Part shown: one piece after another, positions 1 to 64,000 of the stretch
How positions within the stretch are numbered: the stretch's first letter is position 1
Layout of the letters: each line of letters starts with the position of its first letter
Notes under the pieces: generated by a model
What the model was told of the DNA's origin: nothing
The model's input: the letters and a program-made list of their open reading frames with translations, nothing else
Database searches by the model: none
Program-made: the position numbers and the translations under genes
Assembly: GCA_031395565.1 (NCBI GenBank)
Contig: JANNUT010000137.1
Location: 11,252 to 75,251, forward strand
Reading direction: 5' to 3'
DNA from: Acidobacteriota bacterium
GTDB lineage: Bacteria; Acidobacteriota; Polarisedimenticolia; J045
DNA: 64,000 nucleotides

Positions 1-2970
1 GATGGTGATCGAATTGAGGTGCAGATCTGCGAGAAGCCGCACGCTATCGTCGATGGAAGAGGGATCGAGCTCCAATCGATGGGCCAGTAGTCGCCGTACG
101 ACCTCGCTTGGGGACGACATCATCGGTGCCGGAACTTGTGAGACCAGGGTTTCCGTCGCGGCAGTGACCTCCGAAGCTGCTTTAACGGTCGCCCGCTGTC
201 GAGTGTCTTGCTCGTCCGTTAAGCGCGGAGCCGATTCGCACGGGTTGGTGATCGGCCGGTCAGTTGCGGTGAAGTCGAACTGACGGGCACCCCGTTCCAG
301 ATGTAGTCGAGCCACGGAATCGACACCGCCGATCACAAACGCGCACCCGAGAGTTCTTAGAAGAGAGAGTGTGGAGTTACCGAGCACGTCCAACGACATT
401 GCAGGTGCGCCTGAGTTCCGCCGCACCAAATCGCTCAGTACATGGCCAGGTCCGATCTCAACCCAAAGGTCGACGCCAGATCGCTCCGCGGCTTGAAGGG
501 CCGAAGAGAAGCGTACCGGATCGCAAAGCTGTCGGGCGAGGAGCGTCGCGATACTGGTATTGCTACTGAGGCGATCGCCCGTGATCGAGGAAAAAACTGC
601 GCGGGACAGCCGGTCAAAACTCATCAGCTGCAGTAACGGGGCGAGGGTCCGTTGCGCCTCCTCCATTAACGGTGAATGGAATGCGTCGGCGACATCAAGG
701 CGAGTCGCGAGGATGCCTCGCTGTTGCAGGCGCTGCTGCCAGGCTTCGAGGGCACCAATGGGGCCGGAGACGATCGTCTGATCGGAAGCGTTCTCGCAGG
801 CTACTCCCACTGCCGGATCATCGATCAGTCGCCGCGTTTCGGGGACACTGCATTCGAGACTGAGCATGCCGCCTTGGCAGCGATGGGGTGCCGTCATGGC
901 GCGCCCCCGCTTGGCGACCAGATCACGCAGGTCTCCGGCTGAGCACGCGCCAGCCCAATGCAACGCTCCGAGTTCGCCAACGCTATGGCCAATGGCCAAA
1001 GCGCCGGAGACGTCAAGAAGTCCAAGAATGCGAAGTCCCGTCAGCCAGCAGCAGGCGAGGATGTTCTGCTGATGATCGGTTGTCGCGCCATCCGATGTGG
1101 TCGCCCGCTCCGCATAGGAGTCAACCGAGGCAGAGAGGTCATCCCCGAGGTCGAAGAGCCGTCGCCACGGGCTGTCTGCCGCGACACCCAACGAGCCCTG
1201 TCCTGAGAACAAGAATCCGATCCGCGGGGCGCTCAGCGCCGTGGCCCACGCGACACCACCGTCGATTTGCAGCCCAGGCTTCAATTCTTGAGTGAACTTG
1301 GACCGAAGTAGAGCAAGCCGCGCGGCCAACTCCGTACCGGACGACGCGAGAATCATCGCTCGCGTTGGTCCGGCCGTTCGCGCACTGAGCGAGTGCGCTA
1401 GATCGCGAAGCTGAGCGATCGAGAGTTGTGGAGCGCGCGCCCGGAGCAAATCTACCGTTTCAGTCAACTCGGCCGGGTCGGCAGCCGACAGCACGAAGAG
1501 TTCAGCATCGTAGGAACCACGCGACTCCACAACTACACGTTGCGACAAACCACCTGAGCGTCTTGAAGAGATACCCTCAATAACGATATGAGTGTTGATC
1601 CCGCCGAAGCCAAAAGCGCTCACTCCGGCAAGCAGTTCCAAGTCCCGCGGCCAGGCCTCGGCCTGGTTCATGACCCGCAGTCTCGTTGTGTCCTCGTACA
1701 GCAACCGATTTGGCCTATTGCAGCCGGTCGTTGGTGGGATCGTCTGGCTGTGTAGAGCCATGATCGCTTTCAGTAGCCCGCCGACCCCGGCCGCCGCCTT
1801 TGTGTGCCCTACGTTGGCCTTGTAGGATCCGATCGCTGCGCGAGTCGAGCTCCGCGCGCGATGCGCGGTGGCGGCGAGCAACGTGGTCAGTTCAACGGCA
1901 TCACCTACGGCTGTTCCGGACCCATGTGCCTCGAAGAGCGCTACCGAGTTGATATCAACGCCGGCGCTCTCGTACGCGCGCTCGATTGCTAAGCGCTGAC
2001 CTCTCGACTCTGGGCGTGTAATAGAACCCCCGCCGTCGGCAGAGACACCCCAGCCGCGTATCAGTGCGTAGATGCGCCGGCCTTCGGCGATGGCATCGTC
2101 GTAACGCATCAGGACGACGAATCCGCAGCCTTCGCCCGGAAAGAACCCCGTAGGTTTGACATCGAAGATTCGCATTTCGTCGACGGCCAAAGCACCGAGC
2201 CGGCTGAATCCGACCAACTCGAAGGGGTCGAGGCTGACGTCGACGCCGCCGGCGATTGCAACATCCCACTCGCCCGATGCGAGAGTAGCGCTCGCCCGCG
2301 AGATCGCTAGCAACGAGGACGCGCACGCGGCATCGACAACGTAACCGCCGCCGTTCAATCCGAATTGGTTGCAGATTCTGCCGGCGATTGTGTTGGCGAG
2401 TCCTCCGGCCAGACTCTCCACATCAGGCTCCGGAAATGGGCGCTTGTACTCTTTCTCGAGCGCGTCAAGCAACGAGGCGAAACTGTCCCCGACGAAGCCG
2501 CGCGCCGTGAGAACGGCGGCCGTCACGCGTTTGACGAATGGCCACCGCAGCCGAAGGGCGTGGGCTCGCGTGACCTCGCCAGTCAATGTGTTGCCCACGA
2601 TGACTCCCGTAGTCTCGCGCGGAAGTCCTTTGCCGCCGTGGTATCCAGCATCGATGAGCGCAGCATCGGCGACGTCCAGAGCTAGCCAGTGCGAGATGTC
2701 CGCGCTTCGGAACGTCTGCGCCGATGTCTTGAAGCGCTGACGATCGAACGAGAAATTGTCAAGCAACCCAGCGGATGTAGGCAGCAGAGAGTCGACTCCT
2801 TGCGCAGCATAGTCGGCTAGAGTTAGTCGATCGGTGGGAATCGCGCGGAACGCACGGCGCTGTGCGAGCACCGTTTGCCAGAGCGCATGTGGTTGATCGG
2901 CATCAGGGAAGCGACACCCTACCCCGACCACCGCGATTGGTTCGTCCCGGTGACTGGACGGTCGAGACAT
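1..2970 (-). CDS. Type I polyketide synthase, N-terminal part (KS-AT-start of ACP); 3' end lies beyond the left edge of the window
   Basis: Absent from the ORF track because no stop is reached. The reverse complement of 2968-2970 is ATG and the frame stays open to base 1. My translation starts MSRPSSHRDEPIAVVGVGCRFPDA. It contains VVDAACASSLLA (KS Cys, ~2330-2365), EAHGSGT and YKANVGHT (KS His motifs, ~1800-1930) and GALAIGHSVGELGAL (AT Ser, ~960-1005). It ends VRRLLAHRLELDPSSIDDSVRLLADLHLNSITI (carrier-protein region, 1-100). Confidence 0.9.
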   Translation of the reverse strand, partial: MSRPSSHRDEPIAVVGVGCRFPDADQPHALWQTVLAQRRAFRAIPTDRLTLADYAAQGVDSLLPTSAGLLDNFSFDRQRFKTSAQTFRSADISHWLALDVADAALIDAGYHGGKGLPRETTGVIVGNTLTGEVTRAHALRLRWPFVKRVTAAVLTARGFVGDSFASLLDALEKEYKRPFPEPDVESLAGGLANTIAGRICNQFGLNGGGYVVDAACASSLLAISRASATLASGEWDVAIAGGVDVSLDPFELVGFSRLGALAVDEMRIFDVKPTGFFPGEGCGFVVLMRYDDAIAEGRRIYALIRGWGVSADGGGSITRPESRGQRLAIERAYESAGVDINSVALFEAHGSGTAVGDAVELTTLLAATAHRARSSTRAAIGSYKANVGHTKAAAGVGGLLKAIMALHSQTIPPTTGCNRPNRLLYEDTTRLRVMNQAEAWPRDLELLAGVSAFGFGGINTHIVIEGISSRRSGGLSQRVVVESRGSYDAELFVLSAADPAELTETVDLLRARAPQLSIAQLRDLAHSLSARTAGPTRAMILASSGTELAARLALLRSKFTQELKPGLQIDGGVAWATALSAPRIGFLFSGQGSLGVAADSPWRRLFDLGDDLSASVDSYAERATTSDGATTDHQQNILACCWLTGLRILGLLDVSGALAIGHSVGELGALHWAGACSAGDLRDLVAKRGRAMTAPHRCQGGMLSLECSVPETRRLIDDPAVGVACENASDQTIVSGPIGALEAWQQRLQQRGILATRLDVADAFHSPLMEEAQRTLAPLLQLMSFDRLSRAVFSSITGDRLSSNTSIATLLARQLCDPVRFSSALQAAERSGVDLWVEIGPGHVLSDLVRRNSGAPAMSLDVLGNSTLSLLRTLGCAFVIGGVDSVARLHLERGARQFDFTATDRPITNPCESAPRLTDEQDTRQRATVKAASEVTAATETLVSQVPAPMMSSPSEVVRRLLAHRLELDPSSIDDSVRLLADLHLNSITI

Positions 2971-3101
2971 AGTCGGTTACCCCCTGAGTTCCTACTCGCG
3001 AGACGACATAACGAGAGGCTACCACCAAGCTAGCAAGAGACTCGGCCACTTTGTCGTCGAAAGAGAGACGGCGAGACCCACGGCGTCTGCGAGCAAGAAA
3101 A

Positions 3102-5795
3102 CTAACGAACTAGTATCCCGGACCGACCGACGAGAACAAACCCAGCCCAACGAACCGGGGAGCGGTCAAAGGGAGCGGCGGCGTGTTCGGCCACAGTACG
3201 ACGCAACGCCTCGTCAAAGGGCACGCCTAGCTTCACCGAGCGATGGAAAGCCAGCATGAATTTGGAGGACGCTGCGTCGGCAACAGGCCACATCGAAGAG
3301 AGCACCGATCGCGCTCCTGACTCCAGAAAAGCTTCCGCTAGCCCAGGCGCCTTCAGCGGATCAAAGCCGCGCGGAGCCGAGTCGCACGCCGCCAGAACCA
3401 CCAGTTGCGCGTGCGTCCCACCGCTGCAAGAAATCTCCCAGGCCTCGAGTCTCTGATCACTCTCGAGATCGATGTGGTTGCGCGAATTGCCTCGATCCAC
3501 AAGGAGATAGCTCAGTGCAGCTGGGCCTGATTCGAAAACACCGTGCGTCGCGAAATGAATCAGTTGGGCGTCAAGCAATTCGTCTATCGACCCGTCACCG
3601 ATACCTACTGGAAAGGGTCGCACTCTGACGTCATATAGCGACGCCAACGCATCGATCTCGACCCGCGCGCCAGGCAGATCGGCTAGTTGCGGAGCAGACG
3701 TGCCCTTTGGAAGGGCGGAAAACCGGAGTCGCTGTCCGCTCCGACGGCTGCGTGTGAGTTTGTAATCGGACCGTCGGGTGGCACCGACAAGTAAGACTTT
3801 GGCGGCGAGTTGGGCCCGCTTGGCAGGTTTGACCAGTGCCGTTTGCGGAGCGAGGAGGTCGTAAACAAGACTGAGACGGACCGTTGCCCCGAGCCAGACC
3901 GGCGGACCCTGGTCGTTGAGGACCAGTGCACCGAACGGGATTGACCAGAGCGGACCGTCGGGTTCGATTAAAAGGCGCGTCGACGGCCGGAGGAGCAAGC
4001 TCGTAAGCGTCACTGGCAGCAGCTCACGTCGGACTGCACGTCCCCACCAATCCATCGTGCTGCGCCCAGCAACAGAAATCGAACGGGTTACCGTTTCAGT
4101 CAAGAGGTGCGTACGAAACTCTTCCGACCTCCTTTGCCAGCCGGCACGCCCATGAGGCAGTAGGTGCGACACGATCGGGCTACGAGGGTTGGAGGGAACG
4201 ACAAATAGAAGCGTCTTCTCTTCGCCTACGACGTACGCGAGTAGTGTCTCGCCTGATAGTCCTGTGCGAGGGTCGTCGTGAAGGTCGACGAGCGCGACGC
4301 CATTAGCGAGCGGCTGCTCGACCGATTCCGCAAGAGCGTTGTCCGCGTCGAGGCGAAGGGACGACCAGTCTTCCAGCGCATGTCGCCAAGTCGCCTCGGC
4401 CTCTCGGTTCCGGGCAGCCAGCGCGTATTCCACGTTCCATGACGCGCCCCAACGGCGCGCGTCTTCCGCGGTGAGAGCAACCGCCTGTCGCTCCTCGAGG
4501 GCTCGCGCCATGGACTGCGACGCCTCACGCCAATGACGTTTGTCGACAGACCGATCGAGAGGAGAGCAAGGTGGTGAGAGAGGCCAGCGGTCCATACGGG
4601 CCGAGGCTTTTCGTTCGTGACTCCATGCTTGACTGATTCGAAACGCTAGCTCAATCTCACCCGCCTCGGTGGTGGCGACGAGAAGGGTGAAGATCACACT
4701 CTCATACCGCGCTTGACAGTAGCGATTCGACGAAGCATCGATCGCAGCATCGCAACGTGAGCGGACAGCATTCCAGGCTAGCGTTCGTTGTCGCGTCAGA
4801 GCAGCGGTCGTACTCAGCCCTTCTGAAGCGAGCATCGCGGCGAGGCCGCGCGCTAGCGCCAAGCTTCTGGGTGCCCGTTGCTCTAGCAATGTCACGGCGT
4901 TCCTCAGAGAAGTCGAAGCCGTCGGCGAATGTTCACTCGGATCCAAATCGACAATCAACTCCAGGTCCCGTGTCATCAGCACTGCCGGTTCACGCACCCG
5001 TGAGTCGATCTGACTCAACGCGGACGGATCATGCGGTTCACCTTCGAGCGTCTGTGCGCGGGTCCTCCGCAACACCCGCGCAGCGCGTTCCTCGATCAGC
5101 CGCCAGGACCTGGTCGCCGCCGCCTGCTGCGCGGTACGCGCCAGCGCCCGTGCCTCACGCAGGGCTCCAAGCTGTTCCTTCGCTTCGCTTAGTCGGACCG
5201 TGGCTGCCCAGTGCACGAGGGCACTCTGTTGATCATCTGCGGTCTGCGCGACTGCTTGCAGAAGTGCTACGACAGCAAGGCCCGCATCACCCCATTCAAG
5301 CGCAACTTCGCCTTGGACCAACCATGACGCCGCAACGAGATGCGGGTCATAGTTGTGGGTGGTGATCTGTCTTCGGGCTGACCGCGCGAATCGCCATGCA
5401 TGCTCCAGTTCGCCAGCCTCGTATGCGGTTGCCGCACGGTCCAAATCGAGGCGGGCGGTGATTTTCTCGGCGCACGATGGAGGGAGTCGAGTCGAGAGCC
5501 CCGCCAAGAGTTCTCTTGCCTCGCTCACTCGTGCAGCGCCAAGGTGCTCAAAGGCCCGACCCCAGGCACCCATCGCAGTATTGGTGCGGGACACCTCGGA
5601 TGGACTCCAAGTCATTTCCATCGCGAGGTCGACAGGGTGGGCGGGACAGGCCTCGTCTGTTGTTGGCGATTCCATGGAACCGGTTGCGGCACCACTCACT
5701 AGGACGGGACTCATCGCCAGCCCGAGCAGTGTGAAGCCTGCACACCAAAAATCGCGAAATATCATCGCAGTAAGATAGCGCTTCAGAGTGTACAT
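3102..5795 (-). CDS. Secreted/membrane-anchored TPR-like + CHAT domain protease (clan CD caspase-fold)
   Basis: 897-aa ORF. N-terminal hydrophobic segment (FWCAGFTLLGLAMSPVLVSGA), long helical repeat region, and a C-terminal CHAT signature: LIHFATHGVF (His) and LVVLAACDSAPRG (Cys codon ~3384-3386). Confidence 0.8.
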   Translation of the reverse strand: MYTLKRYLTAMIFRDFWCAGFTLLGLAMSPVLVSGAATGSMESPTTDEACPAHPVDLAMEMTWSPSEVSRTNTAMGAWGRAFEHLGAARVSEARELLAGLSTRLPPSCAEKITARLDLDRAATAYEAGELEHAWRFARSARRQITTHNYDPHLVAASWLVQGEVALEWGDAGLAVVALLQAVAQTADDQQSALVHWAATVRLSEAKEQLGALREARALARTAQQAAATRSWRLIEERAARVLRRTRAQTLEGEPHDPSALSQIDSRVREPAVLMTRDLELIVDLDPSEHSPTASTSLRNAVTLLEQRAPRSLALARGLAAMLASEGLSTTAALTRQRTLAWNAVRSRCDAAIDASSNRYCQARYESVIFTLLVATTEAGEIELAFRISQAWSHERKASARMDRWPLSPPCSPLDRSVDKRHWREASQSMARALEERQAVALTAEDARRWGASWNVEYALAARNREAEATWRHALEDWSSLRLDADNALAESVEQPLANGVALVDLHDDPRTGLSGETLLAYVVGEEKTLLFVVPSNPRSPIVSHLLPHGRAGWQRRSEEFRTHLLTETVTRSISVAGRSTMDWWGRAVRRELLPVTLTSLLLRPSTRLLIEPDGPLWSIPFGALVLNDQGPPVWLGATVRLSLVYDLLAPQTALVKPAKRAQLAAKVLLVGATRRSDYKLTRSRRSGQRLRFSALPKGTSAPQLADLPGARVEIDALASLYDVRVRPFPVGIGDGSIDELLDAQLIHFATHGVFESGPAALSYLLVDRGNSRNHIDLESDQRLEAWEISCSGGTHAQLVVLAACDSAPRGFDPLKAPGLAEAFLESGARSVLSSMWPVADAASSKFMLAFHRSVKLGVPFDEALRRTVAEHAAAPFDRSPVRWAGFVLVGRSGILVR

Positions 5796-5807
5796 TCCCT
5801 AGGGAAT
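5794..5807. promoter_or_regulatory. Perfect 14-bp palindrome in the 32-bp divergent CHAT/caspase intergenic region (candidate operator)
   Basis: ATTCCCTAGGGAAT at 5794-5807. It overlaps the annotated CHAT start codon (5793-5795) and sits 20 nt upstream of the caspase ATG (5828). Confidence 0.3.
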
Positions 5808-5827
5808 TTGGAGGGTCGATTTCACCA

Positions 5828-7768
5828 ATGTGTCGAATCGGGTTGCTCGTCCTTCTGTTCTGTGCCGGGGCGGTCGATCCGGTTCTGGCGGAGTTCTCAA
5901 GTAAGGAGCGCAGCAATTCTCTTAGTCAGCGACGTCGGGCACTACTGGTTGGAGTGGGCAGCTACCGGGAGAACCAGTCTGGCCAGCTCGCTGATCTCCA
6001 AGGTCCGCCGAACGACATCAGGGAACTTCGGCGGATCCTCATTGAGCGCCTTCAGTTCCAGCCCGAAGATGTTTCGATCCTGATCGATAGAGCGGCATCG
6101 CACGAGCGGATCGCGGCGGCCTTTGAGCACCTCGCCCGTCAGACTGGCTCACGGGACATCGTCTACATCCATTTCTCCGGTCATGCCGTGCAGCTACTCG
6201 ATGACGATGGAGACGAAGCAGATGACGACTTCGACGAGGCGATTGTTCCATTCGGCAAAGGAGAAATCGAGAGTATTGCAATCCGCGACGATCTCTTTCA
6301 ACGATGGCTCGATGCCCTGCCCAGCCCCAACGTCGTTGTTGTGATCGATACCTGCTACGCGGGTGGTGTCACACGAGGAATTTCGAACTCGGGAGAGTCG
6401 CCGGGATGGCCGGCGTCGATCCACTTCAAACAGCTGGCGCTCTCGACCCACCGCGTACTTTTTGCAGCAAGTGGTACGACTACGCAGGCGCTGGATGGTA
6501 AGCCGGCGCAACGGGCGGGAGGATTGTTTTCCCACGCATTTGGACGTGCTCTGGAGTCATCACCGCCAGAGTCCACGGTGGCCAGAGTTTGGGACGGAGT
6601 GAGGCTAGAACTGGCCAAACTGCAACTGGATAGTCCAGCAGACAGAGTGCCCGAACCAGAAATCGATGCGAGTCCCAGTCGTTTGTCCCAACCATTGTTC
6701 TCCGATCTTCCGATCGATCTGCCAGCACGCCGTGCGTTTCCCGCAACTGTTCGCGGCACAACCCTAATGCTCGACGTTCCCGCGAGTGTCATTCCGCGCG
6801 GGGCAAGCAGCTTCGAGTTGTTTCGCTTCGACGAGCGTCAATGGGTCGCTGGTAGAGGTTTGGCGACAGCGCGCCGCGCCGAACTGGAGACCGACCTACG
6901 TGTGGCTCAGATCCAAGGACAGCGCGGTACACTTCCGCCTCGAGTGTGGGTGGTTCCGATCGACGCCACAGAGCCACTGACTATTGGCTGGGGAGATTCG
7001 TCGCAGGTTCCATCGATCACGCGGCTCATGGTTGCCCTCGCTGCGGCGCGGCAGGCCGGACTCGTGTACGAGAGAGTCTGGTCTGCACCGCTGACCGTGC
7101 ACGTCACCACTCCAAGTACTTCGCCCCCGCGAGTACAGGCCCAGTTGCGCATGCTGAATGATGCGGTCGTGGTCGGCCAGTTTGTGGGCGAGAATCCCGA
7201 GCAGCTAGCCGATGGGCTGCTGAAGGTGCTTCCCATTGAATGGAGCGCCACCGCGATGGTCGCACTAGTGGCACGAGTCCCGAGTAGCCCTGGCTTGGAA
7301 ACTCGGATCGTACGACATTCGAGCGCAGCCGATTCTGACACTCGCAGTGGAGATTTCTCAGGAGCCGAGATTGCCCTCGAGGTTCGCAGCCTGGATCGCG
7401 CGTATCTAACCGTGATCTCGGTTGATGGCATCGGCCGAGTCAACTGCCTGCTTCCGAATCCGCTTAGTGAGCGATCGCCCGAGCCACTTCGTAGGGGCAT
7501 CATCCCCGCACACGTCTGGGCGCGAATACCTGAATCAGACGACTCTGTCCGTCTCGACCCATTCTCCTGGCGCTTCGCGGATCCGGTGGCGCCTGAGACA
7601 TTGCTCGTCTTCGCTAGTCCCTCTGCCGAGAGCGCTTGCGCCCTCAGGCGTTCCTTGAGCCAAATCGGCGCCGACTTCCCTCGATCTAAAAACGCAGCAG
7701 AAAGCTGCACCGCAACGCTGACCGAACCGCCCACGTTGGTGACGGTCACGATGGTGCCAATCGGATGA
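5828..7768 (+). CDS. Secreted caspase-family (peptidase C14) protein with C-terminal DUF4384-like domain
   Basis: 646-aa ORF with signal peptide MCRIGLLVLLFCAGAVDPVLA. RRALLVGVGSY...LQGPPNDIRELRRIL, IVYIHFSGHA (catalytic His) and VVVVIDTCYAGG (catalytic Cys, ~6353-6355). GGAGGG RBS lies 11 nt upstream. The C-terminal LTVISVDGIGRVNCLLPNP region resembles DUF4384. Confidence 0.8.
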   Translation: MCRIGLLVLLFCAGAVDPVLAEFSSKERSNSLSQRRRALLVGVGSYRENQSGQLADLQGPPNDIRELRRILIERLQFQPEDVSILIDRAASHERIAAAFEHLARQTGSRDIVYIHFSGHAVQLLDDDGDEADDDFDEAIVPFGKGEIESIAIRDDLFQRWLDALPSPNVVVVIDTCYAGGVTRGISNSGESPGWPASIHFKQLALSTHRVLFAASGTTTQALDGKPAQRAGGLFSHAFGRALESSPPESTVARVWDGVRLELAKLQLDSPADRVPEPEIDASPSRLSQPLFSDLPIDLPARRAFPATVRGTTLMLDVPASVIPRGASSFELFRFDERQWVAGRGLATARRAELETDLRVAQIQGQRGTLPPRVWVVPIDATEPLTIGWGDSSQVPSITRLMVALAAARQAGLVYERVWSAPLTVHVTTPSTSPPRVQAQLRMLNDAVVVGQFVGENPEQLADGLLKVLPIEWSATAMVALVARVPSSPGLETRIVRHSSAADSDTRSGDFSGAEIALEVRSLDRAYLTVISVDGIGRVNCLLPNPLSERSPEPLRRGIIPAHVWARIPESDDSVRLDPFSWRFADPVAPETLLVFASPSAESACALRRSLSQIGADFPRSKNAAESCTATLTEPPTLVTVTMVPIG

Positions 7769-7903
7769 TGGCTGAAAAAAGCAGTCCTTACGGCGACGAC
7801 GATGCTGCAACGTCCGATCTGTAATGGTATCGAGACTCGGCCATCGCCATGCTAGTCGCGGACACTGAAGATCCCCAGTTCCTCCAAGTGGTAGAGTGAC
7901 GAA

Positions 7904-9172
7904 ATGTCGTGGCGTACCTGGGCAAGGACAGCAGAGGTCATCGCGGTCGGGTCGGCTACCGCACTGCGCTACGCTTGGCCACTCCTGCGCCCGCGAGTAG
8001 CGCAAAGCCAGCGTGCGCTGATCATGGCCGAGGCCCTCGCCCACCTTCTTGTCCGACTGGGTGGAGTGTTCCCAAAATGCGGCCAGTTGCTGGGAACGCG
8101 ATTCGACTTGTTCCCGGGCAACTCGATCGAACCGTTGCGGCGGCTCCACGATGCGCTTCCGCCTCTTGATCCCAAGATCGTGGAGTGCTCGATCGAGGCT
8201 GCTCTGGGATGTCAGCTTGCAGACGTTTTCAGTGAATTCGATTCGGTTCCTGTGGGATGCGGTGCCGTGGCGCAGGTTCACCGCGCCCGTCGACGCGATA
8301 CTGGCGAACTCGTCGCTGTGAAACTGCGGCGGCCAGGACTCGAGACTTCGGTCACGGCCGACTTGCATGCGCTCCGGACTCTCGCGCGACTCGCGGGGAA
8401 ACTTCCTATCCTGAGTGCGTATCCCGTCGTCGCAGCGATCGACCAAATATGTCTGGCGATCTCGATGCAGCTCGACTTCGAGCTTGAACGAAGCAATCAG
8501 TGCGAAATGCGACGCTGTATCGGCATGGGGACGGAGCTGCGCATTCCGCGTGTGCACGACGACCTCTGCGCTGGCGGTGTCATCGTCATGGAGTTCATTA
8601 GCGATCTGCGCCGCATCGACTCCGCGGATATCGCGGAAAGCGCGCACCGAGTGGTCATCGTCAGCGCCCTTCGAAGTCTGTATCGTATGCTTTTTCGCTT
8701 TGGCCGCGTTCACTGCGACATGCACCCCGGGAACGTTGGAATCGACGGTTCAGGCCGCGCCGTCCTCATCGACTTTGGTTTGGTAGCTAATCTCTCGCAC
8801 GAGCAGGTGACGGCATTTCGCCGCCTTTTCATGGCGATCTCTCTGGGAAATGCAGAGGCAGCGGCAGCGGTACTCCTCTCGACGGTCGAGTCGCGTCCGG
8901 CCCGGTTCAATCGATCTGTCTTTACCGCCGACGTGGCCCAAGTTGTGGCGCGCTCGACCGGGCGCTTGGCTGGGGAGTTCCGCGTCGGGATTCTCGTCAC
9001 TGACCTTTTCGGGTGCCTTCATCGACACCGCCTTCGTGGCTCAGCCGACTTCGTTCTCGCCATCTTCTCGCTTCTGGTGTTCGAAGGGCTGACTACGCAA
9101 CGCAACGCAGACCTTGATTTTCAGCGCGAGGCACTGCCGTTCATGCTGGCGGTGCCCTCGACGGCGAACTGA
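7904..9172 (+). CDS. ABC1/UbiB (AarF) family atypical protein kinase
   Basis: 422-aa ORF with GGVFPKCGQLLGTRFDLFP, GCGAVAQVHRARRRDTGELVAVKLRRPG, VIVMEFISD and HCDMHPGNVGI...VLIDFG (8710-8790). These are the typical ABC1 motifs. Confidence 0.8.
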   Translation: MSWRTWARTAEVIAVGSATALRYAWPLLRPRVAQSQRALIMAEALAHLLVRLGGVFPKCGQLLGTRFDLFPGNSIEPLRRLHDALPPLDPKIVECSIEAALGCQLADVFSEFDSVPVGCGAVAQVHRARRRDTGELVAVKLRRPGLETSVTADLHALRTLARLAGKLPILSAYPVVAAIDQICLAISMQLDFELERSNQCEMRRCIGMGTELRIPRVHDDLCAGGVIVMEFISDLRRIDSADIAESAHRVVIVSALRSLYRMLFRFGRVHCDMHPGNVGIDGSGRAVLIDFGLVANLSHEQVTAFRRLFMAISLGNAEAAAAVLLSTVESRPARFNRSVFTADVAQVVARSTGRLAGEFRVGILVTDLFGCLHRHRLRGSADFVLAIFSLLVFEGLTTQRNADLDFQREALPFMLAVPSTAN

Positions 9173-10432
9173 TCTTCACCTCCGGTGTCCCGCACGTTGC
9201 TCGTGGGCACACGGAGCGCCAGAGGATCGAGCGCATCAAGGCGGCGTACAGGCTTCTGCTCAGCCACGCGAACTGTGTCCAGAGCGCCGAGTCACATCAC
9301 GATGGCCGCCTAGCCGCTGATACCTCACCAGGCTCGACCTGGCGACCGGGAGTATCGCGGGACGGTACTGGAGTGCTCACACACGTGTCGCGTAGTCTTT
9401 CTGCGCCTCAAGCGCGTAGCGCTTCGTATCGCGTGATGACCAGCAATTGACTGTTTGTGGCCCTGTTGGTGTTCATCAGTGCGTGACACGCCCGTTCAAA
9501 TGGACATGCCGGGTCGACCGGGCAACAGGCGGACTCGATCGCGCGGCTCTAGTCCGCACGAGCCTCGGTGTCGCGCGGTCCAACGTCGCCAACTACAGGT
9601 GTCGTAAACGACTAATCTCACTCAGATACCGACCATTCGCCAAACCAGTGCAAATCAGCCAAGTACAGTCGCATTCCGTCAACCACGCGCTGGCGCTCAG
9701 CGTTATCGAACGGTTGCGGCTGAAAGGGTTCCGGGCCGCTGCTCGTTCGAACTCCGCGGCTCTGAAAGAAATCGTCTCACCAGTGTCCGTCATGTCACGT
9801 CGCCAAACCACGCTGAGACGAGACAGCGTACCAGCGCCAGGTCATTGGGAAAATAGCGAACTACCAGACTGTCCATGAAACGACGACCACCCTCGCCCGG
9901 TTGATCTGGGGTGATCCGGGCAATGTCTCGTACAGACTGTTCGCTTCTCGAAGCGGTCGTTGTGTAGCGCCCAAGCGAACGCCGGATGGCTTTTCGCGGC
10001 GAGGAATCGCAGCATACGGCGTCATCTCGCTCTTGCCACTGCGCGCTTGAGCAGGTTGTGGCTCGCAGAGACGAGTTTCCATTCGGCTGCGGCCAGCTCA
10101 AGGCCGCGACGCAGGAATTGCCGAAAGCTGCGAGCCTGTTCGATCTGACCAGAGACCGGCTAGCCGACCTGCTTTCCCAACCGAAAGCGACCACGATGCC
10201 CTACACGCATCGGCTTGCGCCCCCTCGCCGCAACACGCGCCCCCTGTTTCGTCGTCCTCGCCGCTGGGCCGTGCTTCTGTCGACCCCTCGTAACACCCCC
10301 ACAAACGGGGCGTCGATTCAGCCGCTTTGGTTGTGCTCGCTGCGGTGCCCGATGTCGCCCAACAACTCACGCGCCTGCCGACCTGTGTTCTCTTAGAGTG
10401 CTGCAGTATCGACACCGACTGGTCTCCCCCTC

Positions 10433-18687: not shown

Positions 18688-19539
18688 TCACAGGGGACGA
18701 TCGGAGAGGGGTGACCCGGACGCGACACGCGCCAGCGCCATCAGGTAACCCAATCGACCGCGGAGGAACATGTGTCGATAGATACTCGCGTTGCGCAACC
18801 AACGGGCGTAGCGCTCGGGTCCTTTGTGCGGTCGCAATCGGCGCTGGTGCTTGCGGGTTGCGCGCTCGACGCGATCGAAGCAGCGGACGGCCAGCCGAGT
18901 TGCGTCGATCCATTCCACAACTTCCAGCCCCGCCTCTTCGAATCGTCGTCGTCGCTCCGCAGCTGAGGGAAGGTTGATGATTCCATCTTCTTGCCGGGCG
19001 AACCGGCGTGCTCGCTCATCAATACGAGGGCCAGCAATGACATCCGCCGACAGGAAGACACCATTCTCAGCGAGGGCGCGATGTGCTGTGAGGAGGACTC
19101 GGCGCTCATCTGGCATCAGCATGAGTGCATCGATCAGGAGCACGAGGTCATAGCCGTTATCGGGAGACCAATGGAGGGCGTCGGCCTCGATGAACCGTAC
19201 TCGGTGGGTGCTGCCGGACCAGCGAGAAAGCGCGCGAAACTTGGCCCGTTCAACCTGACGGGGATTGATCTCGATACCGGTTGCACTACATCCGGTGCGC
19301 GCCACGAGGTACTGGCATGCATCGCCCATTCCGCAGCATAGTTCGAGAATCGCCGATTCGTGGTGCGGAGCCGTGGCGCGTATCCCGTGTTCGAGGATTC
19401 TCCGACCACCGATGTTAGCGAGCCACCAGCCACCGTGGACGGCGTTGTAGACAGTCCATTGCCAGAAAAGGTCAGCTGCTTCGTCGTATTCCTGGCGATT
19501 GAGTCGACCGATCTCTGTAGCGAGGTCATTCGGTGCCAT
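18688..19539 (-). CDS. Class I SAM-dependent methyltransferase
   Basis: I prefer the Met at 19537-19539 (GAGGAA 8 nt upstream) over the 19668 extension. Motif I ILELCCGMGD lies at 19321-19350. It is followed by ATGIEINPRQVERAK and VRFIEADAL, typical of Methyltransf_11/25-type enzymes. Confidence 0.75.
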   Translation of the reverse strand: MAPNDLATEIGRLNRQEYDEAADLFWQWTVYNAVHGGWWLANIGGRRILEHGIRATAPHHESAILELCCGMGDACQYLVARTGCSATGIEINPRQVERAKFRALSRWSGSTHRVRFIEADALHWSPDNGYDLVLLIDALMLMPDERRVLLTAHRALAENGVFLSADVIAGPRIDERARRFARQEDGIINLPSAAERRRRFEEAGLEVVEWIDATRLAVRCFDRVERATRKHQRRLRPHKGPERYARWLRNASIYRHMFLRGRLGYLMALARVASGSPLSDRPL

Positions 19540-19559
19540 CGGTATTCCTCGTGAGAGAG

Positions 19560-20351
19560 ATGATAAGCAAATTCGCGGTAGCAAAGGCACACGCGCAAGA
19601 GAGGAGTAGAAGCGCGGGTTGTAGCGACTTGACCATACAACTCGTGGGCGAGCATGGTGTGCGCACATACGTCGATATCGCCGAGACCCCCGACCTCTGT
19701 CGCGAGTTGGACATCGACTGGTCTGACGAGAACCTCTCTAAACTGGATCGTGAGCTGATCCCTTACGTTCAGAGTCTTGAGGAGCATGTCAGACAGGCGC
19801 GGCAAGTCGAATCCCACATGCCCGGCACAGGCTCGATTTGCGCACCTGTGACCGCAATCACGAGGCCGGAAGAACTCTTTAAGTCCGCTGCTGGCACAGT
19901 CAAGTCGGAGCCCTATCGGGCGCAGGAATATGACGACTACTGGGTGACCACGCACCTTTCGACGGTCCCGGTGGTGATTCTGTTGTTGAAGAAGTGGCCC
20001 GGACCTCTGCCGATGCTCGAAGAACTCTTCCGCCGTTGCAGTCTTGTGACCGGCAAGAAGGTGGGCGGCGACACCGGATGCTATCTCCAGTACAACCTGC
20101 CTGGATTTTCCTGGTCATTGCATACCGATGATGATTACGAAGGAGTGCGTTCTCGCATTCACGTTCCGCTGATCACCAGCGAACGGAACTCTTTTGCCTG
20201 GGCCCCAACCCTTGAATCATGGGACTGCTGGTTGTTGGAGGTGGTCCTCCAGCGCGGCAAGATTTATGAAACACGTACCGACATACCGCATACGACCTTC
20301 AACCGTGACGATCGGCTAGCGCGCCTGCACCTGATTCTAGATGTCGTCTAG
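19560..20351 (+). CDS. Aspartyl/asparaginyl beta-hydroxylase-like (cupin, Fe/2OG-type) protein
   Basis: LPGFSWSLHTDDDYEGVRSRIHVPLITSERNSFAW (20100-20210) fits the H.D...R.H.PL pattern of PF05118-type hydroxylases. The start is uncertain: 19533/19560 are ATGs, and the gene is divergent from the methyltransferase. Confidence 0.5.
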   Translation: MISKFAVAKAHAQERSRSAGCSDLTIQLVGEHGVRTYVDIAETPDLCRELDIDWSDENLSKLDRELIPYVQSLEEHVRQARQVESHMPGTGSICAPVTAITRPEELFKSAAGTVKSEPYRAQEYDDYWVTTHLSTVPVVILLLKKWPGPLPMLEELFRRCSLVTGKKVGGDTGCYLQYNLPGFSWSLHTDDDYEGVRSRIHVPLITSERNSFAWAPTLESWDCWLLEVVLQRGKIYETRTDIPHTTFNRDDRLARLHLILDVV

Positions 20352-23300
20352 TCGTTCTGGCGCGCACGGGCCAACTGGACGGCGTAGAGAGCGTCGATCT
20401 GTGGGGCAAGCAGCGAGGCGGCTAGGTTGCGGTCGACGCGCCGCTTTTCGCCGGATGCAGTGAGACCGACCAGTTCTGGTGCGAAGCGTGATTCGAGCAC
20501 CTCGAATCTCGCGATCTGCTCGGCTGCAGACAACGAGCGGTTCACATCGTCCACGGCAACACGAATCATCTGGAAGGGATCGCCGTGCAAACCCTCTTCG
20601 GCGACGATCAACGCCGCGACATAGGGTCTTTCATCACCGATGACGAGTGCTTGGGCGATGCCTTGTTTTGCCTCAAGCCGTGCTTCGAGCCATGTAGGGT
20701 CGAGGTAGGTGCCATCCGCGAGATGCAAACCCTCGCGCAGGCGACCTTCAACCACGAGCCCGTCTACTGACCAGTGCCCACGATCGCCGGTTCGTAGCCA
20801 GCCGTCACCGGTCCATCGCCCGCTGGATCCGAACTCGTCGAGCAGACGCGGTGCGACACCGGCGCCATGCACTTCAATCTCTCCACTGGGTGCTATCCGC
20901 GCCCTGACCGACGGAGCAAGATGGTGAGCGAGTGGATCATCGTCGCCACGGACGTGGCGGATGCCGATGAGCGGGCACTCCGTCATCCCATAACCGTCGG
21001 CGAGCATGACCCCGCTGGAGACGAGTAACTGTTCGAGCTGCGAAGAAAGCGGAGCCCCACCGTAAGCAATGAACCACAGCCGCCCGCCGAAATAAGCACT
21101 GATCGCTGCGGCGCGGCGCCGGTTGAGTTCTTGAGGTTGGAGCGCGATGGATTGAATCGGTGCCAACGCATACTCGATACAGCGGGCAATCAGACGTGGC
21201 GGTGCCACCATGCATGCGGGCGGGAACCGCTGGAATAGCCCGTCGTCGATAGCTGACTCGCTTCGTCGCGGGATGACGATCGTAAGCGAACCGTTGAAGA
21301 CTGCAGCGTAGAGCGCATTTCGACCGAGCGACTGGTTCAGGTCGGCAAGCAACGGGAAGAACCAGTTGCGTGCGGAAAAAAACGGCCAACGGAAACTAGT
21401 TACGTATGCCGCCAAGTTGCCGTGAGTAAGCTCGACCAGTCGAGGGGTTCCACCCGTTCCTGACGTGAGCATCCACGTCGCGGCGTCAGCCGGCGCCCGG
21501 GCTGAGATCGCCGCTTCCCACGCACTCGTCTCGCGGGCTGCGTGGCGTCCCAATTCTATGAGCTCGTCCCAGCGGCGAGATCGCGCGCACTCTAAAGCTG
21601 GATCGCCGAGGAGACTCACTGTCCAGGCTACTGGCCAATCGTTCTCAGAGGAGCCCGCAGCCTCGATCAGCGCCGCTAGGTCAGCACCCTGGCCTACGAG
21701 AACGTGCGCCCGCGCTTGTCTCAGCACCTCAATCGTTCGAACGATGGGGAGGGACGGTGTTATCGGAATGCCGATCAGCCCCAGCGAGAGACACGCGGCG
21801 TCGAGGATCACCCATTCGATCGAATTGTCTAGACGCCACGCTACACGATCACCAGCTACCAAGCCGAGAGATGTGAGGCCTTCAGCAATGTGCCGAATCG
21901 TGTCATAGAGTTGATTGCCAGTAATCAAAGTGAAGCTTCCACGATCGTCTTCGGCGAAGAAGAGCGGCCTGTTGCCAGCACGTTCACAACGCGCTTGCAG
22001 CACCTGGCCCCATGAGAACCCGATGACCTCCCCAGGCATTGCCGGCCGGAACAAACCATGATGGGGAGCGATAGCATCAAAGCCCGCTTGTGGTTTCCGA
22101 AGAACGAGACGCTCAGGCCGAGTGCGGTTCACAGCGACGCTGATCCGTTGTGTGATGCGCTGCAGCTCCTCGTCGCTGTAGCGGCCGATTGGAACAGCGG
22201 CGCGTAACAGCGAAACACCCAACGTGTGCTGTGTCGGAGTCGTAGGCGCAGGAGTCAGTCGAACCCCTGCCTGCACGAAGAGGTGGGCTGCCCAGGACTC
22301 GGCAGCCAGTGACGATAGGTGAGCCTCGTTGCTCAGGCTGTGCGCGTCCAGGTAAACCGCATGACCACCTGTTTCCAATACGCCAGGTACCCCTAGGTCG
22401 CAGAGCGAGGTGCGCAATCGCTCGACTTGCTCGGCTCGTCGCTCGATTGGACGAGTGTCGCCTAAGCGCGCACCCAGTGAACGACCGACGACTGGCCACC
22501 ATGCTGCGGGCAGCAGCGAGCCGTCCAGCGCTGCGGCTGCCGCCAACTCCACAAGTAACGCAGGGTCACGCGCGGCGAGCATGCCGCCAACACCGACATC
22601 GTATTCCTTGGACAAGCTCCCAATACAAACATCCGCGAGGCCTAGAGTGAGCGCGGCGATGTCAACGACTGATACCTCGCGCAACTGCGGGTCGCGACGC
22701 TGCAACAGCGCCGCGTTGGTGAGCAGGCGTGTGGTTGCCAAGACCAAGAGGACGCCACGAGCCTGCGTCACCTCCCGAATCGCACGGAGCGTGGCGAGAG
22801 AGACAGGCTGCCCAGCCAGGGCGTTACAAGCGAGCTCGATCCAAACATATCGTACCCGCCCAGTCGATCGGTCGATCAGCCTCGCGATTCTTTCAGCATC
22901 GATGAATCCACGATCGGCACTCTCACGATCGAATCGATAGGCGGCGACATCACAGCATTCCGACATGATCGTCTGCGCTTCCAGATGAGCGAGCAATGCG
23001 GTCGGAAAAGGTGCGTTGGTCGGCACGATGGTGCCGGGAGCGGCCGCAACGCGACACCACACGCGCTCCGCTGCTTTGCCGGAATGGCAAAGCACTGCAC
23101 TCAGGCCGGCGACAAAGGGTAGGGACCGCTCCACGCGATGTGGGGGATCGACCCTTGTCACCGGGGTCCATGAGCTGGGCAGGAACCCCTGCCCAGCAAA
23201 TCCGGGATCGGAGGTGGCGTCGGTTGTCAGGTCAATCACCCCTAACTCGTGGGCCAGATTTGTCGGAAGAGCTGAGACGTTGTGACCATACGAAGCGAGC

Positions 23301-23419
23301 CACCGCAAGCGCAGCTCGCGTAGCTCAACGTCATTCGATCCAGGATGCAATATCATCGTCATCGGATTCGTCATCGATCGTATCTCCACAGCAGAACCAG
23401 ACCACGACGATAAGGCCAC
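20348..23419 (-). CDS. Fusion protein: N-terminal tryptophanase/tyrosine-phenol-lyase-like PLP fold + C-terminal AMP-dependent synthetase/ligase (adenylating enzyme)
   Basis: 1023-aa ORF. N-terminal half: CIGSLSKEYDVGVGGMLAARD (Lys codon 22606-22608) resembles MSGKKDCLVNIGGFLCMND of beta-eliminating lyases. C-terminal half: MLTSGTGGTPRLVELTHGNL (21441-21470), DGYGMTE, GWLRTGDRG and TASGEKRR are adenylation motifs. Confidence 0.7.
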   Translation of the reverse strand: MALSSWSGSAVEIRSMTNPMTMILHPGSNDVELRELRLRWLASYGHNVSALPTNLAHELGVIDLTTDATSDPGFAGQGFLPSSWTPVTRVDPPHRVERSLPFVAGLSAVLCHSGKAAERVWCRVAAAPGTIVPTNAPFPTALLAHLEAQTIMSECCDVAAYRFDRESADRGFIDAERIARLIDRSTGRVRYVWIELACNALAGQPVSLATLRAIREVTQARGVLLVLATTRLLTNAALLQRRDPQLREVSVVDIAALTLGLADVCIGSLSKEYDVGVGGMLAARDPALLVELAAAAALDGSLLPAAWWPVVGRSLGARLGDTRPIERRAEQVERLRTSLCDLGVPGVLETGGHAVYLDAHSLSNEAHLSSLAAESWAAHLFVQAGVRLTPAPTTPTQHTLGVSLLRAAVPIGRYSDEELQRITQRISVAVNRTRPERLVLRKPQAGFDAIAPHHGLFRPAMPGEVIGFSWGQVLQARCERAGNRPLFFAEDDRGSFTLITGNQLYDTIRHIAEGLTSLGLVAGDRVAWRLDNSIEWVILDAACLSLGLIGIPITPSLPIVRTIEVLRQARAHVLVGQGADLAALIEAAGSSENDWPVAWTVSLLGDPALECARSRRWDELIELGRHAARETSAWEAAISARAPADAATWMLTSGTGGTPRLVELTHGNLAAYVTSFRWPFFSARNWFFPLLADLNQSLGRNALYAAVFNGSLTIVIPRRSESAIDDGLFQRFPPACMVAPPRLIARCIEYALAPIQSIALQPQELNRRRAAAISAYFGGRLWFIAYGGAPLSSQLEQLLVSSGVMLADGYGMTECPLIGIRHVRGDDDPLAHHLAPSVRARIAPSGEIEVHGAGVAPRLLDEFGSSGRWTGDGWLRTGDRGHWSVDGLVVEGRLREGLHLADGTYLDPTWLEARLEAKQGIAQALVIGDERPYVAALIVAEEGLHGDPFQMIRVAVDDVNRSLSAAEQIARFEVLESRFAPELVGLTASGEKRRVDRNLAASLLAPQIDALYAVQLARARQND

Positions 23420-23509
23420 AGACTGCGTCGATGGAACGGAGCTTCCTTCTCCCCTCTTGCGATCTGCGATGTGTTGACACCAAACGCGCCGCAGCGCTAT
23501 AACGGGCTC

Positions 23510-24040
23510 ATGAATCGCGACGATGCATTGCTCATCCTCGGTGGTGGCGTGATTCGTCTCATCCGGGTACGTCTTCCAGTGTCGATCGACAAGTTGCTGC
23601 TCACCCTCGCTCTATCGTTGGTTCTGCCGTTCCACCAGGCCTCACCGCCGTTGGCTGTCATCGCCGATCCACCCGTTCGCGTCACGCTCGCCGAAGCAGT
23701 GAATCTCGATTTCGGTGGGTCCAAATCGCGTACGCGTGGCGCGACCGACATCGTTCTTGAGAGGTTCGTCTTCACCAAGGGGGGAAACTCGGGCTGGCAT
23801 CGACATCCGGCCCCTGTGCTGTTGCTCGTCTCGAAGGGACGCGTCGAACTGATCGACGGGGCCTGTAAGACCCGAGTCGTCAGTGCCGGCCAGGCGGCTC
23901 TCGAGCGCGGCCCTGGCGAGCTGACCCTCGTTAGAAATGCTGGAGAACTGGCCGCCGTGATCCACGTGATCCACTTCGTTTCGGAAGGCACCAACCCGAT
24001 CTGGCTTGATGAGGCTGCTCCAGCATGTCAGTTGCACTGA
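23510..24040 (+). CDS. Secreted cupin-domain protein
   Basis: GGNSGWHRHPAPVLLLVSKGRVELIDG (23780-23860) is a cupin_2 motif. N-terminal hydrophobic segment LLLTLALSLVLPF. Start ambiguous (23471 or 23510). Confidence 0.6.
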   Translation: MNRDDALLILGGGVIRLIRVRLPVSIDKLLLTLALSLVLPFHQASPPLAVIADPPVRVTLAEAVNLDFGGSKSRTRGATDIVLERFVFTKGGNSGWHRHPAPVLLLVSKGRVELIDGACKTRVVSAGQAALERGPGELTLVRNAGELAAVIHVIHFVSEGTNPIWLDEAAPACQLH

Positions 24041-25335
24041 GAACGATCATCTGTTGTCGCTTCTTGGTACAGATACAATGGTTCCACTTTCTCCGCGATC
24101 GCGGCGCTCTGGCGTTGACCTTCATCGTGCCGCCCGCGGTATTTCTAGTTTCCGCCGCGGTGTTCCCAACCGGGCGCGAGCCGCTGACTGAGTGGCAGGT
24201 TGCCGTTTACGACGGCGCGCGCTCGACCTCCTCGACGCGGTTTATTGCCGCGCTCTCCGCCGAGCGCGGGGTTTCATTCGTAGATCTTGACAAGTCCGAC
24301 TCCAAGATGTCGGGGGCTGATGCCGTGAGGATGGTCGTCGACGCTGGCGCGGCCGACATCGGACTCATCATTTCGCCAGAGGCCCAGGATTTTTCCGGTT
24401 TGTTTTTCGGGAGGGTACCCGGCGTTGAGGCGCCACTGACGATCGTGACTGGCCCAGCTCGTGGAGCATTGAGAGCGCCGTTCGAAGGTCTGCTCCAGCG
24501 GGTGTTCTTCTCGGCGCTGCAAGATGTTGCCTTGCGCAACGCGATTGCGAATTTCGAACTCCACGTCGCGACTCTGACGCCAGAGCAGCGGGAACGGTTC
24601 GACTTGGTTGTGTCTTCGCTCGCTACCTCAATTGGCGTGGAGCGACCTGGCCTTGGATTCGACCTGCGCGGCTCAATCGACGTCGAAGAACGAACCGGAC
24701 AACAACACGACGCGGATCTTCCATCCTATTTCACAGCTTCGGTAATCGCGCTATTCCTGATGTTCAGACTGCTGCAGAGTGGCGCGCAGATCCACGCCGC
24801 ACGTGACGAAAATCTCCTGTTGCGTCTACTCGCGATGGGTGTTCCGTCGGGTGCGGTCGTCGTTGCTCACATCTTATGGTTCACGCTCCAGGGTACGCTC
24901 CAGGCTGGCACGGTCTTGCTTGCCGCCCGCGCAGTGCATGACGTCCCCGCGTTTCGCGGGCTCGATAGGATGATTCCGATCGTGCTGCTTTCATCCGCCG
25001 CATGCGCTGCATTCGGCCTCGCTGTCGCAGCGACATGTCGCACACGCGCCCAGGCTGAACTGAGCACGCTGCTCTGCGCGCTGGCAATGTCGGCAGTTGG
25101 CGGCAGCATGGTGCCGCGACTGTTCATGCCAGAATGGCTTCTACAACTCGGATGGCTCACTCCGAACACGTGGATCATCGACGGGGTCACGAAGATTCTC
25201 TGGCACGATGTGGGCTGGGGCGCACTCCTGACGGACTTTCTTCCACTCGTTCTCGTTACCACCGCTGGGACGGTCTGGTCTGTGCGGTGCTTGCAAGGAT
25301 GGGGAGCGGATCCCGGGGCGAGAGGATCGATCTGA
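24025..25335 (+). CDS. ABC-2 type transporter permease (no cognate ATPase in the window)
   Basis: 436-aa ORF. N-terminal FLRDRGALALTFIVPPAVFLV, a large extracytoplasmic loop, then 5 C-terminal hydrophobic helices. This is the typical ABC2_membrane architecture. It overlaps the cupin gene by 16 nt. Confidence 0.65.
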   Translation: MSVALRTIICCRFLVQIQWFHFLRDRGALALTFIVPPAVFLVSAAVFPTGREPLTEWQVAVYDGARSTSSTRFIAALSAERGVSFVDLDKSDSKMSGADAVRMVVDAGAADIGLIISPEAQDFSGLFFGRVPGVEAPLTIVTGPARGALRAPFEGLLQRVFFSALQDVALRNAIANFELHVATLTPEQRERFDLVVSSLATSIGVERPGLGFDLRGSIDVEERTGQQHDADLPSYFTASVIALFLMFRLLQSGAQIHAARDENLLLRLLAMGVPSGAVVVAHILWFTLQGTLQAGTVLLAARAVHDVPAFRGLDRMIPIVLLSSAACAAFGLAVAATCRTRAQAELSTLLCALAMSAVGGSMVPRLFMPEWLLQLGWLTPNTWIIDGVTKILWHDVGWGALLTDFLPLVLVTTAGTVWSVRCLQGWGADPGARGSI

Positions 25336-25337
25336 CG

Positions 25338-28300
25338 TCAAACTCGACGTGGCGCTGGCGTGTGGGTCGGTGCTGTCAGATGCTCCCCCAACGCCTCAGC
25401 GAGTGTCTCCACTGTCGCCCCCCGAAGGAGCCCGACGAGCGGGATGCGCACACCGAAGCGGCGTTGCAGTTCAAGCTGTAGCTCGACCGTCGTTAGTGAG
25501 TCGAAACCGAGTTGGTCAAGCGGCAGATTGTCAGCTATTGACTCGAGGTCACTGTCGGTCAGCTGGGCGATTGCCTCGCGCGTGTGTTGTTGCACGAACT
25601 GGCGGCGCTCGGAGATCGGCATACTGCGCAGCGCTGCGATAGTGGCGCGTATCGTGAAGCGACGTTCGAGGGCAATCGCCGCGGCTGGCAAGCGGCTACA
25701 GCGCGGTGAAGACGCCGATGCCGGATGAGCTCCTGCAAACGCTGTCCAATCGATGCGTGTTAGCGCGATCACGGTCTCTCCCCCGAGGATCGCCTGGTCG
25801 AGCGCCTGAAGAAGTCGCCGTACTGGCCGCGGGAGCAAGCCCAGTGAATCATTGTACTCGGCGAGTTCCGGATGTCGAAGGAGCACACCTACATCCGATA
25901 CTGCGCCCCACTGGATGCTGAGACCCGGCAAGCCTCGGCCACGTCGGTAGCCAGCGAGCCCATCCAGAAACCCATTGGCGGCCACGTAGGGGGCCGCACC
26001 GGTTATCCCGAACATCGCCGCCATCGAGGAGTAGAGTAGAAACAGTTCGATCGGATCGTGTCGGGTCGCGCGATGCAGGTTCCATGCGCCCTGCAGTTTC
26101 GCGGCCATCAGCGATGTCAACAAATCGGACTCAACCTGCTGCATCAAGCCGCGTTCGCCAGCGACGAACGGATCGTTGGCCGCATGCACGACCCCTCGAA
26201 TGGGCGGACGGTGCGTTCGCAACCAATCGAGCGACCCTTGTAGATCGGACAATGTACGCACATCGCAAGTCAGCACATCGACGGTCGTCCCATGCTGGCG
26301 CAACGACGCCACAGCGCGCTGGCGCGCCAGATCGTCCGCCCCATGACGTCCAAGGAGCGCGATGTGACGTGCACCGCGAGCGATCAGCCACTCCGCCGTC
26401 GCTAGGCCGAAACCACCCAGCCCACCAGTGATAACGAACGTTGCATCACCGCGCACGCTCGGGCGATTGCGCGTGAGGCAGGGTTCGGGCGGAAGATCAA
26501 ACCGCAGCACTCGCGCGTCTTCCAGTTCTTCGTCTATTGTCGAACTCGTCGCCAACGCTCCTGCTGCCGAGACGAACTCGACCAAAGTTGCTGCGGGCCA
26601 ATCGGCGAGCGCCGTCGGCCCGAAGCGCAGGCGGCGGTGATGTCGCCCTGCATCCTGACGACGACGGGTAAGCTGTGGCGCGTCGTCGCGCGCATCCACC
26701 CACCAGCCGTCGGCGGGAAGATACTGCTCCCACTCGACCCCATCCTCTGAACCGCAGAGCACCAGGACTTCGGGCGGACTCTGTCGGGCGAAAACTCCGG
26801 CAATCTCTGGGTCGCAGACGGTGTGGCCGCAGTTGAGCGTCTTCGGTCCGAAGACCAACACCCGAGCTCCCAGCCGCGCGGCCGCACGCAGAATCGTCTG
26901 CGCGAATGACGATTCAGGCTGGACCATCCAGATCGACATTCCTTCGCGCAGCGGGATTAGTCGTTGCCACAACGCACTCGCGCGAAGCCACGGGAGCGCG
27001 CTCGCGGCTTCCACCAAGCCAAGGTGTGGCGGAAGTGCTGCGATCAGATGCGCTCGAGCTGCAACCTGAGCCTGCGCGCTGAATGGGCCCCTCACCAATA
27101 CCGGGAAATGAGGCGGCTCGATCTCTCGCCCCACCCCAAGAAAGGCGAGGACGGGATTCCCGGGACGACTCGGGCGATCGCGTGTCACGGGCTGGGTCAG
27201 GGCCGCTTCAAGTCTGATCAGTCGCTCGTCGCCAGCGGCAGACGGTCGAGGGATGAACTCCGCACGCAACGCTTCTCCGTCGCTGCCAACGATCCAGCCC
27301 CAGTTCGAGTCGGAGTCGGCCACTGCCGGTCGCCAGCTGGGAGCGATCTGTTCGAGGTCGACATGGTCGACTCGATGCACAAACCAGCCGGCAGACCGCA
27401 GTGCCAACTCCTCTTCCTCGGTGTCGCTCCCCAGGACGCTCGCCACGGCGATTGCCGATTCGTGATTGGATCCCGCCGGCAGGTCTATGAGTGTCGTATG
27501 CAACTCGCCCAACTCATGGTACGCGACACGACCTAGCCCCCAGAGGGCGGCGCCCATTGGATCGAGTACGTCATCATCGTCATCGACACTGACACTGGCC
27601 CGCGTAAGGATGTGCACACGTGGCGTACCAAATCCGGACGATTCACGCGCGATGGCTCGATACAGCGCATTGACCTGAGCCACAGCGCGCGATGCGCGAT
27701 CACCTAGCGCGTCCACCTCGAACATCATTTCGGTGTCATGAGAGACGGTGTTGACGACAACCCCGGCCAGCCGCTTCCCAACTACATCGCATTGTGTCAA
27801 TTGCGCGACCCATCCGTCTTCATCGTCCTGCCATGGTTCGGCGACTGAGCACCGAACAGTTGGTCTTCCAGTCGCGAGGAGTGCAGAGGCAAGTGACGTA
27901 GACCAGCTGTCCCCTTGGTCGAGGATCAGCCAGGTCCGATCGTCGCTCGCGACTCGGCGAGGAGACGGGGTCCATGCCTCCCAATCGAAGGTAAGCGCTT
28001 CGACGGTAGTGCTGTCATCGCTGTGATCGAGCGGCATCGCTCGTGCGCGGACGCCATGCGCGGCGAGAACCGGCCGCCCCTTGTCGTCGTGGACGACCAG
28101 TGCGCCACGAAACTCGTCGTCATCATGGGGCTCGATCCAGGCATGACATTCCAGAACAGCCGAAGGGGAACGAAGCCAGTAGAGTCGTTCGATCGCTATC
28201 GGCAGGAATGTCCGCCGATCTGGGACGATCGGATCCACGGGAATTAACGCCAACATGGCATGTAAACATGCGTCCAGCAGCGCGGGGTGAAAACAATGCT

Positions 28301-31300
28301 TTGAAATCTGTGCTGCGACGAGATCCGACGCGACGATCTGGGCGTGAACGCCATCTTCTGCCAGATAGAGGTGCTGGATCGCGCGGAACGCAGATCCATA
28401 GTCGTAGCCGCGTTCCCGTAGCGTTTCGTAGAAGTCGTCGGCGTGTGACACGCTGGTTGGAGGATCGTCGACCTGGAGTGATGGCGAAGGCCACTCCAGG
28501 CTTGCTGGCACCTGGTCGATGCAAGCCGTGGCGTGCCGTGACCATGCGAGGCGATTGGCGTCCGTCGGGGCGCTAGCGGTCAACTCGAGAGTATTGGCGT
28601 CGTACTCCAAACGCAGGCTGCGAGAATTCACTTGATCAAGCGGCAGCAAACGATCGAAGCAGATTTCTCTGAGGCAGAGCGGCGTGGACTTCCCCTGAAT
28701 CTCCTCAGCAGCGCTGAGGAAAGCCTCGACATAGCCGGCAGCCGGGAACACCGGCGCTCCGCCGACACGATGATCACTCAGAAACGCGCAGTCCTCGACA
28801 TCGAGATCAACCTCCCAAGTCGGCCGTGGAGCGCCGAGACGAGGGCCGAGAAATGGTCTTCCCAATGGTCCACAACGCTCAGCGAGAGAGATTGGCGACT
28901 CGGACCAGAGGCTCTGACGTTGCCACGGATATCGGGGCAACCTAACCGCGCGTCCAGTGTAGGGAGTCAAGCGCGGCCATTCGAGTTCGATGCCTGCCGC
29001 ATGCAACACCGATGCCGCGAGGAGCATCGTGCGCTGCTCCGCGGCGTCGCGCTGGAGCGAGCAGGTAACCGTGATATCCGTGTTGACCGCCGCCGCTGCC
29101 GACCGCAGCGCTGACGAAAGCACCGGGTGCGGTCCTACCTGGACAAACAAACGGTGATCCGAGTCGATCAGTGACTCCGCCGCCAAAGCGAACTGCACAG
29201 GCCGGCGTAGGTTCTGCCACCAATAGGCCGCGTCGAGTTGCGGCGCTTCTAGGAGAGCACCGCTGACTGTCGAATAGAACGAGATATCGGTTCGATGAGG
29301 GCGAATCTCGGCAAGAGCTGCGAGCACTCCGTCCCTCAAGGGATCGAGCACCCCGCTGTGATAAGGGATCTCGACACGCAACGGCGTGAATTCCACACCG
29401 CGTTGCTCGAGCCAGGCGGCGAACACGGCCAGCGGCGCTGTAGATCCGGCGAGAGTCGTCTGTTCGCTCGCGTTGATCGCTGCGATGGAGACTCCCTCGA
29501 AACCTACGAGCCATTCGGCGACTTCGTCTGCGCTAGCTGCCACAGCGAGCATGCCGCCCTGACCCGCAACCTGCGCCAAAGCGTGACTTCGGTGGTAGAC
29601 CACGCGCACCGTGTCGGCCATCGACAGCGCGCCGCAGGCGTACGCGGCGGCGATCTCGCCCACGCTGTGACCAACCACCGAATCCGGTCGGACTCCCCAA
29701 GAGCGCCAAAGATCCGTGAGCGCCACTTGGAGCATCACGTTCGTGGTTTGGGCGACGAGTGTCTCGGACATGCGGTTGGTTGGTCCGTCAGTGAGCCAGC
29801 AGGCAAGCGGCGAGAAACCAGTGTTCAGTCTGAATTGCTCGTCGAGCCGTTCGATCGCCCTGGCGAAGACCGGTTCGCGGCGCATAAGTTCACGACCCAT
29901 GCCTGGCCACTGCGGACCCATCCCGGTGTACACGAAGACGAGCCGTGGGCGCCGAGGGAGGCGCCCGGCCGAGAGTGGTTCCGTCACTGGCTCACCGCTG
30001 CTCAGCCGATCCAGCTTCTCTACGACCTCCCCGATCGAGTCAGCGACCAATGCCGCTCTCGCATCGTGCAGGTCACGACGACTGGAAAGCGCATGCGCCA
30101 CATCGGAAAGATGAGGCGCGTTGGTCGCACTTTTCAACTGGGCGGACAATTCCGCCGCGAATGCTCGCAGCGCTGGTTCCGTCTTGGCGGAGATGGGACA
30201 CAGATACGAGCGTTCCTCGTCAGTCGTCTCATCATGCGCGACAGCAGGTTGGTGCGACACCTGACTGAGAACTGCGTGCGCGTTGGTTCCACCGAAGCCG
30301 AAAGCGTTGACGCATGCAATACGCGTACGGCTCGCTGGCAACCATTGCTCGAGTCGGCGCGGGATCGCAAGCGGCAATTGATCGAGTCCCAGCGCCTTGT
30401 TGACATCGAGCAACTGTGGCTGCGGCGGGATCTGGCCGTGAAACACGCAGAGCGTGGCTTTGATCAAGCCTGCGATTCCTGCCGCCCCTTCAAGATGGCC
30501 GATGTTCGCTTTCACAGAACCAAGCCAGACTGGAACGTCGCGCTGAAGCGGTGAGCCGAGAATGGCGCCGATCGATCGCACTTCAATCGGGTCGCCGGCC
30601 GGCGTGCCAGTGCCATGTGCTTCGACGTAGCCGACTTCGCTGGGACGAACCCCTGCGCGGGCCAGAGCGCGGAGCATAACGTGACGCTTGCCGGTTGGAC
30701 TAGGGACGGAGATACCATCCGGTGTGTACCCATCTTGGTTCACGGCGCTGCCGCGAATTAGCGCATACACCTCAAGCCCCGCCTTCTCGGCAACCGAAAG
30801 CGGGCAAAGCACAACCACAGCTGCCCCTTCGCCGCGGCCGTAGCCATTAGCTCGCGCGTCGAAAGCCTTGCTGATCCCGTCGGGGGCGAGCATGCCTGCT
30901 TTGCAGAGCGTAACGAAGAAGTCCGGGCTGAGCATGACATTCACGCCGCCAACGATGGCGAACTGGCACTCGCCAGCCTCGAGCGACAGACATGCGTAGT
31001 GCGTCGCGACGAGCGACGACGAGCAGGCCGTGTCAATGCTCAGCGCGGGCCCACGCAGATCGAATGCGTGGGATAGGCGAGCGGCCAGCATCGTCAGACA
31101 CGAACCGCTAGCGGTGTGAACGTCGATGAGTCGGCGATTCGCGCCACCTACCATGGTGTGTGCATGGTCGATCAAGAAGCCACCTACGAAGACACCCGTA
31201 TCGCTTCCTCGGAGGCGTCCTAAAGGTATCCCAGCATCTTCGAACGCCTCCCAGGTCACCTCGAGAAGAAGCCGCTGCTGTGGGTCGAGCCGCGCAGCTT

Positions 31301-31580
31301 CTCGTGGTGACATACCGAAAAAAGGTGCATCGAACCCGTCCAACGGCTGATCCAGAAAACTGCCGCGTTTCACGTAGGACTTCCCAGGACGGCTTGTATC
31401 GGACGCAACGTGCCGTTCCGCGTTCCATCGATCCGACGGAACGTCGCGGACAGCGACAGCACCGTCGCACAAGTAACGCCAGAATTCGGCCGGGGACGTG
31501 ATGCCGTTAGGAAAACGACATCCGATTCCGACCAGCGCAATCGGCTCGCGGGCTGGATGGCGTTCAGCGCTCAACCGCAC
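25338..31580 (-). CDS. Single-module type I polyketide synthase KS-AT-DH-(long linker)-KR-ACP
   Basis: 2080-aa ORF. EPIALVGIGCRFPNG; SIDTACSSSL (Cys ~31023-31025); VVGHSVGEIAAAYA (~29655-29678); LSDHRVGGAPVFPAAGY (~28741-28785); FVITGGLGGFGLATAEWLIARGARHIALLGR (~26400-26440); LDQLGFDSLTTVEL (Ser ~25497-25499). No TE, ER or loading domain is recognised. Confidence 0.92.
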   Translation of the reverse strand: MRLSAERHPAREPIALVGIGCRFPNGITSPAEFWRYLCDGAVAVRDVPSDRWNAERHVASDTSRPGKSYVKRGSFLDQPLDGFDAPFFGMSPREAARLDPQQRLLLEVTWEAFEDAGIPLGRLRGSDTGVFVGGFLIDHAHTMVGGANRRLIDVHTASGSCLTMLAARLSHAFDLRGPALSIDTACSSSLVATHYACLSLEAGECQFAIVGGVNVMLSPDFFVTLCKAGMLAPDGISKAFDARANGYGRGEGAAVVVLCPLSVAEKAGLEVYALIRGSAVNQDGYTPDGISVPSPTGKRHVMLRALARAGVRPSEVGYVEAHGTGTPAGDPIEVRSIGAILGSPLQRDVPVWLGSVKANIGHLEGAAGIAGLIKATLCVFHGQIPPQPQLLDVNKALGLDQLPLAIPRRLEQWLPASRTRIACVNAFGFGGTNAHAVLSQVSHQPAVAHDETTDEERSYLCPISAKTEPALRAFAAELSAQLKSATNAPHLSDVAHALSSRRDLHDARAALVADSIGEVVEKLDRLSSGEPVTEPLSAGRLPRRPRLVFVYTGMGPQWPGMGRELMRREPVFARAIERLDEQFRLNTGFSPLACWLTDGPTNRMSETLVAQTTNVMLQVALTDLWRSWGVRPDSVVGHSVGEIAAAYACGALSMADTVRVVYHRSHALAQVAGQGGMLAVAASADEVAEWLVGFEGVSIAAINASEQTTLAGSTAPLAVFAAWLEQRGVEFTPLRVEIPYHSGVLDPLRDGVLAALAEIRPHRTDISFYSTVSGALLEAPQLDAAYWWQNLRRPVQFALAAESLIDSDHRLFVQVGPHPVLSSALRSAAAAVNTDITVTCSLQRDAAEQRTMLLAASVLHAAGIELEWPRLTPYTGRAVRLPRYPWQRQSLWSESPISLAERCGPLGRPFLGPRLGAPRPTWEVDLDVEDCAFLSDHRVGGAPVFPAAGYVEAFLSAAEEIQGKSTPLCLREICFDRLLPLDQVNSRSLRLEYDANTLELTASAPTDANRLAWSRHATACIDQVPASLEWPSPSLQVDDPPTSVSHADDFYETLRERGYDYGSAFRAIQHLYLAEDGVHAQIVASDLVAAQISKHCFHPALLDACLHAMLALIPVDPIVPDRRTFLPIAIERLYWLRSPSAVLECHAWIEPHDDDEFRGALVVHDDKGRPVLAAHGVRARAMPLDHSDDSTTVEALTFDWEAWTPSPRRVASDDRTWLILDQGDSWSTSLASALLATGRPTVRCSVAEPWQDDEDGWVAQLTQCDVVGKRLAGVVVNTVSHDTEMMFEVDALGDRASRAVAQVNALYRAIARESSGFGTPRVHILTRASVSVDDDDDVLDPMGAALWGLGRVAYHELGELHTTLIDLPAGSNHESAIAVASVLGSDTEEEELALRSAGWFVHRVDHVDLEQIAPSWRPAVADSDSNWGWIVGSDGEALRAEFIPRPSAAGDERLIRLEAALTQPVTRDRPSRPGNPVLAFLGVGREIEPPHFPVLVRGPFSAQAQVAARAHLIAALPPHLGLVEAASALPWLRASALWQRLIPLREGMSIWMVQPESSFAQTILRAAARLGARVLVFGPKTLNCGHTVCDPEIAGVFARQSPPEVLVLCGSEDGVEWEQYLPADGWWVDARDDAPQLTRRRQDAGRHHRRLRFGPTALADWPAATLVEFVSAAGALATSSTIDEELEDARVLRFDLPPEPCLTRNRPSVRGDATFVITGGLGGFGLATAEWLIARGARHIALLGRHGADDLARQRAVASLRQHGTTVDVLTCDVRTLSDLQGSLDWLRTHRPPIRGVVHAANDPFVAGERGLMQQVESDLLTSLMAAKLQGAWNLHRATRHDPIELFLLYSSMAAMFGITGAAPYVAANGFLDGLAGYRRGRGLPGLSIQWGAVSDVGVLLRHPELAEYNDSLGLLPRPVRRLLQALDQAILGGETVIALTRIDWTAFAGAHPASASSPRCSRLPAAAIALERRFTIRATIAALRSMPISERRQFVQQHTREAIAQLTDSDLESIADNLPLDQLGFDSLTTVELQLELQRRFGVRIPLVGLLRGATVETLAEALGEHLTAPTHTPAPRRV

Positions 31581-32670
31581 CTCCTCGCTGGTTGCTCACC
31601 TCGCGTAGCCGGAACGACGACCCTGGCGTTATCGGGCTCGGACCTGGGGCTGCGTGGATGTCAAGGTGCGCCAAAGCACGTTCGATGGTTGCCTGCGATA
31701 CGGGGCCTGAGAACAGCCTGAGCACTCGACCGTTGGCATCGAGCAACAGCGTTGTTGGCAGTGGCAACGAAGCTTCTCCAAAGAAGCGTTGAACAAGCGG
31801 GAAGATCGATTCACCTGTCGCCCGTACGACCTCATATCTCGCTCCTCGCGCCTTCGCCCACAATTGCGCGGTCGCTTGGTCGTCGAGCGCAACACCGATT
31901 ACTCGGAGTTGCGGCGAGAACTTCGCGTGTAGTTCGTTGAGAGTCGCTACTTCCTTCGCGCATCCGGGACACCATGACGCCGAGAGCGCAACCAGTGTGG
32001 GAACTCCTGGTGAGGGGTGCCACGGTGTACCCGAGAGCGTCCACCCAGTCCAAGGCGTCGCACTGGTCGATATCGACTTCCCTCGAACCGTCCGTGAACC
32101 TCGTAGGCGGCGTGTGCTCAACCGGCCTTCGCCCTCGAGGATCTCCACGACAGCATTAGGTCCGATCTCGGTGAATCGCTCTGTCAGTCCGGAAGGCCAC
32201 CGAATTTTCAACTCATCGACCAGCTGTGCGCGCCCCAATCCGAAGTGGAGTGTTGCCTCGGATTGGCCCTGAAACCCTGATCCAGCGCTTCGCACACGCG
32301 TCTGTGTGATCGAGCCGGTACGAACCGAGACGATCGCACCGACGGCATCACGGTTGCTCTTCGTTCCGATCAACTTCACGCGCAGCGTTGGTACCTCTGA
32401 GCCGATCTCATTGTGGAAAACACTGATCTTGCGACGCGCCACACTGCGGACGACCAGGTCGAGCCCACCATCTTCATCGAGATCCAAGACCGCAACACCT
32501 CTGCCTTCCAAATCGACATCGATACCCATCGCATACCCAGTCTCAACGAACTGTCGTCCGCCCAAATTCAGGAACAAGCAGTTCCGTTCGTGGGCGTTGA
32601 ACGAATAGTAGCGAAACAAATCACGGCTGCTCAGCAGTTGCAGATCAGACGGTTTCAATCGTTCGATCAA
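31564..32670 (-). CDS. C-terminal part of a CRTAC1/ASPIC-UnbV family protein fused to a TlpA-like thioredoxin domain (downstream fragment of a frameshifted gene)
   Basis: UnbV/ASPIC block RDAVGAIVSVRTGSITQTRVRSAGSGFQGQSEATLHFGLG...IRWPSG, then LVALSASWCPGCAKEV (WCPGC ~31958-31980). The listed start is TTG. The frame is open upstream to the stop of 32752-34482 (LYWRQVLALSPNTGESF...). Its 3' end overlaps the PKS start by 17 nt. Confidence 0.75.
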   Translation of the reverse strand: MIERLKPSDLQLLSSRDLFRYYSFNAHERNCLFLNLGGRQFVETGYAMGIDVDLEGRGVAVLDLDEDGGLDLVVRSVARRKISVFHNEIGSEVPTLRVKLIGTKSNRDAVGAIVSVRTGSITQTRVRSAGSGFQGQSEATLHFGLGRAQLVDELKIRWPSGLTERFTEIGPNAVVEILEGEGRLSTRRLRGSRTVRGKSISTSATPWTGWTLSGTPWHPSPGVPTLVALSASWCPGCAKEVATLNELHAKFSPQLRVIGVALDDQATAQLWAKARGARYEVVRATGESIFPLVQRFFGEASLPLPTTLLLDANGRVLRLFSGPVSQATIERALAHLDIHAAPGPSPITPGSSFRLREVSNQRGGAVER

Positions 32671-32751
32671 CCGCTTCGCGGCCGTCTGGCGGTCTGGGAA
32701 TGACTCTCCTGTGTTCGGCGAGAGCGCCAGGACCTGGCGCCAGTAAAGGGG

Positions 32752-34482
32752 TCAGGCATCTTCCTCAAACTCTCCGGCCCAGAATCCGTTGGCCACATGG
32801 ATGTCCAGCCAGCCATCGTTGTCCACGTCAAGGAAGTTCGAGCCCCAAGCCCATCCAGCGACGTTCACGCCGAGGCTGCGTCCAGTTTCTTGGAAGCGAC
32901 CGCCACCCTTGTTGCGATAAAGCGTGTTCCCGAGTGCACCCCATTGAAGCTTGCGAACCGTATCCGGATCGACGCCTCTGGCAAGCGGAAGCAATTGGTT
33001 GCCCGTCTTCGAATACATGTTCGAGACATACATGTCTAGAAACCCATCGTTGTCGTAATCGCCCCAGTCGGCACTCATCCCGTTGGCGGGGTCTGCGACT
33101 CCAAGAGCGGTCGCGACCTCCTCGAACGACCCATTGCCGCGATTGCGGTACAAAGCGTCGTCCGAGAAGTCATTGGCCACGAACAAGTCCTGATCACCGT
33201 CGAGGTCGAAGTCGGCCCACGCGGAAGCTAAGGCCCAGCCGTCGCCTCCAACCCCAGCAGCCTCGGTTACGTCCTGGAACTGGAACTTACCGAGGTTCCG
33301 GAACAAGTGACTGCCAAACCCCGAGTGCGCATCGACAAAGCTGTGATACGGGATCAGATCCTTGTCCTGATAGTAGGTCACGTAGATGTCGAGCGAACCG
33401 TCTCCATCGTAGTCGGCGGCCGTCGCACCGGACGCAGGACCGATCGGATCGAACCTGGTGGCCATCCTCGTGAACCGACCATTGTTTTCGTTACGGAACA
33501 GAACGTGTTGATTGTCATGCGTGCGAACTGGTATCAGGGAATACGATGCATTCACTGCGAACAGATCCTGATCGCCATCGTTGTCAAAATCGGCCCAAAT
33601 CGCGCTTTGCCCATTGCCGCCACCAGCTACGCCAGCCTCGTCCGTGACATCCTCGAACTCGCCATCTCCGTCGTTGCGCAACAGCAAGTTCCGACCTGCA
33701 CGCGACACATAGATGTCTGAATCATCGTCGCCATCGTAATCACCCACAGAGACGCCGCCATAGAGCAACTGACCGAAGGCAAGGTCTCGATCGTCATAGC
33801 CTTCGTCGACCCAAGTCGTCGGAACGTTCGATCGCTCGGTCCAGTCGGCGAAGGCCGCCGCCGGTGCTCGGAACAGAGTGCGGGCTCCAAACGCCACGCG
33901 CTGGAAAACCCACGAGCCGTCGCTTTGCTCTTCCAACTCCGCCTTGACATCGCCACGCTGGGTAATGCGGGTCCCAGATGCGTCGAGGCCAGCCAGCCAC
34001 AGATGAAAAGAAGCACTCGCCCAACCTGGGGTTGTCTTGGACACGCTCAGTCTGAATGGTTTGAAGACACAGCGTTCAAGTGCGACCCATCCGGTCGTCA
34101 TCGACTGGAGCGCCAACAGGAACTCTCCCGAGGCTCCGTACTCGAGTGGCCGAGCTGGGGTGACGCGGTAAACCTCGCCCGCGCGTCCCTGTTGCAACAG
34201 TTGCCGGCGACCTGGTGCGAATCCCTGGATTCGCGCGTGAGGACTCAACGCGCGCAAGAGAGCGCCATCATCATCGTGACGAAGCCCGTCGCAAACCTGA
34301 TGCGAAGAAAGCTCCTTGATCGCTGTGGTGATCGTTTCGAGACGATTTAAGTCAAGCTCGAGCGATTCGGGTTGTCGCCACCCGCTCGCGGTCTTAGCGG
34401 GCGGGTCGGCGACAGAGGTGCGGAGCAGCATGAATGACACGAGGCACGAAGCCAACAGAAGTCCCGACCCTCGACGACGCAT
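32752..34482 (-). CDS. N-terminal FG-GAP/VCBS repeat part of a CRTAC1 family protein (upstream fragment of a frameshifted gene)
   Basis: 576-aa ORF with signal peptide. Repeated DYDGDDDSDIYV, ADFDNDGDQDLF, AADYDGDGSLDIYV, ADFDLDGDQDLFV, WGDYDNDGFLDMYV and FLDVDNDGWLDIHV, each followed by L.RN.G.G.F..V. Confidence 0.8.
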   Translation of the reverse strand: MRRRGSGLLLASCLVSFMLLRTSVADPPAKTASGWRQPESLELDLNRLETITTAIKELSSHQVCDGLRHDDDGALLRALSPHARIQGFAPGRRQLLQQGRAGEVYRVTPARPLEYGASGEFLLALQSMTTGWVALERCVFKPFRLSVSKTTPGWASASFHLWLAGLDASGTRITQRGDVKAELEEQSDGSWVFQRVAFGARTLFRAPAAAFADWTERSNVPTTWVDEGYDDRDLAFGQLLYGGVSVGDYDGDDDSDIYVSRAGRNLLLRNDGDGEFEDVTDEAGVAGGGNGQSAIWADFDNDGDQDLFAVNASYSLIPVRTHDNQHVLFRNENNGRFTRMATRFDPIGPASGATAADYDGDGSLDIYVTYYQDKDLIPYHSFVDAHSGFGSHLFRNLGKFQFQDVTEAAGVGGDGWALASAWADFDLDGDQDLFVANDFSDDALYRNRGNGSFEEVATALGVADPANGMSADWGDYDNDGFLDMYVSNMYSKTGNQLLPLARGVDPDTVRKLQWGALGNTLYRNKGGGRFQETGRSLGVNVAGWAWGSNFLDVDNDGWLDIHVANGFWAGEFEEDA

Positions 34483-34775
34483 CGCACACCTCGCCCGCTG
34501 GAATTCGCCAATGGCTCGTAAGGAAAACGCCAGCGACGAAGAGAAAAAGTATCAGTCCTTGCCCTCAACGGGTCTTCTTCAATGTTGCGCACTGCCATTA
34601 GCCGCTCGCGCAATTGCTGGAGTTCGGGGTGCATTGGCGAAGACGGCAAAGGCGGATAAGTCGCCACCCACTCGAACTGGTATCAACACGAACCACAACC
34701 AAAGTTACGCCAAATCGTCCGTGGAATTTAGCCGAAGGTCGGCCGGCACATTCAGGGTTGAAACAGGAGGCCCGC

Positions 34776-35861
34776 ATGCAACGAAACAGCCAGCACCGGT
34801 CGCTCGCGAGCGGCGTGTTGATCGCAATCTGCGTTCTTCTCGGGGGGTTCATTTGGTCCCAAGAGCGCAGTGATCCCGCCGCGCCAAAGACACCACAAAC
34901 CCAGTTCGATCAGCCCGCGTTTCCCGCGGAGACCAAACCAGACCCCGAGGGGAACCGTCGACCTGGGCAACCAGGACACTATGAGCATCTTGAGTGGACA
35001 GGAGAGTACCCTTCGCTCGCCACGATCAACGACATGAAGGTCCTGCGCTCTTTTGCGCCGCCGAGTGGTTTTATCGGCAACATGGCCTATGACACCGTCA
35101 GTAATCGTCTCTGGCTGGTCTCGCTTGGCCCGCCCACGAATAGTACTGGCCAGAGCATGCTCTACGAACTCGACCCCACGACGGGTAGAGTTTTGCGGCA
35201 GGCGAGCCTGCCGTTGCGTGGTGATTTGGCTGAGCCGGTCTACCTGAATGGCCATCTTTACCAAGGTGCCTACCACGAGTCGAGACTGTACAAGATCAAT
35301 ACTGCAATCGGCGCGAATTTTGGCAAGATTGACGCGGTCATTAAGCTGCCGACGATTAACGATCTCAAACTTGTCAACGAGCGTCACCAATACCCGTTCA
35401 TCGAGTTTGGTGGCGTGACTGTCACTCCCGAAAACAAGCTGATGATTCATGCCGATGACGTCGGCGAGTACATAACTATTGATCCGGTGACAGGCAATCT
35501 GCTCAATCGAGTACGCACGATCAAGGCGATGGGAGGTATCGAAGGGACCAAGGACAAGCAGGGGCGATTTCTTGTCGTCGGCAATTCCGACCCGCGTGGC
35601 GGCTATTGTGCGCTCTCATACCCGCCGAGTGTTAGCCGCAGTCCGCGGCAGAAAGACATTAGCTGGGCCTTGACCGATGGACGCACGGGCGAGGTATTGG
35701 CATCCCGGCGCGAGCAGAATTCGAAAGCCTATGCGAGCACTCTCGCACTGCGGCGGCATGACGAGGTTCCAGGGACGCCGTATGGTCGGTTCACACTCTT
35801 CGCGCTGGGGGAAGACGGAATACTCGAAATCGAGTGGACTCCAGGGCGAGATGAGTCGTAG
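34776..35861 (+). CDS. Membrane-anchored/secreted beta-propeller, glutaminyl-cyclase-like (tentative), family Q copy 1
   Basis: ATG at 34776 with AGGAGG 7 nt upstream; TM segment GVLIAICVLLGGFIW. GNMAYDTVSNRLWLVSLGPPTNSTGQSMLYELDPTTGRVL... and C-terminal YGRFTLFALGEDGILEIEWTPG. Paralogue of 42106-43137. Confidence 0.55.
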   Translation: MQRNSQHRSLASGVLIAICVLLGGFIWSQERSDPAAPKTPQTQFDQPAFPAETKPDPEGNRRPGQPGHYEHLEWTGEYPSLATINDMKVLRSFAPPSGFIGNMAYDTVSNRLWLVSLGPPTNSTGQSMLYELDPTTGRVLRQASLPLRGDLAEPVYLNGHLYQGAYHESRLYKINTAIGANFGKIDAVIKLPTINDLKLVNERHQYPFIEFGGVTVTPENKLMIHADDVGEYITIDPVTGNLLNRVRTIKAMGGIEGTKDKQGRFLVVGNSDPRGGYCALSYPPSVSRSPRQKDISWALTDGRTGEVLASRREQNSKAYASTLALRRHDEVPGTPYGRFTLFALGEDGILEIEWTPGRDES

Positions 35862-37542
35862 GCCACATCGGACCTTTCTCAGTGTTGTGGAGGAATGGCT
35901 ACGAACCAACGCCTCACGTCGTGGCCTTGCGCTTGCGGCCACGCTTCTAATTGCCTCGTGGGCCGCATTCACAGAGAGTGGCTTGATTGGGCGTGAGATG
36001 GCGGTCACGCGTCACCTGCAGGATGGCGAAGAATACCGAATGCCGCTGTCGGCGCTGCTTGACCATGGGCAGCGATTATTCAGCGCCAAGTGGACCGTGC
36101 AAGACGGAGGTGGGCGGCCAGAAACCAATGGAATCGGCGAAGCTCTGACCGACCCCTCCCGCCCACTTCTATTCCCGCGTAACTTCAACCGAGTGTCTGG
36201 ACCAGATTCCAACGCTTGTGCGGCCTGTCACAACTCACCGCACAACTGGACTGGTGGCAATGGCGACTTCGTGGCGGTGACATTCGTCCAGGCACAACGC
36301 TTCGATGATGTCGACTTTGACGCCCAAAATGCCTTACCGTTGCGCGGGTCACGCGATGAACTTGGTGCAGCCGTGACACTGGCTTCGGCGGGTAACGCGC
36401 GGCGATCGATCGGAATGTTCGGTTCCGGATATGTCGAACTGCTCGCCCGACAAATGACGACCGAGCTCCAGCGGCAGCGTGACACACTCCAACCAGGTCA
36501 ATCGCGCGAGCTCATCGTTCGCGGTGTCTCATTCGGGCGCTTGAAACGGATTATCGACGGACGATGGGATGTGCACGAGGTCGAGGGGTTGCCGGCAGCG
36601 AGTACTGCCACCTTCGGATCCGAGGATCCGCCATCGCTGTTGATTCAGCCGTTCTCGCAAGCGGGCGCTTTTTCGTCGCTGCGACTATTCACCGACAATG
36701 CGCTCAATCACCACCATGGGATTCAGGCTTCGGAGCGGTTCGGGAAGGGTCGTGACCCGGATGGAGATGGGTTCGTCGATGAAGTTTCCAGAGCTGATGT
36801 CACCGCGCTCGTACTGTTCCAAGCGACTTTGCCTGTTCCTGGGCAGGTCATCCCTCATGATTCCGCGCACGAGAACGCGATCGCTCTCGGTGAGGCGCGT
36901 TTCAAGCTGGTCGGTTGCGTAGACTGTCACCGCCCATCCCTGGAACTCGATGAGGCCCGCGCTCTTTTCATCGAGCCCGGCCCTCACAACCCACGGCGCA
37001 CACTTCGTCGTGGAGAAGCCCCTCCTGTCGCCGTAGACCTAGCCGATCCTGCACTCCCTCTGCCACGGCTCCAGTCAAGTGGAGGTCGGCTGCGCGTACC
37101 GCTTTACTCTGATCTCAAGTTGCATGACATCACCAATGGCCCAGCCGACCCCAATCGTGAACCGATCGACATGCAGCAAGTCCAAGGAACAGCCGGTTTC
37201 TTCGGCGGAAATTCGCGATTTCTTACGCGGCCACTATGGGGGGTCGGGAATCAATCCCCGTATTTCCACCACGGGCGATTCACAACGCTTCGCGAGGCCA
37301 TCGAGGCGCACGCTGGTGAAGCGCAAACTACTATGAGCCGCTTTCGCGCGCTCCCGGCGAGTGAGCGGGACGCCGTGATCGAATTCCTCAAGTCACTCCA
37401 AGTTTTACCGGCAGGAGTGAAGACAACCGTAGTCGACGAGAACTATCAGCTTCGCAGCTGGGATCGTTCGGCGCTTGTATCGACAACTGACTGTTCGATC
37501 GCTCCAGCACACTGCGCAAAGCTGGAGAAGAGATCCGACTGA
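35851..37542 (+). CDS. DUF1111-type di-haem oxidoreductase (putative peroxidase)
   Basis: Two CxxCH sites: CAACH at 36217-36231 and CVDCH at 36916-36930. RPLWGVGNQSPYFHHGRFTTLREAIEAHAGEA matches the conserved C-terminal block of the DUF1111 family. I prefer the ATG at 35851, which overlaps the upstream stop by 11 nt and is followed by a signal/TM segment. Confidence 0.7.
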   Translation: MSRRPHRTFLSVVEEWLRTNASRRGLALAATLLIASWAAFTESGLIGREMAVTRHLQDGEEYRMPLSALLDHGQRLFSAKWTVQDGGGRPETNGIGEALTDPSRPLLFPRNFNRVSGPDSNACAACHNSPHNWTGGNGDFVAVTFVQAQRFDDVDFDAQNALPLRGSRDELGAAVTLASAGNARRSIGMFGSGYVELLARQMTTELQRQRDTLQPGQSRELIVRGVSFGRLKRIIDGRWDVHEVEGLPAASTATFGSEDPPSLLIQPFSQAGAFSSLRLFTDNALNHHHGIQASERFGKGRDPDGDGFVDEVSRADVTALVLFQATLPVPGQVIPHDSAHENAIALGEARFKLVGCVDCHRPSLELDEARALFIEPGPHNPRRTLRRGEAPPVAVDLADPALPLPRLQSSGGRLRVPLYSDLKLHDITNGPADPNREPIDMQQVQGTAGFFGGNSRFLTRPLWGVGNQSPYFHHGRFTTLREAIEAHAGEAQTTMSRFRALPASERDAVIEFLKSLQVLPAGVKTTVVDENYQLRSWDRSALVSTTDCSIAPAHCAKLEKRSD

Positions 37543-37660
37543 GGAGTTTGGTAAAACCCAAGCACTGGTGAGGATCGCATCGCGGCAACTCGTCCGATGC
37601 GTGACCCCAGAACAGGCAGGCACGCCGCGTACGCAGCGTTGAACCCCGGAGGTACTGTCG

Positions 37661-38533
37661 ATGAAGACCCACTCAAAGCTCACGGCACATTCTCTCGTAA
37701 CAATTGTGCTCGTGTTGTTCACGCTACCGTTCGACCAGGCAGGCACGCCGCTCGGGACACCGCCGAACTCTGCGGGGCTCACGATGGTTGCGGAGTTCAA
37801 GACACCCGGTCTGGAGTGTGAACTCTCTGGGATTTACCCACACCCGCTGCGCACCAATCAATATTACATCGCAACCGATCGCCACCCAGCCTGTCGTCAG
37901 GGCCAGCGGACTTTGCTTCAGGAATCGCAGCGTGGCAAGTTGTTGCTCGTCGACGGACTGAGCGGTCGCATCTTGAAGATGATCGCGTTGGTTGACGGCG
38001 ACTATGGCGACATCGCTGGCAACGATGAACGACTGTTCATCTCCAGCCTCGAGCCAGCCGAGATCCTCGAGGTCGATCTCGCGACGGATAAGCTTGTTCG
38101 TCGCATCCCAGTCGCGGGTCCCGCTGGGGGACTCGAGTTTGACCGGGAGCGTGGTGCGCTAATCGCACAGTTGTTCGCTCGAATGCCCCAGTTGGCCGTG
38201 ATCGACCCTAAGACAGGCGACACCACTGAATCTCTTTGGTCGGATGAGAGCGCTATGGGTCTGGCGAAGGTCGGGAAAGACCTGCTGTGCACATGGGTCT
38301 CGAGCTTCGATGAGTTCGCGAAGAGCGAGCTCCGATTGCTCGACAACCAGACCGGCAAAGTGATCGGGCGCACGCCGTTGAGTGGTGGAGTGCATACGGC
38401 GATGGCACCGGTCTCTCGCCCTGGGGTCTCTCCCGGCTTCATGGTGTTGGTGGCAACTGACCGGGGCACCGGCGCAAGTGTCGTGCGCTCCTACGCTTAC
38501 GATGGTTCACAGGTGCAGTGGAAGCGGGATTGA
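37661..38533 (+). CDS. Secreted beta-propeller-like protein (glutaminyl-cyclase/YncE-like, tentative)
   Basis: 290-aa ORF, GGAGG RBS 8 nt upstream, signal peptide. Repeated strand-turn units (LLLVDGLSGRIL, LFISSLEPAEILEVDLATDKLV, GGLEFDRERGALIAQL, LAVIDPKTGD). Confidence 0.5.
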   Translation: MKTHSKLTAHSLVTIVLVLFTLPFDQAGTPLGTPPNSAGLTMVAEFKTPGLECELSGIYPHPLRTNQYYIATDRHPACRQGQRTLLQESQRGKLLLVDGLSGRILKMIALVDGDYGDIAGNDERLFISSLEPAEILEVDLATDKLVRRIPVAGPAGGLEFDRERGALIAQLFARMPQLAVIDPKTGDTTESLWSDESAMGLAKVGKDLLCTWVSSFDEFAKSELRLLDNQTGKVIGRTPLSGGVHTAMAPVSRPGVSPGFMVLVATDRGTGASVVRSYAYDGSQVQWKRD

Positions 38534-38560
38534 TCTCGGACGGCGTATCACGAGGCAACG

Positions 38561-41500
38561 ATGGCAGGGGCGATTAGCGCGTGGAGTCGAAATCGCAAAG
38601 CACGAGGTACGGCCGACACTCGCGGTTTCTCGCGTCTGGCCGTAGCGGGGTTCCTCGTGCTCGTTGCGATCAGCGCGGCTTCTCGTCCTGGTGGAGCGCC
38701 GACGGTGGCGATTGTGCAAGTGCCAGGATCGGCGGGAGGGGCACTCACCTCCGCCGGCGAACGAATCATCCGGCAGGCTGTGCAAGATGACGTTCGGATC
38801 GTGATCGTCGCTGTTACCTCGGTTGCAACTTCACCGGCAGTGCCCGCTTCGGCGGGGAGCGTTTCAAGTCAGAGTTGGGGATCGCTGGCGCGTGAGTTGG
38901 GGGTCTGGATCGTCGCGCCCCCTGAGACTACGAGCCAGCGTTCAGCCGTCAGCGTGGTTGCTATTAACGGGTATGGCGACCGGATCGAGTCTCAGCAGAA
39001 ACGCCACTCCAGCGGAACGGTTTCGAGTGGTGCGCTACGTGGCGATGTCTGGTCCCCACTGGCAGTCTTCGAGGAGGCAGGAACGCGCATCGGATTGACT
39101 TGGGGGTCAGATCTGAGCGTTGAGGTGCCCGCACTCGCCGCGCGGGGCGCGCAAGTGATACTCGTGTCAGGATCGTGGCCGGCTGCCGAGTGGCCGACAG
39201 CGACGATCGAGTTGCGCGAGTTGAGTCGTCGTCATGCCGTTCAGCTCGTTGTCGCACAGCCAGCGGCCGCTGGGTCTCCCAACGACCCATCCGGCCGATA
39301 TGATGTCGATGGTCTCTATCACAACGGAGTTGTCGCAGATGCTGCGCGTTGGGTAGTCATCGCAACTGCTGCCCCGCGGCGGTCGGGTCCGTCGGTCCTG
39401 GGCCTCCCGGCGATCCCGGTGCCCGCCAATCAAGCAGCCTCGGCGGAACTCGTCGAACTCGGACGCAAGCTGTTCGTCGACAAGTCGTTGTCGAGTGACG
39501 GAAAGACATCGTGCGCTAGCTGCCACGATCCCGAACAAGGCTTCACGTCGCATGTGCCGCTCGCCACTGGCGTCAACGGTTACCGAACTAAGCGCAATGT
39601 GCCCACTTTGCTGAATGTCGCGTTCCGATCAGCACTGTTTTGGGACGGGTATGCCAGTTCGTTAGAGAACCAATCGAAGTACCCGCTCAGCCATCCGCAA
39701 GAGATGGATGCGCCGTACCTTGATCAGGCTGCAGCGAAGTTGACTGCCAGCGAGACCTACCGTGAGTCGTTTCGCGCAGCCTTCGGAGGTGCATCTCCAT
39801 CAGCTGAACGCGCATCGATCGCCCTGGCCGCCTTCCAGCGCACACTTATCGCTGCCGAAAGCCGTGCCGATCGCTACCTCTATGCTGGTGATAGTGGTGC
39901 GTTGACCGATTCGGAGCGCCGCGGCTTAGACTTGTTCCGCGGAAAAGCAAATTGTACGACATGTCACACCGTCGGTCATAAGTACGCACTGTTCAGTGAT
40001 CAGGCCTTCCATGACACAGGAGTTGGTTTCGAGCGAGAGACCGGTTCACCGAGAGATGGCGGCCTCGGTTGGCTAACCGACTCTCGACGGCTAGGCCAGT
40101 TTCTCACCCCAACGTTGCGAAACGTGTCCGACACCGCACCGTATATGCATGATGGTTCGCTCGCGACGCTCGAGGACGTCGTCAACTTCTACGCAGCGGG
40201 CGGAATCCCGCATTCTGGTCTCGACCCCGGCATTACCGCGCTCGACCTCGACCAACAGGAAAGGATCGACCTAGTCACCTTCTTGCATTCGCTGAGCAGC
40301 GAGCAGCGTTTCGATACGGAGGCCCGTCCGGTCCTTAATTCCTGGCCCCGCGAAAAGCAGATCGGTGAGCGCACCGCGATCGCTGCGGTGAGGGTTACAC
40401 CGAGGCAACTGGACGTATTAGGCAATCGGGAGCGCAATGCCCGAGCCATCGGAGAGGCGGTTCAGCGAGGTGCTGAAGTAGTCGTTCTACCTGAGTACGC
40501 CGAGACCGGCAGACTGGACGGGAGTTCGGTCGAAATGGACCGACTGCTGGAGATAGCCGATGAACAGCAGAGCCGCGGTGCGTCGACCTATTCCCAATTG
40601 GCACGTCGGTACAGCGTTTGGATCTCCATCCCGCTGCTCGAGCGTGCGCCGGGTCAAGTCGACAATGTGCGGCTCGCCATATCTTTGTTCGACCCAACTG
40701 GACGCCGTCAGCTCTCGCAACCCAAACTGACGACGCGTCGTGAGCGTGGTGATGGACCCCTCACTGTCGGTGGGCCTCGCGAACTGCGAGCCGTCAACAC
40801 TCCGCTGGGTTGGCTCGCTCCGCTAGCTGGCGACGACCTGCAGGTGGGAGTCAGCCGTCTTGCAGAGTTGGGAGCCCAGGTGGTGCTCGTGTCGGCGTCC
40901 TGGGAAAAGTCTGACGCTGTCGACTGGGCGCAGCTTGCAATCGAACTCTCGCGGCGTCATCGGCTCTCCCTCGCAATCAGCGACCTTCCGACCGACGAGT
41001 CACGAACAGCGCTTTTCGCCACCACGGCCAGTGAACACGGTGAAGTTTCGGGGGTCGAAGCAGGAACTCGTCAGCCTATCGTCACGATTCGCATCGCGCG
41101 GACTGATGCGGCGCGGGTAGTCAAGCAACCACTGGGATTACCGAAGATCCCGGCACCGATGGCCTCTCCCGTGACACAACAGGCCGTCGATCTAGGGCGG
41201 ACACTCTTCAACGATCGCGGGTTATCCCGAGCCAGTTCTGTCTCCTGCGCGGATTGCCACATCCCCGAGAAAGGCTTTACAGACGGCCTTAGGGTGCCTC
41301 AAGGTTTTGCCGGACGGTTAGGGGCGCGCAACACGCCGACGCTGCTCAACGCAGTGTACCGTCCGTTCGAGTTTTGGGATGGGCACGAATCGTCGCTCGA
41401 GGAGCAAGTGCTGCACGCGGTTCAGCACTTTGCAGAGATGGATAGTTCTGCTGAACGAGTCCTGGAATATGTACGAGGCGTACCGACATATCGGCTAGCG

Positions 41501-42109
41501 TTCGAACAACTCAACGGCGACGACGAGATCGAATTCTCCGATATCGCGCGTGTGATCGCAGCCTTCGAGCGCACGCTCGTCTCCGGCAACAGTCCATTCG
41601 ATCGCTGGTACTACGGGCGCGATGAATCGTCGCTGAGCCGCGAGGCTCAGCGGGGCTACCAACTGTTCATTGGCGAGGCGCGCTGCTCGACGTGTCACCA
41701 CATTGGGACGCAAGACGCACTCTTCACCGACAACCGTTTCCACAACACCGGCATTGGCTACCACATGCGATTCGACTATCTGGGCTACAACGGCAACGGA
41801 CTCGGGGCGAACACGACGGAACGTCGAGTCTTCAGTGGGGAGTATCTGACTCCGACATTGAGAAACGTGGCGCTTACCGGGCCGTACATGCACGACGGAA
41901 GCCTGGCCACTCTCGAGGATGTAGTCGAGTTCTATGTGCGTGGTGGAACGCCAAACCCCACACTCGATTCGTCAATCAAGCCACTGTCCCGGCTTCTAGC
42001 GCGAGATAAACGCGATCTGGTGGCGTTCTTGCAGTCCCTAACCAGCAGCGACCCACTTCCGACCGGCGGTCGACCGTCCGGCCGCATGGCTCGTACGAGC
42101 CCACAATGA
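38561..42109 (+). CDS. 1182-aa membrane-anchored protein with internally duplicated architecture: (nitrilase/CN-hydrolase-like, apparently inactive) + (di-haem cytochrome c peroxidase/MauG-like), twice
   Basis: Four CxxCH sites: CASCH 39512-39526, CTTCH 39953-39967, CADCH 41246-41260, CSTCH 41684-41698. Two CCP blocks (RNVPTLLNVAFRSALFWDGYASSLENQ / RNTPTLLNAVYRPFEFWDGHESSLEEQ; PTLRNV..TAPYMHDGSLATLEDVV twice). Each is preceded by a CN-hydrolase-like region. The second keeps AEVVVLPEYAETG but has LAPLAGDDL where the catalytic Cys is expected. The first has IGLTWGSDL and no PE motif. Confidence 0.8.
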   Translation: MAGAISAWSRNRKARGTADTRGFSRLAVAGFLVLVAISAASRPGGAPTVAIVQVPGSAGGALTSAGERIIRQAVQDDVRIVIVAVTSVATSPAVPASAGSVSSQSWGSLARELGVWIVAPPETTSQRSAVSVVAINGYGDRIESQQKRHSSGTVSSGALRGDVWSPLAVFEEAGTRIGLTWGSDLSVEVPALAARGAQVILVSGSWPAAEWPTATIELRELSRRHAVQLVVAQPAAAGSPNDPSGRYDVDGLYHNGVVADAARWVVIATAAPRRSGPSVLGLPAIPVPANQAASAELVELGRKLFVDKSLSSDGKTSCASCHDPEQGFTSHVPLATGVNGYRTKRNVPTLLNVAFRSALFWDGYASSLENQSKYPLSHPQEMDAPYLDQAAAKLTASETYRESFRAAFGGASPSAERASIALAAFQRTLIAAESRADRYLYAGDSGALTDSERRGLDLFRGKANCTTCHTVGHKYALFSDQAFHDTGVGFERETGSPRDGGLGWLTDSRRLGQFLTPTLRNVSDTAPYMHDGSLATLEDVVNFYAAGGIPHSGLDPGITALDLDQQERIDLVTFLHSLSSEQRFDTEARPVLNSWPREKQIGERTAIAAVRVTPRQLDVLGNRERNARAIGEAVQRGAEVVVLPEYAETGRLDGSSVEMDRLLEIADEQQSRGASTYSQLARRYSVWISIPLLERAPGQVDNVRLAISLFDPTGRRQLSQPKLTTRRERGDGPLTVGGPRELRAVNTPLGWLAPLAGDDLQVGVSRLAELGAQVVLVSASWEKSDAVDWAQLAIELSRRHRLSLAISDLPTDESRTALFATTASEHGEVSGVEAGTRQPIVTIRIARTDAARVVKQPLGLPKIPAPMASPVTQQAVDLGRTLFNDRGLSRASSVSCADCHIPEKGFTDGLRVPQGFAGRLGARNTPTLLNAVYRPFEFWDGHESSLEEQVLHAVQHFAEMDSSAERVLEYVRGVPTYRLAFEQLNGDDEIEFSDIARVIAAFERTLVSGNSPFDRWYYGRDESSLSREAQRGYQLFIGEARCSTCHHIGTQDALFTDNRFHNTGIGYHMRFDYLGYNGNGLGANTTERRVFSGEYLTPTLRNVALTGPYMHDGSLATLEDVVEFYVRGGTPNPTLDSSIKPLSRLLARDKRDLVAFLQSLTSSDPLPTGGRPSGRMARTSPQ

Positions 42110-43137
42110 CTCTCCACACTGTCGTCGCTGCCATCGATCGTCGTGCGTTGTTGGCCACGCTGCTCGTCATGCTATTGCCAATCGCGTTACCACCGGTGCG
42201 CGCCGAAGGGGAATTCCAACTCAAGCGTGTGGTCACGCTCCCTGAAGGCTTCCGCGGCAACGTCGCGTTTGATCGCGAGAGTGCCCGCCTGTTCCTCATC
42301 TCACATGGCCCTCCTGCCAACAGCAAGGGTCCGAGTACGCTGTACGAGCTCGACCGTCAGACAGGCCGTGCCATACGCAGACGAGTTTTGCCCTTCTTGG
42401 GCGAGTTACCAGGGACAGTTGTCATCGGTGGAGTACTGTTCGTTGGCGTACCATTTGAATCGAAGGTCTACAAAGTCGAGCTTACTGAAACAGCGGAATT
42501 CGGAGCGATTCTCGGCACGCTGCGAATTCCAGATTTGACCGAGCTCGGTCCGACCGACAAAGACGATGTCTTTCGGTTCCCGTTTCTCGGTTTCCAACAG
42601 CTGGCGGCAGCCGAGGGCGGCGATCTGCTCGTCTATTCCGATGCACTAGGAAGCCTGCTGTCCTTGAGCATCAAGGATGGATCACTGGTCCGGCGGATCG
42701 ATGCGGCCAAAGGCCTGATGGGCCTAGCCCACGCGTCGGAGAACGGGTCGGCACCGCTGCTTATCGCTAACAGTAATCCGAGCATCGTTCAGTACGAGCG
42801 CGAGGCCCGCCGGTTTCAGTACCGCGCCGACCATGGCTCTGCGGCGCAGATCCGGTACGGTGCGAAGGAGGTGCTGTGGATGCTGCTTGACGCGTCGTCA
42901 GGGATTGTATTGGCGAGTCATGACGATCCGGACTCTCGCATCGATGCAGGCACCATCGCATGGACCGGACATGCCACACGGGAAGGCTCTCGCTACGGCA
43001 AGTTGAGTTTCTATGCAGTTGGACAAGAGGGATTGTTCGAGGTCGAGTGGACACCAGGAGGATCGACGGCGGGGGCGCCCGCAGCGGGCGAACCGTCGCC
43101 AGCCGCTGTCACGGATGAGTTGGCCCACTGTCACTGA
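42106..43137 (+). CDS. Secreted beta-propeller, glutaminyl-cyclase-like (tentative), family Q copy 2
   Basis: ATGA start/stop overlap with the upstream gene. Signal peptide. GNVAFDRESARLFLISHGPPANSKGPSTLYELDRQTGRAI and YGKLSFYAVGQEGLFEVEWTPG align with 34776-35861. Confidence 0.55.
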   Translation: MTLHTVVAAIDRRALLATLLVMLLPIALPPVRAEGEFQLKRVVTLPEGFRGNVAFDRESARLFLISHGPPANSKGPSTLYELDRQTGRAIRRRVLPFLGELPGTVVIGGVLFVGVPFESKVYKVELTETAEFGAILGTLRIPDLTELGPTDKDDVFRFPFLGFQQLAAAEGGDLLVYSDALGSLLSLSIKDGSLVRRIDAAKGLMGLAHASENGSAPLLIANSNPSIVQYEREARRFQYRADHGSAAQIRYGAKEVLWMLLDASSGIVLASHDDPDSRIDAGTIAWTGHATREGSRYGKLSFYAVGQEGLFEVEWTPGGSTAGAPAAGEPSPAAVTDELAHCH

Positions 43138-43195
43138 GGCGTCCATCGTCACGGCGTTCGCCGGGGTCGTAAGGCGCCAGTTCGAGGGAGGTTGA

Positions 43196-44389
43196 ATGCA
43201 TTCAGCGATTGCAATCCGAAGCAACGAGTCCGTGCCCATGATCGCAAACGGTGTCGCCTTTGGCGACCCGACCACGAGGTTCAGCGAAAGTATCCACCAT
43301 GTGTCCACTAGCCTAGAACAACGTCTAACCGAGGAGTTGATCCGCGACGGGCGCACCTCATTTGACGCCGTCACGCGGGAGTTCGCGCTCTATCAGTTAC
43401 TGGCTCGTGAAGGCTCGCGCTGCATCGACACGCTCGAGGCCGCTGCCCACGAGGATCCGAACACCGACGTGCGCATCAACGTGCTCTGGGCGCTGGAGTG
43501 GCTTGACAGCGCACGGTGCCGCGAGATCGGGCTGTCCTTGCTCGACGATCCGGATCATCGCGTGCGCGAGTGGGCTCGCGTCTTCGCCTGGGAGATGGGC
43601 TGGAGCCCTAAGGACTTTCGCTACAAACGCGAGTTCAAGCACCTGCAAGGACGCACGTTCGACCAGACGATCTATCTACACATCATGTGCAACCTCTATA
43701 TCCGAATGTCTGAGGACAACAAGACGTGGGGTCACGTGCTGCTGAGCCCTCAGACCCTAGCGCGTGTCTACGGTCAGGCGCTCGCCTGCCCGATTTTTAA
43801 GACCCGCGAGAAAGAGATTGTGATCTCCAAGACCCTCTCCGGTTTGCACGCCGACGACTCCGATCATTATGAAGCGTTCCTGTTCCGTGGCTTTACCGAG
43901 CGCACAGGGACCGATAGCGGCAATTTCTACTTCGAGACGCAGACGGAGCGGCCATTCTTCCTTTCCGGTCGCGCCAACGATGTCTCTGAGGGTTACGTAG
44001 AAAAAATGATGGTGCCGTTCGCACGTGAAGGGCAGTGGTTCTTGAATGATCATGTGACGATCGAGGATGTTCACCCCATCGAATATGTACGTGGCCTGTT
44101 CCAGGGTTGGGCATATGTCAACCTGGATAGGATCCAGCGAACAGGCGGGGAGTTCTTGTTCCCCGGCAACTCTGTGCTCTCGACCCTGCATCATCCGATC
44201 GTCGGCGAGAAGACCAACGCGTTCCTCATTGGTCGTTTCAAAGGCAAGGTGCTCGATTGGGATGGGGACGGGGTACTGGATTTGAACTACCTACCGTCGT
44301 ATGCGACTGCGAAAGGCGAGGTGGATTCCGACCTTGACGGGGTTCCCGATCAGCCTGGGCTAACAGTTAGTCTCAACCCGGCACGCTGA
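43196..44389 (+). CDS. Hypothetical protein with HEAT-like repeats (N-terminal) and Asp-rich Ca-binding-like tail
   Basis: 397-aa ORF with HEDPNTDVRINVLWALEWLDSARCREIGLSLLDDPDHRVREWA (HEAT/PBS-lyase-like) and a C-terminal DWDGDGVLDLN...DSDLDGVPD. No signal peptide seen and no family recognised. Confidence 0.45.
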   Translation: MHSAIAIRSNESVPMIANGVAFGDPTTRFSESIHHVSTSLEQRLTEELIRDGRTSFDAVTREFALYQLLAREGSRCIDTLEAAAHEDPNTDVRINVLWALEWLDSARCREIGLSLLDDPDHRVREWARVFAWEMGWSPKDFRYKREFKHLQGRTFDQTIYLHIMCNLYIRMSEDNKTWGHVLLSPQTLARVYGQALACPIFKTREKEIVISKTLSGLHADDSDHYEAFLFRGFTERTGTDSGNFYFETQTERPFFLSGRANDVSEGYVEKMMVPFAREGQWFLNDHVTIEDVHPIEYVRGLFQGWAYVNLDRIQRTGGEFLFPGNSVLSTLHHPIVGEKTNAFLIGRFKGKVLDWDGDGVLDLNYLPSYATAKGEVDSDLDGVPDQPGLTVSLNPAR

Positions 44390-44413
44390 AGTTTATCGTT
44401 GTGTATTGCGGGC

Positions 44414-44442
44414 GGTGCCGAGGGCGGATGCGCCTCGGCACC
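44414..44442 (+). terminator. GC-rich perfect 10-bp hairpin downstream of 43196-44389 (possible intrinsic terminator or attenuator; no U-tract)
   Basis: GGTGCCGAGG (44414-44423), gcggatgcg loop, CCTCGGCACC (44433-44442). Located in the 82-bp gap before the SRPBCC gene. Confidence 0.4.
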
Positions 44443-44471
44443 TAGCCTAGGCTTCGACGAGGGGAAGAAGA

Positions 44472-45227
44472 ATGTTCCATGTCGTCCGGCAGCGGGTTGT
44501 TCGCTGTAGCACTGAACACGCGTGGGCATGTCTTACCGAACCCGCGAAGCTGACGAGTTGGTTCGGCGACACCGACTCGATCTCTGTTGGAAGTACCACC
44601 CGCTTCGACTTTGGTGATGGTGACTACTTTATCGCCGAGGTTCTTGAACTAAACCGTCCGACGGACATTCACATGTCTTGGCGCTTTATGGGCATCGGCC
44701 AGACCTTTACAGTTCGTGTCCTGCTCTCGCCCCATTCAGAGGGCACTGAAGTCACGGTGATCGACCACGGCTCGCTCACAGTCGAGGAGGTCGACAGCCT
44801 GCGCGAAGGCTGGGACGACTTTCTCATGCGCCTGTCCCAATTCGTCGACAACGGCGGCTGGGTTCGATATGAATGGAGCCAGACTATTGGTATCAGTGTG
44901 ATCCTCGGCTCTCGAGCCCGTCGGCCGTTTCCGACCGAGATGGTGGACAGTGCTTGGCTCACGAAACACTTTCCAGATGCCGAGTTTGAGATCGAACGCC
45001 CTGATGAAAACATACTCACGCTACGTTTCGGTGAGCGCTCCTGGGCCGGAAAGCAAACGGAAGCTCTTCTTGAGTCGCGCGCACTCGCGCCTGATCGCCT
45101 CTACCTCGGCGTCGTGCACAAGGGCTGGGAAAACCTACCTGCCGATTCGTGTCTTCGCGAGAGAAGGCGGTACGCCGGACTTTGGCGTGAGGTCATGGCG
45201 GCATTCGAAAATGCATACGGGGAGTAA
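44472..45227 (+). CDS. SRPBCC/AHSA1 (START-like) domain protein, two domains
   Basis: 251-aa ORF. VVRCSTEHAWACLTEPAKLTSWFGD is a typical AHSA1/SRPBCC N-terminus, and a second similar half starts about WLTKHFPDAEFEIER. Confidence 0.6.
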   Translation: MFHVVRQRVVRCSTEHAWACLTEPAKLTSWFGDTDSISVGSTTRFDFGDGDYFIAEVLELNRPTDIHMSWRFMGIGQTFTVRVLLSPHSEGTEVTVIDHGSLTVEEVDSLREGWDDFLMRLSQFVDNGGWVRYEWSQTIGISVILGSRARRPFPTEMVDSAWLTKHFPDAEFEIERPDENILTLRFGERSWAGKQTEALLESRALAPDRLYLGVVHKGWENLPADSCLRERRRYAGLWREVMAAFENAYGE

Positions 45228-45259
45228 AATCTGCGCCGCGAGTCGGGTTTAAGACGACA

Positions 45260-46468
45260 ATGGGCTCGTTGCAACTCTTGTTTCATCACCGAGCGATCCA
45301 GTATTTCTGGGGGGCGGGATTTATCTCGTCGCTCGGATCCCAGATCAGTCGAATCGGCCTGCTACTATTTCTATTCAATGAACTACGTTCGGTACCGCAC
45401 CTGGTCCTGCTCGTCGCGGTCGAGACAGTTCCGGGCCTTCTGTTCATTAACGTTGCTGGGACGCTGGTCGACCGTTTTGACAAGCGAAGGATCATGATCA
45501 TAGCGGACCTGGTACGCGCCCTGCTGATGATCGTGGTTCTAATACGGCCCGACCCGCTGATTATTTACGCGATGGCCGGGCTGCATTCAGTTGCCGCGGC
45601 GTTCTTCCTGCCGGCGCGAAGCGCCGTGCTTCCTAGCCTAGTTGGGCGTCGCCAACTCGCGGCCGCCAACGGCCTGGAACAAGGAACCTCCAACCTGATA
45701 ATGATTATTGGGCCGATCGTCGGCGTTCAGTTATTCCTCGCTGGAGGCATCCGCACCTTGCTCGTGATCGACTCCGTGTCCTACGTACTCGGCGCCGCGC
45801 TCATGGGATTCGTATCTCTGAGACCCGGGCGCGCTATGTCAAATCAAAGCATCTTTGCCACGCGTCAGCCGTTGCTTCACAGCGGCTGGAGAGTGCTGTG
45901 CCAGCAGCCGGTCGCGCTGCAAATCACCTTACTCTACCTCGTCACTCAGGTATGCGTCGGTGTGTGGATCCCGCTAGCGCCTTTCTTCGTCCGCGATTTC
46001 CTACAGGGGTCCGATAGAGTGCTAGGAATCCAGATGGGAGTCTTCGGCCTAGGGGGACTAATCGGCGCGCTGCTTGCGCCAACCTTGTTGGAGCGGATCG
46101 GTCCAGGCGCCATTCTAGTAGTCGGGTTATTGGGTGAAGCAACGATCATGACGGTGTACTCGTTGGTGCCGCAGGCTGGAGTTTCGATCGCGATTATTCT
46201 GCTTTGGGGGGCGATCGTCTCGTTGATCGCCGTTCCGTTCTACTCGATGATGCAGAAATTGATCGACGAAGGCCATCTAGGACGTGTTTTTTCGTTGGTT
46301 CGGCAAGGAGAGAGCGCGGCACTTCTGGTGTCGATGGGCGTCGCGATGACCCTGAACCAACTCATGAGCGTCTCACAGGTCTTCCTGGTCGCTGGGCTAT
46401 TGTACCTATCTGTCGTGTTGGTGAGCACGTCAACCCATCGCGGTCGGCAGCTGTGGGCGTACCGATGA
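45260..46468 (+). CDS. MFS transporter (EntS/MFS_3-like)
   Basis: 402-aa ORF with about 12 hydrophobic helices. FWGAGFISSLGSQISRIGL and LVDRFDKRRIMIIADL are typical of the enterobactin-exporter-like MFS subgroup. Confidence 0.7.
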   Translation: MGSLQLLFHHRAIQYFWGAGFISSLGSQISRIGLLLFLFNELRSVPHLVLLVAVETVPGLLFINVAGTLVDRFDKRRIMIIADLVRALLMIVVLIRPDPLIIYAMAGLHSVAAAFFLPARSAVLPSLVGRRQLAAANGLEQGTSNLIMIIGPIVGVQLFLAGGIRTLLVIDSVSYVLGAALMGFVSLRPGRAMSNQSIFATRQPLLHSGWRVLCQQPVALQITLLYLVTQVCVGVWIPLAPFFVRDFLQGSDRVLGIQMGVFGLGGLIGALLAPTLLERIGPGAILVVGLLGEATIMTVYSLVPQAGVSIAIILLWGAIVSLIAVPFYSMMQKLIDEGHLGRVFSLVRQGESAALLVSMGVAMTLNQLMSVSQVFLVAGLLYLSVVLVSTSTHRGRQLWAYR

Positions 46469-48282
46469 AACCCTCTCGGTTCCTGCCCCTCGCCGCACTG
46501 ATCTCGACGTGTTTGGCTTGTGCTCCGGAGCTCAAGCAAGAACTGACACTGGCGGTCGATGAGATGGGCGGCGCTGACGCGGCGATTAGCGCCGATGGCA
46601 AGCGGGTAATCACCTCCTCTCTGCGAAGCGGCAATTGGGAGCTCTGGATTTATGAGCTGGCCTCCGGATCCTGGACGCAGTTGACGTTCGATCCGGCAGA
46701 GGATATCGAGGGCAAGTTCTCGCCCGATGGTGAACGTGTCGTCTTCACTTCGACTCGTACCGGCAACAAGGATCTGTGGCTGCTTGACGTCGCCAAGAAC
46801 CGTTTAACACAACTCACCGATGACCCTGAGGATGATGAGTACCCGGCGTGGTCCGCGGACGGTGAGTCGATCGTGTTCACCGGTGGGGCCTGGAAGCAGC
46901 GGGATTTTTTCTTGATCGCTGCCGACGGCAGTGCACGTCGGCGTGTGTCTCGTAAGAGCGGGTGGGCGGGCGCGTGTGCGTTCGAGCAAAGCGGTGAGTC
47001 GATCGTATGTCATCGCTACGACAACGGTTCCGGTGACATCGTGCGCATCCACGTGGACGATGGTCGCGAGGAGTTGTTGACCTCTGACTCTGCTTGGGAC
47101 TACAAGCCAGCAGTAGCGCCCGACGGGTCGATCGCTTTTTCTCGCAGTACTGAAGGCTCTTCGGCGATCTGGATGAGAACCCTCGATGGCAGTGTGAGTC
47201 CGCTGACGGTGACCACACAAGAAGATCGTTGGCCAATGTGGAGCGACGACGGCAAGAAACTGTTCTACCACCGGCTGATTGATCGCGGACTCGGAGTCTA
47301 TCGCCTTGATCTCGTGACGGGCAAGCGAGAAAAACTCATCGACGCCATTGAATCGCCGCAGCAGGCGGATCTCGATCCGACAGGAAATCGACTCGCGTAC
47401 TGTGCCGACGTTGGCGAGCGGTGGGTGTTGCGAGTCAAGGATCTGACGAGCGGAACGACCACAGAGATACTGTCGGAGTTTGCCAGTGCATGCTACCCAC
47501 GGTGGTCTCCAGATGGGGACGAGCTAGCGTTCGTCGCGCGCCGCGAGGCTTCCGCTCGCTGGGAAATCGGTGTGCTCGACACCCGTTCTGGGGAACAACG
47601 CTTTCTCACCGAGGAGTATCCGCTCCTACGCGGCCTCGATGGGCCGATCGACTGGACGATCGATGGCAGGCAAATCCTCTTCCAGTCGGACACGCTCCCG
47701 TTTGCGGCACGACTCTATGCCGTCGATACGCGATCGCGCACTCTAACGCCGATCACCCCCGATGGTGATTTCGATGAGGCACCACGTATCTCGCCGGATG
47801 GTAAACACGTGTTGTTCATGTCGACACGCGGCGGGGGATGGACTTGGTCGCTCTATCAGGTCGGCCTCAGTGACGGTGCGCTCTCCCCGCTGACTGCGGC
47901 CGACTACGAGGAGAAGAACTACCCCACACGAGTGGCGGACGGTAGCCTCTACTTTACCTGCGCAGATGCACGAGGCCGGCCGATGCTTGTGCACCAGGGG
48001 ACGCACGGCAAGCGCGAGTTTCTTGTTGCTGCAGGCGACGGGGTGCGGTGGCCGTCAATCACGCGCGACGGGCGTTTCGCCTTGTTCACGTTGATGGAGC
48101 ACCGTGTAGAATTCCGCCTGAAAACACAGGTCCAGCAGAACCCAACATCCCCGTCGACGCTCGGTCATCCGAAGGTCGCTTACGACGCGCCAGCAACAGA
48201 GTCCGCCGCGGGACACGAAAGGCCGGTCGCGCCAGGTGTGACAGCACGCCAGCCAAGTCCGGTGGACCATGAGCACCGCTGA
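46465..48282 (+). CDS. TolB-like PD40/WD40 beta-propeller lipoprotein
   Basis: ATG at 46465 overlaps the MFS stop (ATGA). Lipobox LISTCLAC. About 8 PD40-type units (FSPDGERVVFTSTRTGNKDLWLLD, WSADGESIVF, VAPDGSIAFSR, WSPDGDELAFVAR, ISPDGKHVLFMSTRGG...). The 46204 start in the ORF track is an in-frame extension inside the MFS gene. Confidence 0.75.
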   Translation: MKPSRFLPLAALISTCLACAPELKQELTLAVDEMGGADAAISADGKRVITSSLRSGNWELWIYELASGSWTQLTFDPAEDIEGKFSPDGERVVFTSTRTGNKDLWLLDVAKNRLTQLTDDPEDDEYPAWSADGESIVFTGGAWKQRDFFLIAADGSARRRVSRKSGWAGACAFEQSGESIVCHRYDNGSGDIVRIHVDDGREELLTSDSAWDYKPAVAPDGSIAFSRSTEGSSAIWMRTLDGSVSPLTVTTQEDRWPMWSDDGKKLFYHRLIDRGLGVYRLDLVTGKREKLIDAIESPQQADLDPTGNRLAYCADVGERWVLRVKDLTSGTTTEILSEFASACYPRWSPDGDELAFVARREASARWEIGVLDTRSGEQRFLTEEYPLLRGLDGPIDWTIDGRQILFQSDTLPFAARLYAVDTRSRTLTPITPDGDFDEAPRISPDGKHVLFMSTRGGGWTWSLYQVGLSDGALSPLTAADYEEKNYPTRVADGSLYFTCADARGRPMLVHQGTHGKREFLVAAGDGVRWPSITRDGRFALFTLMEHRVEFRLKTQVQQNPTSPSTLGHPKVAYDAPATESAAGHERPVAPGVTARQPSPVDHEHR

Positions 48283-49201
48283 CACATGTAAGACGCCGCC
48301 CGGCGGGCGGCACCGACAGCCGACGCAGCCAACGACACGCCGAGAACTCATGATGAGGGTGCTCTCGAGTTGGTCGATAGTGATCGGTGTCACCGGCGTA
48401 CTTCTGTCGCTCTGGATACTAGGCACGTCGTGGCACCCAGTTGCGTGGCGTTGGGAACAGGACGTTATGCCTGGGCCTTGGGACAACGTTTCTGGACTCT
48501 CTTTTGATGGTGAGCGGCTATGGATCACGATCGAGGGGGAACACCGAATACGGTACGTCGATCCGGCCACAGGCACGACGCTCCGTACGATCCCATTCCC
48601 GGCAGAGGCGACGGGCGGAAGTGCCTGGGACGGGAAGTGGTTGTGGCAGCTCGCTTGGATGGAGCGGCGGATCTACCAAATTGACCCGGCAGACGGGAAG
48701 ATTCTAGCTACGTTCCCGTCTCCGGGTGAAGGAATGTGCAGCGGCACGGCGTTCGATGGTCGATATCTGTGGGTCGCCAACTGGGTTGAGTCGCGCGTGT
48801 ACTGCATTGACCAGCAGGATGGCGGCAGAGTGATCCGTTACCTGCGCGGTGACAAGGAGACCGCGGGCATTGCCTGGGACGGCACGTCACTCTGGGTGGG
48901 CGTCCTAGTCGGTACCGAGAGCCACGACGAGGCGCCTCCGTTCACAGGGTTCGTCCAGGAACTAGATATCGTTAACGGCGAGGCTGCACGAGTGGTGCCG
49001 GTCCACGGCGTCGGACCGGGCTGTACCGACTGGACGCCGGGCTCGCGTCGATCGAGTCGGATGTGGTGGTATGACCACTTCAACAAGCGGATCGTGGTGA
49101 TCCGATTCCGTACAGAAGGTGTGGGAACGCGACGCGCGGGGGCGCTCTTGCTCTTCGCGACAAGCGGATTGGTGATTCTCGCGAGGCGGCGATCGAACTG
49201 A
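48269..49201 (+). CDS. Membrane-anchored beta-propeller-like protein (glutaminyl-cyclase-like repeats, tentative)
   Basis: Repeats GLSFDGERLWITIEG..IRYVDPATG, GSAWDGKWLWQLAW..RIYQIDPADG, GTAFDGRYLWVANW..RVYCIDQQDG, GIAWDGTSLWVG. TM segment WSIVIGVTGVLLSLWILG and a C-terminal hydrophobic tail. Alternative start at 48350. Confidence 0.55.
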   Translation: MSTADTCKTPPGGRHRQPTQPTTRRELMMRVLSSWSIVIGVTGVLLSLWILGTSWHPVAWRWEQDVMPGPWDNVSGLSFDGERLWITIEGEHRIRYVDPATGTTLRTIPFPAEATGGSAWDGKWLWQLAWMERRIYQIDPADGKILATFPSPGEGMCSGTAFDGRYLWVANWVESRVYCIDQQDGGRVIRYLRGDKETAGIAWDGTSLWVGVLVGTESHDEAPPFTGFVQELDIVNGEAARVVPVHGVGPGCTDWTPGSRRSSRMWWYDHFNKRIVVIRFRTEGVGTRRAGALLLFATSGLVILARRRSN

Positions 49202-49390
49202 GGTGAAAAGCAACTCGAGGAAACTCGAACGGGACGATCTCGCACGCCGGGCACCGTTGCTTGGGCGCCACGAAGAGGGCGAACCGTCATGCGCCGTTCT
49301 TTCAGGTCTGCATCGCGTTGCCTCGTCCCTTTTGCTACCGAACGGGTGGGGTTGCCTGACCGTATTTGTTACCGGAGACGGGAGGTGAGC

Positions 49391-49508
49391 ATGAGCCATG
49401 CGATCAGCAGGGAGTCGCGGAGGGAGTTGATCGAAGCGGTTGAGATCGGCATCGGACTGGAGGTCGTGCCGAGAAGCGTGGGATTCGCGATGAGTTCGTC
49501 GCGGTAAC
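49391..49508 (+). pseudogene. N-terminal fragment of a DDE/rve-type IS transposase (frameshifted, truncated)
   Basis: MSHAISRESRRELIEAV, then after a 1-nt frame change DRHRTGGRAEKRGIRDEFVAVTG. This resembles the ..RRELV.AV..RY....EK..ILDEFV..TG N-terminus I associate with some integrase-core IS transposases. It is cut off where the RT fragment begins. Confidence 0.35.
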
Positions 49509-50200
49509 AGGGCGGAATCGTTTCACTCCTCTTGGCGAGTCATTTCTTGCAATACGCGTTCGACATGTGGATCCAGAGGGGGTTTCCGCACGTGCCGTTC
49601 GAGAGGTATGCGGACGATGCCCTCGTACACTGCCACAGCGAACGCCAAGCCCGCATGGTGCTGGCGGCCATCCGAAAGCGGTTCGAGCAGTGCGGTCTGG
49701 GGCTTCATCCGAATGAGACCCGGATCGTCTACTGCAAGGACGATGATCGGCACGGGGAACACGAACACATTGCGTTCGATTTCCTCGGTTACACCTTCTA
49801 ACCTCGACGAGCGAGAAACCGGTGGGGTCAGTGCTTCGTGGGTTTCCTTGCGGCGAACAGTACCAAGGCGGCCAAGTCGATTCGTGCGACGATCCGAGAG
49901 TGGTGGGTTGCCTTTACGAGGAACAACCCTTCGATCGGGGATCTGGCACGTCTCGTCAACCCGGTGGTGCAAGGCTGGATGAACTACTACGGACGCTTCT
50001 GCCGATCGAGGCGCATCCAAGTCCTGCGACATATCCATGCGGCCCTCGCAGCATGGGCTCGAAGGAAGTTCAATAGGTTTCGTCGTCGAGAACGCGCATC
50101 AGTGCACTGGTTGGGCGGAGTTGCGAGACTCGCGCCTGCCCTCTTCGCACATTGGCGTTTTGGCGCGACGCCTGCGGCCGAGTTCGGAAGTGCGGGATGA
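49508..50200 (+). mobile_element. Group II intron reverse transcriptase/maturase, 5'-truncated and carrying an in-frame TAA (pseudogene)
   Basis: QGGIVSLLLASHFLQYAFDMWIQRGFPHVPFERYADDALVHC...GLGLHPNETRIVYC...FDFLGYTF*PRRARNRWGQCFVGFLAANSTKAAKSIRATIREW...VVQGWMNYYGRF. These are RT domains 4-7 (YADD) plus maturase X (GW.NYY). RT domains 0-3 are missing. In-frame TAA at 49799-49801. Confidence 0.8.
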
Positions 50201-50269
50201 GGCGAGAGTCTCACGTCCGGTTCTTTGAGGGCCCGAGGGTGAGATCTCCTCGGGCTACTCGACTCATCG

Positions 50270-50420
50270 TTCTTTGTCGCAGAGATGCTGCACAGGTCCT
50301 GACAGTCGTCCGCGGCTGAATAACGCAAATGGGTCTGGCCCTGAATGAGGCCCAGACGAGCGTGCGTGATGCTGGATGCGAGTACTTCGACCTTCTTGGG
50401 TACAGCTTCGGTCGTAACTA
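50270..50420 (+). mobile_element. Second, unrelated group II intron/retroelement RT fragment
   Basis: LIVLCRRDAAQVLTVVRG*ITQMGLALNEAQTSVRDAGCEYFDLLGYSFG has the (YADD)F.ILCR....A......L..LGL.LN..KT.....FDFLGY.F layout of RT domains 5-7, with an in-frame TGA. It is not identical to the first fragment. Confidence 0.5.
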
Positions 50421-50985
50421 CTCGGGTGCTGGTCTTTCATCGCGTTATCCGCTGCTGCCGATGGATTCTCCAAACTTGCTCAACACCTCGTGGTGGAGCC
50501 ACCCCAAGGATCGATTTATCCTCGCCGTCTCCTCGGAGTTGGCCGACCATCCGGATGTCTTGCTTACAGAGCTCCTGCATCGAAAGGGAACCTTCGTTTA
50601 TCGATCGCTGTGACCTGCGCTGCTCGCTGTAGGTTCCGCTCGCGAATCCTGGCAACTGCCGGGCCTGTCGGCCCCTACCTCGAACCTGCTCGAGCGCATC
50701 GACGGCGGCGACGGTCCACTCCTCGAAGCGGGAGCAGCCGTGAAGGAGCTCGAAGGACGCATTCTCGCAGTGGTTCGCGAGATCCACACGAATCCGGGCC
50801 GGCACGCCATGGCGTCGAGTCCTGGCTGAGTGGTCAAAGCGAGTAGGTTGCGTTGCCATCGAATCGATACCGAAAGCCAAGCAGATCCTCGAACAGGCAG
50901 CAATGAAACTTGGCGCGCCTCTCAGAGCCTTGTCTTGGCTCGCGTGAGCGCCGGAAAGTGATCGATGAGCACCTGCCGCGCACCG

Positions 50986-51690
50986 TTACGTGCTGCCCAG
51001 AAAAATCACGTGACGCGGCCCGCCCTTCCTCAAGCGAGCGCGCACGCGCTGCACCTCCACGGCAAGTCCAGCGTAACGAAGCCGCTGCTCGAACTTGCGA
51101 TCCTCGCGCGCTGACCACACCGCCATCACGCCGCCGTCGGTGAGCGCCTTGCGAATGGTGGCCAGGCCCGCATCGCCGTAGAGCCACGCGTTGCTCGACG
51201 TCGTAAACGCGTCAGGTCCGTTGTCGATGTCGAGCAGCACAGCATCGAAGCGCTGCTGCGACGCACGTAGCAGCGCCGCGACATCGCCCACCTCCACCTG
51301 CACGCGCCGATCCTTCAACGGATGGTTGGCGAGTGGGCCGAGAATCCTGCGGTTCCACTCCACCACGCCCGGCACCAACTCTGCGACCACCACGGTGGAC
51401 GATGCAGGCAGCACGTCCAGCGTGGCCCGCAGCGTGAAGCCCATCCCTAAGCCACCGACGAGCACCACGGCAGCTGCTTGAGTGCGCGCCCGCTGACATG
51501 CCACTGAGGCAAGCGCTTCCTCCGAGCCATGCATCCGGCTCGACATTAGCGGCTTGCCACCGGCGAGAATCAAGTACTCGCTCGACTGGCGCATGAGCGC
51601 CATGTCATCGCCGTCGGGTGTTGTTGTTTGGCCCAGCAGTTCCCAGGGGATCATTTGCGTGGGAGGGAGCATATCGCAGCGCTGTTGCAA
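50986..51690 (-). CDS. Spermidine-synthase-like SAM-dependent methyltransferase-fold protein
   Basis: 234-aa ORF: VLVGGLGMGFTLRATLDVLP...VVVAELVPGVVEWNR...RVQVEVGDVAALL...FDAVLLDIDNGP, typical of spermine/spermidine synthase-like proteins. Confidence 0.6.
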   Translation of the reverse strand: MQQRCDMLPPTQMIPWELLGQTTTPDGDDMALMRQSSEYLILAGGKPLMSSRMHGSEEALASVACQRARTQAAAVVLVGGLGMGFTLRATLDVLPASSTVVVAELVPGVVEWNRRILGPLANHPLKDRRVQVEVGDVAALLRASQQRFDAVLLDIDNGPDAFTTSSNAWLYGDAGLATIRKALTDGGVMAVWSAREDRKFEQRLRYAGLAVEVQRVRARLRKGGPRHVIFLGST

Positions 51691-51811
51691 ACGAGCCCTC
51701 CCAGTGCGGGCCTTGGGGGCACGCGCTCGCCGATCGCGAGACGGCCCGAAGCATTTTTGTGCGCATCAGGACGCACCTCGTAGCGCCTGAACCAGCGAGT
51801 ACCCCACGACC

Positions 51812-52255
51812 TTGAAACGCATCCTCGTATACAGCGTGATCGGCGGAGTCCTGATCGCGTTGCTGCGGTTGATCGAGTACCAGTACTTCGTCCGGGCCTA
51901 CCCGGCGGAGGTCTACGGCGGCTTGTTGGCCGTGATCTTCACCGCAGTCGGGGCATACCTCGGGCTGAAGTGGACCCGGTCGAAGGAAACGATCGTCGTG
52001 AAGGAGGTCCGCGTCCGGGACGAGGGCCCCTTCGTTTTGAACACGCAGTCGCTGCGGGATCTGGGGATCACGGCGCGGGAGCACGAGATCGTCGGCCTGA
52101 TCGCACAAGGGCTTACCAATCGGGAAATCGGCGAGAAGCTGTTTGTGTCGGAGAACACAGTCAAGACCCACTCGGCTCGCCTGTTCGAGAAGCTGGGTGT
52201 CAATCGCAGAGTCCAGGCCGTCCAAGAGGCGAGGCGTCGCGGACTGATTCCGTAA
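51812..52255 (+). CDS. Membrane-anchored LuxR-family (HTH) transcriptional regulator
   Basis: Two N-terminal TM helices, then LGITAREHEIVGLIAQGLTNREIGEKLFVSENTVKTHSARLFEKLGV (LuxR/GerE HTH). TTG start as listed; the exact start is uncertain. Confidence 0.7.
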   Translation: MKRILVYSVIGGVLIALLRLIEYQYFVRAYPAEVYGGLLAVIFTAVGAYLGLKWTRSKETIVVKEVRVRDEGPFVLNTQSLRDLGITAREHEIVGLIAQGLTNREIGEKLFVSENTVKTHSARLFEKLGVNRRVQAVQEARRRGLIP

Positions 52256-52365
52256 TTCGCGGTCACCCAAAGTATGAATTGCGCGAAAACAGCCCCAAAT
52301 CACCCGAACGTATGACGACAAACAACAGGCCTCTGCCCTAGTCTGCCGCCCGAAAGGGGATAGAG

Positions 52366-52898
52366 ATGAGAAAGATCGTACTGACGTTTGGACTGATCGC
52401 CGGCGGCATCTTCGCAGCGATGATGGCGATCGCGATGCCGCTGACCGGGGGCGGAACGATCAACTTCGACAATGCCGAGATCATTGGCTACTCGTCGATG
52501 GTGCTGGCGTTCCTAATGGTGTTTCTTGGGATCCGGTCGTACCGCGAGAATATCGGTGGCGGCTCGATCACGTTTGGCAAAGGGTTTCAGTTGGGATTCT
52601 CGTGAGTCTGGTCGCCTGTGCCGTCTATATCCTCTCGTGGGAAATCGTGTACTACGGCTTCATGCCCGACTTCGCCGACAAGTACGGGGCTCACATGATC
52701 GAAACAATGCGAGCCAAAGGGGAAACACAGGCGGTGATCGACGCGGCGACGAAAGAGATGCTGCGGTTCAAGGAGCTTTACGCCAACCCATTCTTCAACG
52801 TCGGAATGACGTTCATGGAAGTGTTCCCGATTGGTTTGGTGGTGACGCTGGTCTCGGCCGGGATCCTGAGGAAGAAGCCGTCGCAGGCTAGGGCCTAG
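52366..52898 (+). pseudogene. DUF4199-like small membrane protein split by a 1-nt frameshift near 52585-52600
   Basis: ORF 52366-52605 (MRKIVLTFGLIAGGIFAAMM...SYRENIGGGSITFGKGFQLGFS*) and ORF 52602-52898 (SLVACAVYILSWEIVYYGFMPDFADKY...). The second frame is open upstream as VSVGILVSLVACAV, so one indel joins the two halves into a single ~175-aa membrane protein. Confidence 0.6.
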
Positions 52899-52951
52899 CC
52901 GCCGCAATTCCGCTGCTAAAGCGCCGGCCAGCCGCAGTAAACTCGCGGCCT

Positions 52952-55900
52952 ATGTCGCCCAGCGAAGACGAGACCCGCCACCGCTATCCGCTGCCACCCA
53001 GCGACCCTCCCAACACGGGCGACGCGGACGAGACGCGATTGCACACGGGGCCCGGCGCCACGCCGGGCCCATCAACGCACCCGCTGCCCAAGACGATCGG
53101 CCGTTACCGGATCCTGCGTAAGCTCGGTGAAGGCGGGATGGGAGTCGTCTACGAGGCCGAGCAAGAAAACCCGCAGCGCAAGGTTGCCGTCAAGGTAGTC
53201 AAGGGCGGCCGGATGATCGACCAGTCGCAGGTGCGAATGTTCCAGCGTGAGGTCGACACGCTGGCTCGATTGAGCCACCCCGACATTGGCGGGATTTTCG
53301 AGTCGGGCTGTACCGAAGACGGTCTGCACTTCTTCGCCATGGAACTGATCTATGGCAAGACGCTCGATGTCTATCTCAACGATCGTACGGCGCCCCTCGA
53401 CGCTGCTGAGATTCGCTTTCGACTGACGCTGTTTCACAAGATCGCCGACGCGGTGCACTACGCCCATCAGCGCGGCGTGATTCATCGCGATCTGAAACCT
53501 TCGAACATCATCGTTACCGAAGCCGGCGGAACACGGGAGAACAGCGGATCACTGGCGGCCCTGCCGGTGATACAGCTTCCCGGGATCAAGATCCTCGACT
53601 TCGGCCTGGCTCGCATTACCGAGGGAGACATCGACAACGCGTCGATGGCGACCGAGGTCGGCGTGATCAAGGGGACGCTGGCCTATATGTCGCCCGAGCA
53701 GGCGGTGGGCCGGTCGGAAGAGATCGACGTGCGCACCGATGTCTACGCGCTGGGGATCATTCTGTTCGAGATGCTCAGCGGGCAGCGCCCCTACGACGTA
53801 TCGCAGCGCTCGCTGCCCGACGCGATCCGCGTGATCGCCGAAACGCGCCCGCAGTCGTTGCGTGCTGCCAACTCCAAGCTCGCCTCGCTGGATGCCGACA
53901 TCGAAACGATCGTGCAGAAGGCGTTGGAGAAAGAAGTCGATCGGCGCTACGACAGCGCTGCGGAACTGTCGGGCGATGTCGTGCGCTACCTCACCTCGCA
54001 GCCGATCCTCGCGCGTCCGCCCAGCACCGTTTATCAACTGCGCAAACTGGTCAGCCGGCATCGCGTGCCGGCCGCATTGGTCGGGCTGATGCTCGCGCTG
54101 CTGGTGGTGTTTGCCGTGGGGATGAGCTTTTTGTACAACAGGGCGTCGACCGCAGAACACAAGGCGACGCGTGAGGCCAAGACAGCGACGCAAGCGTTGA
54201 AGTTTATGACCGGGATGTTCGAAGGGGTGGATCCGAGTCATGCACTTGGAAACGTGATCACGGCGCGCGAGGTGCTCGATCGTGGTGCCAAGCAGGTCAA
54301 GGAGGAACTCGCGGCAGAACCGGAGATTCGATCGTCGCTGATGGTCACCATGGGGCAAGTCTACGGCAGCCTTGGTCTTGACTCGGTGGCAAAGCCGCTG
54401 CTCGATGAAGCGCTCGCACGACGTCGCGAGTTGTTTGGCGACGCGGACGAGCGAACCTTGGAATCTGCCGCTGCGTTGGCGAAGAACCTGCTTCAGTTAG
54501 GCGACTTTCTCAAGGCCACGACACTGATGGAATCGTCGCTGTCGCCCTTCGACCGCAAGAAAGGCGCGAAGTCGCAATTCGAGCTCGCGGCGCGCACCAC
54601 GCTGGCCGATTGCTATCGAAACTTGGGACGTCGCGAGGATGCCAAGCGCGTCTACCTGGAGACGCTTGCCGAGCAACGCGCGACGCTGGGCAACGAGGAC
54701 TCCGACACTCTTCGTACGATCACCAACCTTTCGATCGTATACGCCGACAAGGGGGAGTACCCCGAAGCAGAGAAGCTCAATCAGGAGGTGCTCGCGGTGC
54801 AGGTCGCCAAGCATGGTCAAGATCACCCCGAGACTTTGGCGGCCAAGGTCGATCTCGCGCTCTTGTATTCCGAGCAAGGCCGCTTTGACGATGCCAGGAA
54901 GTTGCTTCAGGAAACGATCGCGAGTTGCACACGCGTCGCGGGCCCCGAGCATCGGGACACACTTGTTGCCTTAGGCAACTATTCCGTCTTGCTGCAGTCG
55001 GAGGGCAAGTTCGACGACGCGATGAAGGTCAACGACAAGGTGTTGGAGATTCAAACTCGCACGCTTGGTCCACGGCACCCGGCAACACTGCTCACGAAGA
55101 ACAACCGCGTTGGGTTGCTCCAAGCCAAGGAGCAGTACAAAGAGGCCGACGCACTTGTCCACGAACTCTATGAGGATGTCTCGCAAGTTCTCGGGCCCGA
55201 CCACACCACCACACTTCTGCTCGCTAACAACAAGGCCATGAGCGAATTCCATCTGGGAAGGTACGAGGAGGCCGAGCGACAACTGAAGGCGTTGTACGAA
55301 ACGTATCTGCGGCTGTACGGCAACGACAGTCCATGGACGGCAAATGTTCACGAGAATTACGCCAACGCGCTCTATCGCCTCGGCCGCATTGACGAGGTGC
55401 TGACGATCGTGCGCGATGTGCTGGATGTCCGCACACGCGCGCTCGGCGAGAGTCATCCTGCCACTTCGAGAACGCGTTCTAACCTTGCGGTGGTGTTAAA
55501 GAGTCAAGGGAAGTTCGAGGAATCGCAAAAGATTCTGGAGTCTGAGCTGAAGCTGCAACTTGGCATAGTTGGGCCTGATCATGTTGACGTCGGGTCAGTC
55601 AGACTCAGCCTGGCCTCGGCACTGATTGGACAGAAGAGATATGACGAGGCGCTCGTACACCTGCGCGAGGCGCTTCGTATCCAACGCAAGGCCTTCAACC
55701 AGCGCGAAGGTCCGGTGGCCGCGACCCTCAAGGAACTCGCCGTCACTCTTTGGCGAGCGAGACAGTTGCCCGAGGCCGAGAAGACAATCGACGAATCGTT
55801 GGCGATCCGCCGCGAGAAACTCGGTAACGACGACCCCGATACGCTCTCATCGCTGTATTCGCAGGCCCAGATCGTGGCGGCTGCGGGACGAAACGAGGAA

Positions 55901-64000: not shown

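Follow-up and report, generated by a model that had tools for sequence, protein, structure and literature searches.

Tandem nitrilase-fold and MauG-like di-haem units encoded beside small beta-propellers in a conserved Acidobacteriota gene cluster

The window analysed here is a 64,000-nt stretch of DNA from an uncultured soil Acidobacteriota genome. Ten forward-strand open reading frames (g1-g10) were all found where a preliminary description of this DNA had placed them (Table 1), and three of the coupling overlaps proposed there stand: 11 nt between g1 and g2 (35851/35861), and ATGA between g4 and g5 (42106-42109) and between g8 and g9 (46465-46468). The fourth, at 48269/48282, may not be real, since there is doubt about the 48269 start of g10; in L002 the called homologue begins at the counterpart of ATG 48350/48353, just ahead of the transmembrane segment, and the true start probably lies there. 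The hairpin noted earlier in the g6-g7 spacer is real, with stem GGTGCCGAGG/CCTCGGCACC and no T-tract; the spacer has a folding energy of -35.9 kcal/mol (z = -2.45), and the identical stem with another loop recurs in L002, a relative at 66% identity. The region is no richer than shuffled sequences in sites resembling terminators or promoters. Seven products are exported or anchored, somewhat fewer than had been thought: one other is a transporter, and g6 and g7 are cytoplasmic, with neither signal peptide nor transmembrane segment in N-termini judged by eye rather than by a predictor. Pfam and NCBIfam profiles bear out the domains proposed for four genes, namely HEAT_2 in g6, AHSA1/SRPBCC in g7, MFS_1/MFS_3 in g8 and a PD40/TolB-like match in g9.

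Table 1. Genes, domains and other features of the cluster and its flanks, in window positions
Feature	Position	Strand	Basis or context
ABC1/UbiB-type atypical kinase	7904..9172	+	accompanies g6-g9 elsewhere
SAM methyltransferase	18688..19668	-	homologues adjoin g3, g4 or g6 elsewhere
272-aa ORF, HxD...H pattern	19533..20351	+	no Pfam match; 2OG-oxygenase-like by eye only
Single-module type I PKS, KS-AT-DH-KR-ACP	25338..31580	-	overlaps UnbV_ASPIC/thioredoxin gene
UnbV_ASPIC domain fused to DsbE/TlpA-like thioredoxin domain	31564..32670	-	conserved in L001, L002, L009
Divergent FG-GAP repeat protein	32752..34482	-	conserved beside g1
g1, exported type-A beta-propeller, 361 aa	34776..35861	+	paralogue of g5; no Pfam/NCBIfam match
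g2, divergent DHOR/DUF1111 di-haem protein, 2 CxxCH	35851..37542	+	Pfam DHOR
g3, exported type-B beta-propeller, 290 aa	37661..38533	+	adjacency to g4; fusion in P0069
g4, exported, 1182 aa, two tandem nitrilase-fold + di-haem units	38561..42109	+	
g4 nitrilase-like domain 1, residues 44-269	38690..39367	+	alignment
g4 MauG/MbnH-like di-haem unit 1, residues 280-585	39398..40315	+	6E1C match; MauG alignment
g4 nitrilase-like domain 2, residues 603-865	40367..41155	+	profile vs PDB; AF2; Foldseek
g4 MauG-like di-haem unit 2, residues 866-1165	41156..42055	+	identity to Methylobacterium MauG
g5, exported type-A beta-propeller, 343 aa	42106..43137	+	ATGA overlap with g4; AF2 fold
g6, cytoplasmic, N-terminal HEAT repeats + C-terminal domain	43196..44389	+	HEAT_2
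Stem-loop, g6-g7 spacer	44414..44442	+	folding; recurrence in L002
g7, cytoplasmic SRPBCC/AHSA1 protein	44472..45227	+	Pfam
g8, MFS_3/MFS_1 transporter, weakly EntS-like	45260..46468	+	Pfam, NCBIfam
g9, exported PD40/TolB-like propeller protein, 605 aa	46465..48282	+	Pfam, NCBIfam
g10, membrane-anchored type-B propeller	48269..49201	+	Glu_cyclase_2; start compared with L002

The product of g4 carries the four CxxCH motifs attributed to it (residues 318, 465, 896 and 1042), and Pfam and NCBIfam match CCP_MauG twice together with CN_hydrolase; however, its layout is not one CCP domain plus one hydrolase, as first supposed, but a nitrilase-like domain followed by a di-haem unit, twice over. Unit 1 contains CASCH 318, CTTCH 465, W361, Q371, E381 and Y544, and unit 2 contains CADCH 896, CSTCH 1042, W939, Q949, E959 and Y1125, with Y544 and Y1125 occupying the position of the Met haem ligand in canonical peroxidases. 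The best PDB match of unit 1 is 6E1C (157 bits), presumably MbnH, and the unit is 40% identical to a genuine MauG from a complete mau operon, with the Tyr aligned; unit 2 shares 41-42% identity with MauG from a complete Methylobacterium mau operon. Both units conserve the axial Tyr, and all ten tandem proteins have the inter-haem Trp and the distal Gln/Glu without exception; some members of the wider single-unit family have Phe or Leu in place of the Tyr. Tyr-His haem ligation is a hallmark of MauG and BthA (PMC6405878), and these residues support the view that the haem enzymes of g4 are MauG/MbnH-like rather than canonical peroxidases.

Closer inspection of the nitrilase-like domains points to loss of hydrolytic function. 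Domain 1 has no Cys, its alignment reads VIVAVTS where VVLPEL is expected, and in the lineage of g4 the catalytic Glu is gone too. Domain 2, whose AF2 model (pLDDT 86) matches the nitrilase superfamily in Foldseek (TMq 0.75-0.80), retains Glu645 and Lys722 and has Gly757 at the inferred nucleophile position, where Cys is absent from every tandem or single-unit member. As judged from these residues, the CN_hydrolase domains of g4 are catalytically dead.

The second di-haem protein, g2, carries two CxxCH motifs, as described (residues 123 and 356, numbered from the 35851 start), and scores 51 bits against DHOR (cut-off 22) in an alignment that spans just the final ~90 positions, or C-terminal fifth, of the model. 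L001/L002/L003/L007/L016-18 alone carry it, and it is lacking in L004-6, L011-13 and L015. Restricted to one clade and to a minority of cluster versions, the DUF1111 protein is by its distribution a lineage-specific accessory and not the core part it was taken for.

The four small propellers fall into two types, A (g1, g5) and B (g3, g10), and their glutaminyl-cyclase likeness holds at the level of fold and no further. The AF2 model of g5 (pLDDT 79) best matches the 5-bladed glutaminyl cyclase 2IWA/3MBR (TMt 0.67-0.71) at 12-15% identity and counts glutaminyl cyclase and peptidyl-hydroxyglycine lyase among its structural neighbours; g10 has a marginal Glu_cyclase_2 match (24.1 bits, cut-off 22.3) and ends in a hydrophobic segment and an Arg-rich tail. 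g1 matched nothing in Pfam or NCBIfam and is paralogous to g5 by alignment. Its subfamily bears an N-terminal RPGQPGHxxHxEWxG motif and a DPRGGYC motif, both found in 12/12 distinct orthologues, and RPGQPGHxxHxEW and DPRGGYC form a candidate modification site.

Several arrangements tie propellers to haem units. Wherever a locus includes flanking sequence, g3 lies directly upstream of g4; P0069 joins a g3-type propeller and one haem unit in a single protein (44% identity, E = 2e-58), and L014 holds a minimal pair of g3 and one haem unit. The haem units of L015 are split and each adjoins one propeller, a g3-type upstream of one unit and a g1/g5-type downstream of two others, with the split unit-2 gene overlapping its type-A propeller gene at the stop and start codons. 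From the gene fusion, the one-to-one adjacency in the split locus and the g4/g5 ATGA coupling we infer a haem unit-propeller partnership, with g3 the candidate partner of unit 1 and g5 that of unit 2. The proposal of an enzyme with a protein partner thus gains in what binds units to propellers, while the propeller as substrate stays conjectural.

Rather than the single, uniform periplasmic system that had been proposed, the ten genes comprise a haem/propeller module (g1-g5, possibly with g10) joined to a far commoner g6-g9 module. g6 is the most conserved gene of the locus (61-62% identity where g4 units share 35-40%) and has 194 relatives in JGI metagenomes; its HEAT_2 match is confined to the N-terminal part, and its C-terminal domain has no relative in the PDB. 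Of 80 g6 loci, many of them short, 31 have g7 after g6. Elsewhere the g6-g9 module is accompanied by PKS, 4HBT thioesterase, SnoaL, AraC, methyltransferase, ABC1 kinase, P450 and DyP genes and often has no MauG-like gene within reach, so the coupling of the two modules may be loose. A PKS also adjoins the cluster in L002/L003, on the P0004 contig and in 7 g6 loci; homologues of the SAM methyltransferase lie beside g3, g4 or g6 in L004, L013, L015 and 10 g6 loci. Homologues of the ABC1/UbiB-type kinase occur in L013, L015 and 14 g6 loci, and homologues of the 272-aa ORF in L013 (E = 8e-48) and L079. With ABC1 kinase, PKS, thioesterase, SnoaL and methyltransferase genes as recurrent partners, the locus reaches well beyond g1-g10 and resembles a specialised-metabolite pathway.

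Gene order is the same around every full-length g4 relative (36-66% identity), and the objection that these genes might not be co-conserved therefore fails. A scan of 185,579 GTDB species, one genome per species, returned four loci, all from Acidobacteriota and all with other cluster members, and every organism-labelled locus is likewise acidobacterial. An ordinary imelysin-type iron-uptake locus, raised as an alternative in the preliminary description, is unsupported, with Pfam and NCBIfam finding no imelysin, EfeO or HTTM family. The architecture was not found in the literature searched, in agreement with the earlier view that no described system matches it. As a conserved, undescribed gene set, the cluster is promising for new protein-derived cofactors or periplasmic oxidative chemistry.

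We tentatively favour a module for periplasmic oxidation, driven by peroxide and built from MauG-like units and propellers, that is attached to an acidobacterial specialised-metabolite pathway of polyketide type. Its core would be MauG-like di-haem units, each with an N-terminal non-hydrolysing nitrilase-fold domain and its own small beta-propeller; of the two units fused in g4, unit 1 would pair with the upstream type-B g3 and unit 2 with the downstream, coupled type-A g5, and the second type-A propeller, g1, adjoins the DUF1111 di-haem protein g2. H2O2 would bind at the five-coordinate haem of each unit, a MauG-type high-valent state would then be shared with the His/Tyr-ligated haem, and residues of the docked propeller would be oxidised via long-range electron transfer to give a protein-derived cofactor or metal site, with the dead nitrilase domain perhaps acting as a docking or dimerisation platform. 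The PKS, methyltransferase, g6 and SRPBCC protein would synthesise the metabolite in the cytoplasm, the MFS transporter would export it, and the matured propellers and the PD40 protein would then process it. Either the propeller protein or the exported metabolite could be the oxidation target. MauG acts on co-encoded preMADH and MbnH on co-encoded MbnP, pairs that we count as precedent for haem units and propellers, and mtoX is found clustered with genes for SCO1 and MauG-like proteins (PMC11951088, PMC5739008). Counted against this reading are the occasional Phe or Leu in place of the Tyr in the single-unit family and the restriction of PKS adjacency to some lineages.

It is possible, though rather doubtful, that the haem units instead act as peroxidases or dioxygenases that directly oxidise, couple or polymerise an exported polyketide, probably phenolic or lipidic, with the propellers and dead nitrilase domains binding, orienting or further converting the substrate in a dirigent- or cyclase-like manner. 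RoxA is a CCP-superfamily enzyme that acts directly on a small or polymeric substrate. Fatty-acid-oxygenating di-haem CCP relatives are known, as in the P. aeruginosa oleate-diol synthase (PMC4496055); such direct-acting enzymes weigh against protein oxidation. The locus sits among PKS, thioesterase, SnoaL, SRPBCC and methyltransferase genes with an MFS exporter, sister loci contain other small-molecule oxidases (DyP, P450 and a vanadium-chloroperoxidase-like gene), of which DyP and P450 hint that the metabolite itself may be what is oxidised, the fold neighbours of g5 include small-molecule and peptide enzymes, and the nitrilase fold of unit 2, having kept Glu and Lys, could still bind an amide or acid. 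However, both units are nearest the protein-modifying MauG/MbnH branch and keep the Tyr ligand, strict one-to-one propeller pairing and fusion are typical of enzyme-protein-substrate pairs, and P450 and a MauG-like unit occur together in L013, hence are not simple substitutes. Metal handling, in which the pathway makes a metallophore and the MauG-like units create a propeller metal site that binds or releases Cu/Fe in the periplasm, appears distinctly unlikely. It would fit the best solved relative, 6E1C, which we take to be MbnH, maker of the kynurenine-containing copper site of MbnP, as well as the SCO1/SenC fusions (SCO1-MauG) that are next-nearest to the haem domain, the invariant His-x-x-His-x-Glu-Trp motif of g1, the weakly EntS-like g8 and the TonB-dependent receptor next to the L016 cluster. 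The copper enzyme gene mtoX has SCO1/SenC and MauG domains encoded nearby, in some cases as fusions (PMC5739008), and DUF1111 proteins are known from imelysin iron loci (PMC3143127). Yet MbnP, imelysin, EfeO, SCO and copper-chaperone families are absent by Pfam and NCBIfam, TonB receptors are not conserved as neighbours, most lineages lack DUF1111, and the NCBIfam EntS match of g8 is far under its cut-off (73 vs 324 bits).

Ordinary periplasmic peroxide detoxification or electron transfer beside unrelated neighbours is very improbable: although the CCP_MauG and DHOR families include peroxidases and the distal Gln/Glu peroxide pocket is intact, Tyr replaces the Met ligand of canonical peroxidases, gene order is kept down to 36% identity, a propeller fusion exists, and detoxification gives no reason to expect tandem duplication or pseudo-enzyme domains. 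We give least credence of all to a hydrazine-synthase-like complex, in which CCP-like di-haem and propeller subunits would perform nitrogen chemistry. The composition is superficially alike and there are weak matches to the gamma subunit and to PDB 5C2V chain C, but the former, at 91 bits, is far under the 625-bit cut-off, the propellers here have no CxxCH, the host is an acidobacterium, and the window showed no further anammox genes. Hydrazine synthase itself is tetrahaem, with a proposed active-site haem on the alpha as well as the gamma subunit (PMC12607021).

Among known systems, imelysin/DUF1111 iron-uptake loci share the DHOR/DUF1111 protein, but their imelysin, EfeO and HTTM partners are absent here and g2 is missing from most cluster versions. 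The mtoX-SCO1/SenC-mauG operons of methanethiol oxidase likewise place a MauG-like gene beside a periplasmic enzyme and contain fused accessory domains, whereas the accessory domain of g4 is a pseudo-nitrilase rather than SCO1 and no SBP56 homologue is present. In the MbnH/MbnP pair of methanobactin and related operons, a MauG-like enzyme modifies a co-encoded periplasmic partner, with a kynurenine-containing copper site, among natural-product genes and an exporter; here no MbnP-like protein is found, the partners are propellers, and g4 passes the NCBIfam MbnH cut-off only with its two units summed. MauG and pre-methylamine dehydrogenase (TTQ biogenesis) offer a di-haem CCP-superfamily enzyme 40-42% identical to the g4 units, which shares their axial Tyr, inter-haem Trp and distal Gln/Glu and whose gene lies next to that of its protein partner, and the heavy subunit of MADH is a beta-propeller. 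Unlike that system, the locus has no MauA, MauB, MauD, MauE or amicyanin genes, its di-haem units are duplicated in tandem, each with a dead nitrilase-fold domain, and even summed score 412 against the NCBIfam MauG cut-off of 444, and the partners are small glutaminyl-cyclase-fold propellers in a polyketide-type locus. Pyoverdine is assembled in the cytoplasm, exported and then oxidatively tailored in the periplasm by enzymes of the same locus (PvdM/N/O/P/Q); while the enzyme families here are entirely different, the order of assembly, export and tailoring is alike.

The 1182-aa haem protein encoded by g4 carries four CxxCH motifs by direct count (residues 318, 465, 896 and 1042), and its four domains alternate between nitrilase-like and di-haem CCP/MauG folds; the protein therefore consists of a single didomain unit duplicated in tandem. 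The protein falls within the bCCP/MauG superfamily (PF03150), with CCP_MauG scoring 332.8 bits in two stretches and two CxxCH in each unit. The best solved relative of its haem domains was 6E1C, which we take to be MbnH. When compared with MauG from a complete mauFBEDA-amicyanin-mauJG operon on a Methylobacterium plasmid, units 1 and 2 exhibited 40% and 42% identity, respectively, and all three sequences shared the inter-haem Trp (W361, W939), a distal Gln/Glu pair and the Tyr of an HY/FY..GG motif (Y544, Y1125). This Tyr occupies the site of a Met-containing segment in the Shewanella and Nitrosomonas enzymes, and the axial-position Tyr is invariant in ten homologues. The pattern of MauG, MbnH and BthA, with Tyr as the sixth ligand of a six-coordinate haem, is thus matched at the sequence level, with 'FY' in both units versus 'HY' in MauG; Tyr-His ligation is what separates MauG and BthA from peroxidases (PMC6405878). 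At the sequence level, then, the exported units of g4 are MauG-like, their peroxide pockets are intact and Tyr is the predicted haem ligand.

We assessed whether g4 belongs to either characterized family and dismissed true MauG or MbnH/MbnP membership, since both units had to be summed for a score to reach or approach the cut-offs, and neither set of defining partners is present. The model for MauG proper (TIGR03791) gave 412 bits summed over the two units against a cut-off of 443.85, and the NCBIfam MbnH model gave 433.6 bits, likewise a two-unit sum. No MADH subunit family occurs among the ten genes and no MbnP partner was found, the four small propellers (g1, g3, g5 and g10) being without any NCBIfam match.

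Closer inspection of the nitrilase-like domains revealed the alpha-beta-beta-alpha sandwich of the nitrilase fold (AF2 model, pLDDT 86), with Foldseek returning Nit2, amidases and cyanide dihydratase at TMq 0.75-0.80. The domain profile aligns a Glu and a Lys with E42 and K113 of the solved nitrilase 3IVZ; because the HMMER alignment ends ahead of Cys146, we estimated the nucleophile position by counting residues onward from the invariant Lys (K+33 to K+35), where an invariant Gly lies in an 'SGDD' motif. No invariant Cys was found in this domain in any tandem or single-unit member examined, and in the window protein the catalytic Glu is missing from domain 1 as well, leaving g4 without the Glu-Lys-Cys triad of the nitrilase superfamily. 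An active nitrilase or amidase is excluded by the absence of the nucleophile in all members, and the residue pattern indicates that these domains are pseudo-enzymes.

The small propellers fall into two types. g1 and g5 are paralogues (type A); the other two, g3 and g10 (type B), share distant homology with one another as well as with type A (phmmer E ~1e-6 to 1e-8). The preliminary description called all four glutaminyl-cyclase-like, which holds for the fold: the top structural matches to the AlphaFold model of g5 (pLDDT 79) are glutaminyl cyclases from plants and bacteria (TMt 0.67-0.71). Identity to these enzymes is only 12-15%, and the term therefore describes a fold and not a family; against the plant/bacterial glutaminyl cyclase family (PF05096), g10 scored 24.1 bits versus a cut-off of 22.3, with no significant match for g1, g3 or g5. 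In the g1 subfamily, RPGQPGHxxHxEW(F)xG precedes the propeller and a loop contains DPRGGYC; both occur in 12 of 12 distinct orthologues found, and these motifs may form a metal or cross-link site. The C-terminus of g10 is a hydrophobic helix followed by RRRSN, resembling a sorting or anchor signal; this tail is present in related loci L001 and L002 and absent from L006.

We then examined how propellers and haem units are arranged elsewhere. An exhaustive profile search recovered about nine tandem representatives, together with at least 20 proteins of 540-630 aa that contain one unit and share the Cys-less layout. In one relative (P0069) a g3-type propeller (44% identity, E = 2e-58) is fused to a single haem unit, and L014 contains a minimal pair, a g3-type gene followed by one unit. 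In L015 the units are separate genes: one is immediately preceded by a g3-type gene, the stop codon of a unit-2-like gene overlaps the start of a type-A propeller, and a g1-type propeller comes after a third unit. The window layout, g3, unit 1-unit 2, g5, conforms to the same rule. Together, this fusion and these adjacencies and couplings link dedicated propellers to the units. L015 additionally has a PAP2/vanadium-chloroperoxidase-like gene between two such pairs.

Full-length g4 relatives are rare, with only ten among 5.8 billion proteins, all metagenomic. Their contigs keep the order g3-g4-g5 down to 36-40% identity, followed by combinations of g1, HEAT, SRPBCC, MFS, PD40 and g10. A word-indexed homologue search with g5 alone gave two matches and a profile search was needed instead; the type-A profile, run against one genome per species (185,579 species), identified four loci, all in Acidobacteriota (Thermoanaerobaculia, Holophagales and one complete MAG chromosome) and all with other cluster members. 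Given the kept gene order and these four loci, the objection that the genes are not co-conserved fails.

All ten plus-strand ORFs were recovered at the coordinates first proposed. Of the proposed couplings, the two ATGA overlaps (g4/g5 and g8/g9) and an 11-nt g1/g2 overlap stand, whereas g9/g10 is doubtful because it hinges on the g10 start at 48269; the closest relative is called from the equivalent of ATG 48350/48353, immediately before the TM segment. The suggestion that nearly every product is extracytoplasmic does not extend to g6 and g7, whose N-termini, inspected by eye, have no export signal. The reported hairpin in the g6-g7 spacer is real (spacer folding energy -35.9 kcal/mol, z = -2.45): it is a GC-rich stem-loop without a T-tract, with an identical stem and a different loop in L002. 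Promoter-like and terminator-like sites were no more numerous in our scan than in shuffled sequence. Pfam and NCBIfam bore out the assignments of g7 (SRPBCC/AHSA1), g8 (MFS) and g9 (PD40), as well as HEAT repeats in g6, where they are confined to the N-terminus. Against the TolB equivalog g9 scored 211.8 bits versus 343, and no tol or pal gene lies nearby; it can be called a PD40 propeller protein and no more. g2, to which g1 is coupled in the window, has the two CxxCH first reported and is a divergent DHOR/DUF1111 (PF06537) member (51.3 bits versus 22), its alignment covering only the C-terminal model positions 408-499 of 499. Comparison with solved structures gave no useful relative, and the gene is restricted to the clade nearest the window, being absent from L004-L006, L011-L013 and L015. 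An imelysin/EfeO iron-uptake locus was ruled out, as the ten genes and those flanking genes that were scanned include no imelysin (Peptidase_M75), EfeO or HTTM family.

Coordinates of features in the window, within g4 and in related loci
Feature	Position	Strand	Remark
CHAT-domain protein	3102-5795	-	divergent from next gene
Caspase-like (Peptidase_C14) with DUF4384	5828-7768	+	
ABC1 kinase	7904-9172		homologues near g6
Paralogous ORFs	10736-11746; 11713-12549	+; +	no Pfam match; 'GSW.L..RT.QG' and 'LTY.SC...VE.Y.KV' in both
Paralogous ORFs	12546-13985; 13822-14907	+; +	no assigned family; 'SGLY.ATDPV..R.FG..GDEW.L'; first also TPR repeats
Methyltransferase	18688-19668		homologues near g6
272-aa ORF	19533-20351	+	overlaps methyltransferase gene end, opposite strand
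1023-aa tryptophanase/tyrosine-phenol-lyase-like PLP domain + acyl-CoA/AMP ligase fusion	20348-23419	-	between methyltransferase and PKS
PKS, KS-AT-DH-KR-ACP	25338-31580	-	overlaps UnbV-thioredoxin gene by 17 nt
UnbV_ASPIC fused to DsbE/TlpA-like thioredoxin	31564-32670	-	divergent from g1
FG-GAP repeat protein	32752-34482	-	divergent from g1
Ten-gene array, g1-g10	34776-49201	+	
g1	34776-35861	+	
g4/g5 ATGA	42106-42109		
g6	43196-44389	+	
Stem-loop	44414-44442		g6-g7 spacer
g8/g9 ATGA	46465-46468		
g10	48269-49201	+	start doubtful
Carboxylic-acid-reductase-like (AMP-binding + NAD_binding_4)	58706-62053	+	
PAP2 and SDR neighbours	62026-62769; 62605-63888	-; +	
g4 nitrilase-like (CN_hydrolase-like) domains	residues ~44-269, ~603-865		
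g4 di-haem CCP/MauG domains	residues ~280-585, ~866-1165		
L002 stem	15853-15880		
L013 g6	14754-15989		
L015 g6	3918-5108		
L015 PAP2/vanadium-chloroperoxidase-like gene	10640-12175		
L016-L095 g6			

By far the most conserved gene of the locus is g6, which retains 61-62% identity where g4 units share 35-40% and has 194 relatives in JGI metagenomes. Its C-terminus is a domain of about 250 aa without an assigned family, bearing invariant His and Cys residues and a DxDGD tail, and solved structures yielded no relative beyond the HEAT repeats. Across 80 retrieved loci, its neighbours were g7 (31), g8 (16), g9 (14), the ABC1 kinase (14), the methyltransferase (10), g3 and g4 (8) and a PKS (7), the others being mainly SnoaL-like, AraC, VOC/glyoxalase, 4HBT thioesterase, methyltransferase, P450, DUF899 and DyP peroxidase genes. 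g6 thus defines a widespread soil-metagenome module with SRPBCC, MFS, PD40, ABC1 kinase, SnoaL and methyltransferase genes, often with PKS and 4HBT thioesterase. Because g6-g9 recur in these wider contexts, and with genes beyond the array, the ten genes first proposed as a single system form a composite of a haem/propeller module (g1-g5, perhaps g10) and a widespread polyketide-type module that comprises g6-g9 and further genes beyond the array.

The surrounding genes extend this picture. In L002 and on the contig of relative P0004 the cluster likewise has a flanking PKS, the UnbV_ASPIC-thioredoxin and FG-GAP genes keep their position in L001, L002 and L009 (the FG-GAP gene recurs in L016 as well), and the PLP-ligase fusion is a possible starter-unit enzyme. 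The 272-aa ORF, which has a clear L013 homologue (E = 8e-48), contains an HxD...H pattern that recalls oxygenases of the 2OG/Asp-hydroxylase type. The first pair of paralogous ORFs has weak homologues within L006, L012 and L013, and a homologue of the carboxylic-acid-reductase-like gene lies near g6 in L076 and L090. A biosynthetic context with an exporter stands beside the haem/propeller genes.

We tentatively favor a model in which the units oxidize docked propellers and the matured propellers act on an exported metabolite. Each unit would dock its own propeller with the nitrilase fold as platform, H2O2 would take the unit to a MauG-type high-valent state, the unit would oxidize propeller residues to yield a cofactor or metal site, and the matured propellers would process the metabolite. 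The model follows the precedent of the MauG-preMADH and MbnH-MbnP pairs and of mtoX, which clusters with mauG-like genes (PMC11951088, PMC5739008). The main rival, that the units oxidize the metabolite directly while the propellers bind or convert it, is a somewhat unlikely but serious alternative: P450 and DyP genes occur in sister loci and CCP-family fatty-acid oxygenases perform such chemistry (PMC4496055), yet MauG-branch identity and the strict unit-propeller pairing favor propeller maturation. It is doubtful that propeller maturation goes as far as pseudo-nitrilase-MauG maturases installing a new protein-derived cofactor or metal site in glutaminyl-cyclase-fold propellers, giving a new periplasmic oxidoreductase class that acts on an exported Acidobacteriota polyketide; one candidate would be a Cys-Tyr or Trp-derived centre at the g1 DPRGGYC and HxxHxEW motifs.

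A metallophore or metal-site system, to which the 6E1C match, SCO-fusion relatives, the His-rich g1 motif and a weakly EntS-like MFS transporter point, is improbable. Peroxide detoxification is very improbable; the pattern of a canonical bacterial cytochrome c peroxidase (His/Met ligation, high-potential haem) is missing from g4, in which Tyr replaces Met. The likelihood of a hydrazine-synthase analogue is close to negligible, as the hydrazine synthase gamma model scored 91 bits versus a cut-off of 625 and none of the propellers contains CxxCH.

Our literature search found no description of a nitrilase-MauG fusion, of these propeller partners or of the locus. The locus represents a new, well-delimited MauG-like family with clear candidate partners, and it shows a nitrilase-fold domain that has become a non-catalytic part of a haem enzyme. 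Its two propeller types, natural fusion, and split and tandem versions offer handles for the study of MauG chemistry, and a widespread, unstudied module (g6 HEAT, SRPBCC, MFS, PD40, ABC1 kinase) recurs with PKS, thioesterase and SnoaL in soil Acidobacteriota. To our knowledge, MauG-type long-range oxidation has been characterized in only a few systems, namely MauG, MbnH and the orphan BthA. Systems that pair a MauG-like enzyme with a partner encoded alongside it are already known; the novelty here lies in the architecture, in the fold of the partner, in the occurrence of tandem, split and fused variants, and in the polyketide-type context.

What the first reader, a model, noticed from the sequence alone, without database searches (positions are those of the whole stretch)
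38561..42109. Internally duplicated (dead nitrilase-like + di-haem CCP/MauG) x2 polypeptide with four haem c sites
Seen: a single ORF with two CCP units. Each has two CxxCH sites (39512, 39953; 41246, 41684) and duplicated blocks RN.PTLLN....FWDG..SSLE.Q and PTLRNV...PYMHDGSLATLEDVV.FY. Each CCP unit is preceded by a ~220-aa region resembling carbon-nitrogen hydrolases. Unit 2 keeps VVVLPEYAETG (Glu), but the position where I expect the catalytic Cys reads LAPLAGDDL. Unit 1 reads IGLTWGSDL and lacks the PE motif. Established: CN-hydrolases need a Glu-Lys-Cys triad. Inference: the nitrilase-like modules are probably non-catalytic binding or scaffold domains recruited to a tandem peroxidase. I have not seen this architecture described.
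Basis: partly seen in the sequence, partly recalled or inferred. Interest (0 to 1): 0.7.

Follow-up and report, generated by a model that had tools for sequence, protein, structure and literature searches.

The report
Dead-nitrilase plus MauG-type dihaem tandem enzyme
One exported 1182-residue protein is built from two copies of a [quoted passage not shown] unit, belongs to a small undescribed metagenomic family that always sits between small beta-propeller genes, and probably represents a new kind of periplasmic haem oxidase complex whose substrate is unknown.

Summary
ORF 38561-42109 (+) is intact (1182 aa). It has four CxxCH sites at the stated coordinates, and its two halves are 39% identical (E 2e-90). 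Each half is a CN-hydrolase-fold module followed by a di-haem CCP/MauG module.

The nitrilase-like modules are truly dead. The protein's only 8 Cys are the haem Cys, and profile alignment to yeast Nit3 puts an invariant Gly on the nucleophile.

The haem modules are not ordinary peroxidases. Both have Tyr where canonical enzymes have the Met haem ligand, plus the inter-haem Trp, which makes them MauG-type. They score below the MbnH and MauG model cut-offs.

The architecture is not unique. At least 16 double-unit and 17 single-unit cluster representatives exist, all metagenomic, and none has Cys at the elbow. Units split into ancient U1 and U2 clades. U2 always keeps Glu and Lys, while U1 often loses them, as it does here.

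Small related beta-propeller genes (p290 upstream, p343 downstream with an ATGA overlap) are conserved partners, and one relative fuses p290 to the unit.

Best reading: a fused heterodimer of pseudo-nitrilase/MauG-type units working with propeller partners. Function and substrate remain inferred.

The parts
38561..42109 (+). Whole gene: (pseudo-nitrilase + MauG-type di-haem) x2, 1182 aa
38561..38686 (+). N-terminal export signal or anchor. A basic stretch is followed by the hydrophobic segment LAVAGFLVLVAISAA (aa 26-40).
   Evidence: hydropathy; helix 3-40. Export is required for c-type haem attachment (established knowledge).
38681..39394 (+). N1: degenerate CN-hydrolase-fold module (aa 41-278). 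The Glu is replaced by V85 (nt 38813-38815). Lys K147 is kept (38999-39001). The nucleophile position is G182 (39104-39106).
39398..40315 (+). C1: di-haem unit 1 (aa 280-585). Features are CASCH at 39512-39526, CTTCH at 39953-39967, Trp W361 at 39641-39643 and Tyr Y544 at 40190-40192.
40355..41131 (+). N2: CN-hydrolase-fold module (aa 599-857). It keeps Glu E645 (40493-40495) and Lys K722 (40724-40726). The nucleophile position is G757 (40829-40831).
41132..42046 (+). C2: di-haem unit 2 (aa 858-1162). Features are CADCH at 41246-41260, CSTCH at 41684-41698, Trp W939 at 41375-41377 and Tyr Y1125 at 41933-41935. The U2-specific insertion RFDYLGYNGNGL lies at 41768-41803.
37661..38533 (+). p290: secreted small beta-propeller-like protein. 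It lies immediately upstream in all double-unit loci examined and is fused to a Nit-CCP unit in relative P0053.
42106..43137 (+). p343: glutaminyl-cyclase-like beta-propeller. Its start overlaps the stop of the main gene (ATGA). It is a conserved downstream partner and a distant homologue of p290.
34614..35861 (+). Upstream paralogue of p343 (32% identity, E 4e-49). The true start is probably an internal Met near nt 34776.
35677..37542 (+). DHOR-like di-haem protein (CAACH, CVDCH). It is conserved upstream in the close relatives. The true start is probably internal, and the nearest in-frame Met (aa 59) is at nt 35851.
43196..49201 (+). Conserved downstream block: a HEAT-repeat protein, an AHSA1/SRPBCC protein, an MFS_3 transporter, a PD40/Tricorn propeller, and a 310-aa Glu_cyclase_2-like propeller.

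Best explanation
The gene encodes an exported protein that is in effect a covalently fused heterodimer of two old paralogous units, U1 and U2. Each unit is a nitrilase-fold module that cannot hydrolyse (Gly replaces the nucleophile Cys), joined through a rigidly conserved LGLPxxPxP junction to a MauG-type two-haem module.

The haem modules most likely react with H2O2 at the N-terminal five-coordinate haem. They would store the oxidising equivalents across both haems as a bis-Fe(IV)-type state, as His-Tyr ligated relatives do, and use them to oxidise a specific bound substrate instead of simply destroying peroxide.

The pseudo-nitrilase modules are non-catalytic. They probably hold the two units together in the way nitrilase-fold proteins always dimerise, and they probably dock the partners. 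The U2 pocket still keeps its Glu and Lys and may bind a ligand or a partner side chain. The U1 pocket is decaying and is mainly structural.

The enzyme works with the small glutaminyl-cyclase-like beta-propeller proteins encoded on both sides (p290, p343 and paralogues). These are either its protein substrates, as in the MauG/preMADH and MbnH/MbnP pairs, or its substrate-binding subunits.

Shown: the domain identities, the loss of Cys, the Tyr/Trp signature, the U1/U2 clades, and the conserved partner genes, gene fusion and gene overlap. Inferred: the bis-Fe(IV) chemistry, the pseudo-dimer, docking, and the identity of the substrate.
For: Nitrilase fold: the family profile hits PDB nitrilase-superfamily chains at E 5e-16, with full-domain alignments to 1f89, 2w1v and 5kha. 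Sixteen of 18 modules hit Pfam CN_hydrolase. The top 50 Foldseek hits of the model are all nitrilase-superfamily structures, with target TM 0.51-0.75.

Dead: there is no Cys outside the haem motifs. Gly aligns to the Cys of Nit3. Across haem-bearing relatives the elbow is Gly in 47 domains, Ala in 3 and Ser in 1, and never Cys, while ordinary nitrilases in the same list have Cys.

MauG-type: Y544 and Y1125 align with the Met ligand of 3o5c, 1iqc and 2c1u, and with chain position 294 of MauG 3l4m. His-Tyr against His-Met is the published discriminator, and Y294 is the MauG ligand (PMC11892367, PMC6405878). The Trp, both CxxCH pairs, the Gln...Glu residues and the Tyr are invariant in both units of 10 relatives, and there is no conserved distal His. 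The best PDB hit for unit 1 is the 6e1c di-haem enzyme.

Fused heterodimer: U1 and U2 form separate clades with standalone genes in each. Locus L087 has U1-type and U2-type units as separate genes.

Asymmetry: U2-type modules keep Glu and Lys in 19 of 19 cases, whereas U1-type modules keep Glu in 21 of 30. The window's N1 is only 24% identical to other N1 modules, which are 47% identical among themselves.

Partners: p290 and p343 flank the gene in all double-unit loci with enough sequence. The ATGA overlap is present here, and matching end/start coordinates are seen in other loci. P0053 is a p290-Nit-CCP fusion. p290 lies directly upstream of a single-unit gene in L089. The p343 model is a propeller closest to glutaminyl cyclases.

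Ligand binding is plausible: Cys-to-Ala and Cys-to-Ser nitrilase-fold variants have been crystallised with bound ligands (entry titles 6ypa, 4hgd and 5h8l).
Against: There is no experimental or structural evidence for any interaction. The full-length model has pTM 0.42 and poor haem domains, so it gives no support for or against an N1:N2 pseudo-dimer. The Tyr ligation is inferred from alignment only. The retained Glu/Lys in U2 could be purely structural. Neither p290 nor p343 shows an obvious MbnP-like WxW motif, and neither matches MbnP models. The neighbourhood also repeatedly contains small-molecule genes (PKS, P450, SnoaL, AHSA1, methyltransferase, MFS exporter), which fits a small-molecule substrate equally well.
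Confidence: 0.5

Rival explanations
1. Small-molecule tailoring or degrading enzyme. The U2 pseudo-nitrilase pocket binds an amide- or carboxylate-bearing metabolite, for example the product of the neighbouring polyketide genes exported by the MFS_3 transporter. It presents this metabolite to the haem unit for periplasmic oxidation. The propellers are accessory binding proteins and not substrates.
For: Biosynthesis-type genes recur near family members in unrelated lineages. These are a PKS, 4HBT thioesterase, AraC, methyltransferase and glyoxalase, P450, SnoaL, PP-binding and radical SAM, and AHSA1/SRPBCC plus MFS_3. U2 strictly keeps Glu and Lys. Cys-less nitrilase variants bind ligands (entry titles). 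Other CCP_MauG relatives act on small molecules or polymers, for example the oleate-diol synthase subfamily (PMC4496055), and there are RoxA-like Pfam hits.
Against: Characterised His-Tyr enzymes with a known substrate (MauG, MbnH) act on proteins (PMC11951088). The tightest and most universal linkage is to the propeller genes, through overlap and fusion, and not to the PKS. No ligand is known.
Confidence: 0.22
2. Neo-functionalised catalytic module. The nitrilase-like domains are still enzymes that use a different mechanism, for example water activated by Glu/Lys or a metal held by the conserved Gly-Asp-Asp and GDG acidic residues. They would supply or process a substrate for the haem unit.
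For: Lys, Gly(elbow) and Asp(+2) are invariant across all 18 modules aligned, and the SGDDL motif is strongly conserved. Glu and Lys are kept in every U2-type module.
Against: All characterised members of the superfamily use a Cys thioester intermediate (established knowledge). The Ser before the Gly is not conserved, being W181 and A756 here. Glu and Lys are lost repeatedly in U1-type modules. Asp at Cys+2 is also common in ordinary nitrilases (ICYD and ICFD), so it need not signal new chemistry.
Confidence: 0.1
3. Self-modification. The haem unit oxidises a residue inside its own nitrilase-like module, creating a protein-derived cofactor in the former active site.
For: MauG and MbnH make protein-derived cofactors (PMC11951088). 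The module is covalently tethered next to the haems through a conserved junction.
Against: No Trp, Tyr or Cys is invariant in the N-modules. The invariant positions are A, G, K, G, D, L, G, A, G. The nearly conserved Trp of SASW is Leu in several U1 modules.
Confidence: 0.06
4. Ordinary tandem H2O2-detoxifying cytochrome c peroxidase with decorative N-terminal domains.
For: Strong CCP_MauG Pfam hits and high similarity to canonical peroxidases (3o5c at 4e-42 for unit 2). The acid-base Glu and the Gln are conserved. Sources name relatives 'cytochrome c peroxidase'.
Against: Tyr, not Met, sits at the E-haem ligand position in both units and in all relatives. There is no distal His loop. The gene lies in a conserved multi-gene neighbourhood with dedicated partners.
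Confidence: 0.08
5. Artefact: a mis-assembled or read-through fusion of two adjacent genes, or a pseudogene.
For: Single-unit genes of both types exist.
Against: There are sixteen independent double-unit cluster representatives of 965-1393 aa from different sources, with intact frames. All haem residues are conserved. The U1-U2 linker is continuous.
Confidence: 0.01

Closest known systems
MbnH / MbnP (di-haem MauG-like enzyme that converts a Trp of its partner MbnP to kynurenine)
   Same: It is the best PDB match of unit 1 (6e1c, E 3.5e-45). It has Tyr at the E-haem ligand position, the same PYMHDGS...Y motif, and a dedicated partner gene next to it.
   Different: Each unit scores 224 or 218 bits against a 362.85 cut-off for the MbnH-family model. 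No MbnP-like neighbour is present. MbnH has no nitrilase-fold module and is not duplicated. The partners here are beta-propellers.
MauG / pre-methylamine dehydrogenase
   Same: It has His-Tyr haem ligation, and both Tyr here align to chain position 294. It also has the inter-haem Trp and acts on a protein partner that includes a propeller subunit (PMC6405878, PMC11951088).
   Different: The units score 204 and 217 bits against a 443.85 cut-off. There are no mau genes nearby. MauG is a single 2-haem protein without extra domains.
BthA (Burkholderia di-haem enzyme with a stable bis-Fe(IV) state and no known substrate)
   Same: It is a MauG-type enzyme of unknown physiological substrate that was found by mining CCP_MauG diversity (PMC6405878).
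   Different: BthA lacks the inter-haem Trp and the Ca site, whereas this family keeps the Trp. PDB similarity is weaker (6nx0, E 6e-17). BthA has no nitrilase module.
Canonical bacterial cytochrome c peroxidases (Ne 1iqc, So 3o5c, Pa 1eb7)
   Same: They share the fold, the two CxxCH motifs, the Trp and the distal Gln/Glu, with E 1e-32 to 1e-42.
   Different: The Met ligand is replaced by Tyr. There is no distal His loop. N-terminal modules are added, and partner genes are conserved.
Nitrilase / CN-hydrolase superfamily (Nit2, Nit3, amidases, NadE glutaminase domain)
   Same: They share the alpha-beta-beta-alpha fold and the Glu and Lys positions. NadE and NitFhit show that the fold is used as a fused module in other enzymes.
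   Different: The nucleophile Cys is replaced by Gly in every family member. No literature on natural Cys-less ('pseudo') nitrilase domains was found.
Hydrazine synthase and quinohaemoprotein amine dehydrogenase (periplasmic enzymes that combine a CCP-like di-haem subunit with beta-propeller subunits)
   Same: They are a precedent for a di-haem CCP-fold subunit working in a complex with beta-propellers. There are weak hits to the hydrazine synthase gamma model (PMC12607021).
   Different: The scores are far below the cut-off (55 and 44 bits against 625). The propellers are unrelated. There is no anammox context.

Membership tests
Nitrilase / CN-hydrolase superfamily (PF00795) | Significant profile and fold similarity to the alpha-beta-beta-alpha CN-hydrolase domain | tested here: met
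   N2 scores 43.7 bits against a Pfam cut-off of 23.2. The family profile hits PDB nitrilases at E 5e-16. Sixteen of 18 modules hit Pfam. The Foldseek top 50 are all nitrilase-superfamily structures. N1 of this protein is recognised only through homology to N2 and to other N1 modules.
Nitrilase / CN-hydrolase superfamily (PF00795) | Catalytic Glu (LPE motif) | tested here: inconclusive
   N2 has E645, so the feature is met there. N1 has V85, so it is not met there.
Nitrilase / CN-hydrolase superfamily (PF00795) | Catalytic Lys | tested here: met
   K147 and K722 are invariant in the 10-member alignment and align with the Lys of 1f89.
Nitrilase / CN-hydrolase superfamily (PF00795) | Nucleophile Cys at the elbow | tested here: not met
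   G182 and G757 occupy the position. There is no Cys outside the haem motifs. Gly aligns to the Cys of Nit3. None of 51 haem-linked modules has Cys at this position.
MauG-type bacterial di-haem enzymes | Two CxxCH haem c sites per unit | tested here: met
   Sites lie at aa 318 and 465, and at aa 896 and 1042. They are invariant in relatives.
MauG-type bacterial di-haem enzymes | Tyr (not Met) as the sixth ligand of the second (E) haem | tested here: met
   This was tested by alignment only. Y544 and Y1125 align with the Met of 3o5c, 1iqc and 2c1u and with chain position 294 of 3l4m MauG. The criterion comes from PMC11892367 and PMC6405878. Actual ligation is not testable here.
MauG-type bacterial di-haem enzymes | Inter-haem Trp | tested here: met
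   W361 and W939 lie in the FWDG motif, aligned with the qfWdg motif of canonical enzymes, and are invariant.
MauG-type bacterial di-haem enzymes | Formation of a bis-Fe(IV) state with H2O2 | not testable with these tools
   This needs near-IR, EPR or Moessbauer spectroscopy on purified protein.
MauG proper (TIGR03791) | Score at or above the equivalog cut-off, and a mau / methylamine dehydrogenase gene context | tested here: not met
   The units score 203.6 and 216.6 bits against 443.85. No MADH genes are in the window.
MbnH family (TIGR04039) | Score at or above the cut-off per di-haem unit, and an adjacent MbnP partner | tested here: not met
   The units score 224 and 218 bits against 362.85. 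The whole-protein score of 433.6 is only the sum of the two units. The neighbours have no MbnP hit.
Canonical bacterial cytochrome c peroxidase | His-Met ligated high-potential haem | tested here: not met
   Tyr occupies the Met position in both units and in all 10 relatives.
Hydrazine synthase gamma subunit (NF052341) | Score at or above the cut-off of 625 | tested here: not met
   The units score 55.5 and 44 bits.

The most novel reading that the evidence does not exclude
This is a third, undescribed MauG/MbnH-like protein-maturation system. A pseudo-nitrilase adaptor docks glutaminyl-cyclase-like beta-propeller proteins (p290/p343) onto a MauG-type di-haem oxidase. The oxidase then installs a new oxidative modification or protein-derived cofactor on the propeller. 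The fused U1-U2 form would service two different propeller paralogues at once. This would also make the N-modules the first natural pseudoenzyme branch of the nitrilase superfamily with a defined role.
Probability: 0.2. Interest if true: 0.8.

Novelty: new variant of a known kind. Interest (0 to 1): 0.62.

Why it matters
MauG-type di-haem enzymes are prized because they generate long-lived bis-Fe(IV) oxidants and build protein-derived cofactors. Only MauG and MbnH have assigned substrates among the three characterised (MauG, MbnH and BthA).

This family offers a new and easily recognised branch with built-in clues to its partners: gene fusion, a stop/start overlap and conserved synteny with small propellers. 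It also appears to be the first natural, family-wide Cys-less branch of the nitrilase superfamily. That makes it a clean case for asking what a dead nitrilase fold is recruited for.

The tandem U1-U2 form, in which one pocket is conserved and the other is decaying, is a textbook-style example of asymmetry evolving after a dimer is fused. All members come from uncultured bacteria, so function would have to be established by heterologous expression.

Tried and rejected
1. Genome-collection scan. The full-length alignment picked the generic patterns PYMHDGS and DxxFHNTG and was flooded by ordinary single CCP/MbnH-type genes. None of the 80 loci carries a Nit-like module. The organism therefore stays unidentified, and absence from genome collections cannot be claimed.

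2. Taxonomy through cluster look-ups.

3. Full-length structure prediction. Mean pLDDT was 64 and pTM 0.42, with poor haem domains from a shallow 10-sequence alignment and no haem. It was unusable for domain packing. Only the N2 fold was usable.

4. Single-sequence searches. The N2 search of the PDB was marginal (E 0.013), and a family profile was needed. N1 alone has no Pfam or NCBIfam hit.

5. p343 single-sequence homologue search. It returned only 2 proteins because of the word prefilter, so an alignment query was needed. p343 and p290 have no significant Pfam or PDB sequence match.

7. Literature searches for CN_hydrolase + CCP_MauG, for nitrilase pseudoenzymes and for nitrilase + MauG fusions found nothing relevant.

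8. MbnH membership was rejected. The apparent pass (433.6 against 362.85) is the sum of two units.

9. A Ser nucleophile at Cys-1 was considered and rejected. It is W181 and A756 in this protein and Ala in several relatives.

Full report
OBSERVATION

It runs 38561..42109 on the + strand and encodes 1182 aa from an ATG start. A GAGG Shine-Dalgarno-like motif lies about 7 nt upstream of the start.

It has four CxxCH motifs, at aa 318, 465, 896 and 1042 (nt 39512, 39953, 41246, 41684). The eight cysteines of these motifs are the only cysteines in the whole protein.

The two halves (1-590 and 591-1182) align over 516 residues at 39% identity, E 2e-90. The alignment runs through most of the N-terminal modules as well as the haem modules.

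Pfam finds CCP_MauG (4.6e-100, four stretches) and CN_hydrolase (7.4e-14, two stretches). The ORF length matches its homologues (1161-1200 aa), so it is neither a pseudogene nor a read-through.

THE N-TERMINAL MODULES ARE NITRILASE-FOLD DOMAINS THAT CANNOT BE NITRILASES

On its own, N2 (aa ~599-857) passes the Pfam CN_hydrolase cut-off (43.7 bits against 23.2), but only over the first half of the profile. N1 gives no hit. Single-sequence comparison of N2 with the PDB is marginal (E 0.013).

A profile of 18 N-modules from nine family members (alignment A2) is decisive.
- It hits PDB nitrilase-superfamily chains at E 5e-16.
- It gives full-domain alignments to yeast Nit3 (1f89), mouse Nit2 (2w1v) and the glutaminase domain of NAD synthetase (5kha).
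- Sixteen of the 18 modules hit Pfam CN_hydrolase individually, best 2e-18. The two that do not are presumably the N1 modules of this protein (no Pfam hit when scanned alone) and of its closest relative.

The AlphaFold model of the full protein is poor overall (mean pLDDT 64, pTM 0.42), but N2 is well folded (pLDDT about 80-92). Foldseek against the PDB returns only nitrilase-superfamily structures in the top 50: cyanide dihydratase, aliphatic amidase, Nit2, Nit3, NitFhit, N-carbamoylputrescine amidohydrolase and formamidase. E-values run from 2e-13 to 1e-11, with target TM 0.51-0.75.

The residue-level alignment to Nit3 matches the LPE Glu and the RK Lys. It places the family's invariant Gly on the nucleophile Cys: 'kfGvgiCyDmrf' against 'riGvlsGdDLq'. 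In this protein those positions are as follows.
- Unit 1: V85 (Glu lost), K147, G182.
- Unit 2: E645, K722, G757.

The Ser that often precedes the Gly in relatives is W181 and A756 here, so it is not a substitute nucleophile. The 'dead nitrilase' reading stands.

THE HAEM MODULES ARE MauG-TYPE, NOT ORDINARY PEROXIDASES

Each haem module matches solved bacterial di-haem peroxidases and MauG-like enzymes strongly.
- Unit 1: 6e1c 'Di-heme enzyme' at 3.5e-45, which I recall (own knowledge) to be MbnH, and Nitrosomonas CCP at 1e-41.
- Unit 2: Shewanella CcpA at 4e-42.

The published discriminator between canonical peroxidases and MauG-type enzymes is the sixth ligand of the second (E) haem. It is Met in canonical enzymes and Tyr in MauG, MbnH and BthA. 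The Tyr form goes with low haem potential and formation of a bis-Fe(IV) oxidant (PMC11892367; PMC6405878, which also names Y294 as the MauG ligand).

In the printed alignments Y544 and Y1125 sit on the Met of 3o5c ('ntM'), 1iqc ('etM') and 2c1u ('kiM'). The alignment end-coordinates place both at chain position 294 of MauG 3l4m.

Across ten family members, both units keep both CxxCH motifs, the inter-haem Trp (FWDG), the RN.P Asn, the distal Gln...Glu pair and the Tyr. The loop that carries the distal His ligand in activatable peroxidases has no conserved His.

Membership of the named families fails.
- MbnH-family model: each unit alone scores 224 or 218 bits against a cut-off of 362.85.
- MauG model: 204 and 217 bits against 443.85.
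- Hydrazine synthase gamma model: 55 and 44 bits against 625.

The apparent pass for MbnH in the whole-protein scan (433.6) is only the sum of two units. The units are therefore a separate branch of the MauG-type group.

IT IS A FAMILY, WITH SINGLE AND DOUBLE FORMS

The word-indexed search found ten proteins with the same four-module architecture (38-66% identity to the window protein), all from metagenomes.

An exhaustive HMM search with the N-module profile against 1.84 billion cluster representatives found 59 hits below 1e-30. When the best 150 were analysed with the first ten, the results were:
- 16 double-unit representatives (965-1393 aa);
- 17 single-unit Nit-CCP proteins (about 530-870 aa, two CxxCH);
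- special forms: P0053 (p290 homologue + Nit + CCP), P0060 (membrane N-terminus + Nit + CCP) and P0065 (Nit + CCP + a C-terminal extension).

In the 51 haem-linked N-modules the nucleophile position is Gly (47), Ala (3) or Ser (1), and never Cys. The ordinary nitrilases further down the same list have Cys. Sources name these proteins at most 'cytochrome c peroxidase', and each cluster has 1-3 members.

No paper linking a CN-hydrolase domain to CCP/MauG, or describing natural nitrilase pseudoenzymes, was found.

THE DUPLICATION IS OLD AND THE TWO UNITS ARE NOT EQUIVALENT

A neighbour-joining tree of all units separates a U1 clade from a U2 clade. Standalone single-unit genes fall in both. U2-type units carry a specific insertion, RFxYLGYxGxGL.

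Locus L087 encodes a U1-type gene (583 aa), a U2-type gene (596 aa) and a third type (564 aa) as separate genes in one cluster. The 1182-aa protein is therefore best seen as a fusion of two long-diverged paralogues. It is not a recent internal repeat.

The modules evolve unequally. The haem modules are about 57% identical on average across ten relatives and the N-modules about 37-38%. The window's N1 is only 24% identical to the other N1 modules, which are 47% identical among themselves. It also sits on a long branch.

Glu and Lys are kept in all 19 U2-type N-modules, whereas Glu is kept in only 21 of 30 U1-type modules. These counts are not phylogenetically independent.

This asymmetry is what one expects if only one pocket per pair still does something and the other module is structural.

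CONSERVED PARTNERS

In every double-unit locus with enough sequence, the gene is preceded by a secreted protein of about 260-310 aa (p290; 46-75% identity to the window's copy). It is followed by one to three paralogous proteins of about 330-363 aa (p343 type).

The p343 start overlaps the stop of the haem gene (ATGA). Matching end/start coordinates are seen in L001 and L002, and there is a 1-nt overlap in L087. A second p343 paralogue lies upstream in the window (34614-35861; 32% identity, E 4e-49).

P0053 is a natural fusion of a full-length p290 homologue (44% identity) to a U1-type unit. In L089 a p290 homologue lies directly upstream of a single-unit gene.

What the partners are:
- p290 members hit the BamB-like PQQ_2 propeller profile (6 of 7, best 4.4e-7).
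- p343 has no significant sequence match.
- The p343 model (pLDDT 80, pTM 0.77) is an all-beta propeller. Its best TM matches are bacterial and plant glutaminyl cyclases: 3mbr and 3nol at TMt 0.71, 2iwa at 0.67.
- p290 and p343 are distant homologues (hhalign 93.5%, E 2e-7).
- A 310-aa Glu_cyclase_2-like protein closes the block.

Further conserved neighbours are a DHOR-type di-haem protein, a HEAT-repeat protein, an AHSA1/SRPBCC protein, an MFS_3 transporter and a PD40/Tricorn propeller. Biosynthesis-type genes recur nearby: PKS, 4HBT thioesterase, AraC, methyltransferase, glyoxalase, P450 and SnoaL.

HOW IT MOST LIKELY WORKS

Shown:
- an exported protein, with a basic then hydrophobic N-terminus, as required for c-type haem attachment;
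- two MauG-type di-haem units, each rigidly joined through an invariant LGLPxxPxP junction to a Cys-less nitrilase fold;
- ancient U1/U2 paralogy;
- tight genetic coupling to small propellers.

Inferred:
- The haem units use H2O2 to form a bis-Fe(IV)-type oxidant and oxidise a specific bound substrate.
- The two nitrilase folds pair with each other as nitrilase-superfamily proteins do (established knowledge of the family). This would make the polypeptide a covalent heterodimer.
- The N-modules dock the propellers. p290 is fused directly N-terminal to the N-module in P0053.
- The U2 pocket, with its Glu and Lys intact, still binds something. Engineered Cys-to-Ala and Cys-to-Ser nitrilase-fold enzymes retain ligands in crystals (entry titles of 6ypa, 4hgd and 5h8l).

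Whether the propellers are substrates (as preMADH is for MauG and MbnP is for MbnH; PMC11951088) or substrate-binding subunits cannot be decided here. It is also undecided whether the true substrate is a small molecule from the neighbouring biosynthetic genes. I put about 0.5 on the scaffold/docking + MauG-type + propeller-partner model as a whole, and about 0.2 on the small-molecule variant. The remaining rivals are minor.

COMPARISON AND NOVELTY

The parts are known folds. The combination appears in no paper I could find. It comprises a natural pseudo-nitrilase fused to a MauG-type di-haem unit, in single and fused-double forms, with dedicated glutaminyl-cyclase-like propeller partners. It fails the membership tests for MauG, MbnH, canonical peroxidases and hydrazine synthase gamma.

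I rate it a new variant of a known kind, with interest about 0.6. A haem-enzyme specialist would be surprised by the architecture, and the genetic clues make the substrate question directly testable. Against that, the chemistry is most likely of the known MauG type and no function is demonstrated.

LIMITS

- The source organism is unknown.
- No inter-domain geometry could be obtained.
- Tyr ligation, dimerisation, docking and substrate identity are all inferences.
- The family survey rests on 50%-identity cluster representatives and on a handful of loci.

Noticed in passing
proteins P0063-P0076, P0080-P0099 and others: Many tandem CN-hydrolase proteins of about 540-640 aa have a first domain with the normal Cys elbow (ICMD or ICFD). 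Their second domain has Gly at the elbow (GLLIGxDL). This looks like a separate, apparently widespread active + dead nitrilase pair in one chain. It shows that Gly-elbow pseudo-nitrilase domains also occur outside the haem family.
   Followed up: no
window 35677-37542 (+): A second di-haem protein (CAACH, CVDCH) matches only the C-terminal end of the DHOR 'putative peroxidase' profile (E 8e-14). It is conserved just upstream in close relatives. The cluster therefore encodes six haem c sites.
   Followed up: partly
window 31564-34482 (-): A UnbV_ASPIC domain fused to an AhpC/redoxin domain (368 aa) sits next to an FG-GAP repeat protein (576 aa). The same pair is conserved next to the cluster in L001 and L002.
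   Followed up: no
window 48269-49201 (+): A 310-aa protein with a weak Glu_cyclase_2 hit (2.9e-5) and a C-terminal hydrophobic tail ends the conserved block. It is weakly similar to the p343 paralogue (E 1.7e-4). The cluster thus holds at least four related small propellers.
   Followed up: partly
window 3102-7768: A divergently transcribed pair: a CHAT-domain protein (897 aa, - strand) and a caspase-like Peptidase_C14 protein with DUF4384 (646 aa, + strand).
   Followed up: no
window 20348-31580 (-): A secondary-metabolism-like block holds a 2080-aa ORF at the position where close relative L002 has a 2078-aa PKS. It also holds a 1023-aa fusion of a beta-eliminating-lyase (PLP) domain with an AMP-binding enzyme. 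Further on (58706-62053) lies a carboxylic-acid-reductase-like AMP-binding + NAD_binding_4 protein.
   Followed up: partly
L087 10640-12175: A PAP2 / vanadium-chloroperoxidase-like (VCPO_2nd) gene lies between two Nit-CCP + p343 gene pairs in the locus that carries three single-unit genes.
   Followed up: no
proteins P0012-P0038: Other CCP_MauG fusions surfaced in the search. Proteins of about 650 aa are fused to SCO1/SenC (sources name some 'photosynthetic protein synthase I'). Proteins of about 748 aa are fused to a NosD-like right-handed beta-helix. Domain recruitment by this haem fold therefore seems common.
   Followed up: no
P0048 (298 aa): This fragment seems to run from the C-terminal end of a p290-like protein straight into an N1 module. 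It is either a second p290-Nit fusion or a frameshifted contig.
   Followed up: no
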